Positions 1 to 64,000 of a DNA stretch of 64,000 bases are shown here, piece by piece (positions within the stretch are counted from its first letter, which is position 1; each line of letters opens with the position of its first letter). Origin of the DNA: Pseudomonadota bacterium (GTDB lineage: Bacteria; Pseudomonadota; Gammaproteobacteria; Pseudomonadales; JAUIET01); contig JBCCIP010000020.1 of assembly GCA_039111475.1 (NCBI GenBank), positions 6,593 through 70,592 on the forward strand. The letters are read 5' to 3'. The notes beneath the pieces were generated by a model, which ran no database searches, was not told the origin of the DNA, and saw only the letters and a program-made list of their open reading frames with translations. Position numbers and translations under genes: made by a program.

Positions 1-1
1 G

Positions 2-46
2 GTGATCGAGGAACTTAGTACACGATTTACAAAGCCCGGTGACTAA
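2..46 (+). CDS. Possible 3' end of an upstream gene cut by the window edge
   Basis: Open frame from the window start (VIEELSTRFTKPGD) ending in TAA at 44-46. Too short to identify. Confidence 0.3.
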   Translation: MIEELSTRFTKPGD

Positions 47-160
47 CCAAACCGCAAGCTTCAGGGCACCTAAACGCGTTTTAGCAGCAAAATATTGATG
101 GTAGTATCGCGTTATTCGTTTACTCAATACACAAAGAAATAATCAAGGGAGTACCGGACC

Positions 161-2569
161 ATGCGTTTTAAACCGTCACTACTGACATGCGCGCTTTGCG
201 CTATCGCCACATCTTCTCCGGCCAATGCCCAGGAAACCCTGGCACTGGAAGAGATTATTGTCACGTCACAAAAGCGTGTTGAATCGCTTCAGGACACTCC
301 CATTTCTGTAGCCGCTTTTGGCCAGCAAGAATTGCAGGCGATTGGTGCTTTTGAAGCAGGCCAAGTTGCGGAATACACGGCGAACCTGACGATTGACCGT
401 CAGCCATCCTCACTGGACAACTATGGCTACAGCATTCGGGGTATTGGTAGTGGTGAAACATCATTGCTGGTTGAAAACACCGTTGGGGTGTATATCGACG
501 GAGTCTATATTGCGCGTAATACGGGCGCCACTTTTGACATTGTTGACCTCGAACGAATAGAAGTACTGCGCGGCCCTCAGGGCACCTTGTATGGCCGTAA
601 CACGATTGGCGGCGCGATCAATATCATCACTGCAAAACCGAAGGAAGAATTTGGTTTTAATCAGCATCTGAGTTTTGGTCGTAGGAGCTTTATACGCAGT
701 AAAACGACGCTGGACACAGGCCTTCTAGGCGACATGTTTTCTGCAAAGCTGACCTATAATTTCAACGAAAAAGACGGTCTGGTTAGAAATACGGTGCACA
801 ACAATCAGTTGGGAGAACAGGAGTCTGATGCCTATCGCATCGCGCTCAGGCTCAGCCCTTCTGACACGTTCACCGCGGACTATACCTACGACAAATCTGA
901 GAGACTGAGCAATGCGGCGCTGTCGCAAATAGTGGCAACGCGTGCGCCAAATAACCAGCTCGGTGGTGCCATCACACAAGCGGCTACTGCATTCGCTAGT
1001 CAGGAGCGGTTGGGGGCACTTCCCATGGCCAATGCGCCGGGTAAAGACACCTTTTCCGATATTGAAATGCATACAGTCACCCTGGAATGGCAAGCAACGG
1101 ACAATCTGACTATCAAATACGTGGGCGCGCAACGAGAGTGGGACAGCGGTACTACCGGAACTGACTTTGGTTCGTTCGCGTCTGATGGCGCAACAGTTCT
1201 GGAAGACGCTACCGTAGCCCCAGGCACCCTTGTACCCGCTGGGGAACTCAGGTCAGTGTTTCTTGCAGAACGTCAAAGCGACAACGAGCAAACCACGCAT
1301 GAGTTGCAATTCCTGGGCAATGCAATGGATGGGAAATTGCAATTTGCGACAGGTATTTATTACTTCGAAGAAGAAAGCAATGAGGTCAATCCGCAGTCAT
1401 TTATTTTGCCGGCCATATTTGCATACGGCTCTCTTCCAGCGGGCACTCAAGCGTTTCTGTGCGCCGATTTCACCAGCCCTGCTCCTTGTTTCGGCAAGGA
1501 CGCACAACTAAGCACGCCAGTTTTTGAATATGGCTCAGAAAACGATTCCATTGCGCTGTACGGGCAATTCACCTACGCCTTATCTGATGCATTAGACCTT
1601 ACCGTTGGATTGCGATACACAGAAGACGAAAAGTACGCCTACCTCCGCAACTCGAGAATTACCGATGCGATGGGTAATATCACTATGAATGAAGCTGACG
1701 ACGATTGGAGCAATGTCAGCGGCGGCATAACACTAAACTACGCGTGGAATGACGACGTGATGACGTACGTCACGGTTGCCAACGGCTATCGTTCTGGTGG
1801 CTTCGGCGCTAGATCAACCAGCCTCGCAGACTTTCAGCTTGGCTTTGACGAAGAGACGGTGACCAACTATGAAATTGGTATCAAGTCTGAATGGGCAGAC
1901 AGTCGTATTCGTCTGAACGGTGCGATCTTCTTCATGGATTATGAAGACGCGCAAGTAAACAGCTTCCGAGCTGGCGAAGGTGGCGCTTCATCGGTCACCC
2001 TGAACGCGGGTGCGCTGGACATACAAGGTCTTGAGCTGGAATTGACTGCACAAGTTACCCAAGGTCTGCGCTTGATGTTCAACTACGGCTACACCGATGC
2101 AGAGTACACAGAGTTTATAACACAACGTCTCGACCCGGCCACAGGTTTACCTAACCCCAGTGCCAATGCTGACCCGGTGACCGGTAACGAAGACATTTCA
2201 GATTTTGCGACTGTTGGCAGATCACCAGACAACAACATGTCGTTTATCGCATCGTATGACGTGCCTGGCATCTCCTTTGGTAACCTCAACCTGAGAGCTG
2301 AAGTGACATACCGCGACGAGATGGTTTTCCACCCGCAGCTCAACATGTTTGATAGTACCGACGACCAAACACTGGTTCACGCACGCGTAAGCTTGTCTGA
2401 GCTTGAAGTTCTAGGTGGCAATCTGGTGGTTGCTGCCTGGGGTCGTAACCTGACGGACGAAGATTATCGCGAATGGGGCATCGACTTCGGAACTCTGGGC
2501 TTCGCGGTAGATTCGTTTAAAGAAAAGCGTAGCTACGGCATTGATTTGATTTATAGCTTCGGTAGTTAA
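161..2569 (+). CDS. TonB-dependent outer membrane receptor
   Basis: Signal peptide; TonB-box region LEEIIVTSQKR; plug motifs VGVYIDGVY and ERIEVLRGPQGTLYGRNTIGGAINIIT; beta-barrel C-terminus RSYGIDLIYSF; RBS-like GGGAG upstream. Confidence 0.95.
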   Translation: MRFKPSLLTCALCAIATSSPANAQETLALEEIIVTSQKRVESLQDTPISVAAFGQQELQAIGAFEAGQVAEYTANLTIDRQPSSLDNYGYSIRGIGSGETSLLVENTVGVYIDGVYIARNTGATFDIVDLERIEVLRGPQGTLYGRNTIGGAINIITAKPKEEFGFNQHLSFGRRSFIRSKTTLDTGLLGDMFSAKLTYNFNEKDGLVRNTVHNNQLGEQESDAYRIALRLSPSDTFTADYTYDKSERLSNAALSQIVATRAPNNQLGGAITQAATAFASQERLGALPMANAPGKDTFSDIEMHTVTLEWQATDNLTIKYVGAQREWDSGTTGTDFGSFASDGATVLEDATVAPGTLVPAGELRSVFLAERQSDNEQTTHELQFLGNAMDGKLQFATGIYYFEEESNEVNPQSFILPAIFAYGSLPAGTQAFLCADFTSPAPCFGKDAQLSTPVFEYGSENDSIALYGQFTYALSDALDLTVGLRYTEDEKYAYLRNSRITDAMGNITMNEADDDWSNVSGGITLNYAWNDDVMTYVTVANGYRSGGFGARSTSLADFQLGFDEETVTNYEIGIKSEWADSRIRLNGAIFFMDYEDAQVNSFRAGEGGASSVTLNAGALDIQGLELELTAQVTQGLRLMFNYGYTDAEYTEFITQRLDPATGLPNPSANADPVTGNEDISDFATVGRSPDNNMSFIASYDVPGISFGNLNLRAEVTYRDEMVFHPQLNMFDSTDDQTLVHARVSLSELEVLGGNLVVAAWGRNLTDEDYREWGIDFGTLGFAVDSFKEKRSYGIDLIYSFGS

Positions 2570-2633
2570 GCAATAGTAGCCTTGTTAGGTAGAAGTTTCC
2601 GAAAATAAACGCTGTCACTGGCGGCAGAACATC

Positions 2634-2671
2634 AGGCCTTAACCAGTGCTGAAGAGCATTGGCTAAGGCCT
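2634..2671. terminator. Hairpin between convergent genes, probable terminator
   Basis: AGGCCTTAACCAGTGCT-GAAG-AGCATTGGCTAAGGCCT with 15/17 complementary arms, followed by TCGTTTT on the + strand. Confidence 0.65.
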
Positions 2672-2706
2672 TCGTTTTGCCTGTATTAAACAGGCCTGAA
2701 AGTTGC

Positions 2707-4002
2707 CTAAAATGGCACCCAGCTGCCGTGAAAGCCCATTGGTACACGGGCTGGCAACATGATTCGCGCTAGCGGTTCTGAGTGCATCGACGCGGCATCT
2801 AAAATTATGACTTCTGATGCCTGCCTCGCATTATCGTATACATACGCTAACAACCAGCCATCATCTTCGCTAGTACCAGCCGGGTTCTTTACGAAAACCG
2901 CTTCGCTGCCTTCGCGGCCTTCTCCCAGCTCTGCAACCACTGAACTCATCGAATCAAAATCATACTTGATGTAACGCTCAGCATAAGGCACTAAGCCAGC
3001 CAGACCCGCTAAAAAACCGTAGCGGTGCTTAACGCCAACTTTCGAATCACAAACACGTGGAAACTCTACCGATCTATCATCAAGAGGTGTTTCACGGACC
3101 AAGCCTGCCTTTTTATCAATAACCCAGCGATGCAACAAAGCTGCAGCATCAAGGTCAGCCTTTCTGCAAACATCGATAACAATCGTATCGTCTTCTTCAT
3201 AGGCGTTTAGCGGGTGGAATACATAGCAGGGATCAATGTCATACCAAACTACATCATCATTACTTCCGGTTCGTGGCATGACGCCCAGACGCGCTCCGTA
3301 TGAGCGGTCAAATTTCAGCGGCAAACCTGCATCCATATTGTCTAGGTCCCACAGTGCTGGCAAATCCATCCAGATAACGTGGTTCTCAGTAATATTGAAG
3401 TCGTGCATCATGGTGCCACTGGGCACGCTAATTTCTTCCGTTTGAATCAATTCACCGCCCGCTGACACGCGATGATACGTTAGATAGGGTGGGAACAAAC
3501 CGTAGGCAAAAAACATCATTTCGCCGGTCAGTGAGCAAACCTTGGGGTGGGCCGTCATTGGTGTGGCGAGCTTCCCGGCAAAATCATAGGCACCTACCGT
3601 ATCCAACTCAGTGGACATTTCGAACGGCAAATGAGCTTCTTCCAGCGCCAGAATTTTCCCAGCATGGTGAATAACGTGGGTGTTTGCAGCCGACGCTCGC
3701 GGATCCATTAGCGCTCCCATGGCATCGGCATTTGGGTCTGCATAAAGCGGCGTTTGAACATAACGATTACGGTACCAGTTTGCTCCGCCATCGGCCAACT
3801 CAACGCCGTGAATCATGCCGTTGCCCAAAAACCAGTGGTCTGACCAACCTGTTTGAGGGTTTGGGCCATTACGCAGAAAACGCCCATTCAACGCCGACGG
3901 AATTTCCCCCTCTACTTGCAAAGAGGTGTCGTTAAGTTCCTCAAACGTGGGTGCAAAATTATCTTTCAGGTAAAAAGGTTTCGTTTCTTCAATCTGGTTC
4001 AT
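2707..4002 (-). CDS. Carotenoid oxygenase family dioxygenase (RPE65/lignostilbene dioxygenase-like)
   Basis: GEIPSALNGRFLRNGPNP; four Fe-binding His in TAHPK, MMHDF, VFHPLN and GFHGSW; EFPR and EDDGWLL motifs. Confidence 0.93.
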   Translation of the reverse strand: MNQIEETKPFYLKDNFAPTFEELNDTSLQVEGEIPSALNGRFLRNGPNPQTGWSDHWFLGNGMIHGVELADGGANWYRNRYVQTPLYADPNADAMGALMDPRASAANTHVIHHAGKILALEEAHLPFEMSTELDTVGAYDFAGKLATPMTAHPKVCSLTGEMMFFAYGLFPPYLTYHRVSAGGELIQTEEISVPSGTMMHDFNITENHVIWMDLPALWDLDNMDAGLPLKFDRSYGARLGVMPRTGSNDDVVWYDIDPCYVFHPLNAYEEDDTIVIDVCRKADLDAAALLHRWVIDKKAGLVRETPLDDRSVEFPRVCDSKVGVKHRYGFLAGLAGLVPYAERYIKYDFDSMSSVVAELGEGREGSEAVFVKNPAGTSEDDGWLLAYVYDNARQASEVIILDAASMHSEPLARIMLPARVPMGFHGSWVPF

Positions 4003-4077
4003 AAGGCCTCCGTGATCTCAGGGGCTACTTTACCATGTAGTGGCTGGCTGAATGCAGAAAGCCAGTATGTAGCGCTC

Positions 4078-5307
4078 TCACTCCGAATCGACACTTGGCA
4101 TTGAATCATCGAACCGCCCTGCTTCGGCTCTATTCTTGGCACCCGCTTGTTCTGCGACACAATTGTCATCCAGAGTATCCAGACGCAATCCCACATGCTG
4201 GTAGACGGGTCGTCCAGCGTCGCTAAGCCCGCGTAATCTCGCGGCAAGGGCGTGTTTTTTGCTCACTTGATGCGGTTGGAAATGGTCATAATCTCGCGGG
4301 GTATGAATTTTTCCGGCCACCAGATCACCTGCACTTATTGCGGACTCATACAGCTTTTGGCCAGCAGGGGTTCGGGTAATTACCCCATTAAAGCCCTGGT
4401 CTTCGCTCTTGGGTGATCCACCAGGCCAAATATCGGCAGCCGCTATATCAGCTGCTTCACCGTTCGCATCAGGACAGATTTTGCAGCGTGGCTGTATTCT
4501 CCAACTGCCTTCGTCTTTCCATAATTCTTGATAAGTTTTCTCAAAAACACGACCGTCTTTAGTCTCAACGCGGGTTAGGCCAGGGTTTCCAAAACCCCGA
4601 TAGCGAAACAGCTTAAGCTCGCTTTCACGAAGCCCGAATTCATCCAGCAAACTTTGTGACTTGCCCAGGTCCGAGGCACCACCGCATACCATTACCAGAA
4701 GTGCAACCATGCTGCTATCGATACGCGGGTCCTTAACGGCTCGAGCTCTTACAGCGCCGGCATCGCAGGGCTTGGCGATAATGGCAAATTTTTGCTGTCG
4801 TGCTAAAGCAAACTCTAGCCCGGCCAGTGTATCGGATGGCCCGTAGCGCGAACCAGCGCGGGCAACCACTTGCTCCGGAGTTTCGCTGATGCACCAGCGG
4901 GTACGCATTGCTTGTTCAGTGTCTGCTTCACAATGCAAGATGAAACTCGCTTTGCCAGATTTGAGCAGATGCACACCGAGAGCTGTTAATACTCCGCCGG
5001 TGGCCGCGCGATATCTAATGTCCGGGTTGCCCGCCCACGCTTCACCCATATGACTGTAGCTACCCCAAAGTTCATCGGTTTTGGCACCCTCGGAATGCGC
5101 GCTGGCATACGCTCCCGGACAGGCCGAAAGAATATCCTGGTCTTGACAGCGTTCCTCGCTTATTAGCGCGGCAGGCCGTAAACGGCCATATTTGTTGATC
5201 GCCATTTTCCAACGATCTGGTGCCAGTGCTTCGCACAGTCCGCAACCGATGCATAGGCCATTTTCAACCACGTCGCGTATGGAATTGGGATGTCTTGTCT
5301 CTTTCAT
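4078..5307 (-). CDS. FrhB/FdhB family (F420 hydrogenase beta subunit-like) Fe-S flavoprotein with N-terminal ferredoxin motif
   Basis: LCIGCGLCEA...CP; AATGGVLT; GSRYGP; KPCD; MVCGG; PRCKICPD; ADIAAADIW. Confidence 0.85.
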   Translation of the reverse strand: MKETRHPNSIRDVVENGLCIGCGLCEALAPDRWKMAINKYGRLRPAALISEERCQDQDILSACPGAYASAHSEGAKTDELWGSYSHMGEAWAGNPDIRYRAATGGVLTALGVHLLKSGKASFILHCEADTEQAMRTRWCISETPEQVVARAGSRYGPSDTLAGLEFALARQQKFAIIAKPCDAGAVRARAVKDPRIDSSMVALLVMVCGGASDLGKSQSLLDEFGLRESELKLFRYRGFGNPGLTRVETKDGRVFEKTYQELWKDEGSWRIQPRCKICPDANGEAADIAAADIWPGGSPKSEDQGFNGVITRTPAGQKLYESAISAGDLVAGKIHTPRDYDHFQPHQVSKKHALAARLRGLSDAGRPVYQHVGLRLDTLDDNCVAEQAGAKNRAEAGRFDDSMPSVDSE

Positions 5308-5425
5308 ATTGCTCTGACCTTAAATCTGCAGGAGGTTTCAGAATCACTGCTTCCTTGCTATCTTAGCGCACGCACGTTAAATGCCTTCAAGGCTTTAGCT
5401 ACTTCCAATGTAACAAGGAACCACC

Positions 5426-5815
5426 ATGAACGAACGTTATTTTGACCAGGGCCTTGCCAAGCGCAAGGCAACACTGGGTGCCGAGTACGTAGAAAAGAAT
5501 CTCGCTGCAGCTGATGCGCTAACGCGAGAGTTTCAGGAAGCCATGACTGGCTGGTGTTGGGGATTTGGCTGGGGTGACGATGCCATTGACGTTAAAACTC
5601 GCAGCCTAATGAACCTTTCCATGATCGGCGCACTGGGAAAAATGCACGAATGGGAATTGCATTGTCGTGGCGCCATTACCAACGGTTGCACTTTCGAAGA
5701 AATTCGCGCTACCGTGCATGTCATTGGTATCTACTGCGGCGTACCTCAGGCTCTAGAGTGTTTCAGGGTTGCCAGGAAGGTACTGGAAGAAAACGATATG
5801 ATTCCTGATCAGTAA
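5426..5815 (+). CDS. Carboxymuconolactone decarboxylase family protein
   Basis: GLAKRKATLGAEYV; CWGFGW; KTRSLMNLSM; LHCRGAITNG; IYCGVP; RBS AAGGAA. Confidence 0.88.
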   Translation: MNERYFDQGLAKRKATLGAEYVEKNLAAADALTREFQEAMTGWCWGFGWGDDAIDVKTRSLMNLSMIGALGKMHEWELHCRGAITNGCTFEEIRATVHVIGIYCGVPQALECFRVARKVLEENDMIPDQ

Positions 5816-5825
5816 CAGGTGTTGG

Positions 5826-6668
5826 TCAGCGGCCTTTAAAAACGGCTTCGCGTCGCTCCAATCGCGCTGTGAGTCCTTCGGCGAAATCATCAGAGCGAAA
5901 CAAGCGATTGAGCGCCTCGTTCTCAAGATCCAGCGCTTGCTCAAACATGGTGAGATGAGGCGCATGCACAACACGCTTCATCTCACGTATGGACAGGCCA
6001 GGTCCGGCCGGCGGAATCAACTGCAGGGCTTTGCCTCTCGTGTATTCGAGCAGCTCGCCATGGGGTAACATTTTATTGGCAATGCCAAGCTCCACTGCTT
6101 GCTCGGCTGAGATTCTCTCGGGGAAAAACAGTAGCTCTTTTGCTTTTTGAAAACCGAGTAACCGCGGTAAAAGAAACGTAGAGGATAGCTCTGCAGCGAT
6201 ACCTAATTTCGCAAACGGCATCTGTATCCAGGCGTGTTCTGACATATAGATTTGATCGGCTGCCGCTAAACAAAGCGTGAAGCCGCCACCTATCGCCAGA
6301 CCGTTTACGGCCGCCAGGACTGGCTTGTCGCAGCGAAGAAACTTCATGGTTGTGCGCTTTTGGGCGATGTCGTTGAGATCAATGTCATCAAGTATTTCTT
6401 GCGATAATCCTTCCATTGCATCCGGACTGAAATAACCACCACTGCTGAACGCTTCTTTCTCTGGAGTGCTTGAGCCGGTATCGACTGCACCGGTCATTAT
6501 CATGACATGCGCGTCGTCATCGGATTGAAAATACTCAACGGCGTAGAATATTTCAAGAAAGCTAACGGCACTGAGCGCGTTCTTTCGTTCGGGTCTGTTA
6601 AGCATTAACGTCGCCACACCGGAGGCATCTACTGAGTAGTTAATGTCTTTAAACTCGCTGGCGTTCAT
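5826..6668 (-). CDS. Enoyl-CoA hydratase/isomerase (crotonase) family protein
   Basis: LNRPERKNAL; AFSSGG; KPVLAAVNGLAIGGG; PFAKLGIAAE; SDDFAEG...F.GR C-terminus. Confidence 0.92.
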   Translation of the reverse strand: MNASEFKDINYSVDASGVATLMLNRPERKNALSAVSFLEIFYAVEYFQSDDDAHVMIMTGAVDTGSSTPEKEAFSSGGYFSPDAMEGLSQEILDDIDLNDIAQKRTTMKFLRCDKPVLAAVNGLAIGGGFTLCLAAADQIYMSEHAWIQMPFAKLGIAAELSSTFLLPRLLGFQKAKELLFFPERISAEQAVELGIANKMLPHGELLEYTRGKALQLIPPAGPGLSIREMKRVVHAPHLTMFEQALDLENEALNRLFRSDDFAEGLTARLERREAVFKGR

Positions 6669-6831
6669 TGGCGCTGCTCTCCCGTTACCCGATAAAACGA
6701 TGAAGTAAGCCGTAGCTCAATCGACGCATTATGTCAGCTCCGCAGCGTTATTTGAACGACTAAGAGCGCAGCTATGAAACAGCAAACCGGCCAGCAACGC
6801 TTCTGATTGTCAAATTATTTTTAACATACAG

Positions 6832-6859
6832 TTGACGGATCGAAATTTGGCGTTAGAAT
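6832..6859 (+). promoter_or_regulatory. Putative sigma70 promoter for the 7127 operon leader
   Basis: TTGACG (6832-6837), 16-bp spacer, TAGAAT (6854-6859). Confidence 0.6.
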
Positions 6860-6900
6860 TGCCGGCCCAGAATAACTGGGCATTAAATTTACACAGAGTT

Positions 6901-6984
6901 ATGCGTGAGAAAAGTGTGACAAGAATATTTTTAGTTTTATCTAGAAAGGGCAATGGAAACATTGCGCTAAACAGTCTGCTCTAA
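6901..6984 (+). CDS. Candidate leader peptide (27 aa, MREKSVTRIFLVLSRKGNGNIALNSLL)
   Basis: Short ORF between the promoter and the leader terminator. An alternative mini-ORF METLR* lies at 6953-6970 behind AGAAAGGG. Confidence 0.35.
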   Translation: MREKSVTRIFLVLSRKGNGNIALNSLL

Positions 6985-7028
6985 CAAGTTTTCTTGCAGG
7001 GCAGTAATGCCTTGCATGCCGGAATCGT

Positions 7029-7069
7029 AAACCCCTGGCTAGCAACGCTATCCGGGGGTTTTTGGTTTT
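7029..7069 (+). terminator. Intrinsic terminator in a 5' leader (attenuator-like)
   Basis: AAACCCCTGG-C-TAGC-AAC-GCTA-T-CCGGGGGTTT followed by TTGGTTTT, about 60 nt before the ATG at 7127. No long + strand gene lies upstream for it to terminate. Confidence 0.75.
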
Positions 7070-7126
7070 GCGCCAGCGATATGTTGCTGCCAATCAATAC
7101 CGCCACCAAGTACGTGGAGTATCAAC

Positions 7127-8086
7127 ATGGATACTGGATTGGTTTATGAAATAATTGACTGCCTGCCGCAGGAACGCACTTTGTATTACTATTTCAAAGA
7201 TCGTTACGCGTTTTACCTGTTAGGCAGACTACTACGGCAGCGCAAATGCGAAGCGGTTCGCGATATTCGCAGCAGCAGCGCAGATCAGCTATTGCAAAAA
7301 CCAGCGGTAAAACGCTTTCTTTCCGCCAAAGGCAACGGAATCGTTTCTGCTCAGGAAATGATGGACTACTGGCCATCCGGTGATGAAGAGCACGTCGAAA
7401 CCTATCGATTATCACTTGGTTGTTGGGGTCAGGATTACGCCCGTGACTATCGCTGGCAACAAACCAGCCGCCCGGGTGCAAACCTTGTGTTGCAATTAAA
7501 CTTCAACAGCCAGCACGATGCCAATTTCGAAAGCTGGACCGGAGTGGATGAGACCCAGTTCTTTAATTCCTGGGGACATCCGATTTCCACACGATGCAAG
7601 AACACGCTTGCCTGGGCACGCATGGACGTGGATTTCCAGAGTGACACAGTTCTGATTGAAGAAATTCAGACAGATTGGCTGCGAGAAGTTACCTGGGCTG
7701 CCAACTATGTGCGCCGGCATAAGGACAAGCACGCCGAAGTTGAATATTACGGCCTCAAACTGCGTGGCAGAGGCTTATTGAGTTATCAGCAACTCGAGGC
7801 AAAACGCCATCAGCGCATATGGGCTGAGGCGATGCTTACTGCGAGCTTGTGGTTCATTCACGAAGAGCTGGGCATTAAGCGCGTTTATTACCACAGCGCC
7901 ACAACAGGTGCTGTGCTGAAGAATATTCGCCACCGCAAGCCCCCGGTATCAATGTATACCGATCTGCCAAGGCGCTTTTGCTTCGAGAAAGACAGGGAAG
8001 GTCCCGGGTTTTTACACGAAGATAAACGTGCAAGGCGACGATTAAAGTGTATTAAACAGCCCCGATGGCACAAACTGGTTTTATAA
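7127..8086 (+). CDS. Hypothetical protein with LAWAR...IEEIQTDW motif (possible GNAT-like fold)
   Basis: 319-aa ORF with RBS GGAG and protein-like composition. The motif resembles the EEIQSDW domain of phage large polyvalent proteins (from memory). Confidence 0.75.
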   Translation: MDTGLVYEIIDCLPQERTLYYYFKDRYAFYLLGRLLRQRKCEAVRDIRSSSADQLLQKPAVKRFLSAKGNGIVSAQEMMDYWPSGDEEHVETYRLSLGCWGQDYARDYRWQQTSRPGANLVLQLNFNSQHDANFESWTGVDETQFFNSWGHPISTRCKNTLAWARMDVDFQSDTVLIEEIQTDWLREVTWAANYVRRHKDKHAEVEYYGLKLRGRGLLSYQQLEAKRHQRIWAEAMLTASLWFIHEELGIKRVYYHSATTGAVLKNIRHRKPPVSMYTDLPRRFCFEKDREGPGFLHEDKRARRRLKCIKQPRWHKLVL

Positions 8087-8095
8087 GGAGGACCT

Positions 8096-8242
8096 ATGAG
8101 CAAACCAAAGCTGAGAAATCGTCATGCCTGGAATCCGCTGATGCGCAAAGGTGGTGTGCACGAAAAATCGCGCAGTGCAAAGCGAGCAGAAGACAAGCGA
8201 AAGACTCGTGCACTGCTAAATAGCAGTTTGCACCCAAAATGA
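8096..8242 (+). CDS. Small basic protein, 48 aa (MSKPKLRNRHAWNPLMRKGGVHEKSRSAKRAEDKRKTRALLNSSLHPK), not in the ORF track
   Basis: Strong SD (AAGGAGG) overlapping the stop of the previous gene; ATG 8096, TGA 8240-8242; K/R-rich. Confidence 0.7.
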   Translation: MSKPKLRNRHAWNPLMRKGGVHEKSRSAKRAEDKRKTRALLNSSLHPK

Positions 8243-8246
8243 ATCT

Positions 8247-8279
8247 GGAGAGGGTAGTGTACATGGACGACCCTTTTCC
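8247..8279 (+). terminator. Hairpin directly after the small basic ORF
   Basis: GGAGAGGGT...ACCCTTTTCC imperfect stem with G-U pairs and no clear U tail. Confidence 0.35.
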
Positions 8280-8293
8280 GCGACAATGCGGCT

Positions 8294-9715
8294 ATGAATA
8301 GCAAGCACGATATCAGCTTCTGGTTCAGCCAGCTTGAGGAGAACTGTTCGCCTCGCCCAGAGCTGACAGAGGACATTACTGCCGACTTCGTCATCGTAGG
8401 TGCTGGCTTTACCGGATTGTGGGCGGCTTATTACCTGAAGCAAATCCAGCCTGATCTCAATATCGTCATTCTCGAAGCGCGTATTGCGGCCTACGGCGCA
8501 TCCGGTCGAAACGGTGGCTGGTTGATGGGCATGATCGAAGACCTTGAAGGCCAGGTGGCGCATCTCCCAATGGAACAACGTCGTGCGATATTTAAGGAGG
8601 TGCATGAGCTCATAGACGAGGTGGCACGAGTAGCGAACATAGAAGACATCGATTGCGACCTGGCGAGAGGGGGTGCTGTTTATGCGGCGGCACGTTTTCC
8701 GGAGCAAACCCAATGGGCCGAGCACTATCTTAGGCAACGACTTGACGCCGGCCACAGTGAGAAAGATTTTTGCTGGCTCAATCCAGCTGAAGCGCGAGAG
8801 CAGATTAATATTAAGGAAACCTTTGGTGCCGTGTATTGCAAGCATATCGCCGCCATACAGCCGGCAAAATTGGGCCGAGGTCTTGCGTGCGCCGTTGAGA
8901 AACTGGGCGTTCGCCTGTTCGAACATAGCCCGGCATTGCTCGACAATAAAACCGATGACTTCTCGTTCGTGCGCACAGAAAAAGGATCAGTTCGAGCAGA
9001 TACTTGTGTACTGGCCACAGAGGGCTTTGCGTTCGGCAATAACGCGCTTAAGCCATATGTCATTCCCTTGCAGAGCAAAATTATTGCAACAGAGCCTTTG
9101 GACGCTTCAATATGGCAAGAAATTGGATTTCAGTCCAGGCAAACCTTTTGCGACTTTAGCCGCTTGCAAACGTATGTACAACGCTCAGCCGATCATAGAC
9201 TGATATTTGGTGCTCGTGGCGTGTACGAATTCGGCGGCAAGCCATTTACCGACAAGGTGTTGACGGCTGATGACTCCGGATTTCAATTGTGCGAGCGTCT
9301 TATGCATGATTTGTTCCCCGTTCTCAGCAACACCAAAATTGAGTATTCGTGGGCGGGTACATTTGGCATGAGCAGAAAATTCTCGCCGCATGTTGTGTAT
9401 GACACGTCCAGCAATCTCGCAACGGCTGGCGGTTACGGAGGCGAAGGTGTTGGCGCATCAAACCTGTTTGGCCGCACATTGGCCGAACTGATTCTCGGAA
9501 AAACATCAATTCGGACTGAAATGCCGTGGGTATTCACGGACCCTTTGGCAACTTCCTTGAAGCGTTGGGAGCCTGAACCATTTCGCTGGCTGACGTATGC
9601 GCTCGCGGCCAAAGTGTACACGATGGAGGAGCAATATTATTGCGATTCTGATGCAGCTCAATGGAAGAAGCGCTTGCTGGGAAAGTCAGCTAACGCAATA
9701 GCAAGGTTGCTTTAG
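8294..9715 (+). CDS. FAD-dependent oxidoreductase, DAO/PuuB-OrdL family
   Basis: IVGAGFTGLWAAY dinucleotide fold; GASGRNGG; IQPAKL; LATEGF; YSWAG; GYGGEGV. Confidence 0.9.
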   Translation: MNSKHDISFWFSQLEENCSPRPELTEDITADFVIVGAGFTGLWAAYYLKQIQPDLNIVILEARIAAYGASGRNGGWLMGMIEDLEGQVAHLPMEQRRAIFKEVHELIDEVARVANIEDIDCDLARGGAVYAAARFPEQTQWAEHYLRQRLDAGHSEKDFCWLNPAEAREQINIKETFGAVYCKHIAAIQPAKLGRGLACAVEKLGVRLFEHSPALLDNKTDDFSFVRTEKGSVRADTCVLATEGFAFGNNALKPYVIPLQSKIIATEPLDASIWQEIGFQSRQTFCDFSRLQTYVQRSADHRLIFGARGVYEFGGKPFTDKVLTADDSGFQLCERLMHDLFPVLSNTKIEYSWAGTFGMSRKFSPHVVYDTSSNLATAGGYGGEGVGASNLFGRTLAELILGKTSIRTEMPWVFTDPLATSLKRWEPEPFRWLTYALAAKVYTMEEQYYCDSDAAQWKKRLLGKSANAIARLL

Positions 9716-9740
9716 CTGCAGCCATTAGGTTCTGGCTTTC

Positions 9741-10400
9741 CTAAATGTGATACTCAAACACCTCACGGCCATGGCGCGCTTCGAAATCTTGTGCCACTTG
9801 CAAGGCTTCCTGAGGGTTTCCCTGTGCTTTGCGCTTTAGCAGCTCAAGCACCAGGGAAGTGACCGTTGGAAGCTCTAGCTCGCTGGTTTTCTCAAGTTTA
9901 ATCCACTGCAGATCGAGCAGCTCGCCATTGCCTTGCAGGGTTCCGTGCACCCGCGATGCATCTGTTATAAAAAAGCGCGCATCAAAACGACGCGGCGAGC
10001 CTTCTGGCGTAATTGCCCGCGCAAAATACTCAAGACAGTCCAATGCGGGTACAAAACCTAGATCGTAAAACGCTTGCCACCCAGGCAAGTCGCTTTTCTC
10101 ATCTGAGCCAGGGTGACCCACTATAAGCCCGGTCTCCTCGAAGGTTTCACGAATCGCGGTCAAACCTAATACGTTTGCCCGTTCAGTGCTGGTCGAGGTA
10201 GACAAACGCTCTACCTGCAGCGGTGGTAGCGTGATTACAGGATCTACCTCGGCATCGTCCGCGTCGCAACGCCCGCCTGGAAACACATACACATTTGGCA
10301 TGAAAATATGTTTTCGGTTGCGAAGCCCCATTAACACTTCATCGCCACGAAGTAATATTAGCGTTGCCGCATCAACAGGCTCTACATAAGCATCGCTCAT
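9741..10400 (-). CDS. NUDIX hydrolase (NUDT19/acyl-CoA diphosphatase-like)
   Basis: DAATLILLR; FMPNVYVFPGG; AIRETFEETG; ITP..SPRRFDARFF. Start placed at MSDAY, which gives an ATGA overlap with the upstream gene. Confidence 0.87.
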   Translation of the reverse strand: MSDAYVEPVDAATLILLRGDEVLMGLRNRKHIFMPNVYVFPGGRCDADDAEVDPVITLPPLQVERLSTSTSTERANVLGLTAIRETFEETGLIVGHPGSDEKSDLPGWQAFYDLGFVPALDCLEYFARAITPEGSPRRFDARFFITDASRVHGTLQGNGELLDLQWIKLEKTSELELPTVTSLVLELLKRKAQGNPQEALQVAQDFEARHGREVFEYHI

Positions 10401-11242
10401 TGGATTCGAGCGTTTACCCAATCAGCAACCGTAGTATGAATATCCGGTCCTTCCGGCTCGTTAAAAATTTCATGGAAGAGTTCGTCATACACAATAAGCG
10501 TTTTGTCGTTCGACGCCAGGCGATCATGCAACAACCTGGACCCGTCAGCTGCTGCCATAGAATCTGCACCGCCATGCATGATCAACATCGGAACGGTAAT
10601 CGACTGCCCACCATCTTGAGCGATCTGCATGGAGCCAAACAGCTCTTTAACCAGTCGCGCCGAAGCTTTGCCATGGTGCACCAGTGGATCATTTACATAA
10701 TCTTCAACTACCGCTGGGTCACGAGATACGCCACTAGCATCCAGTTGCAGAACGCCAGCTTTTGGTGCCAGTAAAGACAACAGCTTTATGGTTAACATTT
10801 GCAGCGCACCTGGTTGTAAAGGGCTCATAATTGCAGAGCCAGACAAAATGCAGCCTTTGAATTGATCTTGGGCGCGCAATAATGTGAGAACACTGATCAG
10901 GCCGCCCATACTGTGACCAAGCAAGAACACGGGCAGGTTTTCGCTGAAATCACTGATTTGCTGGCGGTATGCTAAAACAGCATCTACATGATCAGAAAAA
11001 TGCTCAACATACCCCGGGGTACCTGGCGACTGCCCATGCCCAGGCAAGTCAAACGAGCACACTGCAACGCCCTGCCTCGCCAACGTACTTGCAAGCACGT
11101 CGTAGCGTTGACAATGTTCGCCCATGCCATGCACTAACAGCACAACAGCTCGTTTGTCACCCTGCGGCTCCCAGCGCTGGCAATAAAGGTCTCCATACTT
11201 TGCGTTGGGCAAGGTACTTGGGCTTTCAACTACAACGTTCAA
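10397..11242 (-). CDS. Alpha/beta hydrolase, lysophospholipase/monoacylglycerol lipase family
   Basis: VHGMGEH; DLPGHGQS; GHSMGG nucleophile elbow; HGGAD; FHEIFNE. Confidence 0.92.
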   Translation of the reverse strand: MNVVVESPSTLPNAKYGDLYCQRWEPQGDKRAVVLLVHGMGEHCQRYDVLASTLARQGVAVCSFDLPGHGQSPGTPGYVEHFSDHVDAVLAYRQQISDFSENLPVFLLGHSMGGLISVLTLLRAQDQFKGCILSGSAIMSPLQPGALQMLTIKLLSLLAPKAGVLQLDASGVSRDPAVVEDYVNDPLVHHGKASARLVKELFGSMQIAQDGGQSITVPMLIMHGGADSMAAADGSRLLHDRLASNDKTLIVYDELFHEIFNEPEGPDIHTTVADWVNARIQ

Positions 11243-13572
11243 AGTTGTTCCCCACGGCTTAGCTCAATGGCTTTCAATCGATCAAGTCGCAACACATTTT
11301 GCCTAAGCTCCCGTGCCATCGCTTTTCTACGCTCCTCCAAATTCTCGCTGTTCGGCTCCAGCAACCCTCTGTGTTGCATTAACTGGTGCGCATTCTTAAA
11401 CAAGAGCTTGCCTATCGACGCTTCGCTATTAATCCGGCGTTGCAAGTAAGCCTGACGGCCAAATTTAAGTGCTTGCTCAATACACGCTTTTTCTTCCAAA
11501 GTTTCTCCAACAGACAAGCGCGTTAACATATCGGCAACCACTGAATACGCTTCAACATAACTTTGCAATGTGGCGTGTGCGAGCAAGGGGGTCATGGTAT
11601 TTAACATCTGCAAAATATGCTCAGACCCTTGACCCAGTTTGACATTCCAATCCGGGTCACATAGATTCAGCTCATTGACAATTTCCTGCCGGAATTCTTC
11701 GCTGGGCGCATAGAAAAATTCAAACTTGAATAAGTCACGCAGGTTGTCAATTTCATGCCAAAAAATGTCGGTGGCGTCATTTTCACCTGCATCGCTGGCC
11801 CTCAGCAATGCCAGCTCGATCAAGGCTTTGTTGACGAAGAAATGAATAACTGTGTTGCGATAGTAACTGGCAACAGCATGCTGGTCTGGTGCTATGCCAT
11901 ACACAATATCGGGGCCTTGGTCATAGCGGGTAACAATGCCTTCATCAATCATTATGCCCAGCAGGCCGTCCATGTGGTCGGCGTAGTCAAGGTCAAAATC
12001 TTCTGAAATTCTCAACCCGCGAAGTGACGCATAATGCAGCAACTCCTGCAGATCCTGGATAACTTGCCGCTCTGTTTGGGCGCGTGGCGCTTTCGCCAGC
12101 AAGCTGGTAGTGACTAAGGAAGGAAATGTTAATGGCGTCACGTTATTTGCTTGCACTGCTACTTGGAACGCAATCTTTGAGAGCGCAAGTCTGTCATCAG
12201 GGTCCGGTGCTCGTTCAAGCACAACAGGCTCGCCTATATCCATATAGACCTTGCCCATTGGCTTTGCCAAGCTGCGAATATAACCAATGAACCACGACAG
12301 CGACTCGGCTGTTTTCTGCCGACCCATTTGCTCGGTCGCATACTCTTCTACATCTCGAATCAAGTCGTAAGATATTGACACTGGAATGATGTGGATGTTG
12401 CGCGCATCACTGGCATGACAGGCTTCCAATACATACTTCAGCAAGCCATAGCGCGGCGGCATCAACTTGCCAAGCCGCGAGCGGGTTCCCTCGAATGACC
12501 AATTCATAGGGAAACGCTTGTCCATCAAGAGACCGATGTAGTGACGAAGCGTTAGTTTGTATAATTCATTATCCTGGAAGCTGCGGCGAATGAAAATAGC
12601 GCCGGAACGGCGCAACAACGCACCCAAACCCGCGAAGCTCAGATTCGCACCGCCAAACATATGCGGAGTGGGGAAGTCATTGTCATACATGACTTTTGGA
12701 ACCACCGCACCGTCCAGATAGGTTTTATGCGTCCATAACAACAAAGCTGGATGATCACGTACCATGCTGCGCATTTTTTCAATCGACTCGGCGTCGTAAA
12801 CAACCTTGTCTTCGTAGCCAAGCCCTAACAAAAAATTGTTGAATTTAGCGTAGATATCCAGCCAAAACGTGCGCGGCTGGGTGATCATTTCTTTCATGTA
12901 ACCATCGGCTTCCGCCAGCAAGTCTTGCCTGCTTTTCCCGCTTTGTTGGGCAAGAGCTTCAACATCGCTCAGAAACGCCGGACTGTTGCGCAGCACTTCC
13001 GCTACATGCCTGGGTACTTTATACCGGCCGCCGCGTAACTTTCGCTCTCTTATATCAAGTGTTAGAGCCGCTTGCCTGGCGATAAAACCTGCCAACGCCA
13101 GCTCGTGCTCTGAGTCAGGCTGCACATTCTGCTCTAAAAATCGCTGCTGAAGATCACCCAGAGTAGCGGGCAAACCAGCCAACAAATACACTCTTTCGGG
13201 CTCCTCTACCGACAACTTGCGCGCTTTAACGGGTTTAGGTCTTGTAGGGTCCCCCAACAGCAAATCTCGAACTCGCGGTCGTGAGGTTAGTTCTTGTGAG
13301 GCGCGCCGCCAGGCGATACGCAGTGGCACTAGCAAGGTGTTTTCGGCAAGATTCAGAGCAGCGAGCAAGGGCTGGGCATCAATACCGCGTGTGTCATCGC
13401 TCAAATTTATAGGAACAATTCGGGGTGGTGGTTGGTTTTCTGGGCGGTGGTGATTGATCCAGTCGGTCAGTATCTCCTGCTCAACACTATTGATGACATC
13501 CAGAATAAAGACGCATTCACTGTCATTGGCATCGAGCCACGGACTGCTTCGATTAAGAATACTGGTGTGCAT
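11239..13572 (-). CDS. plsB: Glycerol-3-phosphate 1-O-acyltransferase (mycobacterial PlsB2-like)
   Basis: HKTYLD (HX4D); GGANL; GAIFIRR; FEGTRSRLGKL; IPVSISYD. Confidence 0.9.
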   Translation of the reverse strand: MHTSILNRSSPWLDANDSECVFILDVINSVEQEILTDWINHHRPENQPPPRIVPINLSDDTRGIDAQPLLAALNLAENTLLVPLRIAWRRASQELTSRPRVRDLLLGDPTRPKPVKARKLSVEEPERVYLLAGLPATLGDLQQRFLEQNVQPDSEHELALAGFIARQAALTLDIRERKLRGGRYKVPRHVAEVLRNSPAFLSDVEALAQQSGKSRQDLLAEADGYMKEMITQPRTFWLDIYAKFNNFLLGLGYEDKVVYDAESIEKMRSMVRDHPALLLWTHKTYLDGAVVPKVMYDNDFPTPHMFGGANLSFAGLGALLRRSGAIFIRRSFQDNELYKLTLRHYIGLLMDKRFPMNWSFEGTRSRLGKLMPPRYGLLKYVLEACHASDARNIHIIPVSISYDLIRDVEEYATEQMGRQKTAESLSWFIGYIRSLAKPMGKVYMDIGEPVVLERAPDPDDRLALSKIAFQVAVQANNVTPLTFPSLVTTSLLAKAPRAQTERQVIQDLQELLHYASLRGLRISEDFDLDYADHMDGLLGIMIDEGIVTRYDQGPDIVYGIAPDQHAVASYYRNTVIHFFVNKALIELALLRASDAGENDATDIFWHEIDNLRDLFKFEFFYAPSEEFRQEIVNELNLCDPDWNVKLGQGSEHILQMLNTMTPLLAHATLQSYVEAYSVVADMLTRLSVGETLEEKACIEQALKFGRQAYLQRRINSEASIGKLLFKNAHQLMQHRGLLEPNSENLEERRKAMARELRQNVLRLDRLKAIELSRGEQL

Positions 13573-13592
13573 AGGCGATTCTCGAAAAAAGG

Positions 13593-15209
13593 TCAGGCCC
13601 CGGTTTTCGGTTTAGGCCTGACAATGCGTCTCTTGGTACGTGTGTTACTGGTTTTTTTGGCACTGGCTTTTTTAGTGGTGGTTTTCTTACTAGCGCTTTT
13701 CTTAGCAGTCGCTTTCTTTTGGGTCGCTTTCTTTTTGGTGCTGACTTGCTTAGTGCTGGTTTTCTTCGCAGCACCAGACACCTCTGGCTGCCCCATCGCC
13801 TGCAGAAACATGTTGCGAACATCGCGCACGTGATCGTTCAATGTCGCTTTACTCCAACCACTTGTATCTACCGGCGGCAGCACTTCGACGTCAACAGTTG
13901 CCGGCCTGAAAACGAAATCCCCCTTTGGCGCAACGTCACCTGCATTGCGAATTACAATCGGCACAATTGGCACACCTGCTTGCATCGCAAGATGAAAAGC
14001 GCCCTTTTTGAACGGGTTCAATTTAGGCGAAATCGTGCGCGTACCTTCTGGCGCTAACACCACACTTTTCCCTTCGTTCACCATCACATCAACCAACGGT
14101 TGCATAGCGTCAATGGCACTGCTGGAGTTTTCTCTATCAATGAGCACGACACCACCAGCCTCCATCACCTGGCCTATGACGGGAATTTTGCGAATTTCCT
14201 TTTTCCCGACACCGGCAATATCACGCCGGATAAGCTTGGCGATGATGACAACGTCGGCCTTGCTCTGGTGATTAAAAATAAAGACCGCTGGTCTGCTTGA
14301 CCATAAGTGTTCTTCGCCGGTAACGTTTAGCTCCAAGCCAATCAGGGCGCTGGCGGTATCGGCGAATAGGGAGAAAGAGAAATTTCTTGCATCGCGCATC
14401 GAACCGGTGAGCGCGTACAACGGTAAGCCCGCTACAAAGGAAGTCACAATGCTGCTTGTTGCAGCAATAGAACGCGCGAATTGCATCATTGTTGGTCGAC
14501 CTCGGCTGCCATAGTGCACCACAGGCCAACGCTTCTTGCGCGCATGTCGTTCCAGTTTATTGCTGGGATTCAATGCTCGCGGGTTGCCAATGCGCTCCAA
14601 CAGCTCCAAATCATCAGTGCTGTCCGAATAGAAAAAGCTCTGGTCAAGGTCAGCATCCACCAGCCCCGCCAGGCGCTCAGCGGCATGCACTTTGCCTTCG
14701 CCAAAACAAGTGGGCCGAACTACCTGCCCAGTGAATTCACCATTTTCTACTTCAAGATACGTACACAGTACATGCTCAATGCCCAGGTCATGGGCTGCCG
14801 CCTCAACCTGATAAGGGGTGGCAGAAGAAATAACTGCCACCGTATGGCCTTTCTTCATATGCGCGTCGACTAACGCTCTGGATTCCGGGTAAATCAACCG
14901 GGCAATTTGCGACACATAGAGCTGATCGCCCATCTCACGATACGACTCCTCCGACACACCGCGCATGAACTGCGCTGTTACCATCATCATTGCCGAAAAG
15001 CCAAGCCTGCCCAGCCCAAAGCCCGACATTGCATTCATTAACTCTATAAATTGCGACGGTGTTATGTCGCCTCTTCGAATTTGCTCTCGGATGAAGACCG
15101 TTGCTGAGTATCCAGCAATCAGTGTGCCATCAAAATCGAAAATTGCGGCAATCTGCGGTCCATCTTCTGACTGCTCTATGGACTTCAATAATTGCTTTTG
15201 ATTTGCCAT
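13593..15209 (-). CDS. HAD-IB phosphatase / 1-acyl-glycerol-3-phosphate acyltransferase fusion with Lys-rich C-terminal tail
   Basis: N-terminal FDFDGTL and YSDSTDD (HAD); C-terminal NHQSKAD, PEGTR and FKKGAFHLA (PlsC-type); KKATAKKSASKK tail. Confidence 0.9.
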   Translation of the reverse strand: MANQKQLLKSIEQSEDGPQIAAIFDFDGTLIAGYSATVFIREQIRRGDITPSQFIELMNAMSGFGLGRLGFSAMMMVTAQFMRGVSEESYREMGDQLYVSQIARLIYPESRALVDAHMKKGHTVAVISSATPYQVEAAAHDLGIEHVLCTYLEVENGEFTGQVVRPTCFGEGKVHAAERLAGLVDADLDQSFFYSDSTDDLELLERIGNPRALNPSNKLERHARKKRWPVVHYGSRGRPTMMQFARSIAATSSIVTSFVAGLPLYALTGSMRDARNFSFSLFADTASALIGLELNVTGEEHLWSSRPAVFIFNHQSKADVVIIAKLIRRDIAGVGKKEIRKIPVIGQVMEAGGVVLIDRENSSSAIDAMQPLVDVMVNEGKSVVLAPEGTRTISPKLNPFKKGAFHLAMQAGVPIVPIVIRNAGDVAPKGDFVFRPATVDVEVLPPVDTSGWSKATLNDHVRDVRNMFLQAMGQPEVSGAAKKTSTKQVSTKKKATQKKATAKKSASKKTTTKKASAKKTSNTRTKRRIVRPKPKTGA

Positions 15210-15313
15210 ATTGGATCGTTCCTCCTGCCGAGTATCCGCAATTCGTGGTTGACTTGGTATTAGCCCAGCCCCAAGAATACAACATCTTTTGGCTAGATAG
15301 AGGAAATAAGAAT

Positions 15314-16309
15314 ATGGCCACTACAGAAATGTCTCTGGAGCAGATTGAGCAGCTCGCCACAAACGTGTTTGAGTCCAATGGTTGCGATGAACACAATACG
15401 CGAGCTCTGGTAAAAACGGTGGTCACCGCCGAGCGCGACGGCTCGCATTCGCACGGTTTGTTCCGCGTACCGGGCTATATAGCATCGCTACGCAGCGGCA
15501 AGGTAAAAGGCGATGCGTCCCCCATGGTCAGCAATAAAACCGCAGCCGTGATCAATGTGCACGGCGACAGTGGATTTTCACCCTTGGCGATTGAGCGCGG
15601 AATACCGGCGTTAGCCGAGGCTGCCAGCAGCGTGGGCGTTGGCGTAATGGGCATAACCCATGCCCACCATTTTGCAGCACTATGGCCTGAAACCGAAGCG
15701 CTCGCAGAGCGGAATCTGATCGGACTCGCTTGCGTATGCTATAAACCAGTGGTCGCACCCGCCGGAGGTAATGAGCGATTGCTTGGCACCAACCCCATTT
15801 CATTTGCCTGGCCACGCCCAGGGGCAAACCCATTTGTGTATGACATGGCCACAGCGGCAATGGCATTGGGTGAAGTGCAGATCGCCGCGAGGGATGGTAA
15901 GCAAGTGGCACCAGGCGTCGGGCTTGATGCAAGCGGTCAGGAAACAACAGATCCAGCCGAAATCGTAAAAGGCATGTTGCTGCCGTTTGGTGGTTATAAA
16001 GGCTCGGCGATCGCCATAATGGTAGAATTACTGGCTTCGGCCGCGATCAATGAGCAATTCAGTTTCGAGGCAGGTGAAACCGATGTTGCCGATGGCGGTC
16101 CGCCCCAAGGTGGGGAGTTCATTTTGGCTATTTCGCCAGACTTGCTCGCCGGTGACGGTTGGGCAGAGCACGCAGAAGCATTCTTCAAGCGTCTTGATGC
16201 TATTGACGGCGTAAGAATGCCCGGGGAGCGCCGGCACAAAAACAGATTATCTTCAGCGCCACGCGCAATCAACTCTGAGTTGCTTGCGCGCATTAAGGCG
16301 CTTGTTTAG
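15314..16309 (+). CDS. Ldh_2 family oxidoreductase (DpkA/ComC/AllD-like)
   Basis: SHSHGLFR; HHFAALW; GTNPISFA; DMAT; FGGYKGS; RMPGERR. Start moved to MATTEM (AGAGGAA upstream) to avoid overlap with the divergent gene. Confidence 0.88.
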   Translation: MATTEMSLEQIEQLATNVFESNGCDEHNTRALVKTVVTAERDGSHSHGLFRVPGYIASLRSGKVKGDASPMVSNKTAAVINVHGDSGFSPLAIERGIPALAEAASSVGVGVMGITHAHHFAALWPETEALAERNLIGLACVCYKPVVAPAGGNERLLGTNPISFAWPRPGANPFVYDMATAAMALGEVQIAARDGKQVAPGVGLDASGQETTDPAEIVKGMLLPFGGYKGSAIAIMVELLASAAINEQFSFEAGETDVADGGPPQGGEFILAISPDLLAGDGWAEHAEAFFKRLDAIDGVRMPGERRHKNRLSSAPRAINSELLARIKALV

Positions 16310-16338
16310 TCATTTATCTCCATAAATAGGCGCCAGCG

Positions 16339-17775
16339 TTAGTCAGAGATTCCACTGACGGCTTTCACTTCCAGGAAATCTTCCAGGCCAAGCGCGCCGC
16401 CTTCGCGGCCATTACCGGATTGCTTATAGCCGCCGAAAGGCGCACCGGCGCCCAAAGCCTGGCCATTGACTTCCACCATGCCGGAGCGCAATCGGCGGGC
16501 AACGCGGGCAGCGCGCTCGCCGTCCTGCGTTTGCACATAATTGGTTAGGCCATAGGCCGTGTCATTGGCTATGGCAATAGCTTCTTCTTCGCTATCAAAC
16601 GGGATGATCGATAAAACCGGCCCAAAAATTTCTTCACGCGCAATAGTCATTTCATTGTGTACATTCGCAAATACGGTGGGCTTGACGTAATAGCCCTGCT
16701 CAAGGCCTTCTGGGCGACCCGGTCCCCCACTGACCAATTCAGCACCTTCCGACATACCTTTATCAATGAGACCCTGAATTTTATTGAAATGAACCTCTGA
16801 CACCACCGGTCCTATATGACGACCTTCATCTGCAGCGTTCGCCACACTCGTTTTTTCTGCTGCGACACGGGCCTCATCCACTGCACGCTCATAGATAGAT
16901 CGCTCTACCAGCATTCGGGTTGGTGCATTGCAAGATTGACCGGAATTGTTAAAACAATGCCTGACACCGCGCGCGACTGCTTTTTCGTCCGCATCAGCAA
17001 ATACTATATTGGCGCCTTTGCCACCGAGTTCCAGCGCAACACGCTTGACTGTATCCGCAGCATTTTTGCTGATAGCCGTACCAGCCCGGGTTGAACCTGT
17101 GAAGGAAATCATATCGATATCAGCGTGCGCAGACATCTGCGATCCGACTCCCGCACCATCACCATTTACAAGGTTGAACACACCCGCTGGGAAACCCGCC
17201 TCATCAACCATTTCCGCAAACAACAGTGACGATAATGGTGCTATCTCAGATGGCTTCAGAACCATGGTATTGCCGACGCCAATGGCTGGAATGACTTTAA
17301 GAGTGACTTGATTCATCGGCCAATTCCACGGCGTGATCAAGCCACAAACTCCAATCGGCTCGTACACAAGTTTAGTGTCTGGCGCATGGGCACCTAATGG
17401 GCGTTCAAATTCGAATGCCTTAAGCGCTCGAATAAAGTTCTTGATGTGTCCAGCACCCGAACCTGCCTGGGCCGACTTGGCCATATCGATGGGAGCTCCC
17501 ATTTCAAGAGAAATAGCCGCCCCCATATCATCCATTCTGGACATGTATATTTCTGCCAGTCGCTGAAGTAAGCCCAATCTGTCATCCAGTGGCGTTTGGC
17601 TCCAGCCATCAAACGCCGCGCGTGCCGACGCTACTGCGGCATCTGTATCGGACGACCCACCAAGCGAGATAACGGCGCATACGTCCTCAGTAGACGGGTT
17701 GATAACGTTCAGATCATTGTCCACACTGGGAGACACCCACTGCCCGTTAATATAGAACTCTCGCTTTTCCAACAT
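16339..17775 (-). CDS. Aldehyde dehydrogenase
   Basis: ITPWNWP; LKPSE; FTGST; LELGGK; GQSCNAP; EEIFGPV; PFGGYKQSGNGREGG. Start placed at MLEKREF. Confidence 0.95.
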   Translation of the reverse strand: MLEKREFYINGQWVSPSVDNDLNVINPSTEDVCAVISLGGSSDTDAAVASARAAFDGWSQTPLDDRLGLLQRLAEIYMSRMDDMGAAISLEMGAPIDMAKSAQAGSGAGHIKNFIRALKAFEFERPLGAHAPDTKLVYEPIGVCGLITPWNWPMNQVTLKVIPAIGVGNTMVLKPSEIAPLSSLLFAEMVDEAGFPAGVFNLVNGDGAGVGSQMSAHADIDMISFTGSTRAGTAISKNAADTVKRVALELGGKGANIVFADADEKAVARGVRHCFNNSGQSCNAPTRMLVERSIYERAVDEARVAAEKTSVANAADEGRHIGPVVSEVHFNKIQGLIDKGMSEGAELVSGGPGRPEGLEQGYYVKPTVFANVHNEMTIAREEIFGPVLSIIPFDSEEEAIAIANDTAYGLTNYVQTQDGERAARVARRLRSGMVEVNGQALGAGAPFGGYKQSGNGREGGALGLEDFLEVKAVSGISD

Positions 17776-17999
17776 AATCACTTCCACCCAATAATTGATT
17801 GCTCAGTATACAAGGGCGCAACCATAACAGCGCTGTCGCTCAGTGCGCAATATCCAGTGTCCCCAGCGGCTTACTTGCTCCGGGACATTGCGAAAAGGAC
17901 AAGCGGCTCTGCTTGTTGCTGGAAGTTTGAACAGCGTCCGGATTCTGATCACTTATTAAACTAGGCTTTGCGTACGGACAACAAAGATCTGCAAGACCA

Positions 18000-19010
18000 A
18001 TGACTGAATTCGCGCCTGACAGCCGAGCGCTCGCGCCTCTACCTGATTACACTGGAACAGCTGTTTTCCTGGCCGCAAGCGCGGCTATTGGCGCCCTCGC
18101 ATACCTTCTTATTGGCAACTGGATTGCCAGCAATCTGACGCTGAATTTGATGCTGATAACCATAAGTTGCGGCGTAGTGGCTTATTGCGTGCGAACCACC
18201 TTGAATTTGTATCGAGCGAGTGACTTGATGGATACTCTGGATGGAACCGTTGAGTTAGGCCAGCCAAGCCGAACCGAACTGCTGCAACTCAGCGTTCAAG
18301 CACAAAAAGTCAGGAACATACTGGATGTGAAATCACTGCGCGCTATTATTCAAAGCATTCAATCTAGTGGTGACTTTGTTCTTAGCACAGATGTCGTCAT
18401 CAAAATGCGAGCGAACGCGGAAAAAGCCAGCGTCAGTGCCGAACGCTGGACAGATGCTGGCATGCTGATTGTGCCGTTGCTGGCACTGTCTATGGGCGCC
18501 TGGTCTTTCATTACTGACAGCGCAACGGGCAGCGAAAAAAACGCCGCAATCATGAGCCCACTCATGGTGGGGTTTTTATCGGCTAGCTTGCTAGTGCTGC
18601 TCAATAAGCAAAGCCAGCACGCTAGCACACTGTTTGCCAATCACTTACAACACTGGCTAACACTGCGTTCTGCGCAGAGCGGTAAGCAAACACAGGAACT
18701 GTTGACACTGCGCTCCGCTATAAAGCAACTCGAATGCAAATTGACTGAAAACGAACGCTTAATGCAACAGCAGGCCAAGGCGATTGGTTCACTGACTCAG
18801 CGTCACAAGGAATCACAGGAAATAGCCTCCCCCTTGGCGATGCAGAACCAGGAAATAATCCAACAAGCAACGGACACTCATCGGGTTATTACAACCACTC
18901 GGAAAGATGACAGGCAATCATTCTCCCAGAATGCCAGCAATGATGAGAACACCCCACTCGAAATTGTTGGAGGACCAAATAATGGCCAGGACAGAAGCGC
19001 CGCAGCCTAA
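18000..19010 (+). CDS. Membrane protein with coiled-coil tail; divergent paralog of the MotA/SiiB-like protein at 28251-30053
   Basis: Four hydrophobic segments followed by a Q/E/L-rich coiled coil. Aligns by eye with the 28251 protein (SNLTLNLMLI vs TNVVLNSVII; LYRASDLMDTLD vs LWQTSRFMNQLD; NILDVKSL vs RVLDTKNM). Confidence 0.7.
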   Translation: MTEFAPDSRALAPLPDYTGTAVFLAASAAIGALAYLLIGNWIASNLTLNLMLITISCGVVAYCVRTTLNLYRASDLMDTLDGTVELGQPSRTELLQLSVQAQKVRNILDVKSLRAIIQSIQSSGDFVLSTDVVIKMRANAEKASVSAERWTDAGMLIVPLLALSMGAWSFITDSATGSEKNAAIMSPLMVGFLSASLLVLLNKQSQHASTLFANHLQHWLTLRSAQSGKQTQELLTLRSAIKQLECKLTENERLMQQQAKAIGSLTQRHKESQEIASPLAMQNQEIIQQATDTHRVITTTRKDDRQSFSQNASNDENTPLEIVGGPNNGQDRSAAA

Positions 19011-19046
19011 TTACGACGGCGACAACGCAATCATTTGTGCTGGCGC

Positions 19047-19061
19047 TTAACTGTCAGTTAA
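19047..19061. promoter_or_regulatory. Perfect palindrome upstream of the DHH phosphoesterase gene
   Basis: TTAACTG-T-CAGTTAA. Confidence 0.4.
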
Positions 19062-19192
19062 ATTAGCTCAAATTTGTAGCATTTTTGTGATCTGGTTTTG
19101 GCCTGATTGCGACGCGTTTGCTAATTTTTAAAGAACGATTCAACGTTATGCTCAAAAGATTGAGCAATTATCGTCAGGGAGAGGACAATAAC

Positions 19193-20143
19193 ATGGCAGC
19201 CAAGTATCGATTGGTAACACGCAGCGATTTTGATGGATTGGTCTGTGGCGTACTGCTTAAGCATTTGGACATGATCGAAGAGATTAAATTCGTGCATCCA
19301 AAAGACATGCAGGACGGCAAGATTGAGATCACAAACAACGACATCACAACCAACCTGCCCTATGTTCCAGATGCTCATCTCTGTTTTGATCATCACGCCA
19401 GTGAGCTGATACGCTACCCTGGACAATACGAAAATTATATTATCGAAGCCGATACACCATCCGCTGCTCGAGTGGTGTTCAACTTCTATGGTGGATTCGA
19501 CACTTTTCCTAAGGACTGGGAAGATATGATGGAAGCGGTAGATAAAGCCGATTCCGCCCAATACACTCAGCGCGAAGTGCTTGAGCCTCGCAATTGGGAA
19601 CTGTTGAATTTTTTGATGGATTCCCGCACCGGGCTTGGCCGCTTCAGAGAATTCCGAATATCTAACTACAACTTGATGATGGATCTAATCGATTATTGTA
19701 AAGACACCTCGATAGAAGAAATTATTAAGCTGCAAGACGTAAAGGAAAGGGTAGACCTATACTTCGAGCACGAAGAAAAGTTCAAGGCTCAGCTGCAACG
19801 TTGCGCATCAGTTCACGGCAATCTGATAGTACTGGATCTGCGCGATGAACCCATCATCTATGCTGGCAATCGCTTTATGATTTATGCAATGTATCCTCAA
19901 TGTGACATTTCGATTCATGTCATCTGGGGATTGAAGCAACAAAACACGGTATTTGCGACTGGTAAATCAATTTTTGATCGTGGTTGCCAAACGAATATTG
20001 GTGAGCTTATGTTACAGTACGGCGGTGGTGGCCATCACGCTGCTGGAACCTGCCAGGTACCTAATGATCAAGCAACCGAAACGCTCACTGAGTTGATTGC
20101 GGCGATCAATGCAGAACACTATTTGAAAGCAGGGAATGATTAG
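19193..20143 (+). CDS. DHH/DHHA1 phosphoesterase ('exopolyphosphatase-like'; PggH-like pGpG phosphodiesterase)
   Basis: YRLVTRSDFDGLVC; FVHPKDMQDG; FDHH; AVDKADSA; GGGGHHAAGTCQ; RBS GGAGAGGA before ATG 19193. Confidence 0.85.
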   Translation: MAAKYRLVTRSDFDGLVCGVLLKHLDMIEEIKFVHPKDMQDGKIEITNNDITTNLPYVPDAHLCFDHHASELIRYPGQYENYIIEADTPSAARVVFNFYGGFDTFPKDWEDMMEAVDKADSAQYTQREVLEPRNWELLNFLMDSRTGLGRFREFRISNYNLMMDLIDYCKDTSIEEIIKLQDVKERVDLYFEHEEKFKAQLQRCASVHGNLIVLDLRDEPIIYAGNRFMIYAMYPQCDISIHVIWGLKQQNTVFATGKSIFDRGCQTNIGELMLQYGGGGHHAAGTCQVPNDQATETLTELIAAINAEHYLKAGND

Positions 20144-20166
20144 CACGATAAACCTAAGATATTCGA

Positions 20167-21042
20167 TTGCAAACACTTGAGTCAGAGCACCTTATTTGCC
20201 GCGTCAGCCCACACGGCGCCGAGCTTCAATCCCTGTTACTAAAAGCGAATGCCGAAGAACTGATCTGGCAGGGTAATCCAACCGTTTGGAGTGGTCGAGC
20301 GCCCATTCTTTTTCCAATTGTAGGCGCATTGCGAAATTTGCCAAAGCTGCACAAAAAAGGCGCTGTCATGCTGCCCAAGCATGGCTTTGCGAGAACCCAA
20401 CGATTTCAACTCATTGAGCAAAGAGACGCGTTGGCTAGGTATTCGCTTACATCCAATGCCGAAACGCTGAAACTCTACCCGTGGCATTTTGAACTGCAGG
20501 TGTGTTTCGAACTGATGTCAGATCGACTGGCCATTCATTACGAAGTACGAAACAAATACGAAAGCGAACTCTTGTTCAATCTGGGCTCTCATCCAGCCTT
20601 CCGCCTACCGCTGGAAAATAGCACTTTGTCTGACTACTCGATTCAATTCGACCAACCCGAAAACCTGGAACTTTATTCAGTCACTCCAGAGGGATTGCTT
20701 GATCCCAGCGCTACGAAATACGCGCTTAGCAGCAGTCGGATCGAGCTCTCAGAAACTATATTTAATAATGACGCGCTGGTTTTCAAAAACATCAATTCAA
20801 CACACATCAGCCTGTTACACCGTAGCCAGGGAACTCGTTTAAGCGTCGCAACAGGCAGTGCTCCACACATTGGTATTTGGGCAAAACCCGGCGCACAGTT
20901 CGTATGCATTGAACCGTGGTGGGGGCACGCAGATTTCAGCGATGCCAATAGCGAATTTGCTCAAAAATCGTCTATTCAGTCGTTGCTGCGTGGAAACGTG
21001 TTTTCAACCAGCATCGAAATTAGACCTTCAATCGCCGGCTAA
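20167..21042 (+). CDS. Aldose 1-epimerase family protein (LacX-like)
   Basis: GAELQSL; WSGRAPILFPIVG; HGFAR; YPWHF; GSHPAF; FVCIEPW. Confidence 0.9.
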   Translation: MQTLESEHLICRVSPHGAELQSLLLKANAEELIWQGNPTVWSGRAPILFPIVGALRNLPKLHKKGAVMLPKHGFARTQRFQLIEQRDALARYSLTSNAETLKLYPWHFELQVCFELMSDRLAIHYEVRNKYESELLFNLGSHPAFRLPLENSTLSDYSIQFDQPENLELYSVTPEGLLDPSATKYALSSSRIELSETIFNNDALVFKNINSTHISLLHRSQGTRLSVATGSAPHIGIWAKPGAQFVCIEPWWGHADFSDANSEFAQKSSIQSLLRGNVFSTSIEIRPSIAG

Positions 21043-21131
21043 GCGACGCAACTGACTTGCGAGAAAAGCAGTCACCCTTCCTAATATCTGACGACTAAGC
21101 TATGCTGTAAGCAATCTACCGGGGGAATAAT

Positions 21132-22430
21132 ATGATGCGTACAGGTGAAGCAAAACGTAATGATGCTAATGCACCGTCACGAAATATTCGAAAAGATTAT
21201 CCCTTCGAATTCACCGGCGAAACTGGGGAGTACTTCAGAATATGGATTGTCAACATTCTCCTCACTATTGTGACGCTGGGAATCTACTCTGCGTGGGCAA
21301 AAGTGCGAAATCATCGCTACTTTTATGGCAACACTGTTCTGGATGGTTCGGCGTTTGAGTACACAGCCGATCCTATTAAAATACTTCGCGGCCGCATCAT
21401 CGCCGTCGCCGTACTGATCGCCTACCAAAGCGCAGGGCTTGTATCAACAAGCGCCAGTATTATAGCGTTTGCGCTATTGATGGTTATTATGCCGGCAATG
21501 ATCGTTCTGGCTTTGCGATTTCGCATGCGCTATACGAGTTGGCGTAATATTCCTTTCAGTTTCATTCCGAATTTCAAAATGGCCTACCTGCTTTTCGGCC
21601 TGCCAATGTTGCTCGGATTAGCCATGATCGCGACAACTGTCAGCTTTGAAAGCGACATGATGGATATGGGTTTTGACCCCGACACCGGAGCCTATGAGCA
21701 ATCCTTACAATCAAACAATGAGCCTAGCGATGAAGGAACAGAAGATACAGATACATCGACAGAATCTGACGAAGAAAACCAGGGAATGACACCAGAGCAA
21801 GCTGCTGCATTGGAAGAAATGGGCATGCAATTCTTGTGGGTCTTTGGCGGTCTAATGTTGCTTTTCTGGGTTTTTTACCCTTTGTGGCTGCGCTTTTATT
21901 ACAAGTTTGTTGCTGATCACACTCGCTACGGACGCACGCAGCTTCGCTTTCTTGCAACAGTCGCTGAATTTTATTCGATATACGTCATCGCAGCACTACT
22001 GCTTGTGGCAGCCATTGCAGTTTTGGCTCTACTGATTGGTGCGTTCAACACGCTCGGAATAGGTGACGAAAATCTGGCTGGAATGACCGGTGGCGTGATA
22101 GGTGTATTGGCATTCCTACTTGTACAATCGTATATTCAAACGCAGCGTGCGAATATTGTGTACAGCAACATCGAATTGGAAGATATTGGTTTTCGCAGCG
22201 AATTGAAAGTCAGCACAATGGCCTGGCTGTACATTAGCAATACGGTAGCAATTATCGTCTCACTCGGCTTAATGATACCTTGGGCAAAAATTCGTGTGGC
22301 AAGATACAGAGCAAGCACAATGACTTTGTACGCCAATAACTTCGACGAGTTTCAAGCGCGCGCTGCGGCTGAGGTAGACGCTGAGGGCGCAGAAATTAGT
22401 GACTTTATGGACTTTGATCTTGGACTCTGA
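21132..22430 (+). CDS. YjgN/DUF898 family inner membrane protein
   Basis: FEFTG..GEYFRIWIVNILLTIVTLGIYSAWAKVR..RYFYGNT; SLGLMIPWAKIR; ends in DFDLGL. Confidence 0.9.
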   Translation: MMRTGEAKRNDANAPSRNIRKDYPFEFTGETGEYFRIWIVNILLTIVTLGIYSAWAKVRNHRYFYGNTVLDGSAFEYTADPIKILRGRIIAVAVLIAYQSAGLVSTSASIIAFALLMVIMPAMIVLALRFRMRYTSWRNIPFSFIPNFKMAYLLFGLPMLLGLAMIATTVSFESDMMDMGFDPDTGAYEQSLQSNNEPSDEGTEDTDTSTESDEENQGMTPEQAAALEEMGMQFLWVFGGLMLLFWVFYPLWLRFYYKFVADHTRYGRTQLRFLATVAEFYSIYVIAALLLVAAIAVLALLIGAFNTLGIGDENLAGMTGGVIGVLAFLLVQSYIQTQRANIVYSNIELEDIGFRSELKVSTMAWLYISNTVAIIVSLGLMIPWAKIRVARYRASTMTLYANNFDEFQARAAAEVDAEGAEISDFMDFDLGL

Positions 22431-23481
22431 CCTCGGACCCGACCGTCACAGACAAATAACGGGCTATCTGTATGACGGACAAACGTCAGGTCGCAGCAGA
22501 ATAACTCTGGTAGTTGATGACCAAGGTAAAGTGTCTTGTGCTCAAGCTGATTTCGCCGACATTGAGTTTATCGATGTAGGGGTTTCATCTAGAGTTGGGA
22601 ACTCAGCGCGCTATCTTACTCTGGGCCAAGGCCGCCGCTTCGAAACACTAGACAATGAGGTAGTGGACCAGCTTTGCGACCGGTGGCATACAGCAAATCA
22701 TGGCTTGGCTGATCGGCTGGAACGCAATATGAAACTGGTCGTTGTGGCTATCCTTGTGATAAGTGTGGGCAGCGTCTCATTTGTTCGCTATGGTATACCG
22801 GCACTGAGCAAGCCGATTGCGGCAATGATACCGGAATCTTTCGATCAACACCTTGGTCAACAAACACTGGATTCCATGGACGGTGTGTTCTTTCAGATCA
22901 GTAAGGTTGATGACGCGCGGCAACAAACGCTGCGGCAGCGCTTTCAGGAACTGCTGCCAGCAGAAGCCTCTGGGGAACAGCAATTCCGACTGTTGTTTCG
23001 CTCTGCGCGCGGTATGCCAAATGCATTAGCCCTTCCCGATGGAACCGTTATTCTCACCGACGAGTTGGTCAAGTTAGCTGACAACGACGAGCAGTTGATC
23101 AGCATTCTACTGCATGAAATTGCTCATGTTAAACAACGCCATTCCATACAAATGCTAGTGCGTCAAACTGGCTTGTCTGTGTTGATTCTACTAATCACTG
23201 GAGACGTTAGCACCGCCAGTTCAACCGTGTTGCTGCTACCTGCTTGGATAGCGCAAGCCAGTTATTCGCAAGGCCTTGAAACGGCTGCCGACACCTATGC
23301 TCTGGAATACATGAACACACACGGTATGGATACCAACGCATTTGCTGATATCATGGAAAAACTCGGTGCTGTTGGTGAAAGCGCGGTGGAGCATGATAAA
23401 CAAGAGTCGAGCATCCTCGATTACCTATCCAGCCACCCGGCAACGCAACAACGCATCAAACGATTCAGAACAGAGAAATAA
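22399..23481 (+). CDS. M48 family zinc metallopeptidase (usual partner of YjgN)
   Basis: PNALALPDG; LLHEIAHV (HExxH); YSQGLETAAD; YLSSHP. The true start may be slightly downstream. Confidence 0.9.
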   Translation: MTLWTLILDSDLGPDRHRQITGYLYDGQTSGRSRITLVVDDQGKVSCAQADFADIEFIDVGVSSRVGNSARYLTLGQGRRFETLDNEVVDQLCDRWHTANHGLADRLERNMKLVVVAILVISVGSVSFVRYGIPALSKPIAAMIPESFDQHLGQQTLDSMDGVFFQISKVDDARQQTLRQRFQELLPAEASGEQQFRLLFRSARGMPNALALPDGTVILTDELVKLADNDEQLISILLHEIAHVKQRHSIQMLVRQTGLSVLILLITGDVSTASSTVLLLPAWIAQASYSQGLETAADTYALEYMNTHGMDTNAFADIMEKLGAVGESAVEHDKQESSILDYLSSHPATQQRIKRFRTEK

Positions 23482-23483
23482 TA

Positions 23484-24152
23484 ATGAACGAGGGCTCGTT
23501 TCAACTTAGCAACGACGATTTGCTTAGAACCACCCGTGCCGTTCGAAAACGCCTGGATTATGATAGATCCGTCAGCAGAGAGCTCATACAAGAATGTATG
23601 GAACTGGCGGTGCAAGCCCCCAACGGTGGTAACTTAAATAGCTGGCGTTGGATAGTCATTGATGATCCGGCAGTAATCTCCCAGATCGCCGACATTTACA
23701 ATGGCGGCCTGGATGATTTTATCGCAACCTTTGATGATACAGGCTATGTTGGGGCGCACGTGCCCGGAGCTGAACGTATAGAAACGTCAACACAGCATCT
23801 GCGCGATAATTTTCACCGGCTTCCGGCGGTTTTATTGCCACTGGTCTCGGGGCGAGCGGATCAAGCAGCGGGGCATTCGGGCGCGGTATTTTGGCAGGCA
23901 GGGATGTGGGGTTCGATTATTCAGGCTGTTTGGAGCTTTATGTTAGCGCTGCGATCACGGGGATTGGGTAGCGCGTGGACCACCGGCCATCTTTGGCGTG
24001 AGAAAGAGTTGGCCGATCTTTTGTCTATACCTTATGACCGATATACGCAGGTAGGCCTGTTTCCAATCGCGTATACGCTAGGTACCGAGTTCAAGCCAGC
24101 GCATCGAGAACCATTGGAAACTGTGCTGAGCTGGAACACCTTTGAGGGCTGA
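23484..24152 (+). CDS. Nitroreductase family protein
   Basis: LRTTRAVRKRLD; QAPNGGN..W; SFMLALRSRGLGSAWT. Confidence 0.9.
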   Translation: MNEGSFQLSNDDLLRTTRAVRKRLDYDRSVSRELIQECMELAVQAPNGGNLNSWRWIVIDDPAVISQIADIYNGGLDDFIATFDDTGYVGAHVPGAERIETSTQHLRDNFHRLPAVLLPLVSGRADQAAGHSGAVFWQAGMWGSIIQAVWSFMLALRSRGLGSAWTTGHLWREKELADLLSIPYDRYTQVGLFPIAYTLGTEFKPAHREPLETVLSWNTFEG

Positions 24153-24153
24153 T

Positions 24154-24570
24154 ATGACCAATAAAGAAGCCGTAGAAATTCTGTTCTCAACGCTCTGGAC
24201 TGATCCACAAAAAGCGAGAAGCGTATGTACAGACGATGTCACCTGGATCACCACACGATCAATGCCCATTCCCGGTAACGAAGAGAGTATTTGTCACACG
24301 GGATTCGACGCCGTACTCAATGTTGCCAATAGCGGCAAGCAGGTGGATAACGGTTACTTGCCTGAAACCGTTGAGTACCCACATCAACAGTTGCTTGATG
24401 CAGAAAACGATCATGTCATCTATCAATTTACCATGCAGTGCAAAACCAAAAAAGGCACCGAATATCTCAACGACTATTTGTTCCTGGTTAAACTACGCGA
24501 TGGCAAAGTACAACGCATGCAGGAGTATTGGGATTCAAAGCAAGCATTCGATTTAATTTTTGGCGGATAA
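24154..24570 (+). CDS. SnoaL/NTF2-like protein
   Basis: TDDVTW; YLNDYLF...RDGKV..MQEYWDS. Confidence 0.82.
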   Translation: MTNKEAVEILFSTLWTDPQKARSVCTDDVTWITTRSMPIPGNEESICHTGFDAVLNVANSGKQVDNGYLPETVEYPHQQLLDAENDHVIYQFTMQCKTKKGTEYLNDYLFLVKLRDGKVQRMQEYWDSKQAFDLIFGG

Positions 24571-24669
24571 ATGCTAAATGGCGTTAGCACTTGACGATCA
24601 CTACTGGACTCCTGACGTACTGCCTGGTCTGAGTTGGCGAGAACCGCCAACACAAACCAGCGTCAACTC

Positions 24670-25092
24670 TTACTTGAACAAGCCCTTGGCTAAGCCGGCA
24701 ACAGCGCCAAGCCCGCCTACGGAATCAAGCAAGCTACCTCCACTGCTGGATTTATCCACCATCTGAGGCAAGGCTTCTTGCAATCCAGACAGTACTGAAC
24801 CTTCATCACTGTTCAGCGCTGATGCAAGCTGGCCGATTTTGTCACCGCCCAGCAGGTCTTGAAGCTGGTTTGTTGAGATACCTTCATTCGCACCGTCGCC
24901 TAACCATGAGCCAACCACGTCGGCAAGCCCACCCTCCTGAAGACCACTGATAATACTGGCGTAATCAAGACCACCACCATCACCGCCCAACACGCCTTCC
25001 AGTGCAGACTTTACGGTATCGGTGTCAGCTGAGGCTCCGCCACCCTGCAATTTCTGGCTTAGAATCTCAGCGCCCATTTTCATAATATCCAT
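24670..25092 (-). CDS. YidB/DUF937 family protein
   Basis: GGLADVVGSWLGDGANEGIS..QLQDLLG; LPQMVDKSS. Start placed at MDIMK behind GGAG. Confidence 0.88.
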   Translation of the reverse strand: MDIMKMGAEILSQKLQGGGASADTDTVKSALEGVLGGDGGGLDYASIISGLQEGGLADVVGSWLGDGANEGISTNQLQDLLGGDKIGQLASALNSDEGSVLSGLQEALPQMVDKSSSGGSLLDSVGGLGAVAGLAKGLFK

Positions 25093-25200
25093 AGTCTTCT
25101 CCACGTGCATACCACCACCATCATCGCTTGAGAGCTTATTTCAGGCAAGTAAAACATCATCAATTCGCGGGGTTGAAAAATTGGCACGTGTACAATAGCC

Positions 25201-26142
25201 GTGATGGACAAACCATTAACAGCATACCAGGCCTGCTTCGTTGTGAAGGATGTAGGGGCCGCCGTAAAGTTCTGCAGCGAACAGCTTGGGTGGGGTCCGT
25301 TTCAGCATTTCAAAATCCCCACCTCAAACGCGCAGTACCGAGATTGGCGTGGGAACAAGCTTACCGAGGTAGCTCTTGGTATGGCCGGCCGTGCTCAGAT
25401 AGAGCTAATCCACGTGCACAGCGGCCAGGACGCCATACAGCAATACCAGTCGCGACTGGGAACAGGCTTGCAGCACCTGGGTGTGCTTTGCCAATCAACA
25501 GATGATGCTCTGGAGCACGTCGGTGCATTAGGTGCTGTTCTGAATGATCGCAATCAATACGGCGAAATTACGTTTTCGTTTATTGATGTGCCACAGGGTC
25601 CTGCCTTGATTGAATTATTGGAGCGCGGAGAGCAAGGACTCCCCAGTGCAAAATCCACAGATGAGCACGGTACTACCATTGGCAAAACGGTACAAGGCAG
25701 GCATGCAAGACTTTTGCTCGATAGGGCGACACTGGTAACCACCGAAATCGAATCGGCCGCTGCGTTTTACGGCAAAAGTTTTGATCAGGAATTTATCAGC
25801 ATCACTGACGACACGCTTCGCTACTCTGCGACAGCACTAACAGCGCCAACATCGTCATCGGCCTCTTGCGATGTTCGGGCCAGACGCTGCCTGATTGATG
25901 CGGGCGTATTGGAAATCGAGCTTATTCAATTGCTTGAAGACGATCCGCATCTTTACAGCAAGCAACTTGAACGCGCAACGCGACATGGCGGGCACGGTTT
26001 GGTTCATGTGGGTGGTCGTGACTGCACAAAGCTTGATATACCCAGAAACCAAAGAATAGAGGGTGAATGGCTTGAATGCAGAGAAGTCTTCAGCGTCTTT
26101 ACTGGACCCGACGAACTCTCCAGCATCCAAATTCGGCACTAA
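25201..26142 (+). CDS. VOC/glyoxalase (methylmalonyl-CoA epimerase-like) protein with two tandem VOC halves
   Basis: YQACFVVKD...LGWGPF; QIELI; GLQHLG; second half EIELIQ...GHGLVHVG. Confidence 0.78.
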   Translation: MMDKPLTAYQACFVVKDVGAAVKFCSEQLGWGPFQHFKIPTSNAQYRDWRGNKLTEVALGMAGRAQIELIHVHSGQDAIQQYQSRLGTGLQHLGVLCQSTDDALEHVGALGAVLNDRNQYGEITFSFIDVPQGPALIELLERGEQGLPSAKSTDEHGTTIGKTVQGRHARLLLDRATLVTTEIESAAAFYGKSFDQEFISITDDTLRYSATALTAPTSSSASCDVRARRCLIDAGVLEIELIQLLEDDPHLYSKQLERATRHGGHGLVHVGGRDCTKLDIPRNQRIEGEWLECREVFSVFTGPDELSSIQIRH

Positions 26143-26158
26143 CTGCGGCGCGAGCGAG

Positions 26159-27625
26159 CTATTGCGCAGCAGCGTTGCCAGGAGCGGTAATAAAATTACC
26201 CTGGCTTGCACTGATCAGCTCTGTCACCCGACCTGAGTCCAGCAACAGTTCGAAATAGCTGCGATAAATCTCACTTCTAATTCGATGCGCGTCAGCCTGG
26301 GCGTTGAACAAGCGCTCCTCAACATCAATCAGTTCGATAATATTGATCTCGCCCAGCTCAAGGTTCTTCCGGTTCAACCGCTGCAATTCTTTATTGGATG
26401 CGATCTCATCCAGAGTTGCGCTCAAGGTAATTTGCTGAGCGTTGATCTGATTGAATGACAGTTTGATGCGGCGATCTAGCTCTTTTAACAAGCGGCTTTC
26501 TTCATGTTGCAGTTCGCGCAGCCGTGCTTCCGCGCGGTGTACTCCGTTGCGGCGGCTAAAGCCGTCCCATAACAGATAGTTCAGATTCAACTTCGCCTCG
26601 TAATTACCTCGGGAATCTCCATGGCCTCCTTCATCCGCAATCACGTTGGAACGCAGCTCCAAATTAAACTGTGGGCGAAACTTGCCGCGTTCTGCACGCA
26701 CTCGGTAGTTTTCGGCACTGCGATTGGTACGGTTCAACAATAACTCACTGTTGTCTTTGTAACCGTCTTCCAGATACGCGTCCAAGCGTGGAAGATCAAG
26801 ATCAGCTACGTCAAATGGCGCCATGGCCATAAACGGCGGTAGATCACCGGTTAGAAACTCGAGGTTACTCAAGGCGTCATTCAGCGAGGCAATCGTATTC
26901 CCAGTCTCCGCCCGCGCCGAGGCCAGCCTGGCCCTCGCGAAGTCCAATTCAACCTTACTCGCTGCACCGGCATCGTGCATCAGGTTGAGCTTTTTGGTTA
27001 GCGCCTGCATTTCTGTGATAAAGCTTTCGGCTTCACGGCGAGCAAGCTGAAACTGAAGAACCGACGAATAGAATTCAACAGCGTCATTGAGTACATCTTC
27101 AGTGATTATTCTGGTCTCCAACATAGTGGAGCGTTTGACCGCTTGCCGGCGGCGCAACTCTGATTTCGCAACGCCACCATCGTAAAGCAGCTTGGTGATG
27201 CGCAAGGTAACGTTGCGACCTGGTGTTGTATCAACAATTCGATCTGTATTGGCGGAAGGGTCATTGTATTCCGGACCCCACTGGCCAACCAGATCGGCCT
27301 CACCATATTTGTACGCCTTGCCCTGTTTAACCAGATATTCAGCTTGATCTTCCCTTGCCAGCGCCATATTAATATCTGGATTGTTCGCCAACGCAAGCTC
27401 AATAATTTCCTCAAAGCCTAATACCGGTGCTACCGTGCTGCCGTCTGCAGGAATTTTATTGACGTAGTCAGCTACCAGCAGATCACTGGCAGTAACGGGC
27501 ATGATACCCAAGGTTTCTTGCGCTACTGCTTCAGGCGCGTTTAGCGCACTCAAGCAGACAGCGGCAAAAATCGCCGTTGAAAGTCTACTTGCTCGCTTTG
27601 CGGAACTGCAGCTTAGCCCAGTCAT
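26159..27625 (-). CDS. TolC family outer membrane channel of the T1SS (SiiC/LapE-equivalent)
   Basis: Signal peptide; LALANNPDI; LYDGG; GAASKVELDFA; FRPQFNL; LWDGF; ELIDVE..LFNAQ. Last gene of the T1SS cluster. Confidence 0.92.
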   Translation of the reverse strand: MTGLSCSSAKRASRLSTAIFAAVCLSALNAPEAVAQETLGIMPVTASDLLVADYVNKIPADGSTVAPVLGFEEIIELALANNPDINMALAREDQAEYLVKQGKAYKYGEADLVGQWGPEYNDPSANTDRIVDTTPGRNVTLRITKLLYDGGVAKSELRRRQAVKRSTMLETRIITEDVLNDAVEFYSSVLQFQLARREAESFITEMQALTKKLNLMHDAGAASKVELDFARARLASARAETGNTIASLNDALSNLEFLTGDLPPFMAMAPFDVADLDLPRLDAYLEDGYKDNSELLLNRTNRSAENYRVRAERGKFRPQFNLELRSNVIADEGGHGDSRGNYEAKLNLNYLLWDGFSRRNGVHRAEARLRELQHEESRLLKELDRRIKLSFNQINAQQITLSATLDEIASNKELQRLNRKNLELGEINIIELIDVEERLFNAQADAHRIRSEIYRSYFELLLDSGRVTELISASQGNFITAPGNAAAQ

Positions 27626-28244
27626 ATTGCCCCTTAATCTCTGTCGGATTTTCTACTTTCACATATATGGCGTCTTTATCGAGACCTGTTTCCAGAAATT
27701 CATTACGCACATTCATTAGTCGGGCTATTGCTACTTTTCGACTAATCGTTTCAATTGGAGAGCGCTTGTTTTTACTCGCAGACATCACCAGCTCAAGATC
27801 TTCTGCGCCATGTTTACTGATGTTATTGGCAATAAAGTTCTTAACAATTTCCCTCGTTTCCTCAGTCAGCGTTATTGAATCCTTTCCGTAGAAAATGATC
27901 AGCGAGCTGCCATCTTGTTCAAAATCAACATCCTGTTCGCTGCCAGATTCTCTAAACTGCGCCTCTGTTTGACGAATCTCTTCCACCAAACCGGCCAATT
28001 GCGTCTTCAATGTGGAATTCTCTTCCTTCAAGCGATCAACGACTTGTTCGATAGGAATCTCGTCCACGTCTACTTCAACCACACCTTCTGCACTCACCTT
28101 GCTGGTGTAGGTGATAACGTGGAAGTAGAGCGCTGATGCGGTCACCAACACGAAGAACACAAACATAATCACAACAGCTGATAAAATATCTACAAACCCG
28201 GGCCAGGAATTCGCTGCTAGATCAGCCCCATCTTCTGAACTCAT
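27585..28244 (-). CDS. MotB/SiiA-like single-TM ion-channel subunit with periplasmic OmpA-like domain
   Basis: NSWPGFVDILSAVVIMFVFFVLV: a W-P-x-F-V-D TM motif carrying the candidate ion-binding Asp; short coiled coil; C-terminal RKVAIARLMNVRNEFLETG resembling a degenerate OmpA peptidoglycan-binding motif. Confidence 0.82.
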   Translation of the reverse strand: MSSEDGADLAANSWPGFVDILSAVVIMFVFFVLVTASALYFHVITYTSKVSAEGVVEVDVDEIPIEQVVDRLKEENSTLKTQLAGLVEEIRQTEAQFRESGSEQDVDFEQDGSSLIIFYGKDSITLTEETREIVKNFIANNISKHGAEDLELVMSASKNKRSPIETISRKVAIARLMNVRNEFLETGLDKDAIYVKVENPTEIKGQYDWAKLQFRKASK

Positions 28245-28250
28245 CGTTAT

Positions 28251-30053
28251 CTACGCCACGCCAGATTCTGAATCACTGTCTCGTCTGCCCAGGCCTGATT
28301 CATTGGTATCGTTACTTGACCGCCGCTCAAATGCTTGCGCTCGGACGTCAGCGATCTGGCCAGTAGCTTCCCGGCTTTGTACTGGGCTTCTTCCGACGAT
28401 CTTGATAAGCTGGTCCAAAGACGAACGTAATTGCGCTCTCTCTTGCACCCCTTCAAGCAGATTGACTTGCTGATCTGCGACGGTTTTCAGCTGATCAAAT
28501 ACCCTTTTTTCTACGCTCCGATTACTGTTCAAGCCTTCAACAATACTGTTGAGCAATAAAGACAACTCTTCAGATACCGGTTTTTCCCTAACCTCACCAA
28601 GCAGCTCTTCTAGGCGACCGTTCATCGCGCCAGCAGCATCGCGCACACGTGCATCAATTACCTGCAAAGCCTGTGCGACAGGCTCAATTGATTCGCGCAA
28701 TCGCTCATCGGTAAACTCATCATGCCCAGCCATCGCTGTGACGTTGTTATCGATCTGCTCGATCATTACGCCAAAGGTGTTATACGCTTGCTCGAAACGC
28801 TCTGGCATATCTTCACTAATGCCTTTAGCAACTTCGCCAATGCGCACCGCAACATGTTGATTGGACTCGTCTATCGTTACTAACGACGAGTTCATAGCGT
28901 CGAGTTTATCGGCAATGCGCTGACTACCGGCCAACAATTCCTTCGCATTCTCTTCACTAACAACCTTGCTGATTTGCGTATTCTGCTGCTGTATAGCTTG
29001 CAAGCTCCCATTAAGGCCGGCTAGCGTGTCCGCCATGGAAGCTTGTTGCACTAGCATTTCTTGGGTGTTTTTGGCGGTTAGTAAACTTGCCTCAGACGCT
29101 TCATTCATAACGCCCATAAGGTGACCCATCTTGCGCTGCGTAATTTGCGATGTTTGCACAAAGCCAACCAACCAGGCTTTTAGTTCATCAGAACCTGCTG
29201 CCTTAGGATTAGCCGCCCCTTTCTTCATCTTCTCACTGGGCGCAGGAATACGTTCGTCAATCCAGCGACTGGCGGTTTCTATGAACTTATCTTGAGAGGT
29301 GCCGCATAAATAGCTGAAAAAGCCTGTAAGTAGAGAACCGGACAACCCGAATAAAGACGAACTAAAAGCAACACCCATGCCTTTCAAAGGAGCCGCAATG
29401 CCCGCAATAAAGTCAGACATACCGTCTGAGCTATCACCTGTGATACTCGCCATACTACCCATGGCCTCACCAACAGCGTCAATGGTCAGCAGCAGGCCCC
29501 AGAACGTACCTAGCAAGCCCAACATAACCAACAAGCCAGATAAGAACGCCGTTCTTGAACGGGTCTTACCTACCCGGAATCCAAGTTTTGACTTGATCAG
29601 GCGAGCGTCTGTGTCAGTAACGTTCAGGTGACCATAGACCGTGAGATTTGTCAGCAAACCTGCCATGTTCTTGGTGTCGAGAACGCGCGCCGGACCCTTC
29701 AGAGTCGTCATTAACTCGGTGTGAAGATGCTCCGAACACTCACCTGTGCGGGCCGTTTCATCCAATTGATTCATGAAACGTGAGGTCTGCCACAGTCGGT
29801 ATTGGAACCATACAGCCATGGCCACAGCAACGACAAATATAAGTATGATGACGCTGTTGAGCACAACGTTTGTTTCAAAATTTACTCGAAGCTGATCAAT
29901 ATTTACGCCAATAATGGCCAGCACACTGACGATCGTTACTATTATTCCGGGCGTGATATACGCAAGAATATTTCCATCGACAGTGCCGCTGCATTTGTCT
30001 GGTTCAGCGGGAGGCGGCAGAAATTGAGCGAGCACACGCTTAAGCTTATTCAT
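28251..30053 (-). CDS. MotA/ExbB/SiiB-like ion-channel subunit with long C-terminal helical tail
   Basis: GLLVMLGLLGTFWGLL and PLKGMGVAFSSSLFGLSGSL (MotA/TolQ/ExbB TM motifs), then more than 300 aa of heptad-like tail. Start placed at MNKLK (AGGAAG upstream). Confidence 0.85.
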   Translation of the reverse strand: MNKLKRVLAQFLPPPAEPDKCSGTVDGNILAYITPGIIVTIVSVLAIIGVNIDQLRVNFETNVVLNSVIILIFVVAVAMAVWFQYRLWQTSRFMNQLDETARTGECSEHLHTELMTTLKGPARVLDTKNMAGLLTNLTVYGHLNVTDTDARLIKSKLGFRVGKTRSRTAFLSGLLVMLGLLGTFWGLLLTIDAVGEAMGSMASITGDSSDGMSDFIAGIAAPLKGMGVAFSSSLFGLSGSLLTGFFSYLCGTSQDKFIETASRWIDERIPAPSEKMKKGAANPKAAGSDELKAWLVGFVQTSQITQRKMGHLMGVMNEASEASLLTAKNTQEMLVQQASMADTLAGLNGSLQAIQQQNTQISKVVSEENAKELLAGSQRIADKLDAMNSSLVTIDESNQHVAVRIGEVAKGISEDMPERFEQAYNTFGVMIEQIDNNVTAMAGHDEFTDERLRESIEPVAQALQVIDARVRDAAGAMNGRLEELLGEVREKPVSEELSLLLNSIVEGLNSNRSVEKRVFDQLKTVADQQVNLLEGVQERAQLRSSLDQLIKIVGRSPVQSREATGQIADVRAQAFERRSSNDTNESGLGRRDSDSESGVA

Positions 30054-30233
30054 GAACCGCTTCCTGATGCACTGTTTCACTGGTACAAAGAATCATGTTG
30101 TCTTCTTTTTCGTATTTTTGTTTTTTTGTGACGACTGTCATAAGACTAGTAAATGATCCAGTCTTTATCTAATCAACTGAGCTATTTCGTTTTTTTTGTT
30201 TTTGTATTTCTGAACAAACTCTGGCCAGATTGA

Positions 30234-31592
30234 TCAAGACTCGCGCAAAGCCTGGCTTCTGATATTAATCAGAGGTTTTAACAAAGCTCTAAGTATCGAA
30301 ATTTGGCCAGTTAGAATGCTCACCTCAGCGGTCATGCCTGGTCGCACCTGCTGATCATCGCCCAGTCGATCGCTGTCCAATGCGACTCTGACTTTGAAGT
30401 GCTCCCTGTTCTGTTTGTCAACAAAGCTATCAGGGCTGATGTAAATCAACTCGCCATCGATGCCACCATAGATCGTGTAGTCATACGCGCTGATTTTGGT
30501 TAGTGCTGGTAGTTCTGGCCAGACTTTCCCGCGATCGGTTGTTGCTATTTGCCCTTCTACTACAAGTGTTTCATTCGCCGGAATAATCTCGGCTAAAGGA
30601 GCGCCTGGCTGACTCACGCCGCCAACCGTATGAATATGCAATTTGTTAACCGTGCCATCGATGGGTGAATTAATAGAAGAGCGTGTTACCTGATCTTGCA
30701 GAGCGGCTATTCGCTCGGTCAGAGTCTCTATCTGAAATCTTGCAGCATTAAGCTGCTCCGCCATTTCAGCGTGATGCTTCTGCTTGACCTCTTCCAATAG
30801 ACTCACGAGTTCAGTCTTTTCCGCCTCAATAATCGGAACCCTGTTTTTTGCACTTTCCAGCTGCGTGATGAGCTTTCGAGATTGGCTTTTATTATTCAGA
30901 TACAAAGTCTCCGAGATAGCCCCGGCATCAAGCAACTTCTTTCGAATAGCCAATTGCCGCTTGGACACGTTTAATTCCTGGCGAATGTTCTGCACCTGAG
31001 CTTGCAATGCATCCAGTTCGAATGCTTTCTGGTTTTGCCGTTCTTCAATGCCTTTTACAGTCTCCAGAAAAGACTGCCTGTTGGCGTCGAACAAAGACAT
31101 TTCCCGCCTGGCAAGATCCGAATTTTCTGCTACAAAAGACGCCGGTAATTCAAGTTGTTCAGCGCCGTTTTGCTCTGCTTCAATTCTTAGTTTTCGCGCC
31201 TTGAGCGCCTGAGCCTCAATCGCAGCTTCCTTAAGCTGCGTTTTTGCGCGCGTATTGGCAACAAGAAACAAGGTTTCACCAGCACTTACTTTTTGCCCTT
31301 CTTTGACCAGAATCGTTTCTACAATTCCCCCTTCGAGATGCTGCACAACACGGGCATTACCCGAGGGTATGATTCGCCCACTCGCAGTAACATGCTGATC
31401 TATTTCAGACAGGCCCGACCACAATAGGAACGCGGCAACCAGTGTCACTAATGCCAGCAACACCGGGCGATAGTTCCAGAAGTCATCCGCAATTTCAAAT
31501 GCATTACTGCGATCGGGGTTTGCCGCTCTAATTTCCTCTGCACGTTCAACAGCTGAAATAGCAGATTCCTTCATATCGTTTAACCAGCTCAT
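30234..31592 (-). CDS. HlyD family T1SS periplasmic adaptor
   Basis: TM helix; GRIIPSG..VVQHLEGGIV; SPIDGTV; GGVSQPG; SAYDYTIYGG; RPGMTAEV; LLKPL. Confidence 0.95.
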   Translation of the reverse strand: MSWLNDMKESAISAVERAEEIRAANPDRSNAFEIADDFWNYRPVLLALVTLVAAFLLWSGLSEIDQHVTASGRIIPSGNARVVQHLEGGIVETILVKEGQKVSAGETLFLVANTRAKTQLKEAAIEAQALKARKLRIEAEQNGAEQLELPASFVAENSDLARREMSLFDANRQSFLETVKGIEERQNQKAFELDALQAQVQNIRQELNVSKRQLAIRKKLLDAGAISETLYLNNKSQSRKLITQLESAKNRVPIIEAEKTELVSLLEEVKQKHHAEMAEQLNAARFQIETLTERIAALQDQVTRSSINSPIDGTVNKLHIHTVGGVSQPGAPLAEIIPANETLVVEGQIATTDRGKVWPELPALTKISAYDYTIYGGIDGELIYISPDSFVDKQNREHFKVRVALDSDRLGDDQQVRPGMTAEVSILTGQISILRALLKPLINIRSQALRES

Positions 31593-33724
31593 GCTTGCGC
31601 CCCCAACTTCTGCAACACGACCTCAGTCGGCCCATCTGCAATCATCTTCCCGTTATCCAGTAGGATCAGTCGATCCACCAGAGACAACAGCGATGTTCTA
31701 TGCGTTACCATAATTAAGGTGCGATTCTTTAAGTACTCCGCCATCTGCTGTTTAAATTGATTCTCGAGTACTGAATCCAGGCCGGTGGTTGGCTCGTCAA
31801 AGATCAGTACGCGGGGATTTCGCAGTATTGCGCGCGCAATAGAAATTGCCTGACGCTGCCCTCCAGATAACTGCGAGCCACCTTCACCCACCTCCGTTTC
31901 AAGGCCATGACCACAGTGCTTTATGATTTCTTCAACGCCGGAGATTCTGGCTGCGTACTTCAGCGCGGCTTCACTAACATCTGCTCTACCCATAAGGATA
32001 TTGTCGCGGATAGTGCCTGATACGAAGAACGGAAACTGCGGAACGACGGCTACCGTGCGACGTAATTCAGCAGGTGATATCGCTTTTAGCCCATAGTTTC
32101 CAAAATAGATATTGCCCTCAAAATCGTTTAAAAGACCTGTCATCACTGAAGCTAGGGTGCTCTTCCCAGCACCGGATGGCCCTATCAAACCAATCTTTTC
32201 GCCAGGTTTGATAATCATTGATATATCACGCAACGCGGGACGCATTTGCTGAGGATATTGATAGCGCACGTTCTCGAGTTGGATATCACCTTTCAGCGGT
32301 CCTTTGGGAGAGCGCTGGCAAGGTGCCTCGGTTTCGTTCGGCAACCTGAACAAAGCATCTATTGTTCTTAAAACATCCCTGCTTTGCTTCCAGCGACTGA
32401 CGACTCCGGCCAAATTCATTATCGGTGCAATAGCGCGTCCGGACAGAATGGTACACGCGATAAGTCCACCAATGGTCAGCTTGCCTGACTGGATCTGATA
32501 GACGCCTAAAACAACGATGAACACATGCACCATGTGCATAATGGTGACCGACAAATTCTGCACGGCTGAGAACAGAAACTGATTTTTTCGAGTGGTTTCG
32601 GCAGCACGCATCGACGCGTAATTCCACTTGAACAGACGGTCACCTACGGCATTAAACACCTTGAAATGCTGCATGCCCGCCAGTGACTCAATCATTAGTG
32701 TCGATTTTTTTTGCATAGATGAAAAATGATCTGCTGTACTGCGATTAATCGGTACTTGTATTGCCACATTGAAAACGATAATTGCGATCGCTCCTGTAAT
32801 CGGTACCAGTGTTAGTGGCGGCGATATCATGTATATGATCATCAGAAACAAGGCAAAAAACGGTAGGTCAACCAGTGTTGGTACAAAACGTGACGCGTAA
32901 AACTCTCTAATCCCTTGCAACTCTCGAAACAAATTGCTTCTCTCACCAACAGACAAGCGCATTTGTTCGGTATTCACCATCATCAACCGCTGCATCAAGG
33001 TGCCGTCAAAGCCGGTACCGACTTTTGCCGCTACGCGTTCAAGAATGTAGGAGCGCATTGTTTTTAGGAGGAAATCGAATAGCAATGCGATCGCCACACC
33101 AGTTGCCAATACGAACAATGTGGCTTCAGCAAAGTTTGGAATTACTGAGTCGTAGACGTTTAACGTAAACAGTGGCAGAGCAACTACGAACAAGTTGATA
33201 AACAGAGAGCAAAGCAAAACCTCACCGAAACTCGACAAGTGCTTAAACAGCGGCTGCCAGAACCAATCGATTGGCGGCTGCTCGCTCATGTGATCAGTCA
33301 CCGCAGCAACTTGTTCCTGATTGGGTCGTATACTCAGCGCTTTTCCAGAGTAGTTCTCACTCAAGCCTTTCAGATCGGCTCTTTGAAAACCAATGCCCGG
33401 AACGTACATTCTCCCTTCCTGACCTTCTCTGGGCAGGTACACTCCTGGACTGTCGTCGCTAGCCAGCAAGATGACTGGCGTTGGAGCGTTGGGGATATCA
33501 TCAAGCTCTAGAGAGTCAGTTCGTGTAGTAAATTGAAGCCTTTCGCCAAGGGCTTCCAAATCATCTAAAGAAAGCGGTCCCGGCTCACGAGAAAGCTGGA
33601 CCTTTAGCCCTTCAATATCTGCATTGATTCCAAAGAAGACCAGTACGATTTGCAGACACTTGGCTAAAGGATCTTCAACCTTTCGCGGTACATCATCATT
33701 ATTATCGACCAGTGTCAGCGCCAT
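31589..33724 (-). CDS. T1SS ABC transporter/permease with N-terminal C39-like domain
   Basis: PLFTLNVYDSVIPN; LVDLPF; Walker A GPSGAGKS; LSGGQRQ; Walker B LIFDEPT; VTHR. Confidence 0.95.
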   Translation of the reverse strand: MALTLVDNNDDVPRKVEDPLAKCLQIVLVFFGINADIEGLKVQLSREPGPLSLDDLEALGERLQFTTRTDSLELDDIPNAPTPVILLASDDSPGVYLPREGQEGRMYVPGIGFQRADLKGLSENYSGKALSIRPNQEQVAAVTDHMSEQPPIDWFWQPLFKHLSSFGEVLLCSLFINLFVVALPLFTLNVYDSVIPNFAEATLFVLATGVAIALLFDFLLKTMRSYILERVAAKVGTGFDGTLMQRLMMVNTEQMRLSVGERSNLFRELQGIREFYASRFVPTLVDLPFFALFLMIIYMISPPLTLVPITGAIAIIVFNVAIQVPINRSTADHFSSMQKKSTLMIESLAGMQHFKVFNAVGDRLFKWNYASMRAAETTRKNQFLFSAVQNLSVTIMHMVHVFIVVLGVYQIQSGKLTIGGLIACTILSGRAIAPIMNLAGVVSRWKQSRDVLRTIDALFRLPNETEAPCQRSPKGPLKGDIQLENVRYQYPQQMRPALRDISMIIKPGEKIGLIGPSGAGKSTLASVMTGLLNDFEGNIYFGNYGLKAISPAELRRTVAVVPQFPFFVSGTIRDNILMGRADVSEAALKYAARISGVEEIIKHCGHGLETEVGEGGSQLSGGQRQAISIARAILRNPRVLIFDEPTTGLDSVLENQFKQQMAEYLKNRTLIMVTHRTSLLSLVDRLILLDNGKMIADGPTEVVLQKLGAQA

Positions 33725-33794
33725 GAATTACTCTCGGGATTAACGCATTGTTATCCTTAAAGAGTAGACGACGAACGGCAGCTTCGCCGATTTT

Positions 33795-33823
33795 GTTAGA
33801 GCGGGCTAGCAGCGTGCTCTAAC
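33795..33823 (-). other. Hairpin between the giant gene and the ABC gene (mRNA stability element or weak terminator)
   Basis: GTTAGAGC...GCTCTAAC arms. No U-tract follows on the minus strand. Confidence 0.35.
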
Positions 33824-33853
33824 GCTTACTAAATGCACTAACAACTTTTGGAT

Positions 33854-36800
33854 CTATGTCATGTTGATGACCAATTGAACCCCATTGTCCCAGTCTATCG
33901 TACGAGTGTTGCCAACAGTGGAATCTCCACTCACTGTGGCACCACTCTGATCCAGAGCATTGAAGTCTGTTAAGTTCATAGTCCCAGAGTCGATGTCAAT
34001 TGTAAGGCTGTTACCGCTGCCTGTTATTGAACTGATTTCACTATTGCCTATGTCAAAAGTATCACCACCATTCACGCCAGTTCCACTGAAGTCCAGCTCT
34101 TCCACGTCGGTAAACAAGCTGGCGAGATCTACTCCATCGATACCAGCGTCGGTTAGATCATCGCCAGCCAGGCTGTCTGTAATGATCATACGGTCGGCGG
34201 CACCACCATTAGCGTCTACCGAATTCAGGCTGCCGATTGCATCCATGTCAAAGGTCAGTGTGTCGTTGTTTGCAGAAAGCGCAAAGTTCTCAAAGTTGTC
34301 AACAATCGCGGAGTTAGTACCAACATTGAGTGTGCCGCCTACGCCATCAACTGCACCTGCAGACAATACACCGCCGGTAATGGCACCTGCACTTGAATAG
34401 TCCAGCGTGTCATTGTTCAGGCCACCATCGAGAATGTCCAGCCCGCCACTGAAGTTGATGGTATCGTCACCTTGGCCGCCATCAATAATGTTATTGTTAC
34501 TGTCACCAGTGATGTCGTCATTGTTATCGCTACCGAACACATTTTCTATGTTGCTCAGGGTATCCTGACCACCGTCGCCGTCATTCAAGGCGCGATTGGA
34601 TGCCAGAGCGGCCGACAAGTCCACCACAATACCATTCGCTGCCAAGCTGTAATCGACCAAGTCGTTATCACCGCCTCCATCGATAACATCATTTCCGACA
34701 CCACCCATAATGGTGTCGGCGTTAGCGCCGCCATTGAGAGTGTCATTACCGCCGTTTCCGATGAGGGTATCTTGGCCATTGCCACCGACAAGCTGGTTGC
34801 CGCCAGCATCACCCGTGATGTTGTCGTTACCGTTTGATCCAGTGACATGATCAATATCGCTGAATGTGTCGCTGGCTCCGTCACCATCATTTGTGGTTAC
34901 ACCTGAGACCATGTTGACCGTCACGCCGCTGGCAGCCCCAGAGTAGCTAATGGTGTCGTCACCACCGCCGCCTTGCAGGTCATCTACACCACCTCGACCA
35001 GCCAGAACATCATTACCCAGCCCACCATTAATAGTGTTAGCGTTGTTATCGCCACTCAATGTATCCGCATTTGCAGAGCCTGTCAGATTCTGTATGTTGG
35101 AGAAAGTATCTGTGGATAAATCACCGTCATTGCTGGCCCCACCTGCGAGGAGGTCGGCGGTTACTGAACCAGCTGCATTCACATAGGTGACTGTATTAGT
35201 ACCTGCACCACCGTTCAACGTATCAAGACCACCACGGCCGGCCAACGTATCATTACCATTGCCGCCATCAATTGTGTTGTTATTGCTGTCGCCAGTGATG
35301 TTATCGTTGTTGGCGCTGCCGGTTACATTTTCAATATTGTTCAGCGTATCACTGCCGCCATCACCGTCATTGCTGGCGCTATTGGACGACAGATTTACGG
35401 TAACTCCGAAAGCCGCGCCCGCATAGGTAATTGTATCTGTATCCGCTCCGCCATCGATAATGTCATTGCCAACGCCACCCGAGATAAGATCATTGCCCGC
35501 CAGTCCATCGATCGTGTCAATCCCATCATTGCCGATGAGAATATTCCCCCCGGTATTTCCAGTCAGCGTGTCAGCAAAATTGGAACCCGACAAGAACTCG
35601 AAGTTACTGATCGTGTCGCTGAAGCCGAAGCCATCATCCAACACTGTATTGGTGTCCAGATTTACATCCACTCCGCCAACGGCTGCCGAATAGTCCAACG
35701 TATCAAGATTGTTGCCACCATCCAGTGTATCAGCACCAGACCCGCCGGAGATGGTATCCGCCCCATCACCGCCAAGCAGCGTATTCTGCTGGGCATCACC
35801 ATCCAGCGTATCGTCACCACTTGTGCCCGTTATGCTTTCGATGTTGCGTACCGTGTCATCAGTACCACCATTGACGGAAACAAACACTGAGCTGCTGCCA
35901 TTCAAGCTCACCGAGATTGATGACACACCGGCAAGACCGGAGTAATCCAGGCTGTCAGCATCAGCACCACCATCGTAGTTGTCTGCACCGGCACTGGCGG
36001 TGATGCTGTCAGCACCACTCCCAGTGTTTATAACGTTGCTGGCACCACTACCGCTGACGATGTCGGCACTGGCGGAACCAATGAAGTTCTCAATCGACAA
36101 CAGAGTATCACTGCCACCATCACCGTCATCGCTGACTACCCCACTGCCGAGGTTCACAGTGACACCACCTGCCGCTGTAGAGTAATCTATCGTGTCTGTA
36201 TCTTCGCCACCATCAAGAACGTCATTACCGACGCGGCCGGACAAAGTGTCATTGCCCTGACCACCGATCAATGTGTTGTTTGTACCGTCGCCGTGTATGG
36301 TGTCGTCGCCGTTAGTACCAATTACATTTTCAATGCTTTGTATGCTGTCGTTCGAGTCACCCGATATTGTGACCGTGGATACAGATGTTCCGTTCAGCGT
36401 GACTGAGATGGCACCAGCACTGGGGTGCAGGCTGTAATCCAGAGTGTCATTGTCTGCACCGCCATCAATTGTGTCTGCGCCACTGCCGCCAAAGAAAACG
36501 TCCGCACCAGACCCGCCGCTCACGTTATCGCCACCAGCTCCACCATCAATAGTGTCAGCGCCGCCGCCGCCCACAATAATGTCCGCGCTACCCAGACCTG
36601 ACAGCGTGTTATCGTTAGCATCCCCGGTGATAGTATCTGCGCCATTGGTACCAACAATATTTTCCACATCGCTGAGCGTGTCGTTGTCTCCACCGTCCAC
36701 TGTCACCGTAGTGCTTGCCGCGCCATTCAGCGTAACATTGATGAAATTAGCGCCTACTAATCCGGAATAATCAACCGTGTCACTGTCAGAGCCGCCTTCG

Positions 36801-39800
36801 ATTGTATCGGTACCGGCACCGGCAATAAACAGATCATCATCGTCGCCACCGAACAGAATATCATCGCCAGCACCGCCATCAATAACGTCGTTACCACTGT
36901 GGCCATCCAAAATATTCGCCAACGAATCCCCGGTTAAGCTGTCGTCACTGCCGCTACCAGTAATGTTCTCAAAATTGCGAATTGAGTCATTGTCCCCCCC
37001 ACTGACGCTAACGATTATGGCGTTTGCGCCATTCAAGGTTGCGCTGATGCCTGTTATGCCTCCCAGATTAGAGTAGTCAATGGTGTCGCCGCCAAGACCA
37101 GCATCCAACACATCATTGCCAGCACTGGCTTCAAACACATCGTCGCCGTCCAAACTTTCAACAACGTCCGCGTCACTGGAACCGCGCACAATGTCGTCAA
37201 AATCTGTCAGTAAATATTGTTCGAAATTACTAAAGAAATCGGTAAAGCCAAAAAATTGAGTGACGAACCCGGCACCCAAATTTATATCGATACCATTGCC
37301 CGTAATATTCTGATAGTCGAGCACATCACCAGTTCCAGAACCACCATCCAGGGTATCATTGGACGTACTCCCAAGGATTAGATCATCGCCGGCGCCACCT
37401 TGCAGATTGTTGCTGGCCGTATCGCCGCCGATCGTATCGTTGCCCTGTGAACCAATAATATTCTCGAAACTGTTAGCAGTATGGTTATCCCCACCATTGA
37501 CCGTAACGGTGACATTACTGCCACCATTAAGCGTGACATCGATAAAATTTCCTGCAGTAAATCCGGAGTAATCGAGAGTGTCAGTGCCGCTGCTGCCAAT
37601 GTAGGTGTCCAGACCGGTGCCGGCAATGATGGTATCGTTTCCAGTGCCACCGTTGAGCACATTGGCTAGACTATTACCTTCTATGCTGTCAGCGCCATCC
37701 GAGCCCTGGACGTTTTCTATATTGCGAATAGTGTCGTTGGTCTGGCCGTTCACAACAATCGTCGTGTCACCTGACTCATTCAAGTTCACCGTGATCCCGG
37801 CGCCGGTATTGTTGTAGCGAATGGTATCGGTATCGGCTCCGCCATCAAATACGCTGCCACCGCCGCGTGATTCAAAGGTATCCGCGCCAGCATTGCCTTC
37901 AAAGGTGTTGTTGTACACGCCCCAGTTACCCAGGAAGTCGTTGCCGTCATCACCCGTACCGGTATTCCCGCTGGAGTAAGCCCACAATGTATCGTTTTCG
38001 GTACCGAGCGTAACATCAGCACCACCGCCATACGCACGAACAATATCGTTCCCGCTACCGGCGTCCACTATCGCGTCGGTACCAAACAAATCGACATCGT
38101 CAGCCCCGTCTCCAGCATTGACCGTCGCGTCGTTGGAATTCAGGTCCACAACGTCGTTACCGCCTAATGTTTCCAACAGAATCACATTGGCATCAGTTTG
38201 AACCGTGTCAGCACCGGTAGTGGTACGCAGAATCTCTATACTGTCGGCTCGATCGCCTTCAGCGCCACCGCCAATATCCAACGTGAACAAGCCACCGGCA
38301 ACAGCGGTCATGTCGACGCTCAAGCCGGAACTCAGGTCGCTGTAATCCAGCGTGTCGTTACCACCACCGCCGTAAATCTCGTCATCACCACCGGCAGCGA
38401 AGAACGTATCATCACCACCTTGGCCATAGAAGAAATTTTGCTGGCTGTGGCCGCGAATAATATCGTTGCCTTCGGTAGCAAACACGCGTTCTATATTGAC
38501 GATGGTGTCGTTGTCACCGCCATCAACCGCCACGGTCGAAACGCTGCCACCATTCAGATCAATATCGATAAAATTGATACCGGACTCGAAGCGATAATCG
38601 ACCGCATCGCGCGTTCCGCTGCCGCCGTCCATGGTGTCAACACCGGCACCGCCGCGAAGCGTATCCCAGTTGCTGGAGCCGCCTTCCAGAGTATCATCCC
38701 CAGCGCCGCCTTCCAGTACGTCATTGCCTGATTCTCCCTGCAGTAGATCATTACCATCGCCGCCGCGCAGGGTATCCGAACCAAGATCACCCCGCAGGGT
38801 GTTGTCCTGAGCGTCGCCGGTAATGTCGTCATTGCCCTGGCTGCCAATAATATCGCGAATGTTGGATGCGGTGTCGGTCTCGGAGCCACCAACATTCACG
38901 GTAAAAGCACCGCCGGTCAACGCGCTCATATCGGTTACTACGCGATCGACGCGGTCGTTGTATTCCAGGGTATTGATGCCGGCACCACCGTCGAACACGT
39001 CATCGCCGCCTTCACCACGCAAGATATCGTCACCAGCACCCGCAGTGAAGCTATTGGCATTGCCGTCGCCACGAATAACATCATTGCCTGCGGTACCGAC
39101 AATGTTCTCAATATTACGGACCAGGTCATTGTCACTGCCGTTGACCGTGACCGTGGTTTGTATGCCGGAATTAAGATTGACGGAAATCGAGGTCACACCG
39201 GCCTGCAGAGAATAATCCAATGTATCGGAGCCGTTATCGCCTTCGATAACATCTACGCCTGCACTGGAGAAGAAATAATCGCTGCCATCTCCCCCATCAA
39301 GGTCGTTAGCTTCAACGCCACCGGTGATGATGTCGTCGAAATCCGAACCGATGATGTTCTCAATGCTGGTTAAAGTGTCACTCGCGCCGTCACCGTCGTC
39401 GGTTGCGGCGTCAGCTGACAAATCAACCACAATGCCGGCTGCTGCCTCTTCGTAATTGGCTGTATCCGTATCGTCGCCACCATCCAGAATATCAACACCC
39501 GCTCCACCAGACAGTTCATCATCGCCACCTAGAGTGGTAATAACGTTGGCGCTGTCGTCACCATGCACGGTGTCGTTGCCGGCGGTTGCGATAACATTCT
39601 CGATATTGAGGACAATGTCGTTGTTCGCACCATCAACGGTGACGCTGGCCGAGCCGGAGCCGTCCAGGGCGACATTGATAAAGTTAATTCCTGCCTGCGC
39701 AGAATAATCGACGGTGTCGGTGTCCGCACCCCCGTCAAAGCGGTTGGTACCGGCGCTGCCTAGGAACAGGTCGTCGCCGGCCTCACCCCATAAACGGTTG

Positions 39801-42800
39801 TCGGCGTTGCTGCCACCGCTCATGGTGTCATCGCCGGCACCACCCCAAAAATAGTTGTTCGCGCCGTCACCGAAAATAGTGTCATTCCCGGCAGTGCCAC
39901 GAATGCGCTCCACATTGCGCACGGTATCATCCTGGTCACCGTCTACGGTTACCGTTGCATCAGTACCACCATTTAGCGTCACGTTGATGAAATTTGCGCT
40001 GCTTTGGCTGGAGTAATCCAGCGTATCCGTGGCGCTGCCGCCGTCAATTGTGTCGGCGCCGTCACTGGCTATCAGCTGGTCCCAGCCATCCCCACCAAGG
40101 TAGGTATCGTCTCCAATACCGCCATCCAAGGTGTCGCCGGTGTCACCGCCATCGAGTATGTCATTACCAGCACCGCCAATCAGAGTGTCTGCTTCGCTGC
40201 CACCGCGCAGCGTGTCGTTGCCAGCACCACCATCGAGTATGTCGGTTCCTACCCGGCCTTCTATGACGTTATCCTGCGTATCACCAGTGATATTGTCGGC
40301 TCCGGCGGAGCCGATTACATCGCGGAAATTAGCGGCCAAATCAGTGTCGCTGCCCACGGTTACTGAGAAAAACCCACCGCTGAGCACATTCATGTCGGTG
40401 GTGATGCCCAAGCCGGAATCGGTGTAACTCAGGGTGTTGGTGCCTGTGCCGCCGTCTAAGGTGTCGTTACTGCCCCCACCGCGAATCACATCGTCTCCAC
40501 CTTGGCCGTCGATGTTGTTTGCCTGGCTGTCACCGCTGATGGTGTCATTGCCGGCGGTACCGATCACGTTTTCAATCGCTCGTATGGTGTCGTTGTCGGC
40601 GCCGTCAATGATGACCGTGGCATCGCTACCACCATTTAGCTGCACATCAATAAAGTTAATGCCTACTTCCTGCGAGTAGTCAACGGTATCGATGTCGTCA
40701 CCACCGTCGAGCACATCAGCGCCGGCACCACCCACCAAGGTGTCGTTACCGTCGTCGCCTTCCAGAACGTTCACCAGACTGTCGCCGCGAATGATATCGG
40801 CACCTGCGGTTCCAATTACGTTTTCAATTTCGCGTATGGTGTCGTTGGCACCACCGTCGACTGTCACGGTGACATCACTGCCGCCATTCAAAGTAAGGTC
40901 TATGAAGTTGATGCCTACTTCACCGGAGTAGTCTACAGTGTCGTTGTCGGCACCACCAATCAGTAAATCGGCGCCGGATCGACCGGACAGGAGATCATCG
41001 CCCGCTCCACCCTGGAACTCGTTATCTGACCCGTCACCAATCAGAGTATCGTCACCATCGGTGCCGATCACGTTTTCAATATTCAGTGCCAGGTCATTAT
41101 CGCCACCGGCTACGATGACTGCCGAGCTGCCAGATCCGTTCAGCTGAACTGCGACAGATGCAATGCCTGCCTGCAAGGAGTAGTCAATAGTATCGGTGTC
41201 ATTACCACCGTCAAAGGTGTTCTGCCCGGCGCTACCGAAAAAGAGATCGTTGCCCGCATTACCTTCCAGAAAATCGTTTCCGGCGCCACCACTAATGATG
41301 TCATCGCCACCCTGACCCTGGATGGTATTGCTCTCGCCATCGCCGGTAATCGTGTCTACACCAGAGGTGCCGATCACGTTTTCGATGTTGCGGATTGTAT
41401 CGTCATCGCCGCCATTGACAGTCACAGTGGCTGCGTTCGCTCCGTCCAATGTCACATTGATAAAGTTCACACCACCCAACGTGGAGTAGTCGATGGTGTC
41501 AGAATCTGTGCCGCCGTCGAAGTCGTCGCTGCCAGCGCTGGCCTGGAAGCTATCGTCACCGCCCAGGCTAAATACTACGTCTATCCCTGTTGAACCAATA
41601 ATCGTATCACCCTGATTGGTCAGATAAAACTCTTCAAAATTGATGAAATTATCGGTGCTGCTGTCTGCACTGTAGAAGGCCGTGTTGTTGGTTAGATTCA
41701 GGTCTATGCCGACCCCGGTCAGATCATCAAAACGCAACTGATCTCCGGTGTTATGGCCGCCACCATCCAGCGTATCGCTGCCGCCACCGCCCCAGATAAC
41801 ATCATCACCATCACCGCCGCTAAGGGTATTATCATTACCGTCACCGCGTAAAGTATCGTCACCCGCGGTTGCGATAATGTTTTCCACGCTACGCAGCGTA
41901 TCCGTGCCATTGCCGCCTGAAACAACGACAGTAGCGTCAACGCCGCCGCGTAAAGTGACATCAATACTTGGCGAGCCAGCCATGCCTGAGTAATCGGCGG
42001 TGTCGGAACCAAAGCCGCCTTCTATAATGTCATCATTGGTGCTGCCGCGGAAAAAATCGTCATCGTCACCGCCTTGCAGCAAGTTAACATTGCCGTCGCC
42101 GCTAATGTCATCGGAAAAATCGGAACCAATGATATTTTCAATACTGGTCAGAGTGTCGACGCTACCATCACCGTCATTGCTTGCTTGATTGGCAGCCAGA
42201 TCAACCGTAATACCCGCTGCAGCCTGGCTGTAATCAGCGGTGTCAATACCGCCGCCGCCATCCAGGGTATCCGCACCGGCCAAACCGGACAGCGTGTCAT
42301 TCAGTAAACCGCCACTCAGTACGTTGGCCGCGGTACTGCCGACAATAATGTCGCTCTGAACACTGCCTATAACGTTTTCAATATTGTTCAGAGTGTCAGA
42401 TGCGCCGTCACCATCGTTGGCCGCAACATTGTTCTGCAAATCGACATTAATGCCACTCGCCGCTCCGGAGTAATCGACCGTATCGACATTATTGCCGCCA
42501 TCAATCGTATCAGCGCCACCACGGCCGCGAAGGATGTCATTGCCATCGTCACCAAACAGCGTATTCGCTGCACCATCGCCAGAAAGATCATCCACTCCAC
42601 TGGAGCCACTGATGTTTTCAATGCTGACAAAAGTGTCGCTGCCGCCATCACCGTCATCGCTTGCGCTGTTGGCCCCTATGTCGGCGGTAACACCTGCAGC
42701 AGCCAGTGAGTAATCAGCGGTATCGGTTCCGGTACCACCGTCCAGCGTATCGTCTCCGCCGCGACCGCGCAGCACGTCGTCGCGATTACGACCCTCCAGC

Positions 42801-45800
42801 ACATTATCATCACCATCGCCAGTCAAAGTATCGTCAAAGATAGACCCGATTACATTTTGAATCTGGCTTAGCGTATCCGTACCACCATCACCGTCATTGC
42901 TGGTGAGGTTATTGGTCAGGTCAACCGTTACACCCGAGCCCGCGGTAATGTAATCGGCGGTGTTGTTACCTGCACCACCGATAATCGTGTCATCACCAGC
43001 GCCGCCGCGCAACACATCGTCACCTGCGGCCCCGTCCAGCTGGTTGTCCCCAACACTGCCAACAATAAAATCGTCATTGTCCGAACCGATCACATTTTCT
43101 ATGGAGCTCAGAGTATCGGTATCACCAAAGCCGTCGTCATTGGCAATATTGTTTTGCAGGTCAACATCGACCGCATTGTCGGAATTGGCATAACTGACGG
43201 TATCGTTACCGATACCCCCGATGATCTCGTCATCGCCTTCCATGCCACGAATCGTGTCATTACCGCCACCACCATCAAGCCGATTGTCAAATTCGTCGCC
43301 GATCAGAGTATCGTCACTGCCAGACCCTATGAGGCCTTCGATACTGATTAGCGTATCCACGCCGCCTGAGCCGTCATCACCAACAACGCCGCTTGAAAGA
43401 TCAATGGTGACCGCGCTGCCAGCCGCCGAATAATCGGCAGTGTCAAAATCAGCGCCACCGTCCAGTGTGTCCGAGCCACCATTACCGATCAATATGTCGT
43501 CGCCAGCGCGGCCTTCCAACACGTTGCCGTTGTTGTCTCCTTCGATACGGTCATTATTTGCAGAACCCCAAATGTTCTCTATGTTCTGCAAAACATCGGA
43601 GTCGCCGTCGCCATCATTGGCTGCGGCATTCAGACTCAGATTGACCACAATAGCATTCGCCGCACCCGTGTAATCAGCAACGTCTCCAGTACCGGTACCG
43701 CCGTCCAGGGTGTCGCTGCCACCTCTGCCGCGAAGTACGTCATTCGAATCACCACCAAGCAGGGTATTGGCGTTAGCATCCCCGCCCAGATCATCCGCAA
43801 ACGCCGAGCCCGTCAGGTGTTCTATGCTGACAAGAGTATCAACGCCACCGTCGCCGTCATCACTGGCACTGTTGCTGTTCAAGTCGGCAGTGACCCCTGC
43901 GCCTGCCTGCGAGTAGTCTGCGATGTCCTGGCCGATCCCACCATCCAGGGTGTCATTGCCACCGCGGCCACGCAGCGTGTCCGCCGCATTGCCACCTTCA
44001 ATGATATTGTCGTTGCCGTCGCCGGTTAAAGTGTCCGCAAAATCCGAACCGGTAAGGTTTTCAATTTCAAATAACTGATCCGAGCCGCCATCACCATCTA
44101 CGGAAGCTTGGTTGGAGGAAAGATCGACCACCACGGTGCTGGATGCGTTTGAGTAGTCCGCTGTGTCTATGCCGTTCCCACCGGTTAAAATATCGTTGCC
44201 CGCGCGGCCACTCAGTACATCAACGCCATCATCGCCACTAATGGCATTATCATTTCCATCGCCTTCGATCCGATCATCACCCTGCGACCCTGTGATATTT
44301 TCTACGCCGCTAATTGTTTGATTGTCAGTACCGTTAATACTAACTGTTGTGCTGGTCGAGCCGTTCAGAGTGACGTTAATGAAATTGCCCGCAGCAAACC
44401 CACTGTAGTCAATGCTGTCATCAGTACCCAGGCCACCTTGCACATCATCAGCGCCTAACGTAGCGATAAAAGAGTCATCGCCTTGGCCGCCCTGTAAAAC
44501 GTTCACTGCACCATCACCCTGGATGGTGTCATCATTGGCTGAGCCCAGAACGTTCTCGAACCCCAATAAAGTGTCAACACCGCCGTCACCGTCGTTGCTG
44601 GCAGTGTTTCCCGCCAGGTTGACATTGACTCCGGATACCGCGCCACTGTAATCAACGGTGTCAATGTCGGTTCCACCGTCCAAGGTGTCATTGCCTCCGC
44701 GACCCGCCAACAGATCATCGCCTGCCAGACCACGCAGCACGTTATCCAGTGCGTCACCTGTTAAGGTGTCGTTTCCAGACGTACCGGTTACATTCTCTAT
44801 GTTGCGCAAGGTGTCATTGCCATCACCATTGACGACAGCTGTTGAATTGGCCGCCCCGGCCAAGGTCACATTCACAAAATTCGCCGTCGTCAGGCTTGAG
44901 TAATCGATACTATCAGTACCTACTCCACCATCGATTGTGTCGGTATTGGAACTTGCAATAAACTGATCATCGCCGTCCTGACCCTGTAGAATATTGACGG
45001 CGTTGTCGCCACCGATGACATCGTTGCCATCCGTGCCAATAACGTTTTCGATATTGCGCGCAATGTCATCGTCACCGCCAGTCACCGTAACTGTTACGTC
45101 GTTACCGTCATCGAGATCAACGCTGATGCCGGTCACACCACTAAGCGATGAATAATCCAGCGTGTCGGTGTTGGTGCCACCATCCAGAACATCGGAGCCC
45201 GCACTAGCGGTCAATATGTCATTGCCTGCATTGCCCAACAGCTCATTGTCACTGCCGTCGCCGGCCAAAGTATCGTTAAACGCCGAGCCATGAACATTTT
45301 CAACGCCAAACAGCTGATCCGATGAGCCATCACCATCGCTGGTAGCCTGGTTACTGGCCAAGCTGACATTTACGTTGCTTGCCGCCGCTGAGTAATCAGC
45401 AGTGTCAACGCCGGCACCCCCGGTCAGGATATCGGCGCCTGCGCGACCACTGAGTACGTCATCGCCCGCGTCACCGCTCAGTTCATTGTCATTGCCGTCA
45501 CCTACAATGCGATCATCACCTTGCGAGCCCGTAACGTCTTCGATACCTCGAATAGTCTGGTTATCGGCATTGTTAACGTTAACCGTTGCATCGAGGTTGC
45601 CAGCCAGCGTTACATCAATGGCATTGCCAGCGGCAAACGCCGAGAAGTTAACTTCATCACTGGTCCCTAAACCGCCATCAACAATATCCGCTCCTAACGT
45701 CGCAATAAATTGGTCATCACCTTCTTGCCCGCGCAGAACATTGGTGTTGGCATCCCCTTCTATGACATCGTCATTGCTGGAACCGATGACGTTTTCAATT

Positions 45801-48800
45801 TCCTGGAGGGTATCGACGCCACCGTCACCATCATTCGCCGCCGCATTCGCAGCAAGGCTGACGTCCACGCCGGTGGTTGCTGCGCTGTAGTTTACGGAGT
45901 CAATTCCAACACCGCCGTCCAGCAAATCATTGCCACCGCGGCCGGATAACTCATCGTTACCTGCTGCTCCGCGCAGCTCATTGTCCAGACCGTCACCGAC
46001 CAGCGTGTCATCTCCGCTGGTGCCGGTCACATTTTCAATGTTGCGAATCGTGTCGTTGTCACCACCGTTGACGACAACGATGGCATCGGACGTTGTATCC
46101 AGTGTGACGCTGATGAAGTTAGCACTAAGCAAGCCAGAGTAATCCGCCGTGTCTGAGCCCAGACCACCGTCCAGTGTGTCAGTACCGGCACTGGCCAGGA
46201 ACGTGTCGTCTCCAGAACGGCCTTCCAGCAAGTTTATTGAGGCGTCGCCTCCGATGGTATCGTCACCGTCAGTACCTATTACATTTTCAATATTGCGTAC
46301 CTGGTCGTTGTCACCACCTGTCACTGTGACAGTAACTGTGTTGGTGCCGTCCAGATCGACATTGATAGAGGTTGCGCCTGCCAGGCTGGAGTAGTCCAGA
46401 GTATCGTTGTTGGCGCCACCATCCATGATGTCGGTGCCGGCACTGGCGCTGATCAGATCGTCGCCTGCGTTTCCTTCTAGCAGGTTGGCGCTGCTGTTAC
46501 CGCTGATGGTGTCATCAAAGTTGGAGCCGCGAATATTCTCGATATCGAACAACTGGTCCGAAGCACCATCGCCGTCGGCGCTGGCCTGGTTGCTGGCCAG
46601 GCTGACGGTGACGTTACCTGCCGCGCCGCTGTAGTCGGCCGTATCGGAACCCGACCCACCTCTCAGTATATCGTTGCCAGCGCGCCCAGCCAGGGTATCA
46701 TCGCCGGCAGAGCCGCCAAGCTCATTATCGTTACCGTCACCAAAGATGACATCATCGCCTTGCGACCCGGTCACATTTTCGATGCCGCGCAGCGTCTGGT
46801 TGTCGGCATTGTTGACGCTCACGGTCGCGTCGCTGCTGCCAGCCAGCGTGACATTGATCGCATTGGTCGCGGCGAGTGCCGAATAGTCTACGCCGTCGCC
46901 GTTGCCCACACCACCATCAATCAAATCCGCACCCAGAGTGCCGCCAAAGTTGTCGTCGCCATCGCGGCCTTCCAGTACGTTGGCACCTATATCGCCTTCA
47001 ATGGCATCGTCATTTGCCGAGCCAATAACGTTCTCAATATCTTGCAGGGTGTCAACGCCGCCGTCACCATCATCGCTCGCGATGTTGGATGCCAGGCTGA
47101 CATCAACCGCTGTGGTCGCCGCGGAGTAATCCACGGTGTCGTTGTCCGCACCACCGTCCAGCAAATCGTTGCCGCCGCGTCCAGACAATACATCGTCTCC
47201 GGCCGCGCCGCGCAGCTCATTGTCCAGGCCGTCGCCGACCAAGGTGTCATTACCGGTGGTGCCAGTGATGTTCTCTATGTTGCGAATGGTATCGTTACCA
47301 CCACCATTGACGACGACAATGGCGTCTGATGTGCTGTTCAGCGTCACATTGATGAAATTGGCGCTCACCAGTCCAGAATAATCAGCCGTATCCTCACCTA
47401 AACCGCCATCCAGCGTATCGGTGTTGTCACTGGCCAGGAAAGTATCATCCCCGGCACGGCCTTCTAACAGGTTGATCGATGAGTCACCGCCAATGGTATC
47501 GTCACCGGTGGTGCCGATAATATTCTCTATGTTCCGTACGCTGTCATCGTCATCACCAGTAATGCTGACAGTAACGGTATTTGCGCCATCCAGATCAATG
47601 TTGATCGCGGTTGCACCAACCAGACTGGAATAGTCCAACGTATCGGCGTTGCCGCCACCATCAATAACATCCGCACCACTGCTCGCAGTAAATGCGTCTT
47701 CGCCGCCGCGGCCTTCCAACAGGTTATCACTGCCATCGCCAGTGATGATGTCATCAAAGTTGGAGCCGCGAATATTCTCAATTTCAAACAGCTGATCAGA
47801 CGAACCGTCGCCGTCGGCACTGGCTTGATTGCTGGCCAGGTTGACTGTAATGGCACCCGCCGACAGCGAGTAGTCCGCGGTGTCGGTACCCGCACCACCC
47901 GTGATAATATCGTTTCCGGCGCGACCACTTAGGGTGTCGTCGCCCGCGTCACCGCTGATTTGGTTGTTGTTGCTGTCGCCGACAATCGTGTCGTCGCCTT
48001 GCGAACCGGTTACGTGTTCGATACCGCGCAGCGTCTGGTTGTCGGCATTGGCGACGTTGGCGATCGCATCAATGCCGCCGTTCAAGGTGACGTCTACAGA
48101 ATTGCTGGCTGCGAAGCCCGAGAAGTCCACCCTATCGCCTGACCCCGTGCCACCATCAACAATGTCTGCACCTAACGAGGCGTTAAACACATCATCGCCA
48201 TCGCGCCCTTCCAGCACGTTAGCATTGACATCACCTTGAATGATGTCGTCGTTAGCGGAGCCAACCACATTCTCTATTTCCTGCAGCGTGTCAGCACCAC
48301 CTTCACCGTCGTCGGTCGCAATGTTGCCCTGCAGATTGACATCAACGCCCGTCGCGGCGCTGCTGTAGTCGACCGTGTCAGTGTCCGTGCCACCAATCAA
48401 AGTGTCGTTGCCGCCGCGCCCGGACAGCACGTCATCCCCGGCGCCACCGCTTAAGGTATTGTCCAGTGCGTCTCCGATCAGGGTGTCATCCCCATCGGTA
48501 CCGATGACATTCTCAATACTGCGAATCGTATCGTTTCCATCGCCATTCACAACAACTACAGCGTCGGTCGTGCCATTCAGGGTGACATCAATAAAGTTGG
48601 CCGTGACCAGTCCGGAGTAGTCAACCGTATCATCACCCAGGCCGCCGTCCAATACATCGGTGTTAGAGCTGGCGAGAAAGGTATCGTTGCCCGCATTACC
48701 TTCCAGTACATTCAGTGATCCATCGCCACCAATAGTGTCATCACCAATGGTGCCTATAATATTTTCAATATTTCGGACCTGATTATTTGACCCGCCAGTA

Positions 48801-51800
48801 ATCTGCACTAGCACGGTATTAGCACCGTCCAAGTCCACATTAATTGCCGTTGCCGAGGCCAGCCCCGAATAGTCCAGCGTATCGGTGTTGGCGCCGCCGT
48901 CCACTATATCGGCTCCGCCGCTGGCGTTGAACAGATCGTTACCAATCCCGCCTTCCAGGAGGTTGTCGCTGGTGTTGCCGGTGATGGTGTCACTGAAGTT
49001 GGAGCCACGAATGTTCTCTATCTCGAACAACTGGTCTTGACCGCCATCGCCATCGACAGCAGCCTGACTGGCGCCCAGGTTTACAGTGACACTACTGGCA
49101 GCAGTGGAATAATCCGCAGTGTCTATGCCAGCTCCGCCGGTCAGAATGTCGTTGCCTGAACGCCCACTCAGGAAGTCATCACCCGCATCACCGCTGAGAT
49201 TATTGTTGCGGTTATCACCTTCAATACGATCATTGCCCTGCGAGCCAGTCACGTGTTCAACATTGCGGACTGTTTGATCATCCGCGCCGGTGATAAACAC
49301 TGTTGCATCACTGCTACTGTTCAGCGTGACATCAATCGAGTTGGCCGCTCCATTATTGCTGTAATCAATCGCATCGTTATCGCCCAGGCCGCCATCAACC
49401 GTATCGGCGCCCAGGCTACCCAGAAAGAGGTCTTCGCCCAGCCCACCTTCCAGCAGGTTAGCATTGCCATCGCCTTCGATAACGTCGTCGTTATCCGAAC
49501 CGATTACGTTCTCAATGGTTTGCAGTGTGTCCACACCGCCGTCACCATCATCGACCGCGGTATTATTCAGCAGGCTAACATTTACGTTGCCACTGGCCGC
49601 ACTGTAATCCACTGTATCGGTATCGGCACCGCCGATCAGGGTATCGTTGCCACCCCGACCGGCCAGCACATCATCGCCCGCCAAACCACTGAGACGATTA
49701 TCCTGGCTGTCGCCAATCAAAGTATCGTCACCCGTGGTGCCCGTGACATTTTCAATGCTGCGTAAGGTGTCGTTACCGTCGCCGTTAATCACAACAATGG
49801 CATCAGCGGCGTCATTCAGCGTTACGTTGACAAAGTTCGCTGTCGCCAGTGTGGAATAGTCAATTTCATCAACCCCAAGTCCACCGTCAATAGTATCAGT
49901 TCCGGAGCTAGCTCCAAATACGTCGTTGCCGCCTAAGCCAAGCAATACGTTAATTGCGCCATCACCACCGATGAAATCATTACCTGAGGTGCCAGTAACG
50001 TTTTCGATATTGCGCGCTGTATCGTTGTCACTGCCGGCAACTGTGACTGTGGCATCATTTCCCCCATCCAATGTCACATCGATGGCCGTCGCAGAGACTA
50101 ATCCTGAGTAATCGAGGGTGTCATTGCCGGCACCACCATCCATCACATCGGCGCCTTCGCTGCCAAGTAAGGTGTCTGCACCACCTTCGCCCAAAAGCGT
50201 ATCGTTGCCGCCGGCACCATTTAGGATGTCATCTCCGCCGCGGCCACTGAGCTGGTTGGCCTGCGCATCACCCGTCAGAGTGTCATTACCTGCGGTACCA
50301 ACGACATTCTCGATATTAATCAGAACGTCGTTATCGCCGCCGTTTACCACGGCCACGGCACCGCTAGCGCCATTCAAAGCGACGTTAATAAAATTAACCC
50401 CGATCAAACCGCTATAATCAGCCGTATCAATATCGGCACCACCATCCAATGTGTCGTTACCGGAGCTGGCAAAAAAAGTATCATCGCCGGCCGATCCGGT
50501 CAGCGCGTTATCGCCGCCGTCGCCGGTCATGCGATCGTCTCCCACCGTTCCGATCACGTTCTCAAAATTACGTATGGTGTCGTTGTCGCCTCCGTCGACC
50601 ACCACGGTTGCGTCACTGCTACCGTTTAGAACAACGTCTATGAAGTTCACACCACCCAGACCGGAGTAGTCGATGGTATCGCTGTCTGCACCTCCGTCCA
50701 AATTATCGGCGCCAAGCGAAGCATTGACGATGTCGTTGCCCCCCAAAGTGGATACTACATCCGCACCGGTCGAACCGCTGACTGCATCGGCCTGTTCAGT
50801 CGTAAAAAACTCCTCGAACTCGGAAAAGGTATCTACCGAGCCGTCGAATCCGTACGTGGCCTGGCTGTTTTGCAGATCTAAAGTAACACCCGCATCAGTC
50901 AGGTCGTCAAATCGTAACTGGTCAGCACCTGTCTCATTGCCGCCAAACAGTTGGTCTGAGCCTGCGCCACCGTAAATGACGTCGTCGCCATCTTCACCAC
51001 GAATCACGTTGGCACCCGTGTCACCACGAATATTGTCAGACTGGGAAGAGCCGGTGATATTCTCTATCCCGCGCAGTGTATCGGTTCCGCCGTCACCGTC
51101 ATTGCTGGCCTGTTCACTGGACAGATCCAGGGAGATGCCAGAAGAAGCCGATGAGTAGTCAGCGGTATCCAAACCAGTGCCACCGTCCAGCAAATCGTTG
51201 CCGATGTTGCCGCGCAGGGTGTCGTCACCCAAGCCGCCTAACAGATCGTCGCTCCCGTCGCCGCCTTCCAATACATCATTGCCGCTGAGGCCGCGCAGCT
51301 CATTATCCGCGTCGTCGCCGACCAAGGTGTCGTTACCACTGGTGCCAACCACATTTTCTATGTTGCGCAGAGTGTCGTCGTCTCCGCCAGTCACCGTCAC
51401 GACGGCCGCATTACCCAGGTCCAGGGTTACGGAAATAGACGTTACGCCTGTCAGGGTCGAGTAGTCAGCTGTATCCAGACCGACGCCACCATCAAATTCG
51501 TCATTGCCAGCGCTGGTATTGAACACATCGTCACCGCTCAGCGCAAACACCAGGTCATTGGCTGACGATGAGTTAATCAGGTCGTCTTGATTCGTCGTGA
51601 AGTAGCGCTCAAACTCGGAGAATGCGTCTGTGCTGTTGTCACCGGTATAACTTGCCGTGCCGCTTGTACCATTCAGATTCAGGGTGATGCCAACGCCACT
51701 CAGGTTGTCAAAACGCAAGTCATCGGTACCACCACCGCCAATTAGAGTGTCGCTGCCACCCCCACCGCTGATAACGTCGTTGCCAGCTCCGCCAATTAGT

Positions 51801-54800
51801 GTATTGCTGACCGCGTCACCGATAATACTGTCAGCGCCAGCAGTACCGGTAATATTCTCAACATTTCGAACAGTGTCATTGTCGCTACCCGCAACGCTGA
51901 CTACAACGTCATTTTCGCCGTTGAGGGTTACGCTGACAGAAGTCGCCCCAGCCAGCGTGGAGTAATCGATGGTGTCCAGACCGTCACCACCGTCCAGCGT
52001 ATCCACACCCTGACTGGCAATAAAACTGTCATTGCCACCCAAGGCAAAAACGCTGTCGGCCACCGCTGAGCCAATCAGGTTGTCGCCCTGGTTTGTCGCG
52101 TAGTAGATTTCGAAACCACTTAAGGTATCAGTGGTGGCGTCACCGGCAAAAAATGCGGTTCCTGCGCCTATATCCAGTGTTATTCCTGCACCGGTTAAAT
52201 CGTCAAATCGAACTTCGTCAAAGCCGGCGCCACCATCAAGGTTATCGGCACCACCGCCACCTCGAATCACATCATCACCACCCAGGCCGCTTAGTGTATT
52301 CCCCTGGGCATCACCTGTGATGTTATCGTTGTTGGCTGTACCTATAACGTTTTCGATATTGTTGAGAACATCTGAACCGCCGTCGCCGTCATTGATAGCG
52401 GCGTTTTGCGCCATGTCGATGAGCACGCCGGTACCCGCACCAGAGTAATCAACGGTATCAACTCCGGTGCCGCCATCGAAGGTATCGTCTCCCAGACCAC
52501 TGATCAGGTTGTCACTACCCGCGCCCCCGCGCAGTGTGTCATCACCACCGGCGCCTTCCAATAAGTCGTCGCCTTCGGCACCTTCCAGAATATTGTTTGC
52601 GTTATCGCCAATGATGACGTCATCGCCGGCCGAACCGATCACATTCTCGACCAGTCGCATCGTATCGTCATCGCCGCCGTCAACAGTCACGGTCGCGTCG
52701 CCGGCACTGTTCATCACGACATTGATGAAATTAATACCGATCAGCGTCGAGTAGTCGACCGTGTCAAGGCCGCCGCCGCCAATAAACAGGTCGCTACCGG
52801 CACTGGCCACAAACAGGTCATCGCCTAGCAAGCCATCTATGGTATCGGCTTGCGCGCTGCTAATAATGACATCTGCCTGGTTGGTACCCGCATAACTTTC
52901 GAAGTTAATGAAGGAATCGATGCTGCTGTCTACAGCGTAAGATGCAGTGCCGTTAATAAGGTCTAAGGTAATACCCAGAGACACCAGATCGTCAAAGCGC
53001 AATTCGTCGTTGCCGCTTCCACCGTCCAGTGCATCAGACCCTGCCCCACCGCGAATCAGGTCATCGCCAGCGCCACCGCTTAGTTGATTGGCGAGGAAGT
53101 CTCCACTTATCGCGTCATCGCCATCGGTACCTATTACGTTCTCAATGTTGCGAACAATATCGTCCTGGTCGCCTGTGACCTGAGCAACCACATCAAAGCT
53201 GCCATTCAAGGTGACATCGATGCTGGTCGCACCAGCGAACTGAGAATAATCTAAAGTATCGATGGCCGCACCGCCATCGTAGGTATTTGCACCGCTGCTG
53301 GCCACCAGCGTATCGAAGCCTTGACCGCCTTCCAGCAAGTCATCACCGGCACCACCAATCAGCGTATCGTCACCGGCAATCCCGCGTAGAATGTTGTCGT
53401 TGCCGTCACCGCGCAAAATATCATTGAATGTCGACCCAGTGACATTCTCTATGCTGTCGAAGGTGTCCAGACCGCCGTCACCGTCGGCAGAGTTGCCAAC
53501 CGACAGGTCAATGTCTACGGAGTTGGCTGCCAGCCCATAATCCGCTGTATCCGACCCCGCACCACCGATCAGCGTATCATTGCCGGCACGGCCTGATAGA
53601 AAGTCGTCACCGTCACCACCGGTTAGAACATTGGCATTTTCATCGCCTGCGATCCGGTCATCAAATGCTGATCCGGTCAGGTCTTCGATGCCTTCGAGTA
53701 TGTCGCTTCCACCATCACCGTCGTTATTCACTACTCCGGTAGACAAATCCAGATCTACGGCGGACGCGGCCTGACTGTAGTCCGCCGAGTCGCGACCTTC
53801 GCCGCCGACCAGAATATCATCGCCGCCTCGACCAGCCAGTACATCATCCCCAGCTCCACCTTCAAAGCGGTTATCGGATTCATCGCCGGTAATGGAATCA
53901 TCACCATCGGTACCAATGATATTTTCCACATTACGCAAAGCGTCGTTGGCACTGCCGTCCACGATAACGCTGGCATCCTGCGCACCTGCCAAGGTCGTAC
54001 TGATGGAGTTAGCGCTTTCCAGAACGGAGTAATCAATAGTGTCGCTATCGTCGCCGCCATCGACTGTATCCGATCCTTCACTGGCAAGGATCAGATCATC
54101 CCCGGCGTCACCGTTGACAGCGTCATCACCGTCACCGCCGTCCAACGTGTCGATACCGCCGCCACCGGAGACCGTGTCGTCACCCCCGGCGCCGAATAGA
54201 ATCTGATCATTGTCGTTGCCGGTGATTGTGTCGCCGAACTCCGAACCGCTAACGTCTTCTATGTTACGCAACCGATCCACCTCGGAACCCATCACCGCGG
54301 TCGTAAAGCCCTGATTATCAGCCACTTCTGATAAATCTATGCTGACAGCCTGGGCCGCTCGGCTGAAATCGATGACATCGCGTTCCCCGTCACCCCCGTC
54401 CAGCTCATCGTTGCCGCGGCCACCTGACAGTCGATCATTGCCGTCTCCGCCGAAAATCGCATTGTCGTCATCAGAACCATGAATGCGGTCGTCGAAGTCG
54501 GTGCCAACGATGTTCTCCACCCCTTGCAGGGTGTCGATATTGGATTCATCAATTGTCACGTTGTCTTCCACCAACGTGAGATCGGCATCGATTGCCTTGG
54601 TTTCCCCTGAGTAATCCGCGGTATCGGTGCCGCTGCCACCTATTAACAAGTCGTTGCCGCCGCGACCCGCCAGTAAATCATTGCCAGCGCCACCATCCAG
54701 CGTGTTATCCGCGTTGTTGCCTATCAGCCTGTCATCGGCCGTACCAGCCCGAATATTCTCTATCTCACGTACCCGATCTACCTGAAACTCAGGGCCATTA

Positions 54801-56356
54801 CGGTCCACGTTGATCTCGGCAAAATCCTGAATCAGCAGAGACAGATCGGCGTCGATCTCCACGCTGAGATCGGAATAATCCACCGTGTCGCTGCCGGAAC
54901 CACCCACCAGCGTATCATCACCTTCACCGCCTTGCAGTAAATCGTCGCCTTCAGCTCCATCGAGAAAGTCGTCCCCACGATTACCACGAATTACATCGTT
55001 GCCGGCACCGGCATTAACCACATCATCAGCAACCGACCCATCTATGGCGTCATTACCGGACCCGGTAAATACCCGGTTAGCGTTAGGGTTATTGGCTAAT
55101 ACCCAAACCTCATCACCACTCTGGTTGATGAAATTCAGGTCCTGTGGACCAAATACATTACGCACAGAAAACAGCTGATCATCTTGAGAGATTAACGCCG
55201 TTTCGGGTGGTGGCGTCAGCGGCACACCATCCGCGTCGGTGGTTTCTTCATTGAACTTTGAAGTCACCTTAAACTGCACAGTGAACTCGTCATCTGACGG
55301 AACCGGGTAGCTCAGATTCAGCTTTACCGCGCCCCGATCATCGGTTTCAAACTCCTCAATGGTCCACGTATTGCCGCTGAGCGTGCCTCCCTCTATCACA
55401 AAATCGTCGGGCAGGCCTGTTAATTCAATCTTGTCGATTTCGAAACCCACTGGGAATTTAGGTGAGATCTCAATCACCCTGGACATCAGGGTGTTGCCAA
55501 AGAAATCACTGTGATCGGCTTCTACAACAAGGTCTTCGGTGGCAGTGGAATAGTTCAGTACCTCAGTCGAAAACTGCGATTCGTTCGATGGGTCGAACGC
55601 CGAAGCTTCCGAGCCGCCGCCACCTTGTATCAGGCGGACTTCCTCGCTGCCAATCGTGGTGGTCGTTTCGGAACTCGCCAGTTGCAGCAGGTTCAAGTCA
55701 AATAGCGCAATGTCCTCAGGTTCAGGTGGCGCTTCGCTGGTGGAGAAGCTGATGGCACTACTCGAATCCTGCGCAACGGCCTTGGCTTCTTCTACAAACG
55801 TGCCTTCATCGTCGATCGAACGACGCGTTTGATCGCCTTCATCCTCGTATTCAAATGTATTCTCTGACTGGCTTTGCGATTGCTCTTGCTGAGCTTGAAC
55901 CGCTTGTTGCAACACAACAAGTACTTCTTGCTGCTGCTGGGCTTCCGCTTCGGCCTCGGCAGCTGCTTCCGCTTTGGCTTCTGAATCCGATTCGGCCTTT
56001 TCCAGAGATTCAAAAGTCTCGCGCATAATGCTCGAGATAGCGATGAAGTCTTGCACACTTAAATTACCCACCTCGCCAATCTTGGAAAGTAGGATATGCG
56101 TTTCAATTAACTCGTCATCAAAATAGATCTCTGGCGATTCGTCTTCTTCAAATAACAGCAACGCCAAACTATTGAAAACGACCTTGGCATTGTTGGTTTC
56201 ATTAGTAACGATAATGTCAGAATCAACAATATCAATCTTGGCGTTATCAATAGACACGTCACTGATATTGATTTTTGCCTTAGGCTCAACAGCAACGGAA
56301 TCTGTGCTGTCGGATTGGGCAAGACTGACATGGATACTAGCTACTTTCTGAACCAT
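33854..56356 (-). CDS. Giant (7500 aa) RTX Ca2+-binding repeat surface protein/adhesin, T1SS substrate
   Basis: Uninterrupted 22.5-kb ORF; hundreds of GGxGxDxL nonapeptides in ~80-aa blocks (DYS...VDL...DTL..IENVIG); no Sec signal; non-repetitive C-terminus; adjacent T1SS genes. Confidence 0.95.
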   Translation of the reverse strand: MVQKVASIHVSLAQSDSTDSVAVEPKAKINISDVSIDNAKIDIVDSDIIVTNETNNAKVVFNSLALLLFEEDESPEIYFDDELIETHILLSKIGEVGNLSVQDFIAISSIMRETFESLEKAESDSEAKAEAAAEAEAEAQQQQEVLVVLQQAVQAQQEQSQSQSENTFEYEDEGDQTRRSIDDEGTFVEEAKAVAQDSSSAISFSTSEAPPEPEDIALFDLNLLQLASSETTTTIGSEEVRLIQGGGGSEASAFDPSNESQFSTEVLNYSTATEDLVVEADHSDFFGNTLMSRVIEISPKFPVGFEIDKIELTGLPDDFVIEGGTLSGNTWTIEEFETDDRGAVKLNLSYPVPSDDEFTVQFKVTSKFNEETTDADGVPLTPPPETALISQDDQLFSVRNVFGPQDLNFINQSGDEVWVLANNPNANRVFTGSGNDAIDGSVADDVVNAGAGNDVIRGNRGDDFLDGAEGDDLLQGGEGDDTLVGGSGSDTVDYSDLSVEIDADLSLLIQDFAEINVDRNGPEFQVDRVREIENIRAGTADDRLIGNNADNTLDGGAGNDLLAGRGGNDLLIGGSGTDTADYSGETKAIDADLTLVEDNVTIDESNIDTLQGVENIVGTDFDDRIHGSDDDNAIFGGDGNDRLSGGRGNDELDGGDGERDVIDFSRAAQAVSIDLSEVADNQGFTTAVMGSEVDRLRNIEDVSGSEFGDTITGNDNDQILFGAGGDDTVSGGGGIDTLDGGDGDDAVNGDAGDDLILASEGSDTVDGGDDSDTIDYSVLESANSISTTLAGAQDASVIVDGSANDALRNVENIIGTDGDDSITGDESDNRFEGGAGDDVLAGRGGDDILVGGEGRDSADYSQAASAVDLDLSTGVVNNDGDGGSDILEGIEDLTGSAFDDRIAGDENANVLTGGDGDDFLSGRAGNDTLIGGAGSDTADYGLAANSVDIDLSVGNSADGDGGLDTFDSIENVTGSTFNDILRGDGNDNILRGIAGDDTLIGGAGDDLLEGGQGFDTLVASSGANTYDGGAAIDTLDYSQFAGATSIDVTLNGSFDVVAQVTGDQDDIVRNIENVIGTDGDDAISGDFLANQLSGGAGDDLIRGGAGSDALDGGSGNDELRFDDLVSLGITLDLINGTASYAVDSSIDSFINFESYAGTNQADVIISSAQADTIDGLLGDDLFVASAGSDLFIGGGGLDTVDYSTLIGINFINVVMNSAGDATVTVDGGDDDTMRLVENVIGSAGDDVIIGDNANNILEGAEGDDLLEGAGGDDTLRGGAGSDNLISGLGDDTFDGGTGVDTVDYSGAGTGVLIDMAQNAAINDGDGGSDVLNNIENVIGTANNDNITGDAQGNTLSGLGGDDVIRGGGGADNLDGGAGFDEVRFDDLTGAGITLDIGAGTAFFAGDATTDTLSGFEIYYATNQGDNLIGSAVADSVFALGGNDSFIASQGVDTLDGGDGLDTIDYSTLAGATSVSVTLNGENDVVVSVAGSDNDTVRNVENITGTAGADSIIGDAVSNTLIGGAGNDVISGGGGSDTLIGGGGTDDLRFDNLSGVGITLNLNGTSGTASYTGDNSTDAFSEFERYFTTNQDDLINSSSANDLVFALSGDDVFNTSAGNDEFDGGVGLDTADYSTLTGVTSISVTLDLGNAAVVTVTGGDDDTLRNIENVVGTSGNDTLVGDDADNELRGLSGNDVLEGGDGSDDLLGGLGDDTLRGNIGNDLLDGGTGLDTADYSSASSGISLDLSSEQASNDGDGGTDTLRGIENITGSSQSDNIRGDTGANVIRGEDGDDVIYGGAGSDQLFGGNETGADQLRFDDLTDAGVTLDLQNSQATYGFDGSVDTFSEFEEFFTTEQADAVSGSTGADVVSTLGGNDIVNASLGADNLDGGADSDTIDYSGLGGVNFIDVVLNGSSDATVVVDGGDNDTIRNFENVIGTVGDDRMTGDGGDNALTGSAGDDTFFASSGNDTLDGGADIDTADYSGLIGVNFINVALNGASGAVAVVNGGDNDVLINIENVVGTAGNDTLTGDAQANQLSGRGGDDILNGAGGNDTLLGEGGADTLLGSEGADVMDGGAGNDTLDYSGLVSATAIDVTLDGGNDATVTVAGSDNDTARNIENVTGTSGNDFIGGDGAINVLLGLGGNDVFGASSGTDTIDGGLGVDEIDYSTLATANFVNVTLNDAADAIVVINGDGNDTLRSIENVTGTTGDDTLIGDSQDNRLSGLAGDDVLAGRGGNDTLIGGADTDTVDYSAASGNVNVSLLNNTAVDDGDGGVDTLQTIENVIGSDNDDVIEGDGNANLLEGGLGEDLFLGSLGADTVDGGLGDNDAIDYSNNGAANSIDVTLNSSSDATVFITGADDQTVRNVEHVTGSQGNDRIEGDNRNNNLSGDAGDDFLSGRSGNDILTGGAGIDTADYSTAASSVTVNLGASQAAVDGDGGQDQLFEIENIRGSNFSDTITGNTSDNLLEGGIGNDLFNASGGADIVDGGANTDTLDYSGLASATAINVDLDGANTVLVQITGGSNNQVRNIENIIGTIGDDTIGGDGSLNVLEGNAGNDTFLASSNTDVLDGGLGDDTVDYSGLVTANFIDVTLNGTTDAVVVVNGDGNDTIRSIENVIGTDGDDTLIGDALDNTLSGGAGDDVLSGRGGNDTLIGGTDTDTVDYSSAATGVDVNLQGNIATDDGEGGADTLQEIENVVGSANDDIIQGDVNANVLEGRDGDDVFNASLGADIVDGGTGSGDRVDFSGFAASNSVDVTLNGGIDAIANVANADNQTLRGIEHVTGSQGDDTIVGDSNNNQISGDAGDDTLSGRAGNDIITGGAGTDTADYSLSAGAITVNLASNQASADGDGSSDQLFEIENIRGSNFDDIITGDGSDNLLEGRGGEDAFTASSGADVIDGGGNADTLDYSSLVGATAINIDLDGANTVTVSITGDDDDSVRNIENIIGTTGDDTIGGDSSINLLEGRAGDDTFLASDNTDTLDGGLGEDTADYSGLVSANFINVTLNSTSDAIVVVNGGGNDTIRNIENITGTTGNDTLVGDGLDNELRGAAGDDVLSGRGGNDLLDGGADNDTVDYSAATTAVDVSLASNIASDDGDGGVDTLQDIENVIGSANDDAIEGDIGANVLEGRDGDDNFGGTLGADLIDGGVGNGDGVDYSALAATNAINVTLAGSSDATVSVNNADNQTLRGIENVTGSQGDDVIFGDGNDNELGGSAGDDTLAGRAGNDILRGGSGSDTADYSGAAGNVTVSLASNQASADGDGASDQLFDIENIRGSNFDDTISGNSSANLLEGNAGDDLISASAGTDIMDGGANNDTLDYSSLAGATSINVDLDGTNTVTVTVTGGDNDQVRNIENVIGTDGDDTIGGDASINLLEGRSGDDTFLASAGTDTLDGGLGSDTADYSGLLSANFISVTLDTTSDAIVVVNGGDNDTIRNIENVTGTSGDDTLVGDGLDNELRGAAGNDELSGRGGNDLLDGGVGIDSVNYSAATTGVDVSLAANAAANDGDGGVDTLQEIENVIGSSNDDVIEGDANTNVLRGQEGDDQFIATLGADIVDGGLGTSDEVNFSAFAAGNAIDVTLAGNLDATVNVNNADNQTIRGIEDVTGSQGDDRIVGDGNDNELSGDAGDDVLSGRAGADILTGGAGVDTADYSAAASNVNVSLASNQATSDGDGSSDQLFGVENVHGSAFNDTLAGDGSDNELLGNAGNDILTASAGSDVLDGGTNTDTLDYSSLSGVTGISVDLDDGNDVTVTVTGGDDDIARNIENVIGTDGNDVIGGDNAVNILQGQDGDDQFIASSNTDTIDGGVGTDSIDYSSLTTANFVNVTLAGAANSTAVVNGDGNDTLRNIENVTGTSGNDTLTGDALDNVLRGLAGDDLLAGRGGNDTLDGGTDIDTVDYSGAVSGVNVNLAGNTASNDGDGGVDTLLGFENVLGSANDDTIQGDGAVNVLQGGQGDDSFIATLGADDVQGGLGTDDSIDYSGFAAGNFINVTLNGSTSTTVSINGTDNQTISGVENITGSQGDDRIEGDGNDNAISGDDGVDVLSGRAGNDILTGGNGIDTADYSNASSTVVVDLSSNQASVDGDGGSDQLFEIENLTGSDFADTLTGDGNDNIIEGGNAADTLRGRGGNDTLDGGIGQDIADYSQAGAGVTADLNSNSASDDGDGGVDTLVSIEHLTGSAFADDLGGDANANTLLGGDSNDVLRGRGGSDTLDGGTGTGDVADYTGAANAIVVNLSLNAAANDGDGDSDVLQNIENIWGSANNDRIEGDNNGNVLEGRAGDDILIGNGGSDTLDGGADFDTADYSAAGSAVTIDLSSGVVGDDGSGGVDTLISIEGLIGSGSDDTLIGDEFDNRLDGGGGNDTIRGMEGDDEIIGGIGNDTVSYANSDNAVDVDLQNNIANDDGFGDTDTLSSIENVIGSDNDDFIVGSVGDNQLDGAAGDDVLRGGAGDDTIIGGAGNNTADYITAGSGVTVDLTNNLTSNDGDGGTDTLSQIQNVIGSIFDDTLTGDGDDNVLEGRNRDDVLRGRGGDDTLDGGTGTDTADYSLAAAGVTADIGANSASDDGDGGSDTFVSIENISGSSGVDDLSGDGAANTLFGDDGNDILRGRGGADTIDGGNNVDTVDYSGAASGINVDLQNNVAANDGDGASDTLNNIENVIGSVQSDIIVGSTAANVLSGGLLNDTLSGLAGADTLDGGGGIDTADYSQAAAGITVDLAANQASNDGDGSVDTLTSIENIIGSDFSDDISGDGNVNLLQGGDDDDFFRGSTNDDIIEGGFGSDTADYSGMAGSPSIDVTLRGGVDATVVVSGGNGTDTLRSVENIIATAGDDTLRGDGNDNTLSGGDGDDVIWGGGGSDTLDGGGHNTGDQLRFDDLTGVGIDLNLTNNTAFYSADSSTDNFINFEEFYLTNQGDTIIGSTGIDVVFSLGGDDSFQASAGSDDFDGGTDSDTIDYSTLGGVNFINVTLDGANAATVTVNGGDDDTIRNIENVIGTSGVDTITGDGESNTIQGQGGDDIISGGAGNDFLEGNAGNDLFFGSAGQNTFDGGNDTDTIDYSLQAGIASVAVQLNGSGSSAVIVAGGDNDLALNIENVIGTDGDDTLIGDGSDNEFQGGAGDDLLSGRSGADLLIGGADNDTVDYSGEVGINFIDLTLNGGSDVTVTVDGGANDTIREIENVIGTAGADIIRGDSLVNVLEGDDGNDTLVGGAGADVLDGGDDIDTVDYSQEVGINFIDVQLNGGSDATVIIDGADNDTIRAIENVIGTAGNDTISGDSQANNIDGQGGDDVIRGGGSNDTLDGGTGTNTLSYTDSGLGITTDMNVLSGGFFSVTVGSDTDLAANFRDVIGSAGADNITGDTQDNVIEGRVGTDILDGGAGNDTLRGGSEADTLIGGAGNDILDGGDTGDTLDGGIGDDTYLGGDGWDQLIASDGADTIDGGSATDTLDYSSQSSANFINVTLNGGTDATVTVDGDQDDTVRNVERIRGTAGNDTIFGDGANNYFWGGAGDDTMSGGSNADNRLWGEAGDDLFLGSAGTNRFDGGADTDTVDYSAQAGINFINVALDGSGSASVTVDGANNDIVLNIENVIATAGNDTVHGDDSANVITTLGGDDELSGGAGVDILDGGDDTDTANYEEAAAGIVVDLSADAATDDGDGASDTLTSIENIIGSDFDDIITGGVEANDLDGGDGSDYFFSSAGVDVIEGDNGSDTLDYSLQAGVTSISVNLNSGIQTTVTVNGSDNDLVRNIENIVGTAGNDVIRGDGNANSFTAGAGDDILRGEGGDDVFDGGAGINTLEYNDRVDRVVTDMSALTGGAFTVNVGGSETDTASNIRDIIGSQGNDDITGDAQDNTLRGDLGSDTLRGGDGNDLLQGESGNDVLEGGAGDDTLEGGSSNWDTLRGGAGVDTMDGGSGTRDAVDYRFESGINFIDIDLNGGSVSTVAVDGGDNDTIVNIERVFATEGNDIIRGHSQQNFFYGQGGDDTFFAAGGDDEIYGGGGNDTLDYSDLSSGLSVDMTAVAGGLFTLDIGGGAEGDRADSIEILRTTTGADTVQTDANVILLETLGGNDVVDLNSNDATVNAGDGADDVDLFGTDAIVDAGSGNDIVRAYGGGADVTLGTENDTLWAYSSGNTGTGDDGNDFLGNWGVYNNTFEGNAGADTFESRGGGSVFDGGADTDTIRYNNTGAGITVNLNESGDTTIVVNGQTNDTIRNIENVQGSDGADSIEGNSLANVLNGGTGNDTIIAGTGLDTYIGSSGTDTLDYSGFTAGNFIDVTLNGGSNVTVTVNGGDNHTANSFENIIGSQGNDTIGGDTASNNLQGGAGDDLILGSTSNDTLDGGSGTGDVLDYQNITGNGIDINLGAGFVTQFFGFTDFFSNFEQYLLTDFDDIVRGSSDADVVESLDGDDVFEASAGNDVLDAGLGGDTIDYSNLGGITGISATLNGANAIIVSVSGGDNDSIRNFENITGSGSDDSLTGDSLANILDGHSGNDVIDGGAGDDILFGGDDDDLFIAGAGTDTIEGGSDSDTVDYSGLVGANFINVTLNGAASTTVTVDGGDNDTLSDVENIVGTNGADTITGDANDNTLSGLGSADIIVGGGGADTIDGGAGGDNVSGGSGADVFFGGSGADTIDGGADNDTLDYSLHPSAGAISVTLNGTSVSTVTISGDSNDSIQSIENVIGTNGDDTIHGDGTNNTLIGGQGNDTLSGRVGNDVLDGGEDTDTIDYSTAAGGVTVNLGSGVVSDDGDGGSDTLLSIENFIGSASADIVSGSGASNVINTGSGADSITASAGADNYDGGADADSLDYSGLAGVSSISVSLNGSSSVFVSVNGGTDDTVRNIESITGTSGDDTLDGDAQQNTLLGGDGADTISGGSGADTLDGGNNLDTLDYSAAVGGVDVNLDTNTVLDDGFGFSDTISNFEFLSGSNFADTLTGNTGGNILIGNDGIDTIDGLAGNDLISGGVGNDIIDGGADTDTITYAGAAFGVTVNLSSNSASNDGDGGSDTLNNIENVTGSANNDNITGDSNNNTIDGGNGNDTLAGRGGLDTLNGGAGTNTVTYVNAAGSVTADLLAGGASNDGDLSTDTFSNIQNLTGSANADTLSGDNNANTINGGLGNDVLAGRGGVDDLQGGGGDDTISYSGAASGVTVNMVSGVTTNDGDGASDTFSDIDHVTGSNGNDNITGDAGGNQLVGGNGQDTLIGNGGNDTLNGGANADTIMGGVGNDVIDGGGDNDLVDYSLAANGIVVDLSAALASNRALNDGDGGQDTLSNIENVFGSDNNDDITGDSNNNIIDGGQGDDTINFSGGLDILDGGLNNDTLDYSSAGAITGGVLSAGAVDGVGGTLNVGTNSAIVDNFENFALSANNDTLTFDMDAIGSLNSVDANGGAADRMIITDSLAGDDLTDAGIDGVDLASLFTDVEELDFSGTGVNGGDTFDIGNSEISSITGSGNSLTIDIDSGTMNLTDFNALDQSGATVSGDSTVGNTRTIDWDNGVQLVINMT
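43916..50111 (-). repeat. Five tandem 1239-bp (413-aa, 5-module) higher-order repeats inside the giant gene
   Basis: DQLF(E/D/G)(I/V)EN codons recur at about 44058, 45297, 46536, 47775 and 49014. Antisense ORF ends recur at 44903, 46142, 47381, 48620 and 49859. All are spaced 1239 bp. Confidence 0.9.
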
Positions 56357-56487
56357 CTTTGCTTTTGCTCTCTTTCTTAGGTCTCAGGCGCAATCGTCCC
56401 GGCAAAAAACTTACCCGGACGTACTCACTAAGCGTAGAAAAGCCACCTTGAATGGCTAGTTAGCAGTCAATGTGTTAAATGGTTTAT

Positions 56488-56519
56488 GTCAGGTATCTGA
56501 CAAGCGTCACAGAATTGAC
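56488..56519. promoter_or_regulatory. Tandem GTCA-N6-TGAC boxes (FleQ-like sites) upstream of the giant gene
   Basis: GTCAGGTATCTGAC (56488-56501) and GTCACAGAATTGAC (56506-56519); extra half-site GTCAAT at 56466. Confidence 0.6.
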
Positions 56520-56601
56520 AAGATGCTGTTTAGTTATTAAGCAAAGCGTAGTTTGTTTTTTGCTCAGCTTGAGCTAGCGAACCGGCACGGAATACAGGGC
56601 G

Positions 56602-58740
56602 CTAAGAAACCTCTGAATAAGCATGCAATTCCATGGACGCGCGAGCGACCCCCGCCGCCTTCAGCATCCCATAGAAGCTATCAAGAAAGTGAGAGATAGA
56701 GTAATTCGCCAGCATGTAATTCTGCGCAGACTGAACAGTTTTCATTCGCGTCGTTTCACTATCCAGTATCGCTAACAAACTCGCACACCAATCATCTGGG
56801 GTCGCGACCAATGTGCCACGATCTGTGCCAATCACTCCTCGATAAACTGAATGATTACTAGCCACTACGCTGGCACCTACTGCGCTGTACTCCAGCCACT
56901 TGGTGCTTGACTTATAATCGTTGAATCGTATGTTGCTCAATGGGCACAAACCAACAGACCAACGCCTGCTGGCCAGAATGGAAAGAAATTGATCATATTT
57001 CCAGTCGGGCGGAATAAGCCTTACCCGATCGCCAAACCTGTCCAACTGCGGTGGCTTAGGAATCGTACCCAGTAGCTCAAACTCAGCGTCGGGGCGATGC
57101 TCGAGTACACTCACAATTCCATCAAGTGCCACAGCTAAGTCTCGCTCATGCCCAAAGCCCATGTAACCAAAGCGCATGGGACGCGATTGATCATAGCTTT
57201 GAATAACCTGGCCCGGGCACAGTCTTTGTGCCGTATAAACAGGGGTGCTGAAACCCAGAATTTTTAGGCTGTCACTTAACGACGCGGTCGCGGAATAAAT
57301 TAAATCTGCCTTGCGCAGCTGATAGAGCAAGCGTTGCTGGCGCACAGGATCAGAATAGTATTTATGTTTTTCCTGCCCAATATCAACGGGCACGTCCAAT
57401 AAATTGTCATCGAGACAGCAGACCACCCGAGCACCGAGCTCATGTGCTCGATTGAGAATACCCTGTGCATACATTCCAGTGTAGCGACAGAAAATAACCA
57501 CATCCGGCTGCAACCGTGTCAACACTCTGTCTGCGTAGGTTCTAAACACCAGTTTACCCGCACCCCTGACCCTACCCACAGCACCAATGTCTGTCTCAGT
57601 CAGTACCTCGCATTCAATCTCACCGGTATCAACCTTGTCGCGCAATGGATGAGTAAACGCCAGCTGCAAGGTAGGCATAGTTGGAGAGTTAGCGACCAAC
57701 AACATTTTCAATGGCGATCGTTTTGCAGTATGGGTTGCTGCGCGCTGGGTGGCACGGTATTCGTTGGTGGCTATCTGTTTCAGAGGCATATATGCATTCT
57801 GCATGAAACGCTCAAATGCGCCATGGTCAGCGTTTGCTGCAATTGATGCTTGATAACTGCGCTGCAAACGCTCTCGTTTTCGATTAGCCAGAATCACCCG
57901 TTTATGCGGGACGTAACCAGCTTGTCGATCAATGGCCTGGTATTTTTTTCGGTCCAGCTCTGACAATGGGTCAAATTGAGGGCCTGACATTTCATCCAGC
58001 TGTTGCAGCAACGAGGGCCTCGCGTATTCCAGCTGAATTTCCCTCTCGATACTCTCCCGGCTTATTGCGCCTTCACGCAGCATTTCATACAGCGTGGCGA
58101 GCCATAAATGGCCGTGCCGATTGGCTGCAGAAACCCAGGGCTGAATGTGCATATCCGTGTAATGCAGATTGCAGGTAGAACTGTCCCAATGCTCCAGACT
58201 GTTCCATTCTGGCGGCACGGCGTATCCCAGCTCGTGTTCCTTGAGAATGCACAGTTCACTCATTAGTTCCTGATAAGTGTATTGGCCATCAAGCCCAGCA
58301 ATAATTGTCTCGGCATTCCAGTTCAGACGTCCGCAATCAAGTACGCTAACCGCTGTTTGTTTAGGCCGTGATTTCATTCCAAACAACGCCTTAGCACCGC
58401 CCTGCGCAACAACATCACTTTGAATTAACATCTTGTGTCCATTCATTGGAATGTCCCACAGGTCGCCAATATCGGAAAATACCAGCATGTCAGCGTCCAT
58501 ATAGATCGCCTTGCCTTGATGACCGTTGAGTTCTGGAATCGCGAATCGACTGAAGGAAAAACCAGTGCGCGCGAGCTGACGTTTATCTTTGGGCTCAGGC
58601 AACTCCACATGTTCAAGACTGTGAACATCGAATCGGCGTCGAGTGTGTTTTGCAATACTGTATTCCAGTACTTGCAAACCGATTCGCTGAGAGCGGTCAG
58701 TGCCTACGTAGACTTGAATCGTTGCTGTGTTCTGCCTCAT
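56602..58740 (-). CDS. Two-domain glycosyltransferase (GT8-like GT-A domain + GT4-like GT-B domain)
   Basis: N-terminal TGFSFSRF, YMDADM (DxD), PEWNSLE, LHYTDM..QPW; C-terminal LDDNL, FGYMG, FNDYKSSTKWLEYSAVG. Confidence 0.82.
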   Translation of the reverse strand: MRQNTATIQVYVGTDRSQRIGLQVLEYSIAKHTRRRFDVHSLEHVELPEPKDKRQLARTGFSFSRFAIPELNGHQGKAIYMDADMLVFSDIGDLWDIPMNGHKMLIQSDVVAQGGAKALFGMKSRPKQTAVSVLDCGRLNWNAETIIAGLDGQYTYQELMSELCILKEHELGYAVPPEWNSLEHWDSSTCNLHYTDMHIQPWVSAANRHGHLWLATLYEMLREGAISRESIEREIQLEYARPSLLQQLDEMSGPQFDPLSELDRKKYQAIDRQAGYVPHKRVILANRKRERLQRSYQASIAANADHGAFERFMQNAYMPLKQIATNEYRATQRAATHTAKRSPLKMLLVANSPTMPTLQLAFTHPLRDKVDTGEIECEVLTETDIGAVGRVRGAGKLVFRTYADRVLTRLQPDVVIFCRYTGMYAQGILNRAHELGARVVCCLDDNLLDVPVDIGQEKHKYYSDPVRQQRLLYQLRKADLIYSATASLSDSLKILGFSTPVYTAQRLCPGQVIQSYDQSRPMRFGYMGFGHERDLAVALDGIVSVLEHRPDAEFELLGTIPKPPQLDRFGDRVRLIPPDWKYDQFLSILASRRWSVGLCPLSNIRFNDYKSSTKWLEYSAVGASVVASNHSVYRGVIGTDRGTLVATPDDWCASLLAILDSETTRMKTVQSAQNYMLANYSISHFLDSFYGMLKAAGVARASMELHAYSEVS

Positions 58741-58953
58741 CCGTGCCCGCTATAACCCACAGTAAAACAGCGCCATGCAAACCATATATGGGCGGGCAGC
58801 TGCATTAATGTAATGAGATTACGGCGTCCTTGCTGTATTTATGGTCTAATTTTATGTGCGCGACCCTCTCAGTGTAGCCCAATAATTTGCAAAGCTTCCA
58901 ACGGGTGGTATTAATTCTGTGCAAAGCCTGGTCAGAAACAGCAACTCCTACTC

Positions 58954-61149
58954 TCAAAGGAGTCGAATACTGGGTTCGTTCTCAATGCGATCTACGATAA
59001 CACCAATACGCCGAATAAGCGCACCCGCATCCAGTAGGGCTTTTTCTGCATCCCGAGATAAAATTATCAACATGCCTCCATTAGTCTGTGGGTCCAGCAG
59101 TAAATCTCTTTTCACGTGGGATACAGATTGCGAAATTTCACAGCTGTTAAGATAGTGTAATAGCTCCGGAAACAAGCTCGAATGATAACCCTCCGCAATT
59201 AAGCGCTCGGCACCTGCTAATGCCGGGATTGCCACCACATCCAGCTCCGCGGCAAAACCTTCAGCGGGCAGCATTTCCAGCAAGTGTCCGATGAGTCCAA
59301 AGCCGCTTATGTCAGTTACCGCGCTTGGTGAAATTGCTTTCAAGCGTTGCCACAAGTCTCTATTACTCGTCAGCATGCTGTTCAGGGTTGAATCTAGCTC
59401 ACTCACTTTTGCAGCAGACTGCATGTCGGCGGCTAACACTACTCCGGTGCCCAAGGACTTACTCATAACGATTACGTCGTCATGATGCGCTCCATACTTG
59501 GACCAGCGATTATGCAAAACCATTTCGCCATTCACAACCACACCAAGATGGTCTTCTACGCCTTCCGAGCTATGACCGCCAGCCAACGCGGCGTCATGCA
59601 TTTTCAAGGCATCACTAACACCTTGCATCATTCTCAGGTGGTCGCGTTGTTGCAAGCGAGAATGTGAGAACTTCAAATTTGTCCATACTTGCGCATATTT
59701 AGGCGTCGCCCCCATTGCATACAAGTCATTCATGGCATGATGAACGGCGATCTTGGCAAACAGATAGTGATCTTCGGTAAAACTACGAAATCCATCAATA
59801 CTTTGCACCATCACCCTATCGTTTGAAGGCTGCCACACTGCGGCGTCTTCAATAGTGTGCAAGGCGGGATGTAAGTTCGCGCTGTCAGTGGCTGGCAGCT
59901 TGGCAAGGTTCTCATAGAGTCCGGCAGGTCCTAACTTGCTTCCGCATCCAGCACAGTGCATTTTATTGTCAGCACCCTCAGTACCAGACAATTGTGAATC
60001 AGAACTCATTGCAACACTACCCGACAATTCACTGAACTGTCGCATAAAGGCTATGTCTATCGCACGCTTCCAGCGCCAGACCCATCGGCCTGATAACGTC
60101 AGACCGTTTCGACAGGCAATTGCGTGTTTATCACCTAGCGTAATCAGTCTCAGGAATTCCGATTGAAGTCGTACTTTCTTAAGCGATTCTTCGGAAAAAT
60201 ACCGCCTTAGGTTTTCTGCCAAAAAGGGCGCCTGTCTAACCGCATAAACACCTGCTTTTGGCTTGGGCTGATTAATCAAACAAGCGATGTCACCGGCAGC
60301 GAATACATTTTTGTGAGAGACGCTTTGTAGGTAATCGTTTACCTTAATAAAGCCATTGTTGTCACAGGTCAGGCCGCTCTGTGATGGCCAGTCTGCGGCA
60401 ACGGCATCGGTGCTTAAAAACACCTTCTCCATGGCTAGAAAATCGCCGTTAGTTGACCAAACCCCTTCTGTACTTACTTTGTGCAGAGTGAAATTTGGGT
60501 GTTGCTGAACATTCAACAGAGCAAGTTGCTTAGCCATTAGCTTCACCGCTCTTGCCGGCGCGCCTGGCATCACATGCGCGCTGTTATACAGCAAGTGCAA
60601 ATGGCAGTTATCTAGATCACGCAATCTATGCGCCAGCGCCAGACATAGCTCTGTGCCGCCAACACCCGCACCAACCACTGCAATATTCTGCGGGGTGGAT
60701 CGCATACTCAGCTGTTTTTCCAGCTCTGTCCATTGTCTATGGAACTCGGCAATCGGTTTCACTCCGGTTGCGAATTCAAAGCCTTCGATAGTGTCAAATG
60801 ACGGACAGGAACCTGTATCTAGTGACAAACAGTCATAGGATACAGGTGCGTGGTTTTCTATGTAAATTTCGCGCAATTCTAGTTCAAGTTTAATCACACG
60901 GCCTTTTACAAATCGAATACCCGCCGCTCTGCACAAGGAATTCAAGTCAATCAGCGTGTCTTCTTTCTCGAAATGACCGGCAACGTAACCTGGCAACATG
61001 CCTGAATAAGGCGTGTCGCCTTGCTCGGATACCAGAGTAATACGCACCTGCGGTATTGCGTTCATGGCAAATGCTTTTATGGCCAACACATGAGCGTGAC
61101 CGCCACCAACCAACACCAAATCGTGTTTATAGAAAGGTGCGCTTTGCAT
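58954..61149 (-). CDS. selD: Selenide,water dikinase fused to an N-terminal FAD/NADH oxidoreductase domain
   Basis: N-terminal LVLVGGGHAH, YSGMLPG, VVGAGVGG, FAAGD, PKAGVYAVRQ; C-terminal CAGCGSK, DLYAMGA, GGHS, TDISGFGLIGHL, DPQTNGG. TAATG overlap with mnmH. Confidence 0.93.
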   Translation of the reverse strand: MQSAPFYKHDLVLVGGGHAHVLAIKAFAMNAIPQVRITLVSEQGDTPYSGMLPGYVAGHFEKEDTLIDLNSLCRAAGIRFVKGRVIKLELELREIYIENHAPVSYDCLSLDTGSCPSFDTIEGFEFATGVKPIAEFHRQWTELEKQLSMRSTPQNIAVVGAGVGGTELCLALAHRLRDLDNCHLHLLYNSAHVMPGAPARAVKLMAKQLALLNVQQHPNFTLHKVSTEGVWSTNGDFLAMEKVFLSTDAVAADWPSQSGLTCDNNGFIKVNDYLQSVSHKNVFAAGDIACLINQPKPKAGVYAVRQAPFLAENLRRYFSEESLKKVRLQSEFLRLITLGDKHAIACRNGLTLSGRWVWRWKRAIDIAFMRQFSELSGSVAMSSDSQLSGTEGADNKMHCAGCGSKLGPAGLYENLAKLPATDSANLHPALHTIEDAAVWQPSNDRVMVQSIDGFRSFTEDHYLFAKIAVHHAMNDLYAMGATPKYAQVWTNLKFSHSRLQQRDHLRMMQGVSDALKMHDAALAGGHSSEGVEDHLGVVVNGEMVLHNRWSKYGAHHDDVIVMSKSLGTGVVLAADMQSAAKVSELDSTLNSMLTSNRDLWQRLKAISPSAVTDISGFGLIGHLLEMLPAEGFAAELDVVAIPALAGAERLIAEGYHSSLFPELLHYLNSCEISQSVSHVKRDLLLDPQTNGGMLIILSRDAEKALLDAGALIRRIGVIVDRIENEPSIRLL

Positions 61150-62300
61150 TAAGGAACCTCTGAACCAGTATGCAATATCTGTGAACTCCAGTCGCACTGG
61201 TACTCATTCAACCATTGTAAGAGGTCTTGGTGTTCGCCCGTGAACACTACTCTTTCCTGTTGCTGACTCAGTTGATAGTCATACATTTTGTCATAATATT
61301 CAGTGAGCAGCTGCTTAAAGATCACGTCAAAGCCGCTCCAATCCTGTTGAGACCGAAGTAGCTGTATCGCCTCGGGGAGCAGCCTGGAAAGTTGCTGATG
61401 CCGGGCGCCACCGAGGCGTTTTCTAATTCGGTCAAACGATGATTGAATCGATTTGTGCAGCTTATCCCATGCGCCGTCCGGTGTAGGCTGCTCTTTCAAA
61501 AAAAAATCCAGCGCAAACTGTATGTAGTCACGCCGCAGACGCTGCAATCGATCGTATGAACTCGCCAGTAATCGCACTTGAGGTGCCTGATTCATTGCTG
61601 CTTGCAAGGGTGCAGGCAAATTCAAGCGGCCAATCAGTCTCGACTCGGCTTCGATCAGAATAGGTCCCGGCCCTGCCGCATCTTTCTGTATCCAGTCAAT
61701 AATCATCGCATTTTCGAAATCAATCTGGCTAGGTTGCGAATCAGGCATAGCCCCAAATGCGCTGCCTCTATGATTGGCGTGCCCTTCCAGGTCAATGCTA
61801 CGCCCATAATCCAGCAAGAAATCTGTCTTGCCAACGGCCGTAGCCCCTGCAACAACTAACAAACGACTGCTTTCTGACAGACGCTGCAATTCGCCTAGCA
61901 GAAATCGCCTCATTGATTTGTAACCGCCTTCAATCAATGGGTAGTTTACGCCTGCTTCCATTAACCACTGCTGGGCAGTACGAGAACGCAGACCACCTCG
62001 GTAGCAATACAGATAGCCATCCGGATAACGCCGAGCGTGCAGAAGCCAAGCGCCCATGCGCTGCGCACGAACATCCGGCGAAGCTAATTCCAGACCGCGT
62101 GCGATGGCAGCCTCTTGGCCACTGAGCGCAAACACGCAACCGATATCGTGGCGTTGCGCATCATCAAGAATCGGAAGATTAATTGCATTAGGAAATGCAC
62201 CTTCTGCAAACTCGACAGGTGCGCGAACGTCCATCAGCGGCTTATTGTTTACGAATAAATGTCGGAAGTCGTCGGCGCTGATAATGGCCATGCCTGACAT
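61149..62300 (-). CDS. mnmH: tRNA 2-selenouridine synthase (SelU/MnmH)
   Basis: Rhodanese DVRAPVEF..G; YCYRGGLRS; GGYK; P-loop GATAVGKT; ANHRGSAFG; QPSQIDFEN; YYDKMY. Confidence 0.95.
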   Translation of the reverse strand: MSGMAIISADDFRHLFVNNKPLMDVRAPVEFAEGAFPNAINLPILDDAQRHDIGCVFALSGQEAAIARGLELASPDVRAQRMGAWLLHARRYPDGYLYCYRGGLRSRTAQQWLMEAGVNYPLIEGGYKSMRRFLLGELQRLSESSRLLVVAGATAVGKTDFLLDYGRSIDLEGHANHRGSAFGAMPDSQPSQIDFENAMIIDWIQKDAAGPGPILIEAESRLIGRLNLPAPLQAAMNQAPQVRLLASSYDRLQRLRRDYIQFALDFFLKEQPTPDGAWDKLHKSIQSSFDRIRKRLGGARHQQLSRLLPEAIQLLRSQQDWSGFDVIFKQLLTEYYDKMYDYQLSQQQERVVFTGEHQDLLQWLNEYQCDWSSQILHTGSEVP

Positions 62301-62301
62301 G

Positions 62302-62820
62302 TTATTCGGGCACGCTCATTGGTATCAGTGGCAATTCATGCTCGGGCATGCCACCAAAAGCAACTGCGCAGCGCGAGAAAGTATTGAATAGCAGCAGGGC
62401 AACTGACATGTGTGCGAGTTCAGCGTCGCTGAATTCTTCTCGCAGCTGCTTCTCTAATTCCTCGCTAATGCGCTCCGGCGACTTTAGATAACATTCGCAA
62501 AAAGTGAGTATCAGTTTTTCTCGCTCACTCAAATCGCTGACCGCGTAGTGCTCATCAATTTGTTCGATCTTCTGTTCGGTCAAACCGGCCTCGGTTGCTA
62601 TGTCATATCGTACGGCTTTGCAGAACACGCAACCTACTTCCCTGGCATTGCACAGTCGAATCATTTCAAGTTCTGCAGGGTTTAGAGGGCCATCATTCCA
62701 CACGGCAGCGTTAAGTCTCAAATAAGGCTCTACGACTTCAGGTACCAAGCCAAGTGCTGAGTCCCGTACCACGTCACCGGTTTTGTTTGCAGGCGTGGTG
62801 GTGATACGCGGTGCAGTCAT
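62302..62820 (-). CDS. AhpD/CMD family protein with CxxC
   Basis: ELEMIRLCNAREVGCVFCKAVR; LSEREKLIL. Start placed at MTAPR (ATGA overlap); ends 1 bp before mnmH. Confidence 0.8.
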   Translation of the reverse strand: MTAPRITTTPANKTGDVVRDSALGLVPEVVEPYLRLNAAVWNDGPLNPAELEMIRLCNAREVGCVFCKAVRYDIATEAGLTEQKIEQIDEHYAVSDLSEREKLILTFCECYLKSPERISEELEKQLREEFSDAELAHMSVALLLFNTFSRCAVAFGGMPEHELPLIPMSVPE

Positions 62821-63257
62821 TGTGCGTGTTCCGCTTGTTCCGAACACTCAGCCAAACCCCAAAGCGTAGCAAGTCGAGTTTCCGCGTAGAACACACCTAA
62901 GGCTTGAACCAGCGCGACCAGACCCGGCTCTCCTACGGTCTGCTTCACGGCGTCAGATTGCGCATCAGTGATTGCGTGCACGTCCATAGCATACACTTCT
63001 GTGAATGCCAGGCAGGCCTTCTCAAGTAGTGTGAATTGCTCGTGATCAGGCCAATGAGCAACCGCTTTTGCCAACTCTTCAAATTCTACGCTGGTATTGT
63101 TATCGACTTTGGCGCGATGCAATTGCGCCATTCGTATTTTGCACAGCGGCAGCACACTGGGCGGAAGCTGTGGCAGTCCGCTAAAGCTTCGCTGAAAATC
63201 AGTGAGCAGGGGGCTCAATTCTGAGTGCTGCGCCAGCCATTTGCTGATTCCGCTCAT
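62817..63257 (-). CDS. AhpD/CMD-like protein lacking CxxC
   Basis: LCKIRMAQLH; W.....FT..EKACLAFTE...D...ITDAQ. Start placed at MSGIS. Confidence 0.7.
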   Translation of the reverse strand: MSGISKWLAQHSELSPLLTDFQRSFSGLPQLPPSVLPLCKIRMAQLHRAKVDNNTSVEFEELAKAVAHWPDHEQFTLLEKACLAFTEVYAMDVHAITDAQSDAVKQTVGEPGLVALVQALGVFYAETRLATLWGLAECSEQAEHAQ

Positions 63258-63394
63258 CGCTTGATTTTCAGTCACTGTTGTATTGTCACAGATATAACCA
63301 TGCAGCATTATAGGGATTCCTAAACATCATTTGTAGGAATGGTGAAGTCGTGCCAATATCTTTGGGAGCCGCAAGGAACTGATAGAGGCACCCT

Positions 63395-64000
63395 ATGGCT
63401 GAACTAGACCCGCTTTTGCTGTCGCGACTGCAGTTCGCACTGAACATCAGCTTTCACATCCTGTTTCCCAGCTTGTCGATAGGCTTGGGTTGGCTACTCT
63501 TTTATTTCCGAGTGCGCAATACTATCAGCGGTGATCAGGCCTGGGCATATGCTTACCATTTTTGGGTGAAGGTATTTGCATTGACGTTTGCGCTGGGTGT
63601 GGTCTCAGGCATTGTCATGAGCTTTCAATTCGGCACTAACTGGCCAGGGTTTATGGAGCGCGCCGGGAATATCGCCGGCCCACTGCTGGGCTATGAGGTA
63701 TTGACCGCTTTTTTCCTGGAAGCCAGTTTCCTGGGTATCATGTTGTTTGGTAAAAACCGTGTGTCGAATCGCGTGCATTTGGTCGCGAGTTTTTTCGTGG
63801 CATTTGGTACAACCTTGTCCGCATTCTGGATTCTGGCACTTAACTCCTGGATGCAAACGCCTACTGGTTATCGCATTGAGAATGGTCAGTTCTTTCCTGA
63901 AAGCTGGCTGGAGATAATATTTAACCCAACGTTTCCCTATATGTTCACCCATATGATGAACGCTTCCTTTTTAACCGCTGCTTTTTTCGTTTGTGGCATC
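63395..64000 (+). CDS. cydA: Cytochrome bd (CIO-type) ubiquinol oxidase subunit I, truncated by window end
   Basis: Manual translation: MAELDPLLLSRLQFALNISFHILFP...FALGVVSGIVMSFQFGTNW...LLGYEVLTAFFLEA...SAFWILALNSWMQTP; RBS GAGG. Confidence 0.93.
   Translation, partial: MAELDPLLLSRLQFALNISFHILFPSLSIGLGWLLFYFRVRNTISGDQAWAYAYHFWVKVFALTFALGVVSGIVMSFQFGTNWPGFMERAGNIAGPLLGYEVLTAFFLEASFLGIMLFGKNRVSNRVHLVASFFVAFGTTLSAFWILALNSWMQTPTGYRIENGQFFPESWLEIIFNPTFPYMFTHMMNASFLTAAFFVCGI

Follow-up and report, generated by a model that had tools for sequence, protein, structure and literature searches.

A conserved stator-like gene pair linked to type I secretion genes and to RTX substrates with a shared N-terminal module

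The gene cluster described here raises the question of why a type I secretion system (T1SS) should carry its own pair of genes resembling an ion-driven stator. In the window, which is the whole stretch of 64,000 nucleotides analysed, six ORFs were found in one cluster on the minus strand in the order giant RTX protein, ABC, HlyD, MotA-like (A), MotB-like (B) and TolC. Coordinates and junctions matched the initial annotation, which had described this order with tight or overlapping junctions: the giant and ABC genes were separated by 129 nt, ABC and HlyD overlapped by 4 nt, A and B were 6 nt apart, and B overlapped TolC by 41 nt, the last overlap being also present in three related loci (L001-L003). 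The gap between HlyD and A was 153 nt if A begins at a GTG (28251-30080, 609 aa) and 180 nt if it begins at the ATG at position 30053 (28251..30053, 600 aa), the latter start agreeing with the 600-aa protein on record. This 180-nt gap (30054..30233) was AT-rich, had one promoter-like site (30141-30114) and may perhaps contain an internal promoter serving A, B and TolC; promoter and terminator scans of the region gave site counts no higher than those of shuffled controls. The one sequencing run listed for this DNA was a marine metagenome, possibly its own source, and no RNA run was listed. Upstream of the substrate gene, at a distance of 245 nt, was a glycosyltransferase-like gene (56602..58740, minus strand, 712 aa; Pfam GT8 9.8e-9, Glyco_trans_1_2 7.3e-5). 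Its synteny was seen in three same-genus genomes only, and whether it is part of the secretion system is uncertain.

The transport genes were those of a T1SS. The ABC exporter (31589..33724, 711 aa), an LssB/LapB-type protein with a C39-like N-domain, scored 689.4 bits against TIGR03375 (LssB-type), just below the cut-off of 693.1, and matched the Pfam families ABC_tran, ABC_membrane and Peptidase_C39. The HlyD-family periplasmic adaptor (30234..31592, 452 aa) reached 350 bits against TIGR01843, above the 208.65 cut-off, and had a single N-terminal transmembrane (TM) segment at residues 39-64 in the TM scan. The TolC-family outer-membrane channel (26159..27625, 488 aa) matched Pfam OEP with 143.8 bits (6.7e-42) and TIGR01844 with 132 bits (2.5e-38), below the 225-bit cut-off. 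ABC and TolC cleared the Pfam cut-offs though they fell below those of the NCBIfam subfamilies. Together with an RTX substrate with a non-repeat C-terminal end, all parts of a T1SS were present.

The substrate (33854..56356, 7500 aa) consisted of a non-RTX N-terminal module (N-module, residues ~1-430), approximately 80 modules of ~84 aa and a non-repeat C-terminus of ~150 aa, presumed to be the secretion signal. PF00353 was the sole Pfam family detected, with 76 matched stretches spread over all three thirds of the protein, and a strict nonapeptide motif gave 63 short RTX blocks and no single continuous run. The protein was rich in Gly (17%) and Asp (15%), had no Cys, and was strongly acidic (1401 D+E versus 171 K+R), with periodicities of 9 and 80-84 residues. 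Tandem Repeats Finder found no arrays in the gene at the DNA level; the repeats are diverged. The N-module (55067..56356; 23 aligned sequences, 10 columns invariant) was composed of a conserved domain (~1-110), a variable linker rich in acidic residues, Gln and Ala (~115-215), and a second conserved domain (~215-430) bearing a GGGGSEAS motif. Searches against NCBIfam at E<=1 returned only noise and no known retention-module family, and the N-module profile had no meaningful relative in the PDB (best E 0.097). Substrates sharing this module had open frames from 1203 to 8278 aa; the N-module, and not substrate size, was the constant feature. Giant size is not a defining feature, and size as the reason for having a stator was rejected, since open frames from 1203 aa occur.

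Judged by their sequences, A and B are divergent members of the MotAB/ExbBD/ZorAB superfamily of ion-driven stators, and their nearest detectable relatives are ZorA and PRK09039-type MotB-like proteins. All homology scores of both subunits were weak to moderate. In A, TM1-TM3 were called by a hydrophobicity scan and TM4 was taken from the MotA/ExbB alignment; the loop between TM2 and TM3 is cytoplasmic under an assumed MotA-type topology. The A protein of the window had no match in Pfam, PF01618 included, and PF01618 was matched by 5 of 31 family members at E<=0.01. Profile matches were found to NCBIfam ZorA_2 (7.2e-5) and to PADLOC ZorA3 (3.1e-13, residues 177-259) and ZorA1 (8.5e-10). The hhalign comparison with 8 PF01618 proteins encoded by the window's own genome gave 85.5% (E 5.6e-6) over 103 columns covering TM3-TM4, the comparator alignments used for A and B being small (8 and 14 sequences). 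The full-length A profile returned only coiled-coil noise from the PDB, arising from the tail. When the alignment was trimmed to the membrane part, five hits were obtained at E<=10, of which four were ZorA-type (three ZorA entries and 8vvn, a 696-aa protein with a MotA/TolQ/ExbB domain) and the fifth was ribosomal protein L29 (E 0.7). The alignments to ZorA spanned the GTF and AF.S.F motifs, and the Atlas neighbours of an A homologue were MotA/ExbB clusters. Among 31 sequences, G191-T192-F193, S240 and S242 were invariant and aligned to the GTF and AF.GS.F motifs of ZorA, so that the channel-forming TM3-TM4 core keeps the GTF threonine and a Ser-rich TM4. In the available text of PMC11946911, Thr147 and Ser184 are given as the ion filter of ZorA. 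No match to the A core was found by tblastn in a plasmid collection.

The remainder of A is a long C-terminal tail (28254..29270; residues 271-609 of the 609-aa frame), which in the window comprised 339 aa with a net charge of -14. Tail length and sequence varied across the family, except for a conserved juxtamembrane start; this motif, SRWID.RIP...LKAWL.GFV, and DARLIKSKLGFR were specific to the clade. The tail is presumed to be helical because only coiled-coil proteins matched it in the PDB, and is assumed to lie in the cytoplasm because of the MotA-type topology adopted here and the parallel with ZorA.

The B subunit (27585..28244, 219 aa) had a short N-terminus, a TM helix with the motif WPGFVD (residues 14-19), a linker and, in the periplasm, a degenerate domain of the OmpA-like type. 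G16, F17 and D19 were invariant in all 28 aligned sequences, with P15 and V18 near-invariant, and GF(V/I)D, including the Asp, was present in 62/62 B subunits found. By hhalign, the TM part aligned with PRK09039/PRK09040-type B subunits (97.6%, E 3.9e-12) and the C-terminal domain with OmpA-like domains (86.8%, E 4.2e-6), placing Arg175 on the RA arginine. In this domain, only Arg175 was near-invariant. The top PDB match of the B profile was Campylobacter jejuni MotB (0.0027), and the Atlas model of a B homologue had TM scores of 0.38-0.52 to PF00691 clusters. PF00691 was matched by 10 of 28 family members and missed by the protein of the window, which had no PADLOC match either and carried SASKNK in place of the GHTD motif of OmpA-like domains. 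Wall binding by B is uncertain because of this degeneration. Overall, the TM3-TM4 core, the TM Asp of B, the Thr/Ser filter and the adjacent, co-directional A and B genes were all found as in other superfamily members. The claim that the locus has a MotA/MotB-like pair was borne out by the hhalign results (85.5% for A, 97.6% and 86.8% for B) and the PADLOC ZorA3 match; profile comparison placed A nearest to ZorA/PF01618 and B nearest to the MotB/PRK09039 type.

We surveyed gene neighborhoods in other species, using the best 80 of 252 related loci. The stator and T1SS genes occurred together in 63 of these 80 loci, and this association is far beyond chance. B directly followed A in 62 of the 63 loci and TolC followed B in 59, all misses of the A-B-TolC order being at contig ends. 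Within 10 kb, an RTX protein was found in 58/63 loci, a T1SS-type ABC in 45/63 and HlyD in 43/63; the incomplete adjacency of ABC and HlyD could mean that the stator acts for TolC or for the envelope and not for secretion itself. The first reading of the locus depended on the pair being conserved beside T1SS or giant-protein genes, and such conservation was seen in these 63 loci, along with co-occurrence with the substrate. About 90 sequence clusters lay above a score break near E 1e-60. Carriers were marine and belonged to at least 63 species in the Gammaproteobacteria and Alphaproteobacteria, some of the genomes being Micavibrio-labelled, and all family members were annotated as "hypothetical". 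Granulosicoccus sp. 3-233, which had the complete operon and a substrate open frame of 8278 aa, was a carrier without a MAG label, unlike most carriers, and may be a cultured strain.

Phylogenetic analysis placed 62 T1SS-linked A sequences in a single clade (SH-aLRT 99), sister to 16 A sequences located away from any T1SS; in three of the latter (L064, L072 and L091) the partner was a PRK09039-type B subunit. Four loci for which no ORF start was obtained were left out of the tree, two of the T1SS type (L029, L058) and two of the other type (L065, L067), and L001-L003 were entered by tblastn match coordinates. Co-occurrence was further examined in two genome samples. Of 41 genomes related to that of the window, 5 had both the N-module and a full-length stator and 36 had neither, one of the genomes lacking both being from the same genus. 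Among 41 Micavibrio-centred genomes, the N-module was found in 10/10 stator-positive and 1/31 stator-negative genomes. With both samples combined, all 15 stator-positive genomes held the N-module, although the genomes inside each sample are kin, so that these counts overstate independence. In genome G076 the N-module was present, and relaxing the threshold to E<=1e-3 still gave no match to the stator. These observations show that A-B-TolC is inherited as a fixed unit with a T1SS and an N-module substrate.

What the pair may do can be approached by analogy with Salmonella SiiAB. According to the available parts of the cited studies, SiiAB conducts protons in a manner dependent on SiiA Asp13, SiiB binds the ABC protein SiiF, the N-terminus of SiiE controls its retention, and CCCP reduces this retention (10.1101/641415, PMC12607715, 10.1101/2021.05.14.443827, PMC6272769). 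Deletion of siiAB is described in the accessible text of PMC12607715 as reducing adhesion while SiiE secretion is unaffected. With a probability of roughly 55%, we suggest that the six genes encode a T1SS with its own stator, in which proton flow would govern retention or release of the N-module of the substrate; the proposed retention role is carried over from SiiAB/SiiE. A and B would assemble in a 5:2 ratio into a proton channel with an anchor in the cell wall. The substrate would be secreted C-terminus first, and in the final step of its export proton flow would bring the T1SS conduit into a different state, in which the N-module may be held or let go. In this way the cell could set whether the RTX fibre is kept on the surface or shed, as proposed for SiiAB/SiiE. 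The A tail and the clade-specific cytoplasmic motifs are likely points of contact with the ABC/HlyD side. In a stronger version, which we regard as decidedly unlikely, the pair would be a rotary motor whose tail, tens of nm long, is coupled to the conduit and holds, releases or pulls back the ~100-nm fibre by its N-module. If this were true, the cell could attach to surfaces, algae or prey reversibly and in an energy-dependent way, and ZorAB-type motors would be a general module for signalling or force, with phage defence as one use. Movement or retraction of the filament and motility, as initially imagined, are speculation.

Other functions of the pair were considered. The stator might energize transport itself, A5B2 proton flow adding force or gating to ABC/HlyD/TolC as a third energy input with no retention switch. 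Early steps of HlyA secretion require membrane potential, a need in line with this reading, as are the very acidic 7500-aa substrate and the invariant A-B-TolC unit. Relatives of the Exb/Tol type are also said, in the available portions of PMC12204202 and 10.1101/2021.05.14.443827, to relay energy to the outer membrane. Nevertheless, energized transport appears rather unlikely: N-module substrates as short as 1203 aa indicate that size is not the stator's reason, SiiE secretion continues after siiAB deletion in the results available from PMC12607715, and the conserved part of the substrate that co-varies with the stator is the N-terminus, which is the last to leave.

The likeness to ZorA suggests a different role, that of a sensor or trigger: the pair would remain plugged as long as the envelope is undisturbed and no surface or prey cell is touched. 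Upon such a stimulus B would grip the wall, A and its tail would rotate, and the tail would switch on the exporter or free stored substrate. ZorA and ZorB are the closest detectable relatives, A has a ZorA-like long tail, and ZorAB has been proposed to detect envelope perturbation and signal via its tail (PMC11946911, in the text available). Many carriers are Micavibrio-labelled, and Micavibrio attach to prey according to the available part of PMC3189940. Still, this role is unlikely, as ZorC/D/E-like effector genes were absent from the cluster, similarity to ZorA was mostly limited to the TM core, and the tail sequence was unconserved across the family. Finally, the pair could be unrelated to secretion and either tether the envelope in the manner of Tol or serve as an anti-phage module that is simply carried along with TolC. 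The presence of a ZorA3/ZorB3 pair elsewhere in the genome, and the sister family of A that pairs with a PRK09039-type B in loci without a T1SS, lend something to this possibility. It is nonetheless highly improbable given the monophyly of the 62 T1SS-linked A sequences, the A-B-TolC order kept wherever visible, with the B/TolC overlap recurring in L001-L003, and the N-module in 15/15 stator-positive genomes of the two samples. Of these explanations, stator-controlled retention or release of the N-module is the one that we prefer.

SiiAB of Salmonella is the only stator-assisted T1SS that we found described in the literature. Our literature search, which had subscription journals and supplements mostly outside its scope, yielded no T1SS stator-like pair outside SPI-4, and the available text of PMC8277102 makes no mention of SiiA, SiiB or MotAB. 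A stator is a rare addition among T1SS, and the one described here is shared by dozens of bacteria from the environment. A family that is unannotated and monophyletic, in which A, B and TolC make up an unchanging core and the N-module is inherited alongside, offers comparative leverage; candidate coupling surfaces are the cytoplasmic motifs of A, the N-module of the substrate and, in B, the degenerate domain of the wall-binding type. In addition, pairs working outside phage defence would be among the closest relatives that can be detected for the Zorya motor. If Granulosicoccus sp. 3-233 is cultured, the question becomes testable.

Among known systems, the locus is similar to LapA/LapBCE in its LssB/LapB-type ABC (TIGR03375) and its large repeat substrate, presumably held at the surface by its N-terminus. 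However, retention here would rest on an ion channel and not on a protease and c-di-GMP. No LapG or LapD gene was found in the window, and a single Peptidase_C93 (PF06035) gene was located on another contig; a LapG/LapD-controlled adhesin was rejected because such genes are absent at the locus. With MotAB/PomAB, ExbBD-TonB and TolQR-TolA, the pair shares the superfamily, the TM3-TM4 homology and the Asp of the B subunit, but has no flagellar, TonB or TolA partner at the locus. Nine ordinary PF01618 genes were present elsewhere in the genome. PRK09039-type pairs are similar in that their A is the sister clade and their B has the WPGFVD membrane motif, but differ in a short A (340-413 aa) and in a B whose OmpA domain is canonical and which has an extended coiled-coil region. 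The 17 non-T1SS loci had no match to MotB-like, TolC, HlyD or RTX-substrate proteins, and weak partial ABC matches were seen in 8 of them. We know of no function for PRK09039-type pairs.

ZorAB of Zorya provided the best database matches of A. In both systems A has a long C-terminal tail, presumably helical here, B has an Asp in its TM helix and a domain of a putative wall-binding type, and the Thr/Ser filter positions are conserved. In contrast, A scored only 22 bits against NF033915 (cut-off 100), and the pair here always occurs with TolC and a T1SS. No ZorC/D/E/F/G partner gene was found in the window, where the neighbors were T1SS and housekeeping genes, while a genuine ZorA3/ZorB3 pair was present elsewhere in the genome (PADLOC 1.5e-203 and 3e-99). 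A Zorya defence system was therefore rejected on the basis of absent partner genes and scores far below cut-offs.

Salmonella SPI-4 is comparable at the level of individual parts. As far as the available text of the cited studies goes, both loci combine a T1SS (C39-like ABC, HlyD-type and TolC-type proteins) with MotB-like and MotA-like genes beside the TolC gene (10.1101/641415, PMC12607715). Both have a B-type protein, ~210-220 aa long, in which a short N-terminus is followed by a TM helix bearing an Asp, a linker and an OmpA-like domain with an Arg, which is functionally important in SiiA, and both have a special non-repeat N-terminus on the substrate (10.1101/641415, PMC12607715, PMC6272769). 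Unlike in SPI-4, the A-like gene here precedes the B-like gene, the substrate has RTX repeats (only PF00353 was found) rather than the BIg repeats of SiiE, A ends in an extended tail like that of ZorA, and the carriers are marine Gamma- and Alphaproteobacteria rather than an enteric pathogen. The periplasmic domain of SiiA, whose structure is in the PDB, was not among the 60 hits shown of 75 PDB hits of the B profile at E<=10. The initial annotation had regarded the locus as a rearranged Sii-type machine. The shared parts run parallel to those of such a machine. Descent from it was not supported, only ZorA/ZorB-type and PRK09039-type relatives being detectable; independent recruitment of a stator by this T1SS is as possible as descent from a Sii system.

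An ORF scan reproduced, at the same coordinates, the six-gene minus-strand map of the initial annotation: a giant RTX gene (33854-56356, 7500 aa), an ABC exporter gene (31589-33724), an HlyD adaptor gene (30234-31592), a MotA-like A subunit (28251-30080, 609 aa), a MotB-like B subunit (27585-28244, 219 aa) and a TolC gene (26159-27625). The tight junctions claimed there were also recovered, with ABC and HlyD overlapping by 4 nt, A and B spaced by 6 nt, and B and TolC overlapping by 41 nt. Because a recorded protein identical to the window's A (P0003) has 600 aa, A more likely starts from the ATG at 30053; with this start, HlyD is followed by a 180-nt AT-rich gap before A. GC content is ~0.48 across the transport genes and climbs to ~0.54 within the giant gene, as Gly/Asp-rich coding would predict. 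Judged by family matches, the ABC protein (TIGR03375, LssB type, 689 bits against a cut-off of 693; C39-like N-domain), HlyD (TIGR01843, 350 bits) and TolC (Pfam OEP, 6.7e-42) are ordinary transport parts.

Upstream of the giant gene, at a distance of 245 nt, is a 712-aa glycosyltransferase-like gene (56602-58740, minus strand), and three further genomes from the genus have it in that position; its product has two domains, GT8-like at the N-terminus and Glyco_trans_1_2 at the C-terminus, and no NCBIfam family. Unrelated to the secretion cluster is a gene (58954-61197, minus strand) in which a pyridine nucleotide-disulphide oxidoreductase is fused to a SelD-like domain; it matched TIGR03169 at 433 bits, over the cut-off, and TIGR04369 at 441 bits, under the cut-off. 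On the same contig outside the window (C20 of the source genome, G000), an ORF of 1550 aa (C20_-_12956) that ends in an OmpA-like domain (3.7e-18) is located at an estimated position upstream of the cluster.

The 609-aa A protein had no match in Pfam. Its family alignment contains an invariant helix pair, LVMLGLLGTFxGLL and PLxGMGxAFSSSLFGLSGSL, and the membrane part aligned over TM3-TM4 with eight PF01618 proteins encoded in the same genome (hhalign 85.5%, E 5.6e-6); PF01618 was reached by 5 of 31 family members (E<=0.01). Matches to ZorA were obtained in PADLOC (ZorA3, 3.1e-13; ZorA1, 8.5e-10) and NCBIfam (ZorA_2, 7.2e-5). The A profile had five PDB matches at E<=10 (best E 0.0045), four of them ZorA-type (three ZorA entries and 8vvn, a 696-aa MotA/TolQ/ExbB-domain protein) and the fifth ribosomal protein L29 (E 0.7). 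Atlas neighbours of one stored homologue were MotA/ExbB clusters. The PF01618 alignment and the ZorA matches in PADLOC and the PDB bear out the MotA-like identity first proposed for the 28251 protein, and its sequence points to the MotA/ExbB/ZorA group. A hydrophobicity scan placed three TM segments, at 36-66, 66-97 and 177-204; TM4 (~231-260), which it did not call, was taken from the MotA/ExbB alignment. The acidic 339-aa tail after TM4 is presumably helical and would lie in the cytoplasm, judging by MotA-type topology and by analogy with ZorA. In gammaproteobacterial members the tail end is acidic and Ser-rich, closing with G-V-A or similar (window 28254-28290; alignment A1), a feature not conserved in alphaproteobacterial members.

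The B subunit (219 aa) has a short N-terminus and a single TM helix, with Asp19 located within WPGFVD. All 28 aligned sequences have Asp19 and all 62 B subunits found at other loci have the GF(V/I)D core, Pro15 and Val18 being near-invariant only. The motif is common to PRK09039 and PRK09040 "peptidoglycan-binding" MotB-like proteins, with which the TM part aligned (hhalign 97.6%, E 3.9e-12); the C-terminal domain aligned with OmpA-like domains (86.8%, E 4.2e-6), the near-invariant Arg175 falling on their RA arginine and the GHTD motif being degenerate. These alignments, together with C. jejuni MotB as top PDB match of the B profile (0.0027), agree with the MotB-like identity assigned earlier to the 27585 protein. 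PF00691 was matched by 10 of 28 family members, and an Atlas model of a B homologue gave TM 0.38-0.52 against PF00691 clusters. At three loci of a sister family of A without a nearby T1SS (L064, 9989-12325; L072, 9926-11964; L091, 7329-9499), a short MotA-like protein precedes a PRK09039-type 'peptidoglycan-binding protein' as B subunit, which has the WPGFVD membrane motif in common with the window's B.

More than 982 A family matches were found at 90% clustering; among 120 listed, 12 had a source name, which was "hypothetical" except for two uninformative strings and a JGI label, "ribosomal protein L29"; none carried a precomputed Pfam domain. Against 1.84 billion cluster representatives, the A profile matched 2481 proteins at E<=1e-3, of which 306 reached E<=1e-30, with a break in scores near 1e-60 and ~90 full-length clusters above it. 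One-genome-per-species contigs contained 252 relatives, and the loci of the best 80 of these were analyzed. Among the 63 T1SS-linked loci (L001-L063), B directly followed A in 62 and TolC followed B in 59, a contig end being present in every case where either was missing; an RTX protein was found within 10 kb in 58, a T1SS-type ABC protein in 45 and HlyD in 43. The initial annotation would have been refuted by stator homologues not conserved next to T1SS and giant-protein genes; they are conserved beside T1SS and RTX-substrate genes, A-B-TolC being constant and the place and strand of ABC-HlyD and the substrate gene varying among lineages. In the other 17 loci (L064-L080), MotB-like, TolC, HlyD and substrate matches were all absent, and 8 had weak generic ABC matches only. 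In a tree of 79 A sequences, the 62 T1SS-linked sequences formed one clade (SH-aLRT 99), whose sister was 16 A sequences without a nearby T1SS (98). Gammaproteobacterial carriers were nested within alphaproteobacterial and Micavibrio-labelled ones, which is a mere suggestion as to the direction of transfer because the root was set by one long ZorA3 branch.

PF00353 was the sole Pfam family of the giant protein (76 stretches), and clustering of the strict nonapeptide motif gave 63 short RTX blocks. The protein contains 17% Gly, 15% Asp and no Cys, has 1401 D+E versus 171 K+R, and shows periodicities of 9 and ~80-84 residues. Its non-RTX ends are the last ~150 residues and the first ~430, the latter being the N-module, in which a conserved ~110-residue domain, a variable acidic/Gln-rich linker and a second domain whose invariant positions include GGGGSEAS were seen in the family alignment; it matched no NCBIfam family and no PDB sequence. 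The N-module was also present in RTX proteins of 828-2115 aa, and open frames of N-module substrates ranged from 1203 to 8278 aa. In G004, a genome of the same genus, the substrate frame from the N-module is 1879 aa only (contig C10:59776-60945) and the N-module-to-stator distance implies a gene of ~8,000 codons; a frameshift, break or assembly error in the repeats possibly explains the short frame.

Stator and N-module were followed in 41 relatives of the window's genome and in 41 genomes sampled around a Micavibrio chromosome. In the first sample, both the full-length stator (E ~1e-126) and the N-module occurred in the same five genomes, the window's own and 4 of 5 other species of its genus, and neither in the other 36. 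Eight more genomes had partial A-profile matches only; of two inspected cases, one was a ZorA3/ZorB3 pair and the other a PRK09039-type pair. In the second sample, all ten genomes with the stator had the N-module, and one of the remaining 31 (G076) had the N-module without a stator match. Both were single-copy in each positive genome of either sample. Since the genomes within each sample are kin, these counts show linked gain and loss and not independent trials.

At the sequence level, the A-B pair keeps the residues required for the ion pathway in its superfamily and forms one inherited unit with TolC, the T1SS and a substrate whose constant part is the N-terminus. In type I secretion, the C-terminus of the substrate is exported first and the N-terminus last. 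SiiAB, the accessory pair of Salmonella SPI-4, is reported to conduct protons through Asp13 and to be needed for adhesion and dispensable for secretion; retention of its substrate SiiE is described as lowered by uncoupler and dependent on the SiiE N-terminus, and SiiB as binding the ABC protein (10.1101/641415, PMC12607715, 10.1101/2021.05.14.443827, PMC6272769). From these lines, the best-supported reading is that a predicted A5B2 stator unit, anchored to the wall and driven by protons, would switch the N-module between retention in the conduit and release. Candidate sites of contact with ABC or HlyD are the tail and the clade-specific cytoplasmic motifs of A before TM3 and after TM4. A stator required for moving an exceptionally long chain is argued against by substrates down to ~1200 aa, and a Zorya-like trigger role of the pair is a less probable alternative.

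With regard to known systems, a Zorya identity of the cluster was rejected, there being no effectors and scores far under cut-offs. A bona fide ZorA3 (581 aa, PADLOC 1.5e-203) and ZorB3 (211 aa, PADLOC 3e-99; NCBIfam PRK09040, 1.6e-96) pair is present on contig C9 of the same genome (~120157-122537; L090, 8158-10538), flanked by ORFs without a family, and is probably a type III Zorya defence. A Lap system was also rejected, as neither LapG nor LapD is at the locus; the genome's single LapG-like Peptidase_C93 gene (contig C6:20123-20488, L089; 1.4e-17) is a hint that a distinct Lap-type adhesin system exists elsewhere. Our literature search found no such stator-equipped T1SS described outside Salmonella. 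According to a stator phylogeny preprint, ZorAB-like remote homologues were left out (10.1101/2024.07.22.604496), and a review names SiiAB as the T1SS example among these motors (PMC12204202). The architecture of the window's A, a TM core plus a long tail, is otherwise that of ZorA, whose tail is reported to extend ~70 nm into the cytoplasm (PMC11946911). SiiA, described as a 210-aa protein with a TM segment at 14-38, a linker, an OmpA-like domain, Asp13 and Arg162 (10.1101/641415), has the same architecture as the window's B subunit. By analogy, the window's system is expected to work like SPI-4.

Follow-up and report, generated by a model that had tools for sequence, protein, structure and literature searches.

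The 64,000-nucleotide window carries a type I secretion system (T1SS) locus arranged around a very large RTX gene, with the following features.

26159..27625, minus strand: TolC-family outer membrane channel (OEP, 6.7e-42; TIGR01844, 2.5e-38)
27585..28244, minus strand: MotB/SiiA-like protein, 219 aa (alignment, PDB profile, PRK09039)
28251..30080, minus strand: MotA/ZorA-like membrane protein, 609 aa (ZorA_2 of NCBIfam at 7.2e-5, below the cut-off)
30234..31592, minus strand: HlyD-family T1SS periplasmic adaptor (TIGR01843, 1.9e-104)
31589..33724, minus strand: LssB-like T1SS ABC transporter, C39-like domain at its N-terminus (TIGR03375, 5.3e-207, with 689.4 bits where the cut-off is 693.1; Peptidase_C39, 8.3e-7)
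33854..56356, minus strand: giant RTX protein gene, ORF of 7,500 aa, ATG at 56356
33857..34474, minus strand: its C-terminal 206 residues, without RTX motifs (motif scan)
34475..55063, minus strand: its RTX nonapeptide repeat body, residues 432 to 7294 (HemolysinCabind and GxGxD motifs)
55064..55732, minus strand: second conserved block of its head, residues ~209 to 431 (alignment; motifs PPEP...LLQ, GGGGSE...FDP and TGLP)
55733..56011, minus strand: acidic E/A/Q-rich linker, residues ~116 to 208 (low-confidence AlphaFold2 helices; variable sequence)
56012..56356, minus strand: N-terminal beta domain, residues 1 to ~115 (AlphaFold2 model and conservation)
56602..58740, minus strand: glycosyltransferase (GT8 plus GT1-like), 712 aa (Pfam)

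The giant RTX protein is rich in glycine (17%) and aspartate (15%) and contains no cysteine. HemolysinCabind is the sole Pfam family found in it (32 and 34 stretches in two overlapping halves of 4,000 aa, scanned separately), and 134 GxGxD motifs are spread between residues 432 and 7294. The C-terminal 206 residues are presumed to be the T1SS secretion signal region. The glycosyltransferase gene immediately upstream, possibly associated with the secretion system, is found in just the three closest relatives among 29 loci.

Two further proteins of the locus resemble the proton-channel pair of a flagellar stator. The transmembrane part of the MotA/ZorA-like protein, used as a profile against the PDB, reached the ZorA-type chain 8vvn_C (E = 0.011) and 8qyh_A (E = 0.058), and its C-terminal tail of about 330 aa matches coiled coils only. 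In the MotB-like protein, an Asp19 that is invariant in the alignment stands at the start of the transmembrane helix; after this come a helical linker and, at the C-terminus, a degenerate OmpA-like domain in which two arginines five residues apart, R175 and R180, are invariant. The protein's profile matches the OmpA-like Omp38 in the PDB (E = 0.011) and the 'peptidoglycan-binding protein' PRK09039 (7.3e-7).

The first ~430 residues of the giant protein are a conserved head without annotation: no Pfam or NCBIfam model matched it, and for its beta domain no PDB sequence did either. The preliminary description, which dealt with the segment 55860 to 56356 (minus strand, residues 1 to 166), had proposed a beta-rich part followed by an E/A/Q-rich helix or coiled coil. 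The order holds, as the strings it quoted for this protein occur in the translation and AlphaFold2 (23-row alignment) confidently predicts a beta domain of 8 to 9 strands in the first 100 residues, with block-mean pLDDT of 93 to 97 over residues 11 to 90 and 83 to 94 at the ends. The E/A/Q-rich stretch lies at about residues 125 to 158; the linker is indeed acidic (median net charge -10 and raw median length 91 aa in 42 relatives, a few rows being mis-anchored), but the predicted helices, at 101 to 121 and 141 to 161, have a pLDDT of only 46 to 68, and residues 122 to 138 fall below 50, so that it is better described as partly helical and partly disordered in a low-confidence model than as a demonstrated coiled coil. 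Nor does the module end near residue 170, as had been supposed, since the conserved head runs on to about residue 430 through a second block that stops where the RTX repeats start. Mean identity across 21 relatives is 35% for the beta domain; it is 20% for the linker, the least conserved head segment, and 41% for residues 206 to 250 of the second block.

A phmmer search with residues 1 to 200 against 1.84 billion proteins returned 55 matches at E<=1e-3 (32 at E<=1e-10), all covering the N-terminal part of the matched protein, with starts at residues 1 to 40, and conservation of the head is therefore far above chance. By tblastn, residues 1 to 500 align over about 1,300 to 1,500 nt in 27 of 29 related loci, the other two alignments ending with the locus. 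The head is known from marine bacteria only. The proteins that bear it are a family of their own among type I secretion substrates, RTX-only in content: in each of the 26 long relatives scanned there are HemolysinCabind repeats and nothing else, which lends no support to the earlier idea of interchangeable passengers.

What might such a head do? Structural searches with the beta domain gave middling matches, to TcdA residues 1694 to 1803 (Z 8.6), to CyaA where its RTX block V ends (Z 8.0), to RTX regions of lipases and to a beta-rich part of TcdA/TcdB (Z 8.0 to 8.6). On the predicted model, these suggest a beta-roll-like cap, and they fit a purely structural role equally well. The domain could be no more than a unit that caps the RTX beta-roll filament at its N-terminus or helps it to fold, in a protein that is fully released, its association with the stator-like genes reflecting inheritance of the whole operon. 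The uniformly RTX-only relatives and the narrow distribution of the family (4 genomes in a class sample of 400) agree with this. However, direct capping of the roll is impossible because an acidic linker of ~90 aa and a non-RTX block of ~220 aa intervene between the beta domain and the first repeat. Moreover, the head is far more conserved than the repeats: residues 1 to 200 are 84% identical to those of the ortholog P0002, against 45% in the longest whole-protein BLAST alignment of the pair. We consider a simple cap unlikely, while regarding it as the strongest competitor.

A cleavable retention module of the LapA type was rejected, in agreement with the preliminary description. Neither retention_LapA nor BapA_N matches the head; hhalign against 24 genuine LapA modules gave a probability of 0.2% (E 0.3), equal to that of unrelated controls; and no LapG-type site, [TAP]AA[GV], occurs within residues 1 to 300. 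The motif is found in only 4 of 56 relatives, four of its five occurrences lying at residues 9 to 20, ahead of the beta domain. When the remaining ORFs of the window were scanned with Pfam, no gene of the LapD or LapG type turned up, as previously noted from the sequence; a LapD_MoxY_N search had no match, and its control likewise matched nowhere. One may still imagine a LapA/BapA-type module diverged past recognition and released by the genome's single BTLCP protease (Peptidase_C93), given that the head occupies the same place, the start of a giant T1SS substrate, and that BapA_N is carried by 18% of the members of the nearest ESM-Atlas cluster, whose own score (0.89) falls under the lead threshold of 0.9. 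But the protease gene lies on another contig, adjoining a YkuD transpeptidase and with no adhesin or LapD in its neighbourhood, and together with the profile and motif results this makes such a divergence highly improbable.

The head is, on the other hand, tightly linked to the MotA/ZorA-like and MotB-like pair inside the T1SS locus, as the preliminary description had anticipated. A MotA-like homolog is present in 22 of 28 head-bearing genomes, and in the remaining 6 the end of the contig or locus cuts the giant ORF short. The two genes of the pair are neighbours in all 18 loci that were fetched, and TolC is the next gene in 17 of these. In 9 of 29 loci the pair is located upstream of the head at a distance of no more than 10 kb. 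Within the class sample, the three firm head-bearers (G000, G288 and G090) are exactly the three genomes in which a MotA-like protein matches at E<=1e-60, and G288 keeps the same gene set at 24 to 31% identity. Vertical inheritance of one operon could suffice to explain this co-occurrence.

We propose, with a probability of about 50%, that the head is a LapG-independent retention or anchor module of a stator-assisted T1SS with a family of RTX-only substrates. Since type I substrates exit C-terminus first, the ABC-adaptor-TolC conduit receives the head last. The folded beta domain would remain on the periplasmic or cell side and the acidic linker would sit within the channel, keeping the RTX filament tethered outside, while the peptidoglycan-anchored MotA/ZorA-like and MotB-like proton-channel pair may use the proton-motive force to balance retention against release. 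Alternatively, the head may be a cytoplasmic docking or hold-back element that times or gates export without any anchoring outside. The ABC transporter's C39-like domain and the long coiled-coil tail of the MotA-like protein would provide partners for it, but what C39-like domains are known to bind is RTX regions in the unfolded state, not domains at the N-terminus, and the peptidoglycan-binding part of the MotB-like protein suggests a mechanical role in the periplasm; we hold this option to be rather improbable. Reported complexes of SiiF with SiiB speak in its favour.

The retention model invites comparison with SiiE of Salmonella, whose secretion system likewise carries a stator-like pair. 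Residues 1 to 200 retrieved no SiiE-like protein among the 1.84 billion, only RTX-family proteins, and no SiiA chain came up at E<=10 when the PDB was searched with the MotB-like profile, which did reach an OmpA-like domain at E = 0.011; these sequence searches speak against a close relation. The gene order also differs from siiABCDEF, that of the SiiE system. The passenger is different too, RTX here and BIg repeats without RTX repeats in SiiE, as reported. By its published boundaries, SiiE has a beta segment (1 to 116), a coiled coil (117 to 172) and a beta or disordered segment (173 to 236), which parallel residues ~1 to 115, ~116 to 165 and ~166 to 245 of the head, a likeness of layout. The MotB-like protein (219 aa, Asp19, R175/R180) similarly resembles SiiA as described in the literature (210 aa, Asp13, Arg162 and Arg167). 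By analogy, the head may work like the N-terminal region of SiiE: the scheme of retention and release driven by proton-motive force is the one proposed in the literature for SiiAB and the N-terminus of SiiE, in which proton flux through SiiAB holds SiiE's N-terminal domain in the channel.

The segment 55860-56356 encodes residues 1-166 of a giant RTX protein, and its translation holds the strings quoted in the preliminary description. The gene, its upstream neighbors and two stator-like genes of the same locus are placed as follows:

33854..56356, minus strand, RTX protein ORF of 7,500 aa, start ATG at 56356
56602-58740, minus strand, GT8 plus GT1-like glycosyltransferase of 712 aa, directly upstream of the RTX gene
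58954-62847, minus strand, selenium-related cluster comprising an oxidoreductase/SelD fusion (TIGR04369-like, below its cut-off), the tRNA 2-selenouridine synthase MnmH and a YciW/CMD-like protein
28251..30080, minus strand, MotA/ZorA-like protein of 609 aa (MotA-like)
27585..28244, minus strand, SiiA-like protein of 219 aa (MotB-like)

The RTX nonapeptide repeat, HemolysinCabind, is the sole Pfam family on the giant protein (32 and 34 stretches when the protein is scanned as two overlapping halves of 4,000 aa). Its GxGxD motifs span residues 432-7294, only the first 431 and the last 206 residues form long non-RTX parts, and the composition is rich in Gly (17%) and Asp (15%), with no Cys. The repeats, together with adjacent ABC, HlyD-family and TolC genes, mark the protein as an RTX substrate of a type I secretion system (T1SS), with a putative C-terminal secretion signal. 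The G+C content is 0.53-0.55 across positions 36001-56000 of the window, which lie in the RTX gene, versus 0.48-0.52 elsewhere in the window; this rise fits Gly/Asp-rich coding and need not reflect a foreign origin. The 712-aa glycosyltransferase, which may modify the RTX protein, is kept upstream of it in the three closest relatives only (loci L005-L007).

We call the first ~430 residues the head. Searching 1.84 billion representative proteins with residues 1-200 (phmmer) returned 55 matches at E<=1e-3, 32 of them at E<=1e-10, all over the N-terminal part of proteins 99-6,106 aa long. The nearest ortholog, P0002, is 84% identical over residues 1-200, and its longest whole-protein BLAST alignment to the RTX protein shows 45% identity. 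Mean identity to the relatives is 35% for residues 1-115, 20% for both 116-165 and 166-205, and 41% for 206-250. The anchor had been described as extending over some 170 residues; the alignment shows that conservation runs well past this point, to ~430. Behind the beta-rich block (~1-115) comes an acidic stretch of variable sequence, after which shared motifs (DxEG, PPEP...LLQ, GGGGSE...FDP, TGLP) extend as far as the start of the RTX repeats, near residue 430. In the acidic linker the sequence varies while length and charge are kept: among 42 relatives the raw medians are 91 aa and a net charge of -10, a few rows, the window's own included, being mis-anchored by the search pattern.

An AlphaFold2 model built with 23 sequences gives pLDDT values above 93 for residues 1-100, folded into eight to nine strands plus short helices, versus only 46-68 for the helices at 101-121 and 141-161. 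This difference argues for a solid beta domain, as far as a model can tell, and for reading the supposed coiled coil as an acidic, partly helical spacer. Of the proposed combination of beta domain and coiled coil, the first half is thus predicted with confidence, but the model does not show heptad character in the second. No Pfam or NCBIfam model matched residues 1-300 at E<=0.01, no PDB chain matched the head at E<=10 in a sequence search, and Foldseek returned no match of the head model to the PDB at E<=1e-3. TcdA residues 1694-1803 (Z 8.6, rmsd 2.9, 93 aligned) lead the middling fold matches that a wide VIA search gave for residues 1-99; TcdB and the end of CyaA RTX block V both reach Z 8.0. 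Scores of about 8 are often seen when a model has no clear relative, and we take the matches to indicate only a beta-roll-like or sandwich arrangement. There is no adhesin retention domain among the 50 VIA matches listed, an absence that carries no evidential weight.

In adhesins of the LapA/MpIBP type, the protein is tethered through the outer-membrane channel, and the dialanine motif cleaved by LapG is [TAP]AA[GV]. Does the head belong to this type? The retention_LapA model (NF033682) found nothing on the RTX gene, and across the genome it matched only an unrelated 405-aa ORF (24.9 bits); the same model exceeds its cut-off in 28 of 400 genomes of the same class. BapA_N (PF22783) matched none of 23 head relatives even at E<=10, and was found in 1 of 401 genomes and in no control. 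Profile-profile comparison (hhalign) of the head with 24 genuine LapA modules, taken from the class genomes with retention_LapA above its cut-off, gave a probability of 0.2% (E 0.3), no better than the unrelated MotB-like (A4, 0.5%) and MotA-like (A6, 0.2%) alignments used as controls. The cleavage motif has no site in residues 1-300 of the window protein; it is present in 4 of 56 relatives, and four of its five occurrences lie at residues 9-20, before the beta domain. No LapD- or LapG-like gene was found within the window, and the sole Peptidase_C93 (BTLCP) gene of the genome lies on another contig, not beside an adhesin:

20123-20488 of contig C6 of the window's genome G000 (9648-10382 of fetched locus L002), BTLCP (Peptidase_C93) gene, with a YkuD L,D-transpeptidase and a Slam-like outer-membrane protein as neighbors

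LapD_MoxY_N was not found in this genome (95.6% complete), in a search whose control matched nowhere either. The preliminary description was therefore right in setting the head apart from LapA-type modules, in seeing no LapG cleavage motif, and in reporting no lapD or lapG gene in the window.

Downstream of the RTX gene, and on the same strand, follow five genes, encoding an ABC transporter (LssB-like, with a C39-like domain), an HlyD-family adaptor, the 609-aa and 219-aa membrane proteins, and TolC. Where the single transmembrane (TM) helix of the 219-aa MotB-like protein begins, there is an Asp (Asp19) that is invariant across all 16 sequences compared. A helical linker comes next, and in the C-terminal domain R175 and R180 are likewise invariant; the profile of the protein meets an OmpA-like domain in the PDB at E=0.011. 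At E<=0.01 the protein has 307 relatives, of which the named ones are nearly all called 'hypothetical protein'; one record names a cultured Granulosicoccus strain. The 609-aa MotA-like protein carries stator-type TM motifs. It matches NCBIfam ZorA_2 at 7.2e-5 (22 bits against a cut-off of 100), and ZorA-type chains are nearest to its TM profile in the PDB (E=0.011 and 0.058). Its coiled-coil C-terminal tail of ~330 aa, which matches only coiled-coil chains in the PDB, brings to mind the long one of ZorA; across 16 relatives the whole protein ranges from 456 to 611 aa. All stator-family matches of the pair are below family cut-offs. Among shorter relatives, a full Pfam OmpA domain is present in the B subunit in 3 of 3 scanned, and MotA_ExbB matches one of the three at 4.7e-4. 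Because of these TM and OmpA features, the weak ZorA and OmpA matches and the shorter relatives, the pair looks, at the level of sequence, like a proton channel of the MotAB/ZorAB type.

How tightly is the head linked to this pair? A contig scan with the closer head alignment set A3, on one genome per species, found 29 head loci, all in environmental bins, labelled Pseudomonadales, Gammaproteobacteria, Granulosicoccus, Alphaproteobacteria, Micavibrio and Rickettsiales, plus one Flavobacteriales and one Verrucomicrobiales. Neither the head nor the MotA-like protein had a match in a plasmid collection. The MotA-like protein is present in 22 of the 28 head-bearing genomes; its profile found nothing in the remaining six, where the giant ORF is in every case cut short by the end of the contig or locus. 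In the fetched loci the MotA-like and MotB-like genes were always adjacent (18 of 18), with TolC next to them in all but one (17 of 18), so that the proposed co-occurrence of the head with SiiAB-like genes is upheld. Two arrangements were found: the pair either follows the ABC and adaptor genes downstream of the giant gene, as in the window, or sits beside the 5' end of the giant gene (9 of 29 loci).

An even sample of 400 genomes from the class shows the same linkage. The head was detected in four of them, in one only weakly, and a MotA-like match at E<=1e-60 occurs in the three firm carriers and in no other genome. One of these three, G288, has kept the whole set at 24-31% identity: the MotA-like protein, TolC, a pair of MotB-like paralogs and an RTX protein of 2,026 aa that bears the head. 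Its two MotB-like genes (260 and 283 aa) are consecutive, between the MotA-like gene and TolC (locus L034, 6904-8539), and both products bear a WPxxVDI motif. Other variations concern the neighbors of the pair. TolC homologs in four gammaproteobacterial bins (L038, L040, L051 and L052) are 680-1,075 aa long versus 488 aa in the window, a length that suggests an added domain. Two Rickettsiales-labelled bins have an ORF of ~300 aa between TolC and the RTX gene (L044 9443-10372 and L045 9647-10555), with, by eye, an N-terminal hydrophobic, signal-like stretch; we saw no counterpart in the window.

The MotA-like family is itself wider than the head: 50 of the 400 class genomes match, a count that includes one genome flagged unpublished (G067), and matches are strong in ~25. 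Fourteen further MotA-like loci comprise 12 shorter forms of ~250-440 aa (one ORF reads 630 aa) and two weaker matches of ~670 aa. As none of the 14 has T1SS genes or a head within ~10 kb, we reject the family as a general T1SS marker. These loci (L055-L068) hold orphan MotA-like/MotB-like pairs in varied contexts devoid of T1SS genes; the MotB-like gene follows in 11 of 14, and a full OmpA domain was found in all three orphan-pair MotB-like proteins scanned.

The head had also been proposed to take interchangeable passengers, and this part of the proposal fails. Every one of the 26 long relatives scanned carries RTX repeats only (HemolysinCabind). So do, by their precomputed Pfam entries, further relatives from searches covering 329-2000 aa and 4,125-13,125 aa, the latter returning only P0002. 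Judged by these repeat assignments, the head is without interchangeable passengers within the detectable family.

What, then, could the head do? The function that we consider most likely, with a probability of about one half, is that of a LapG-independent retention head of a stator-assisted T1SS. Its main rival is a purely structural role of the head. A bolder scheme can also be drawn, which we regard as speculative and, taken as a whole, unlikely. In that scheme the head would be the mechanical coupling point of a new surface machine, in which a 5:2 stator unit, driven by protons, bearing a ZorA-like tail and built into the type I secretion conduit, would hold, tension, turn or release the giant RTX filament via the head. 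Many uncultured marine bins (Pseudomonadales, Granulosicoccus, alphaproteobacterial and Micavibrio-labelled) would have the machine, and Salmonella SiiABE would be a derived member in which the RTX repeats were swapped for BIg repeats.

The window points to a T1SS with a stator-like pair and its own substrate head as a module conserved across many environmental bacteria. A retention head of this kind would also set a second, LapG-independent way of tethering giant T1SS proteins apart from the LapA paradigm. No Pfam or NCBIfam model covers the head. A 2025 paper on 5:2 motors lists SiiAB as its only type I secretion example, and our literature search, in the portions of the sources that it returned, found no description of a head plus stator-assisted T1SS outside Salmonella. 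The published excerpts leave unresolved by what means SiiAB draws on the proton-motive force in holding or releasing SiiE. The present family offers comparative material on retention outside a pathogen, namely invariant residues, linker length and two gene orders; should SiiE prove homologous, it would also supply the alignment depth so far missing for the SiiE N-terminus.

Three known systems invite comparison. With the LapA/MpIBP/BapA module the head shares its position, as an N-terminal globular domain followed by a linker on a giant T1SS adhesin-like protein, and a presumed role in tethering through the outer-membrane channel. It differs in showing no HMM or profile-profile similarity and no dialanine site, and its locus has a stator-like pair where LapG/LapD partners were not found. 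With the 5:2 stators (ZorAB, MotAB and ExbBD), the likeness lies in the MotA-like TM part, nearest to ZorA-type chains, in the long coiled-coil tail, and in the TM Asp and OmpA-like domain of the MotB-like protein. The setting differs: the pair sits in a T1SS operon instead of among flagellar, Ton or Zorya genes, and in the window we saw no ZorC/D-like genes beside it.

The third system is SiiE (UniProt Q8ZKG6), secreted by the SPI-4 T1SS of Salmonella enterica. The Salmonella genes are ordered siiABCDEF, whereas in the window the MotA-like gene precedes the MotB-like one, the pair lies between adaptor and TolC, and the MotA-like protein differs from SiiB in its long ZorA-like tail. Because the phmmer search returned only RTX-family matches and no SiiE-like protein, close similarity to SiiE is excluded; the MotB-like profile matched no SiiA chain in the PDB at E<=10. 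The SiiE string, as given in the preliminary description, would align by eye with the most conserved strand motif of the head family.

The excerpts of the published work that we consulted describe residues 1-116 of SiiE as predicted beta, 117-172 as a coiled coil of eight heptads and 173-236 as beta or disordered, with no structural homologs of residues 1-240 found with high likelihood by HHpred. Deletions in the coiled coil lower retention of SiiE, and deletions in the beta-sheet part raise or prolong it. In SiiA (210 aa), Asp13 stands just ahead of a TM helix (14-38), which a linker joins to an OmpA-like domain that needs Arg162 and Arg167; SiiAB conducts protons, and in one model the SiiE N-terminal domain is held in the channel via SiiAB proton flux. 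The head is unlike SiiE in its RTX-only passenger, SiiE having BIg repeats and, in the same excerpts, no RTX repeats, in a conserved part that continues to ~430, and in an acidic low-complexity linker in place of eight clear heptads. Neither the SiiE system nor the window, as scanned, has a LapG/LapD module. Set against these published boundaries, the head and SiiE each have an N-terminal non-repeat region of ~240 aa on a giant T1SS substrate, with a parallel layout of beta, helical and beta-or-disordered parts at near-identical boundaries, the helices of the head being predicted at low confidence. Both T1SS loci contain a MotB-like and a MotA-like gene, and SiiA and the MotB-like protein of the window are of similar size, each having an Asp at the TM helix and, in the OmpA-like domain, a pair of Arg at a spacing of five residues.
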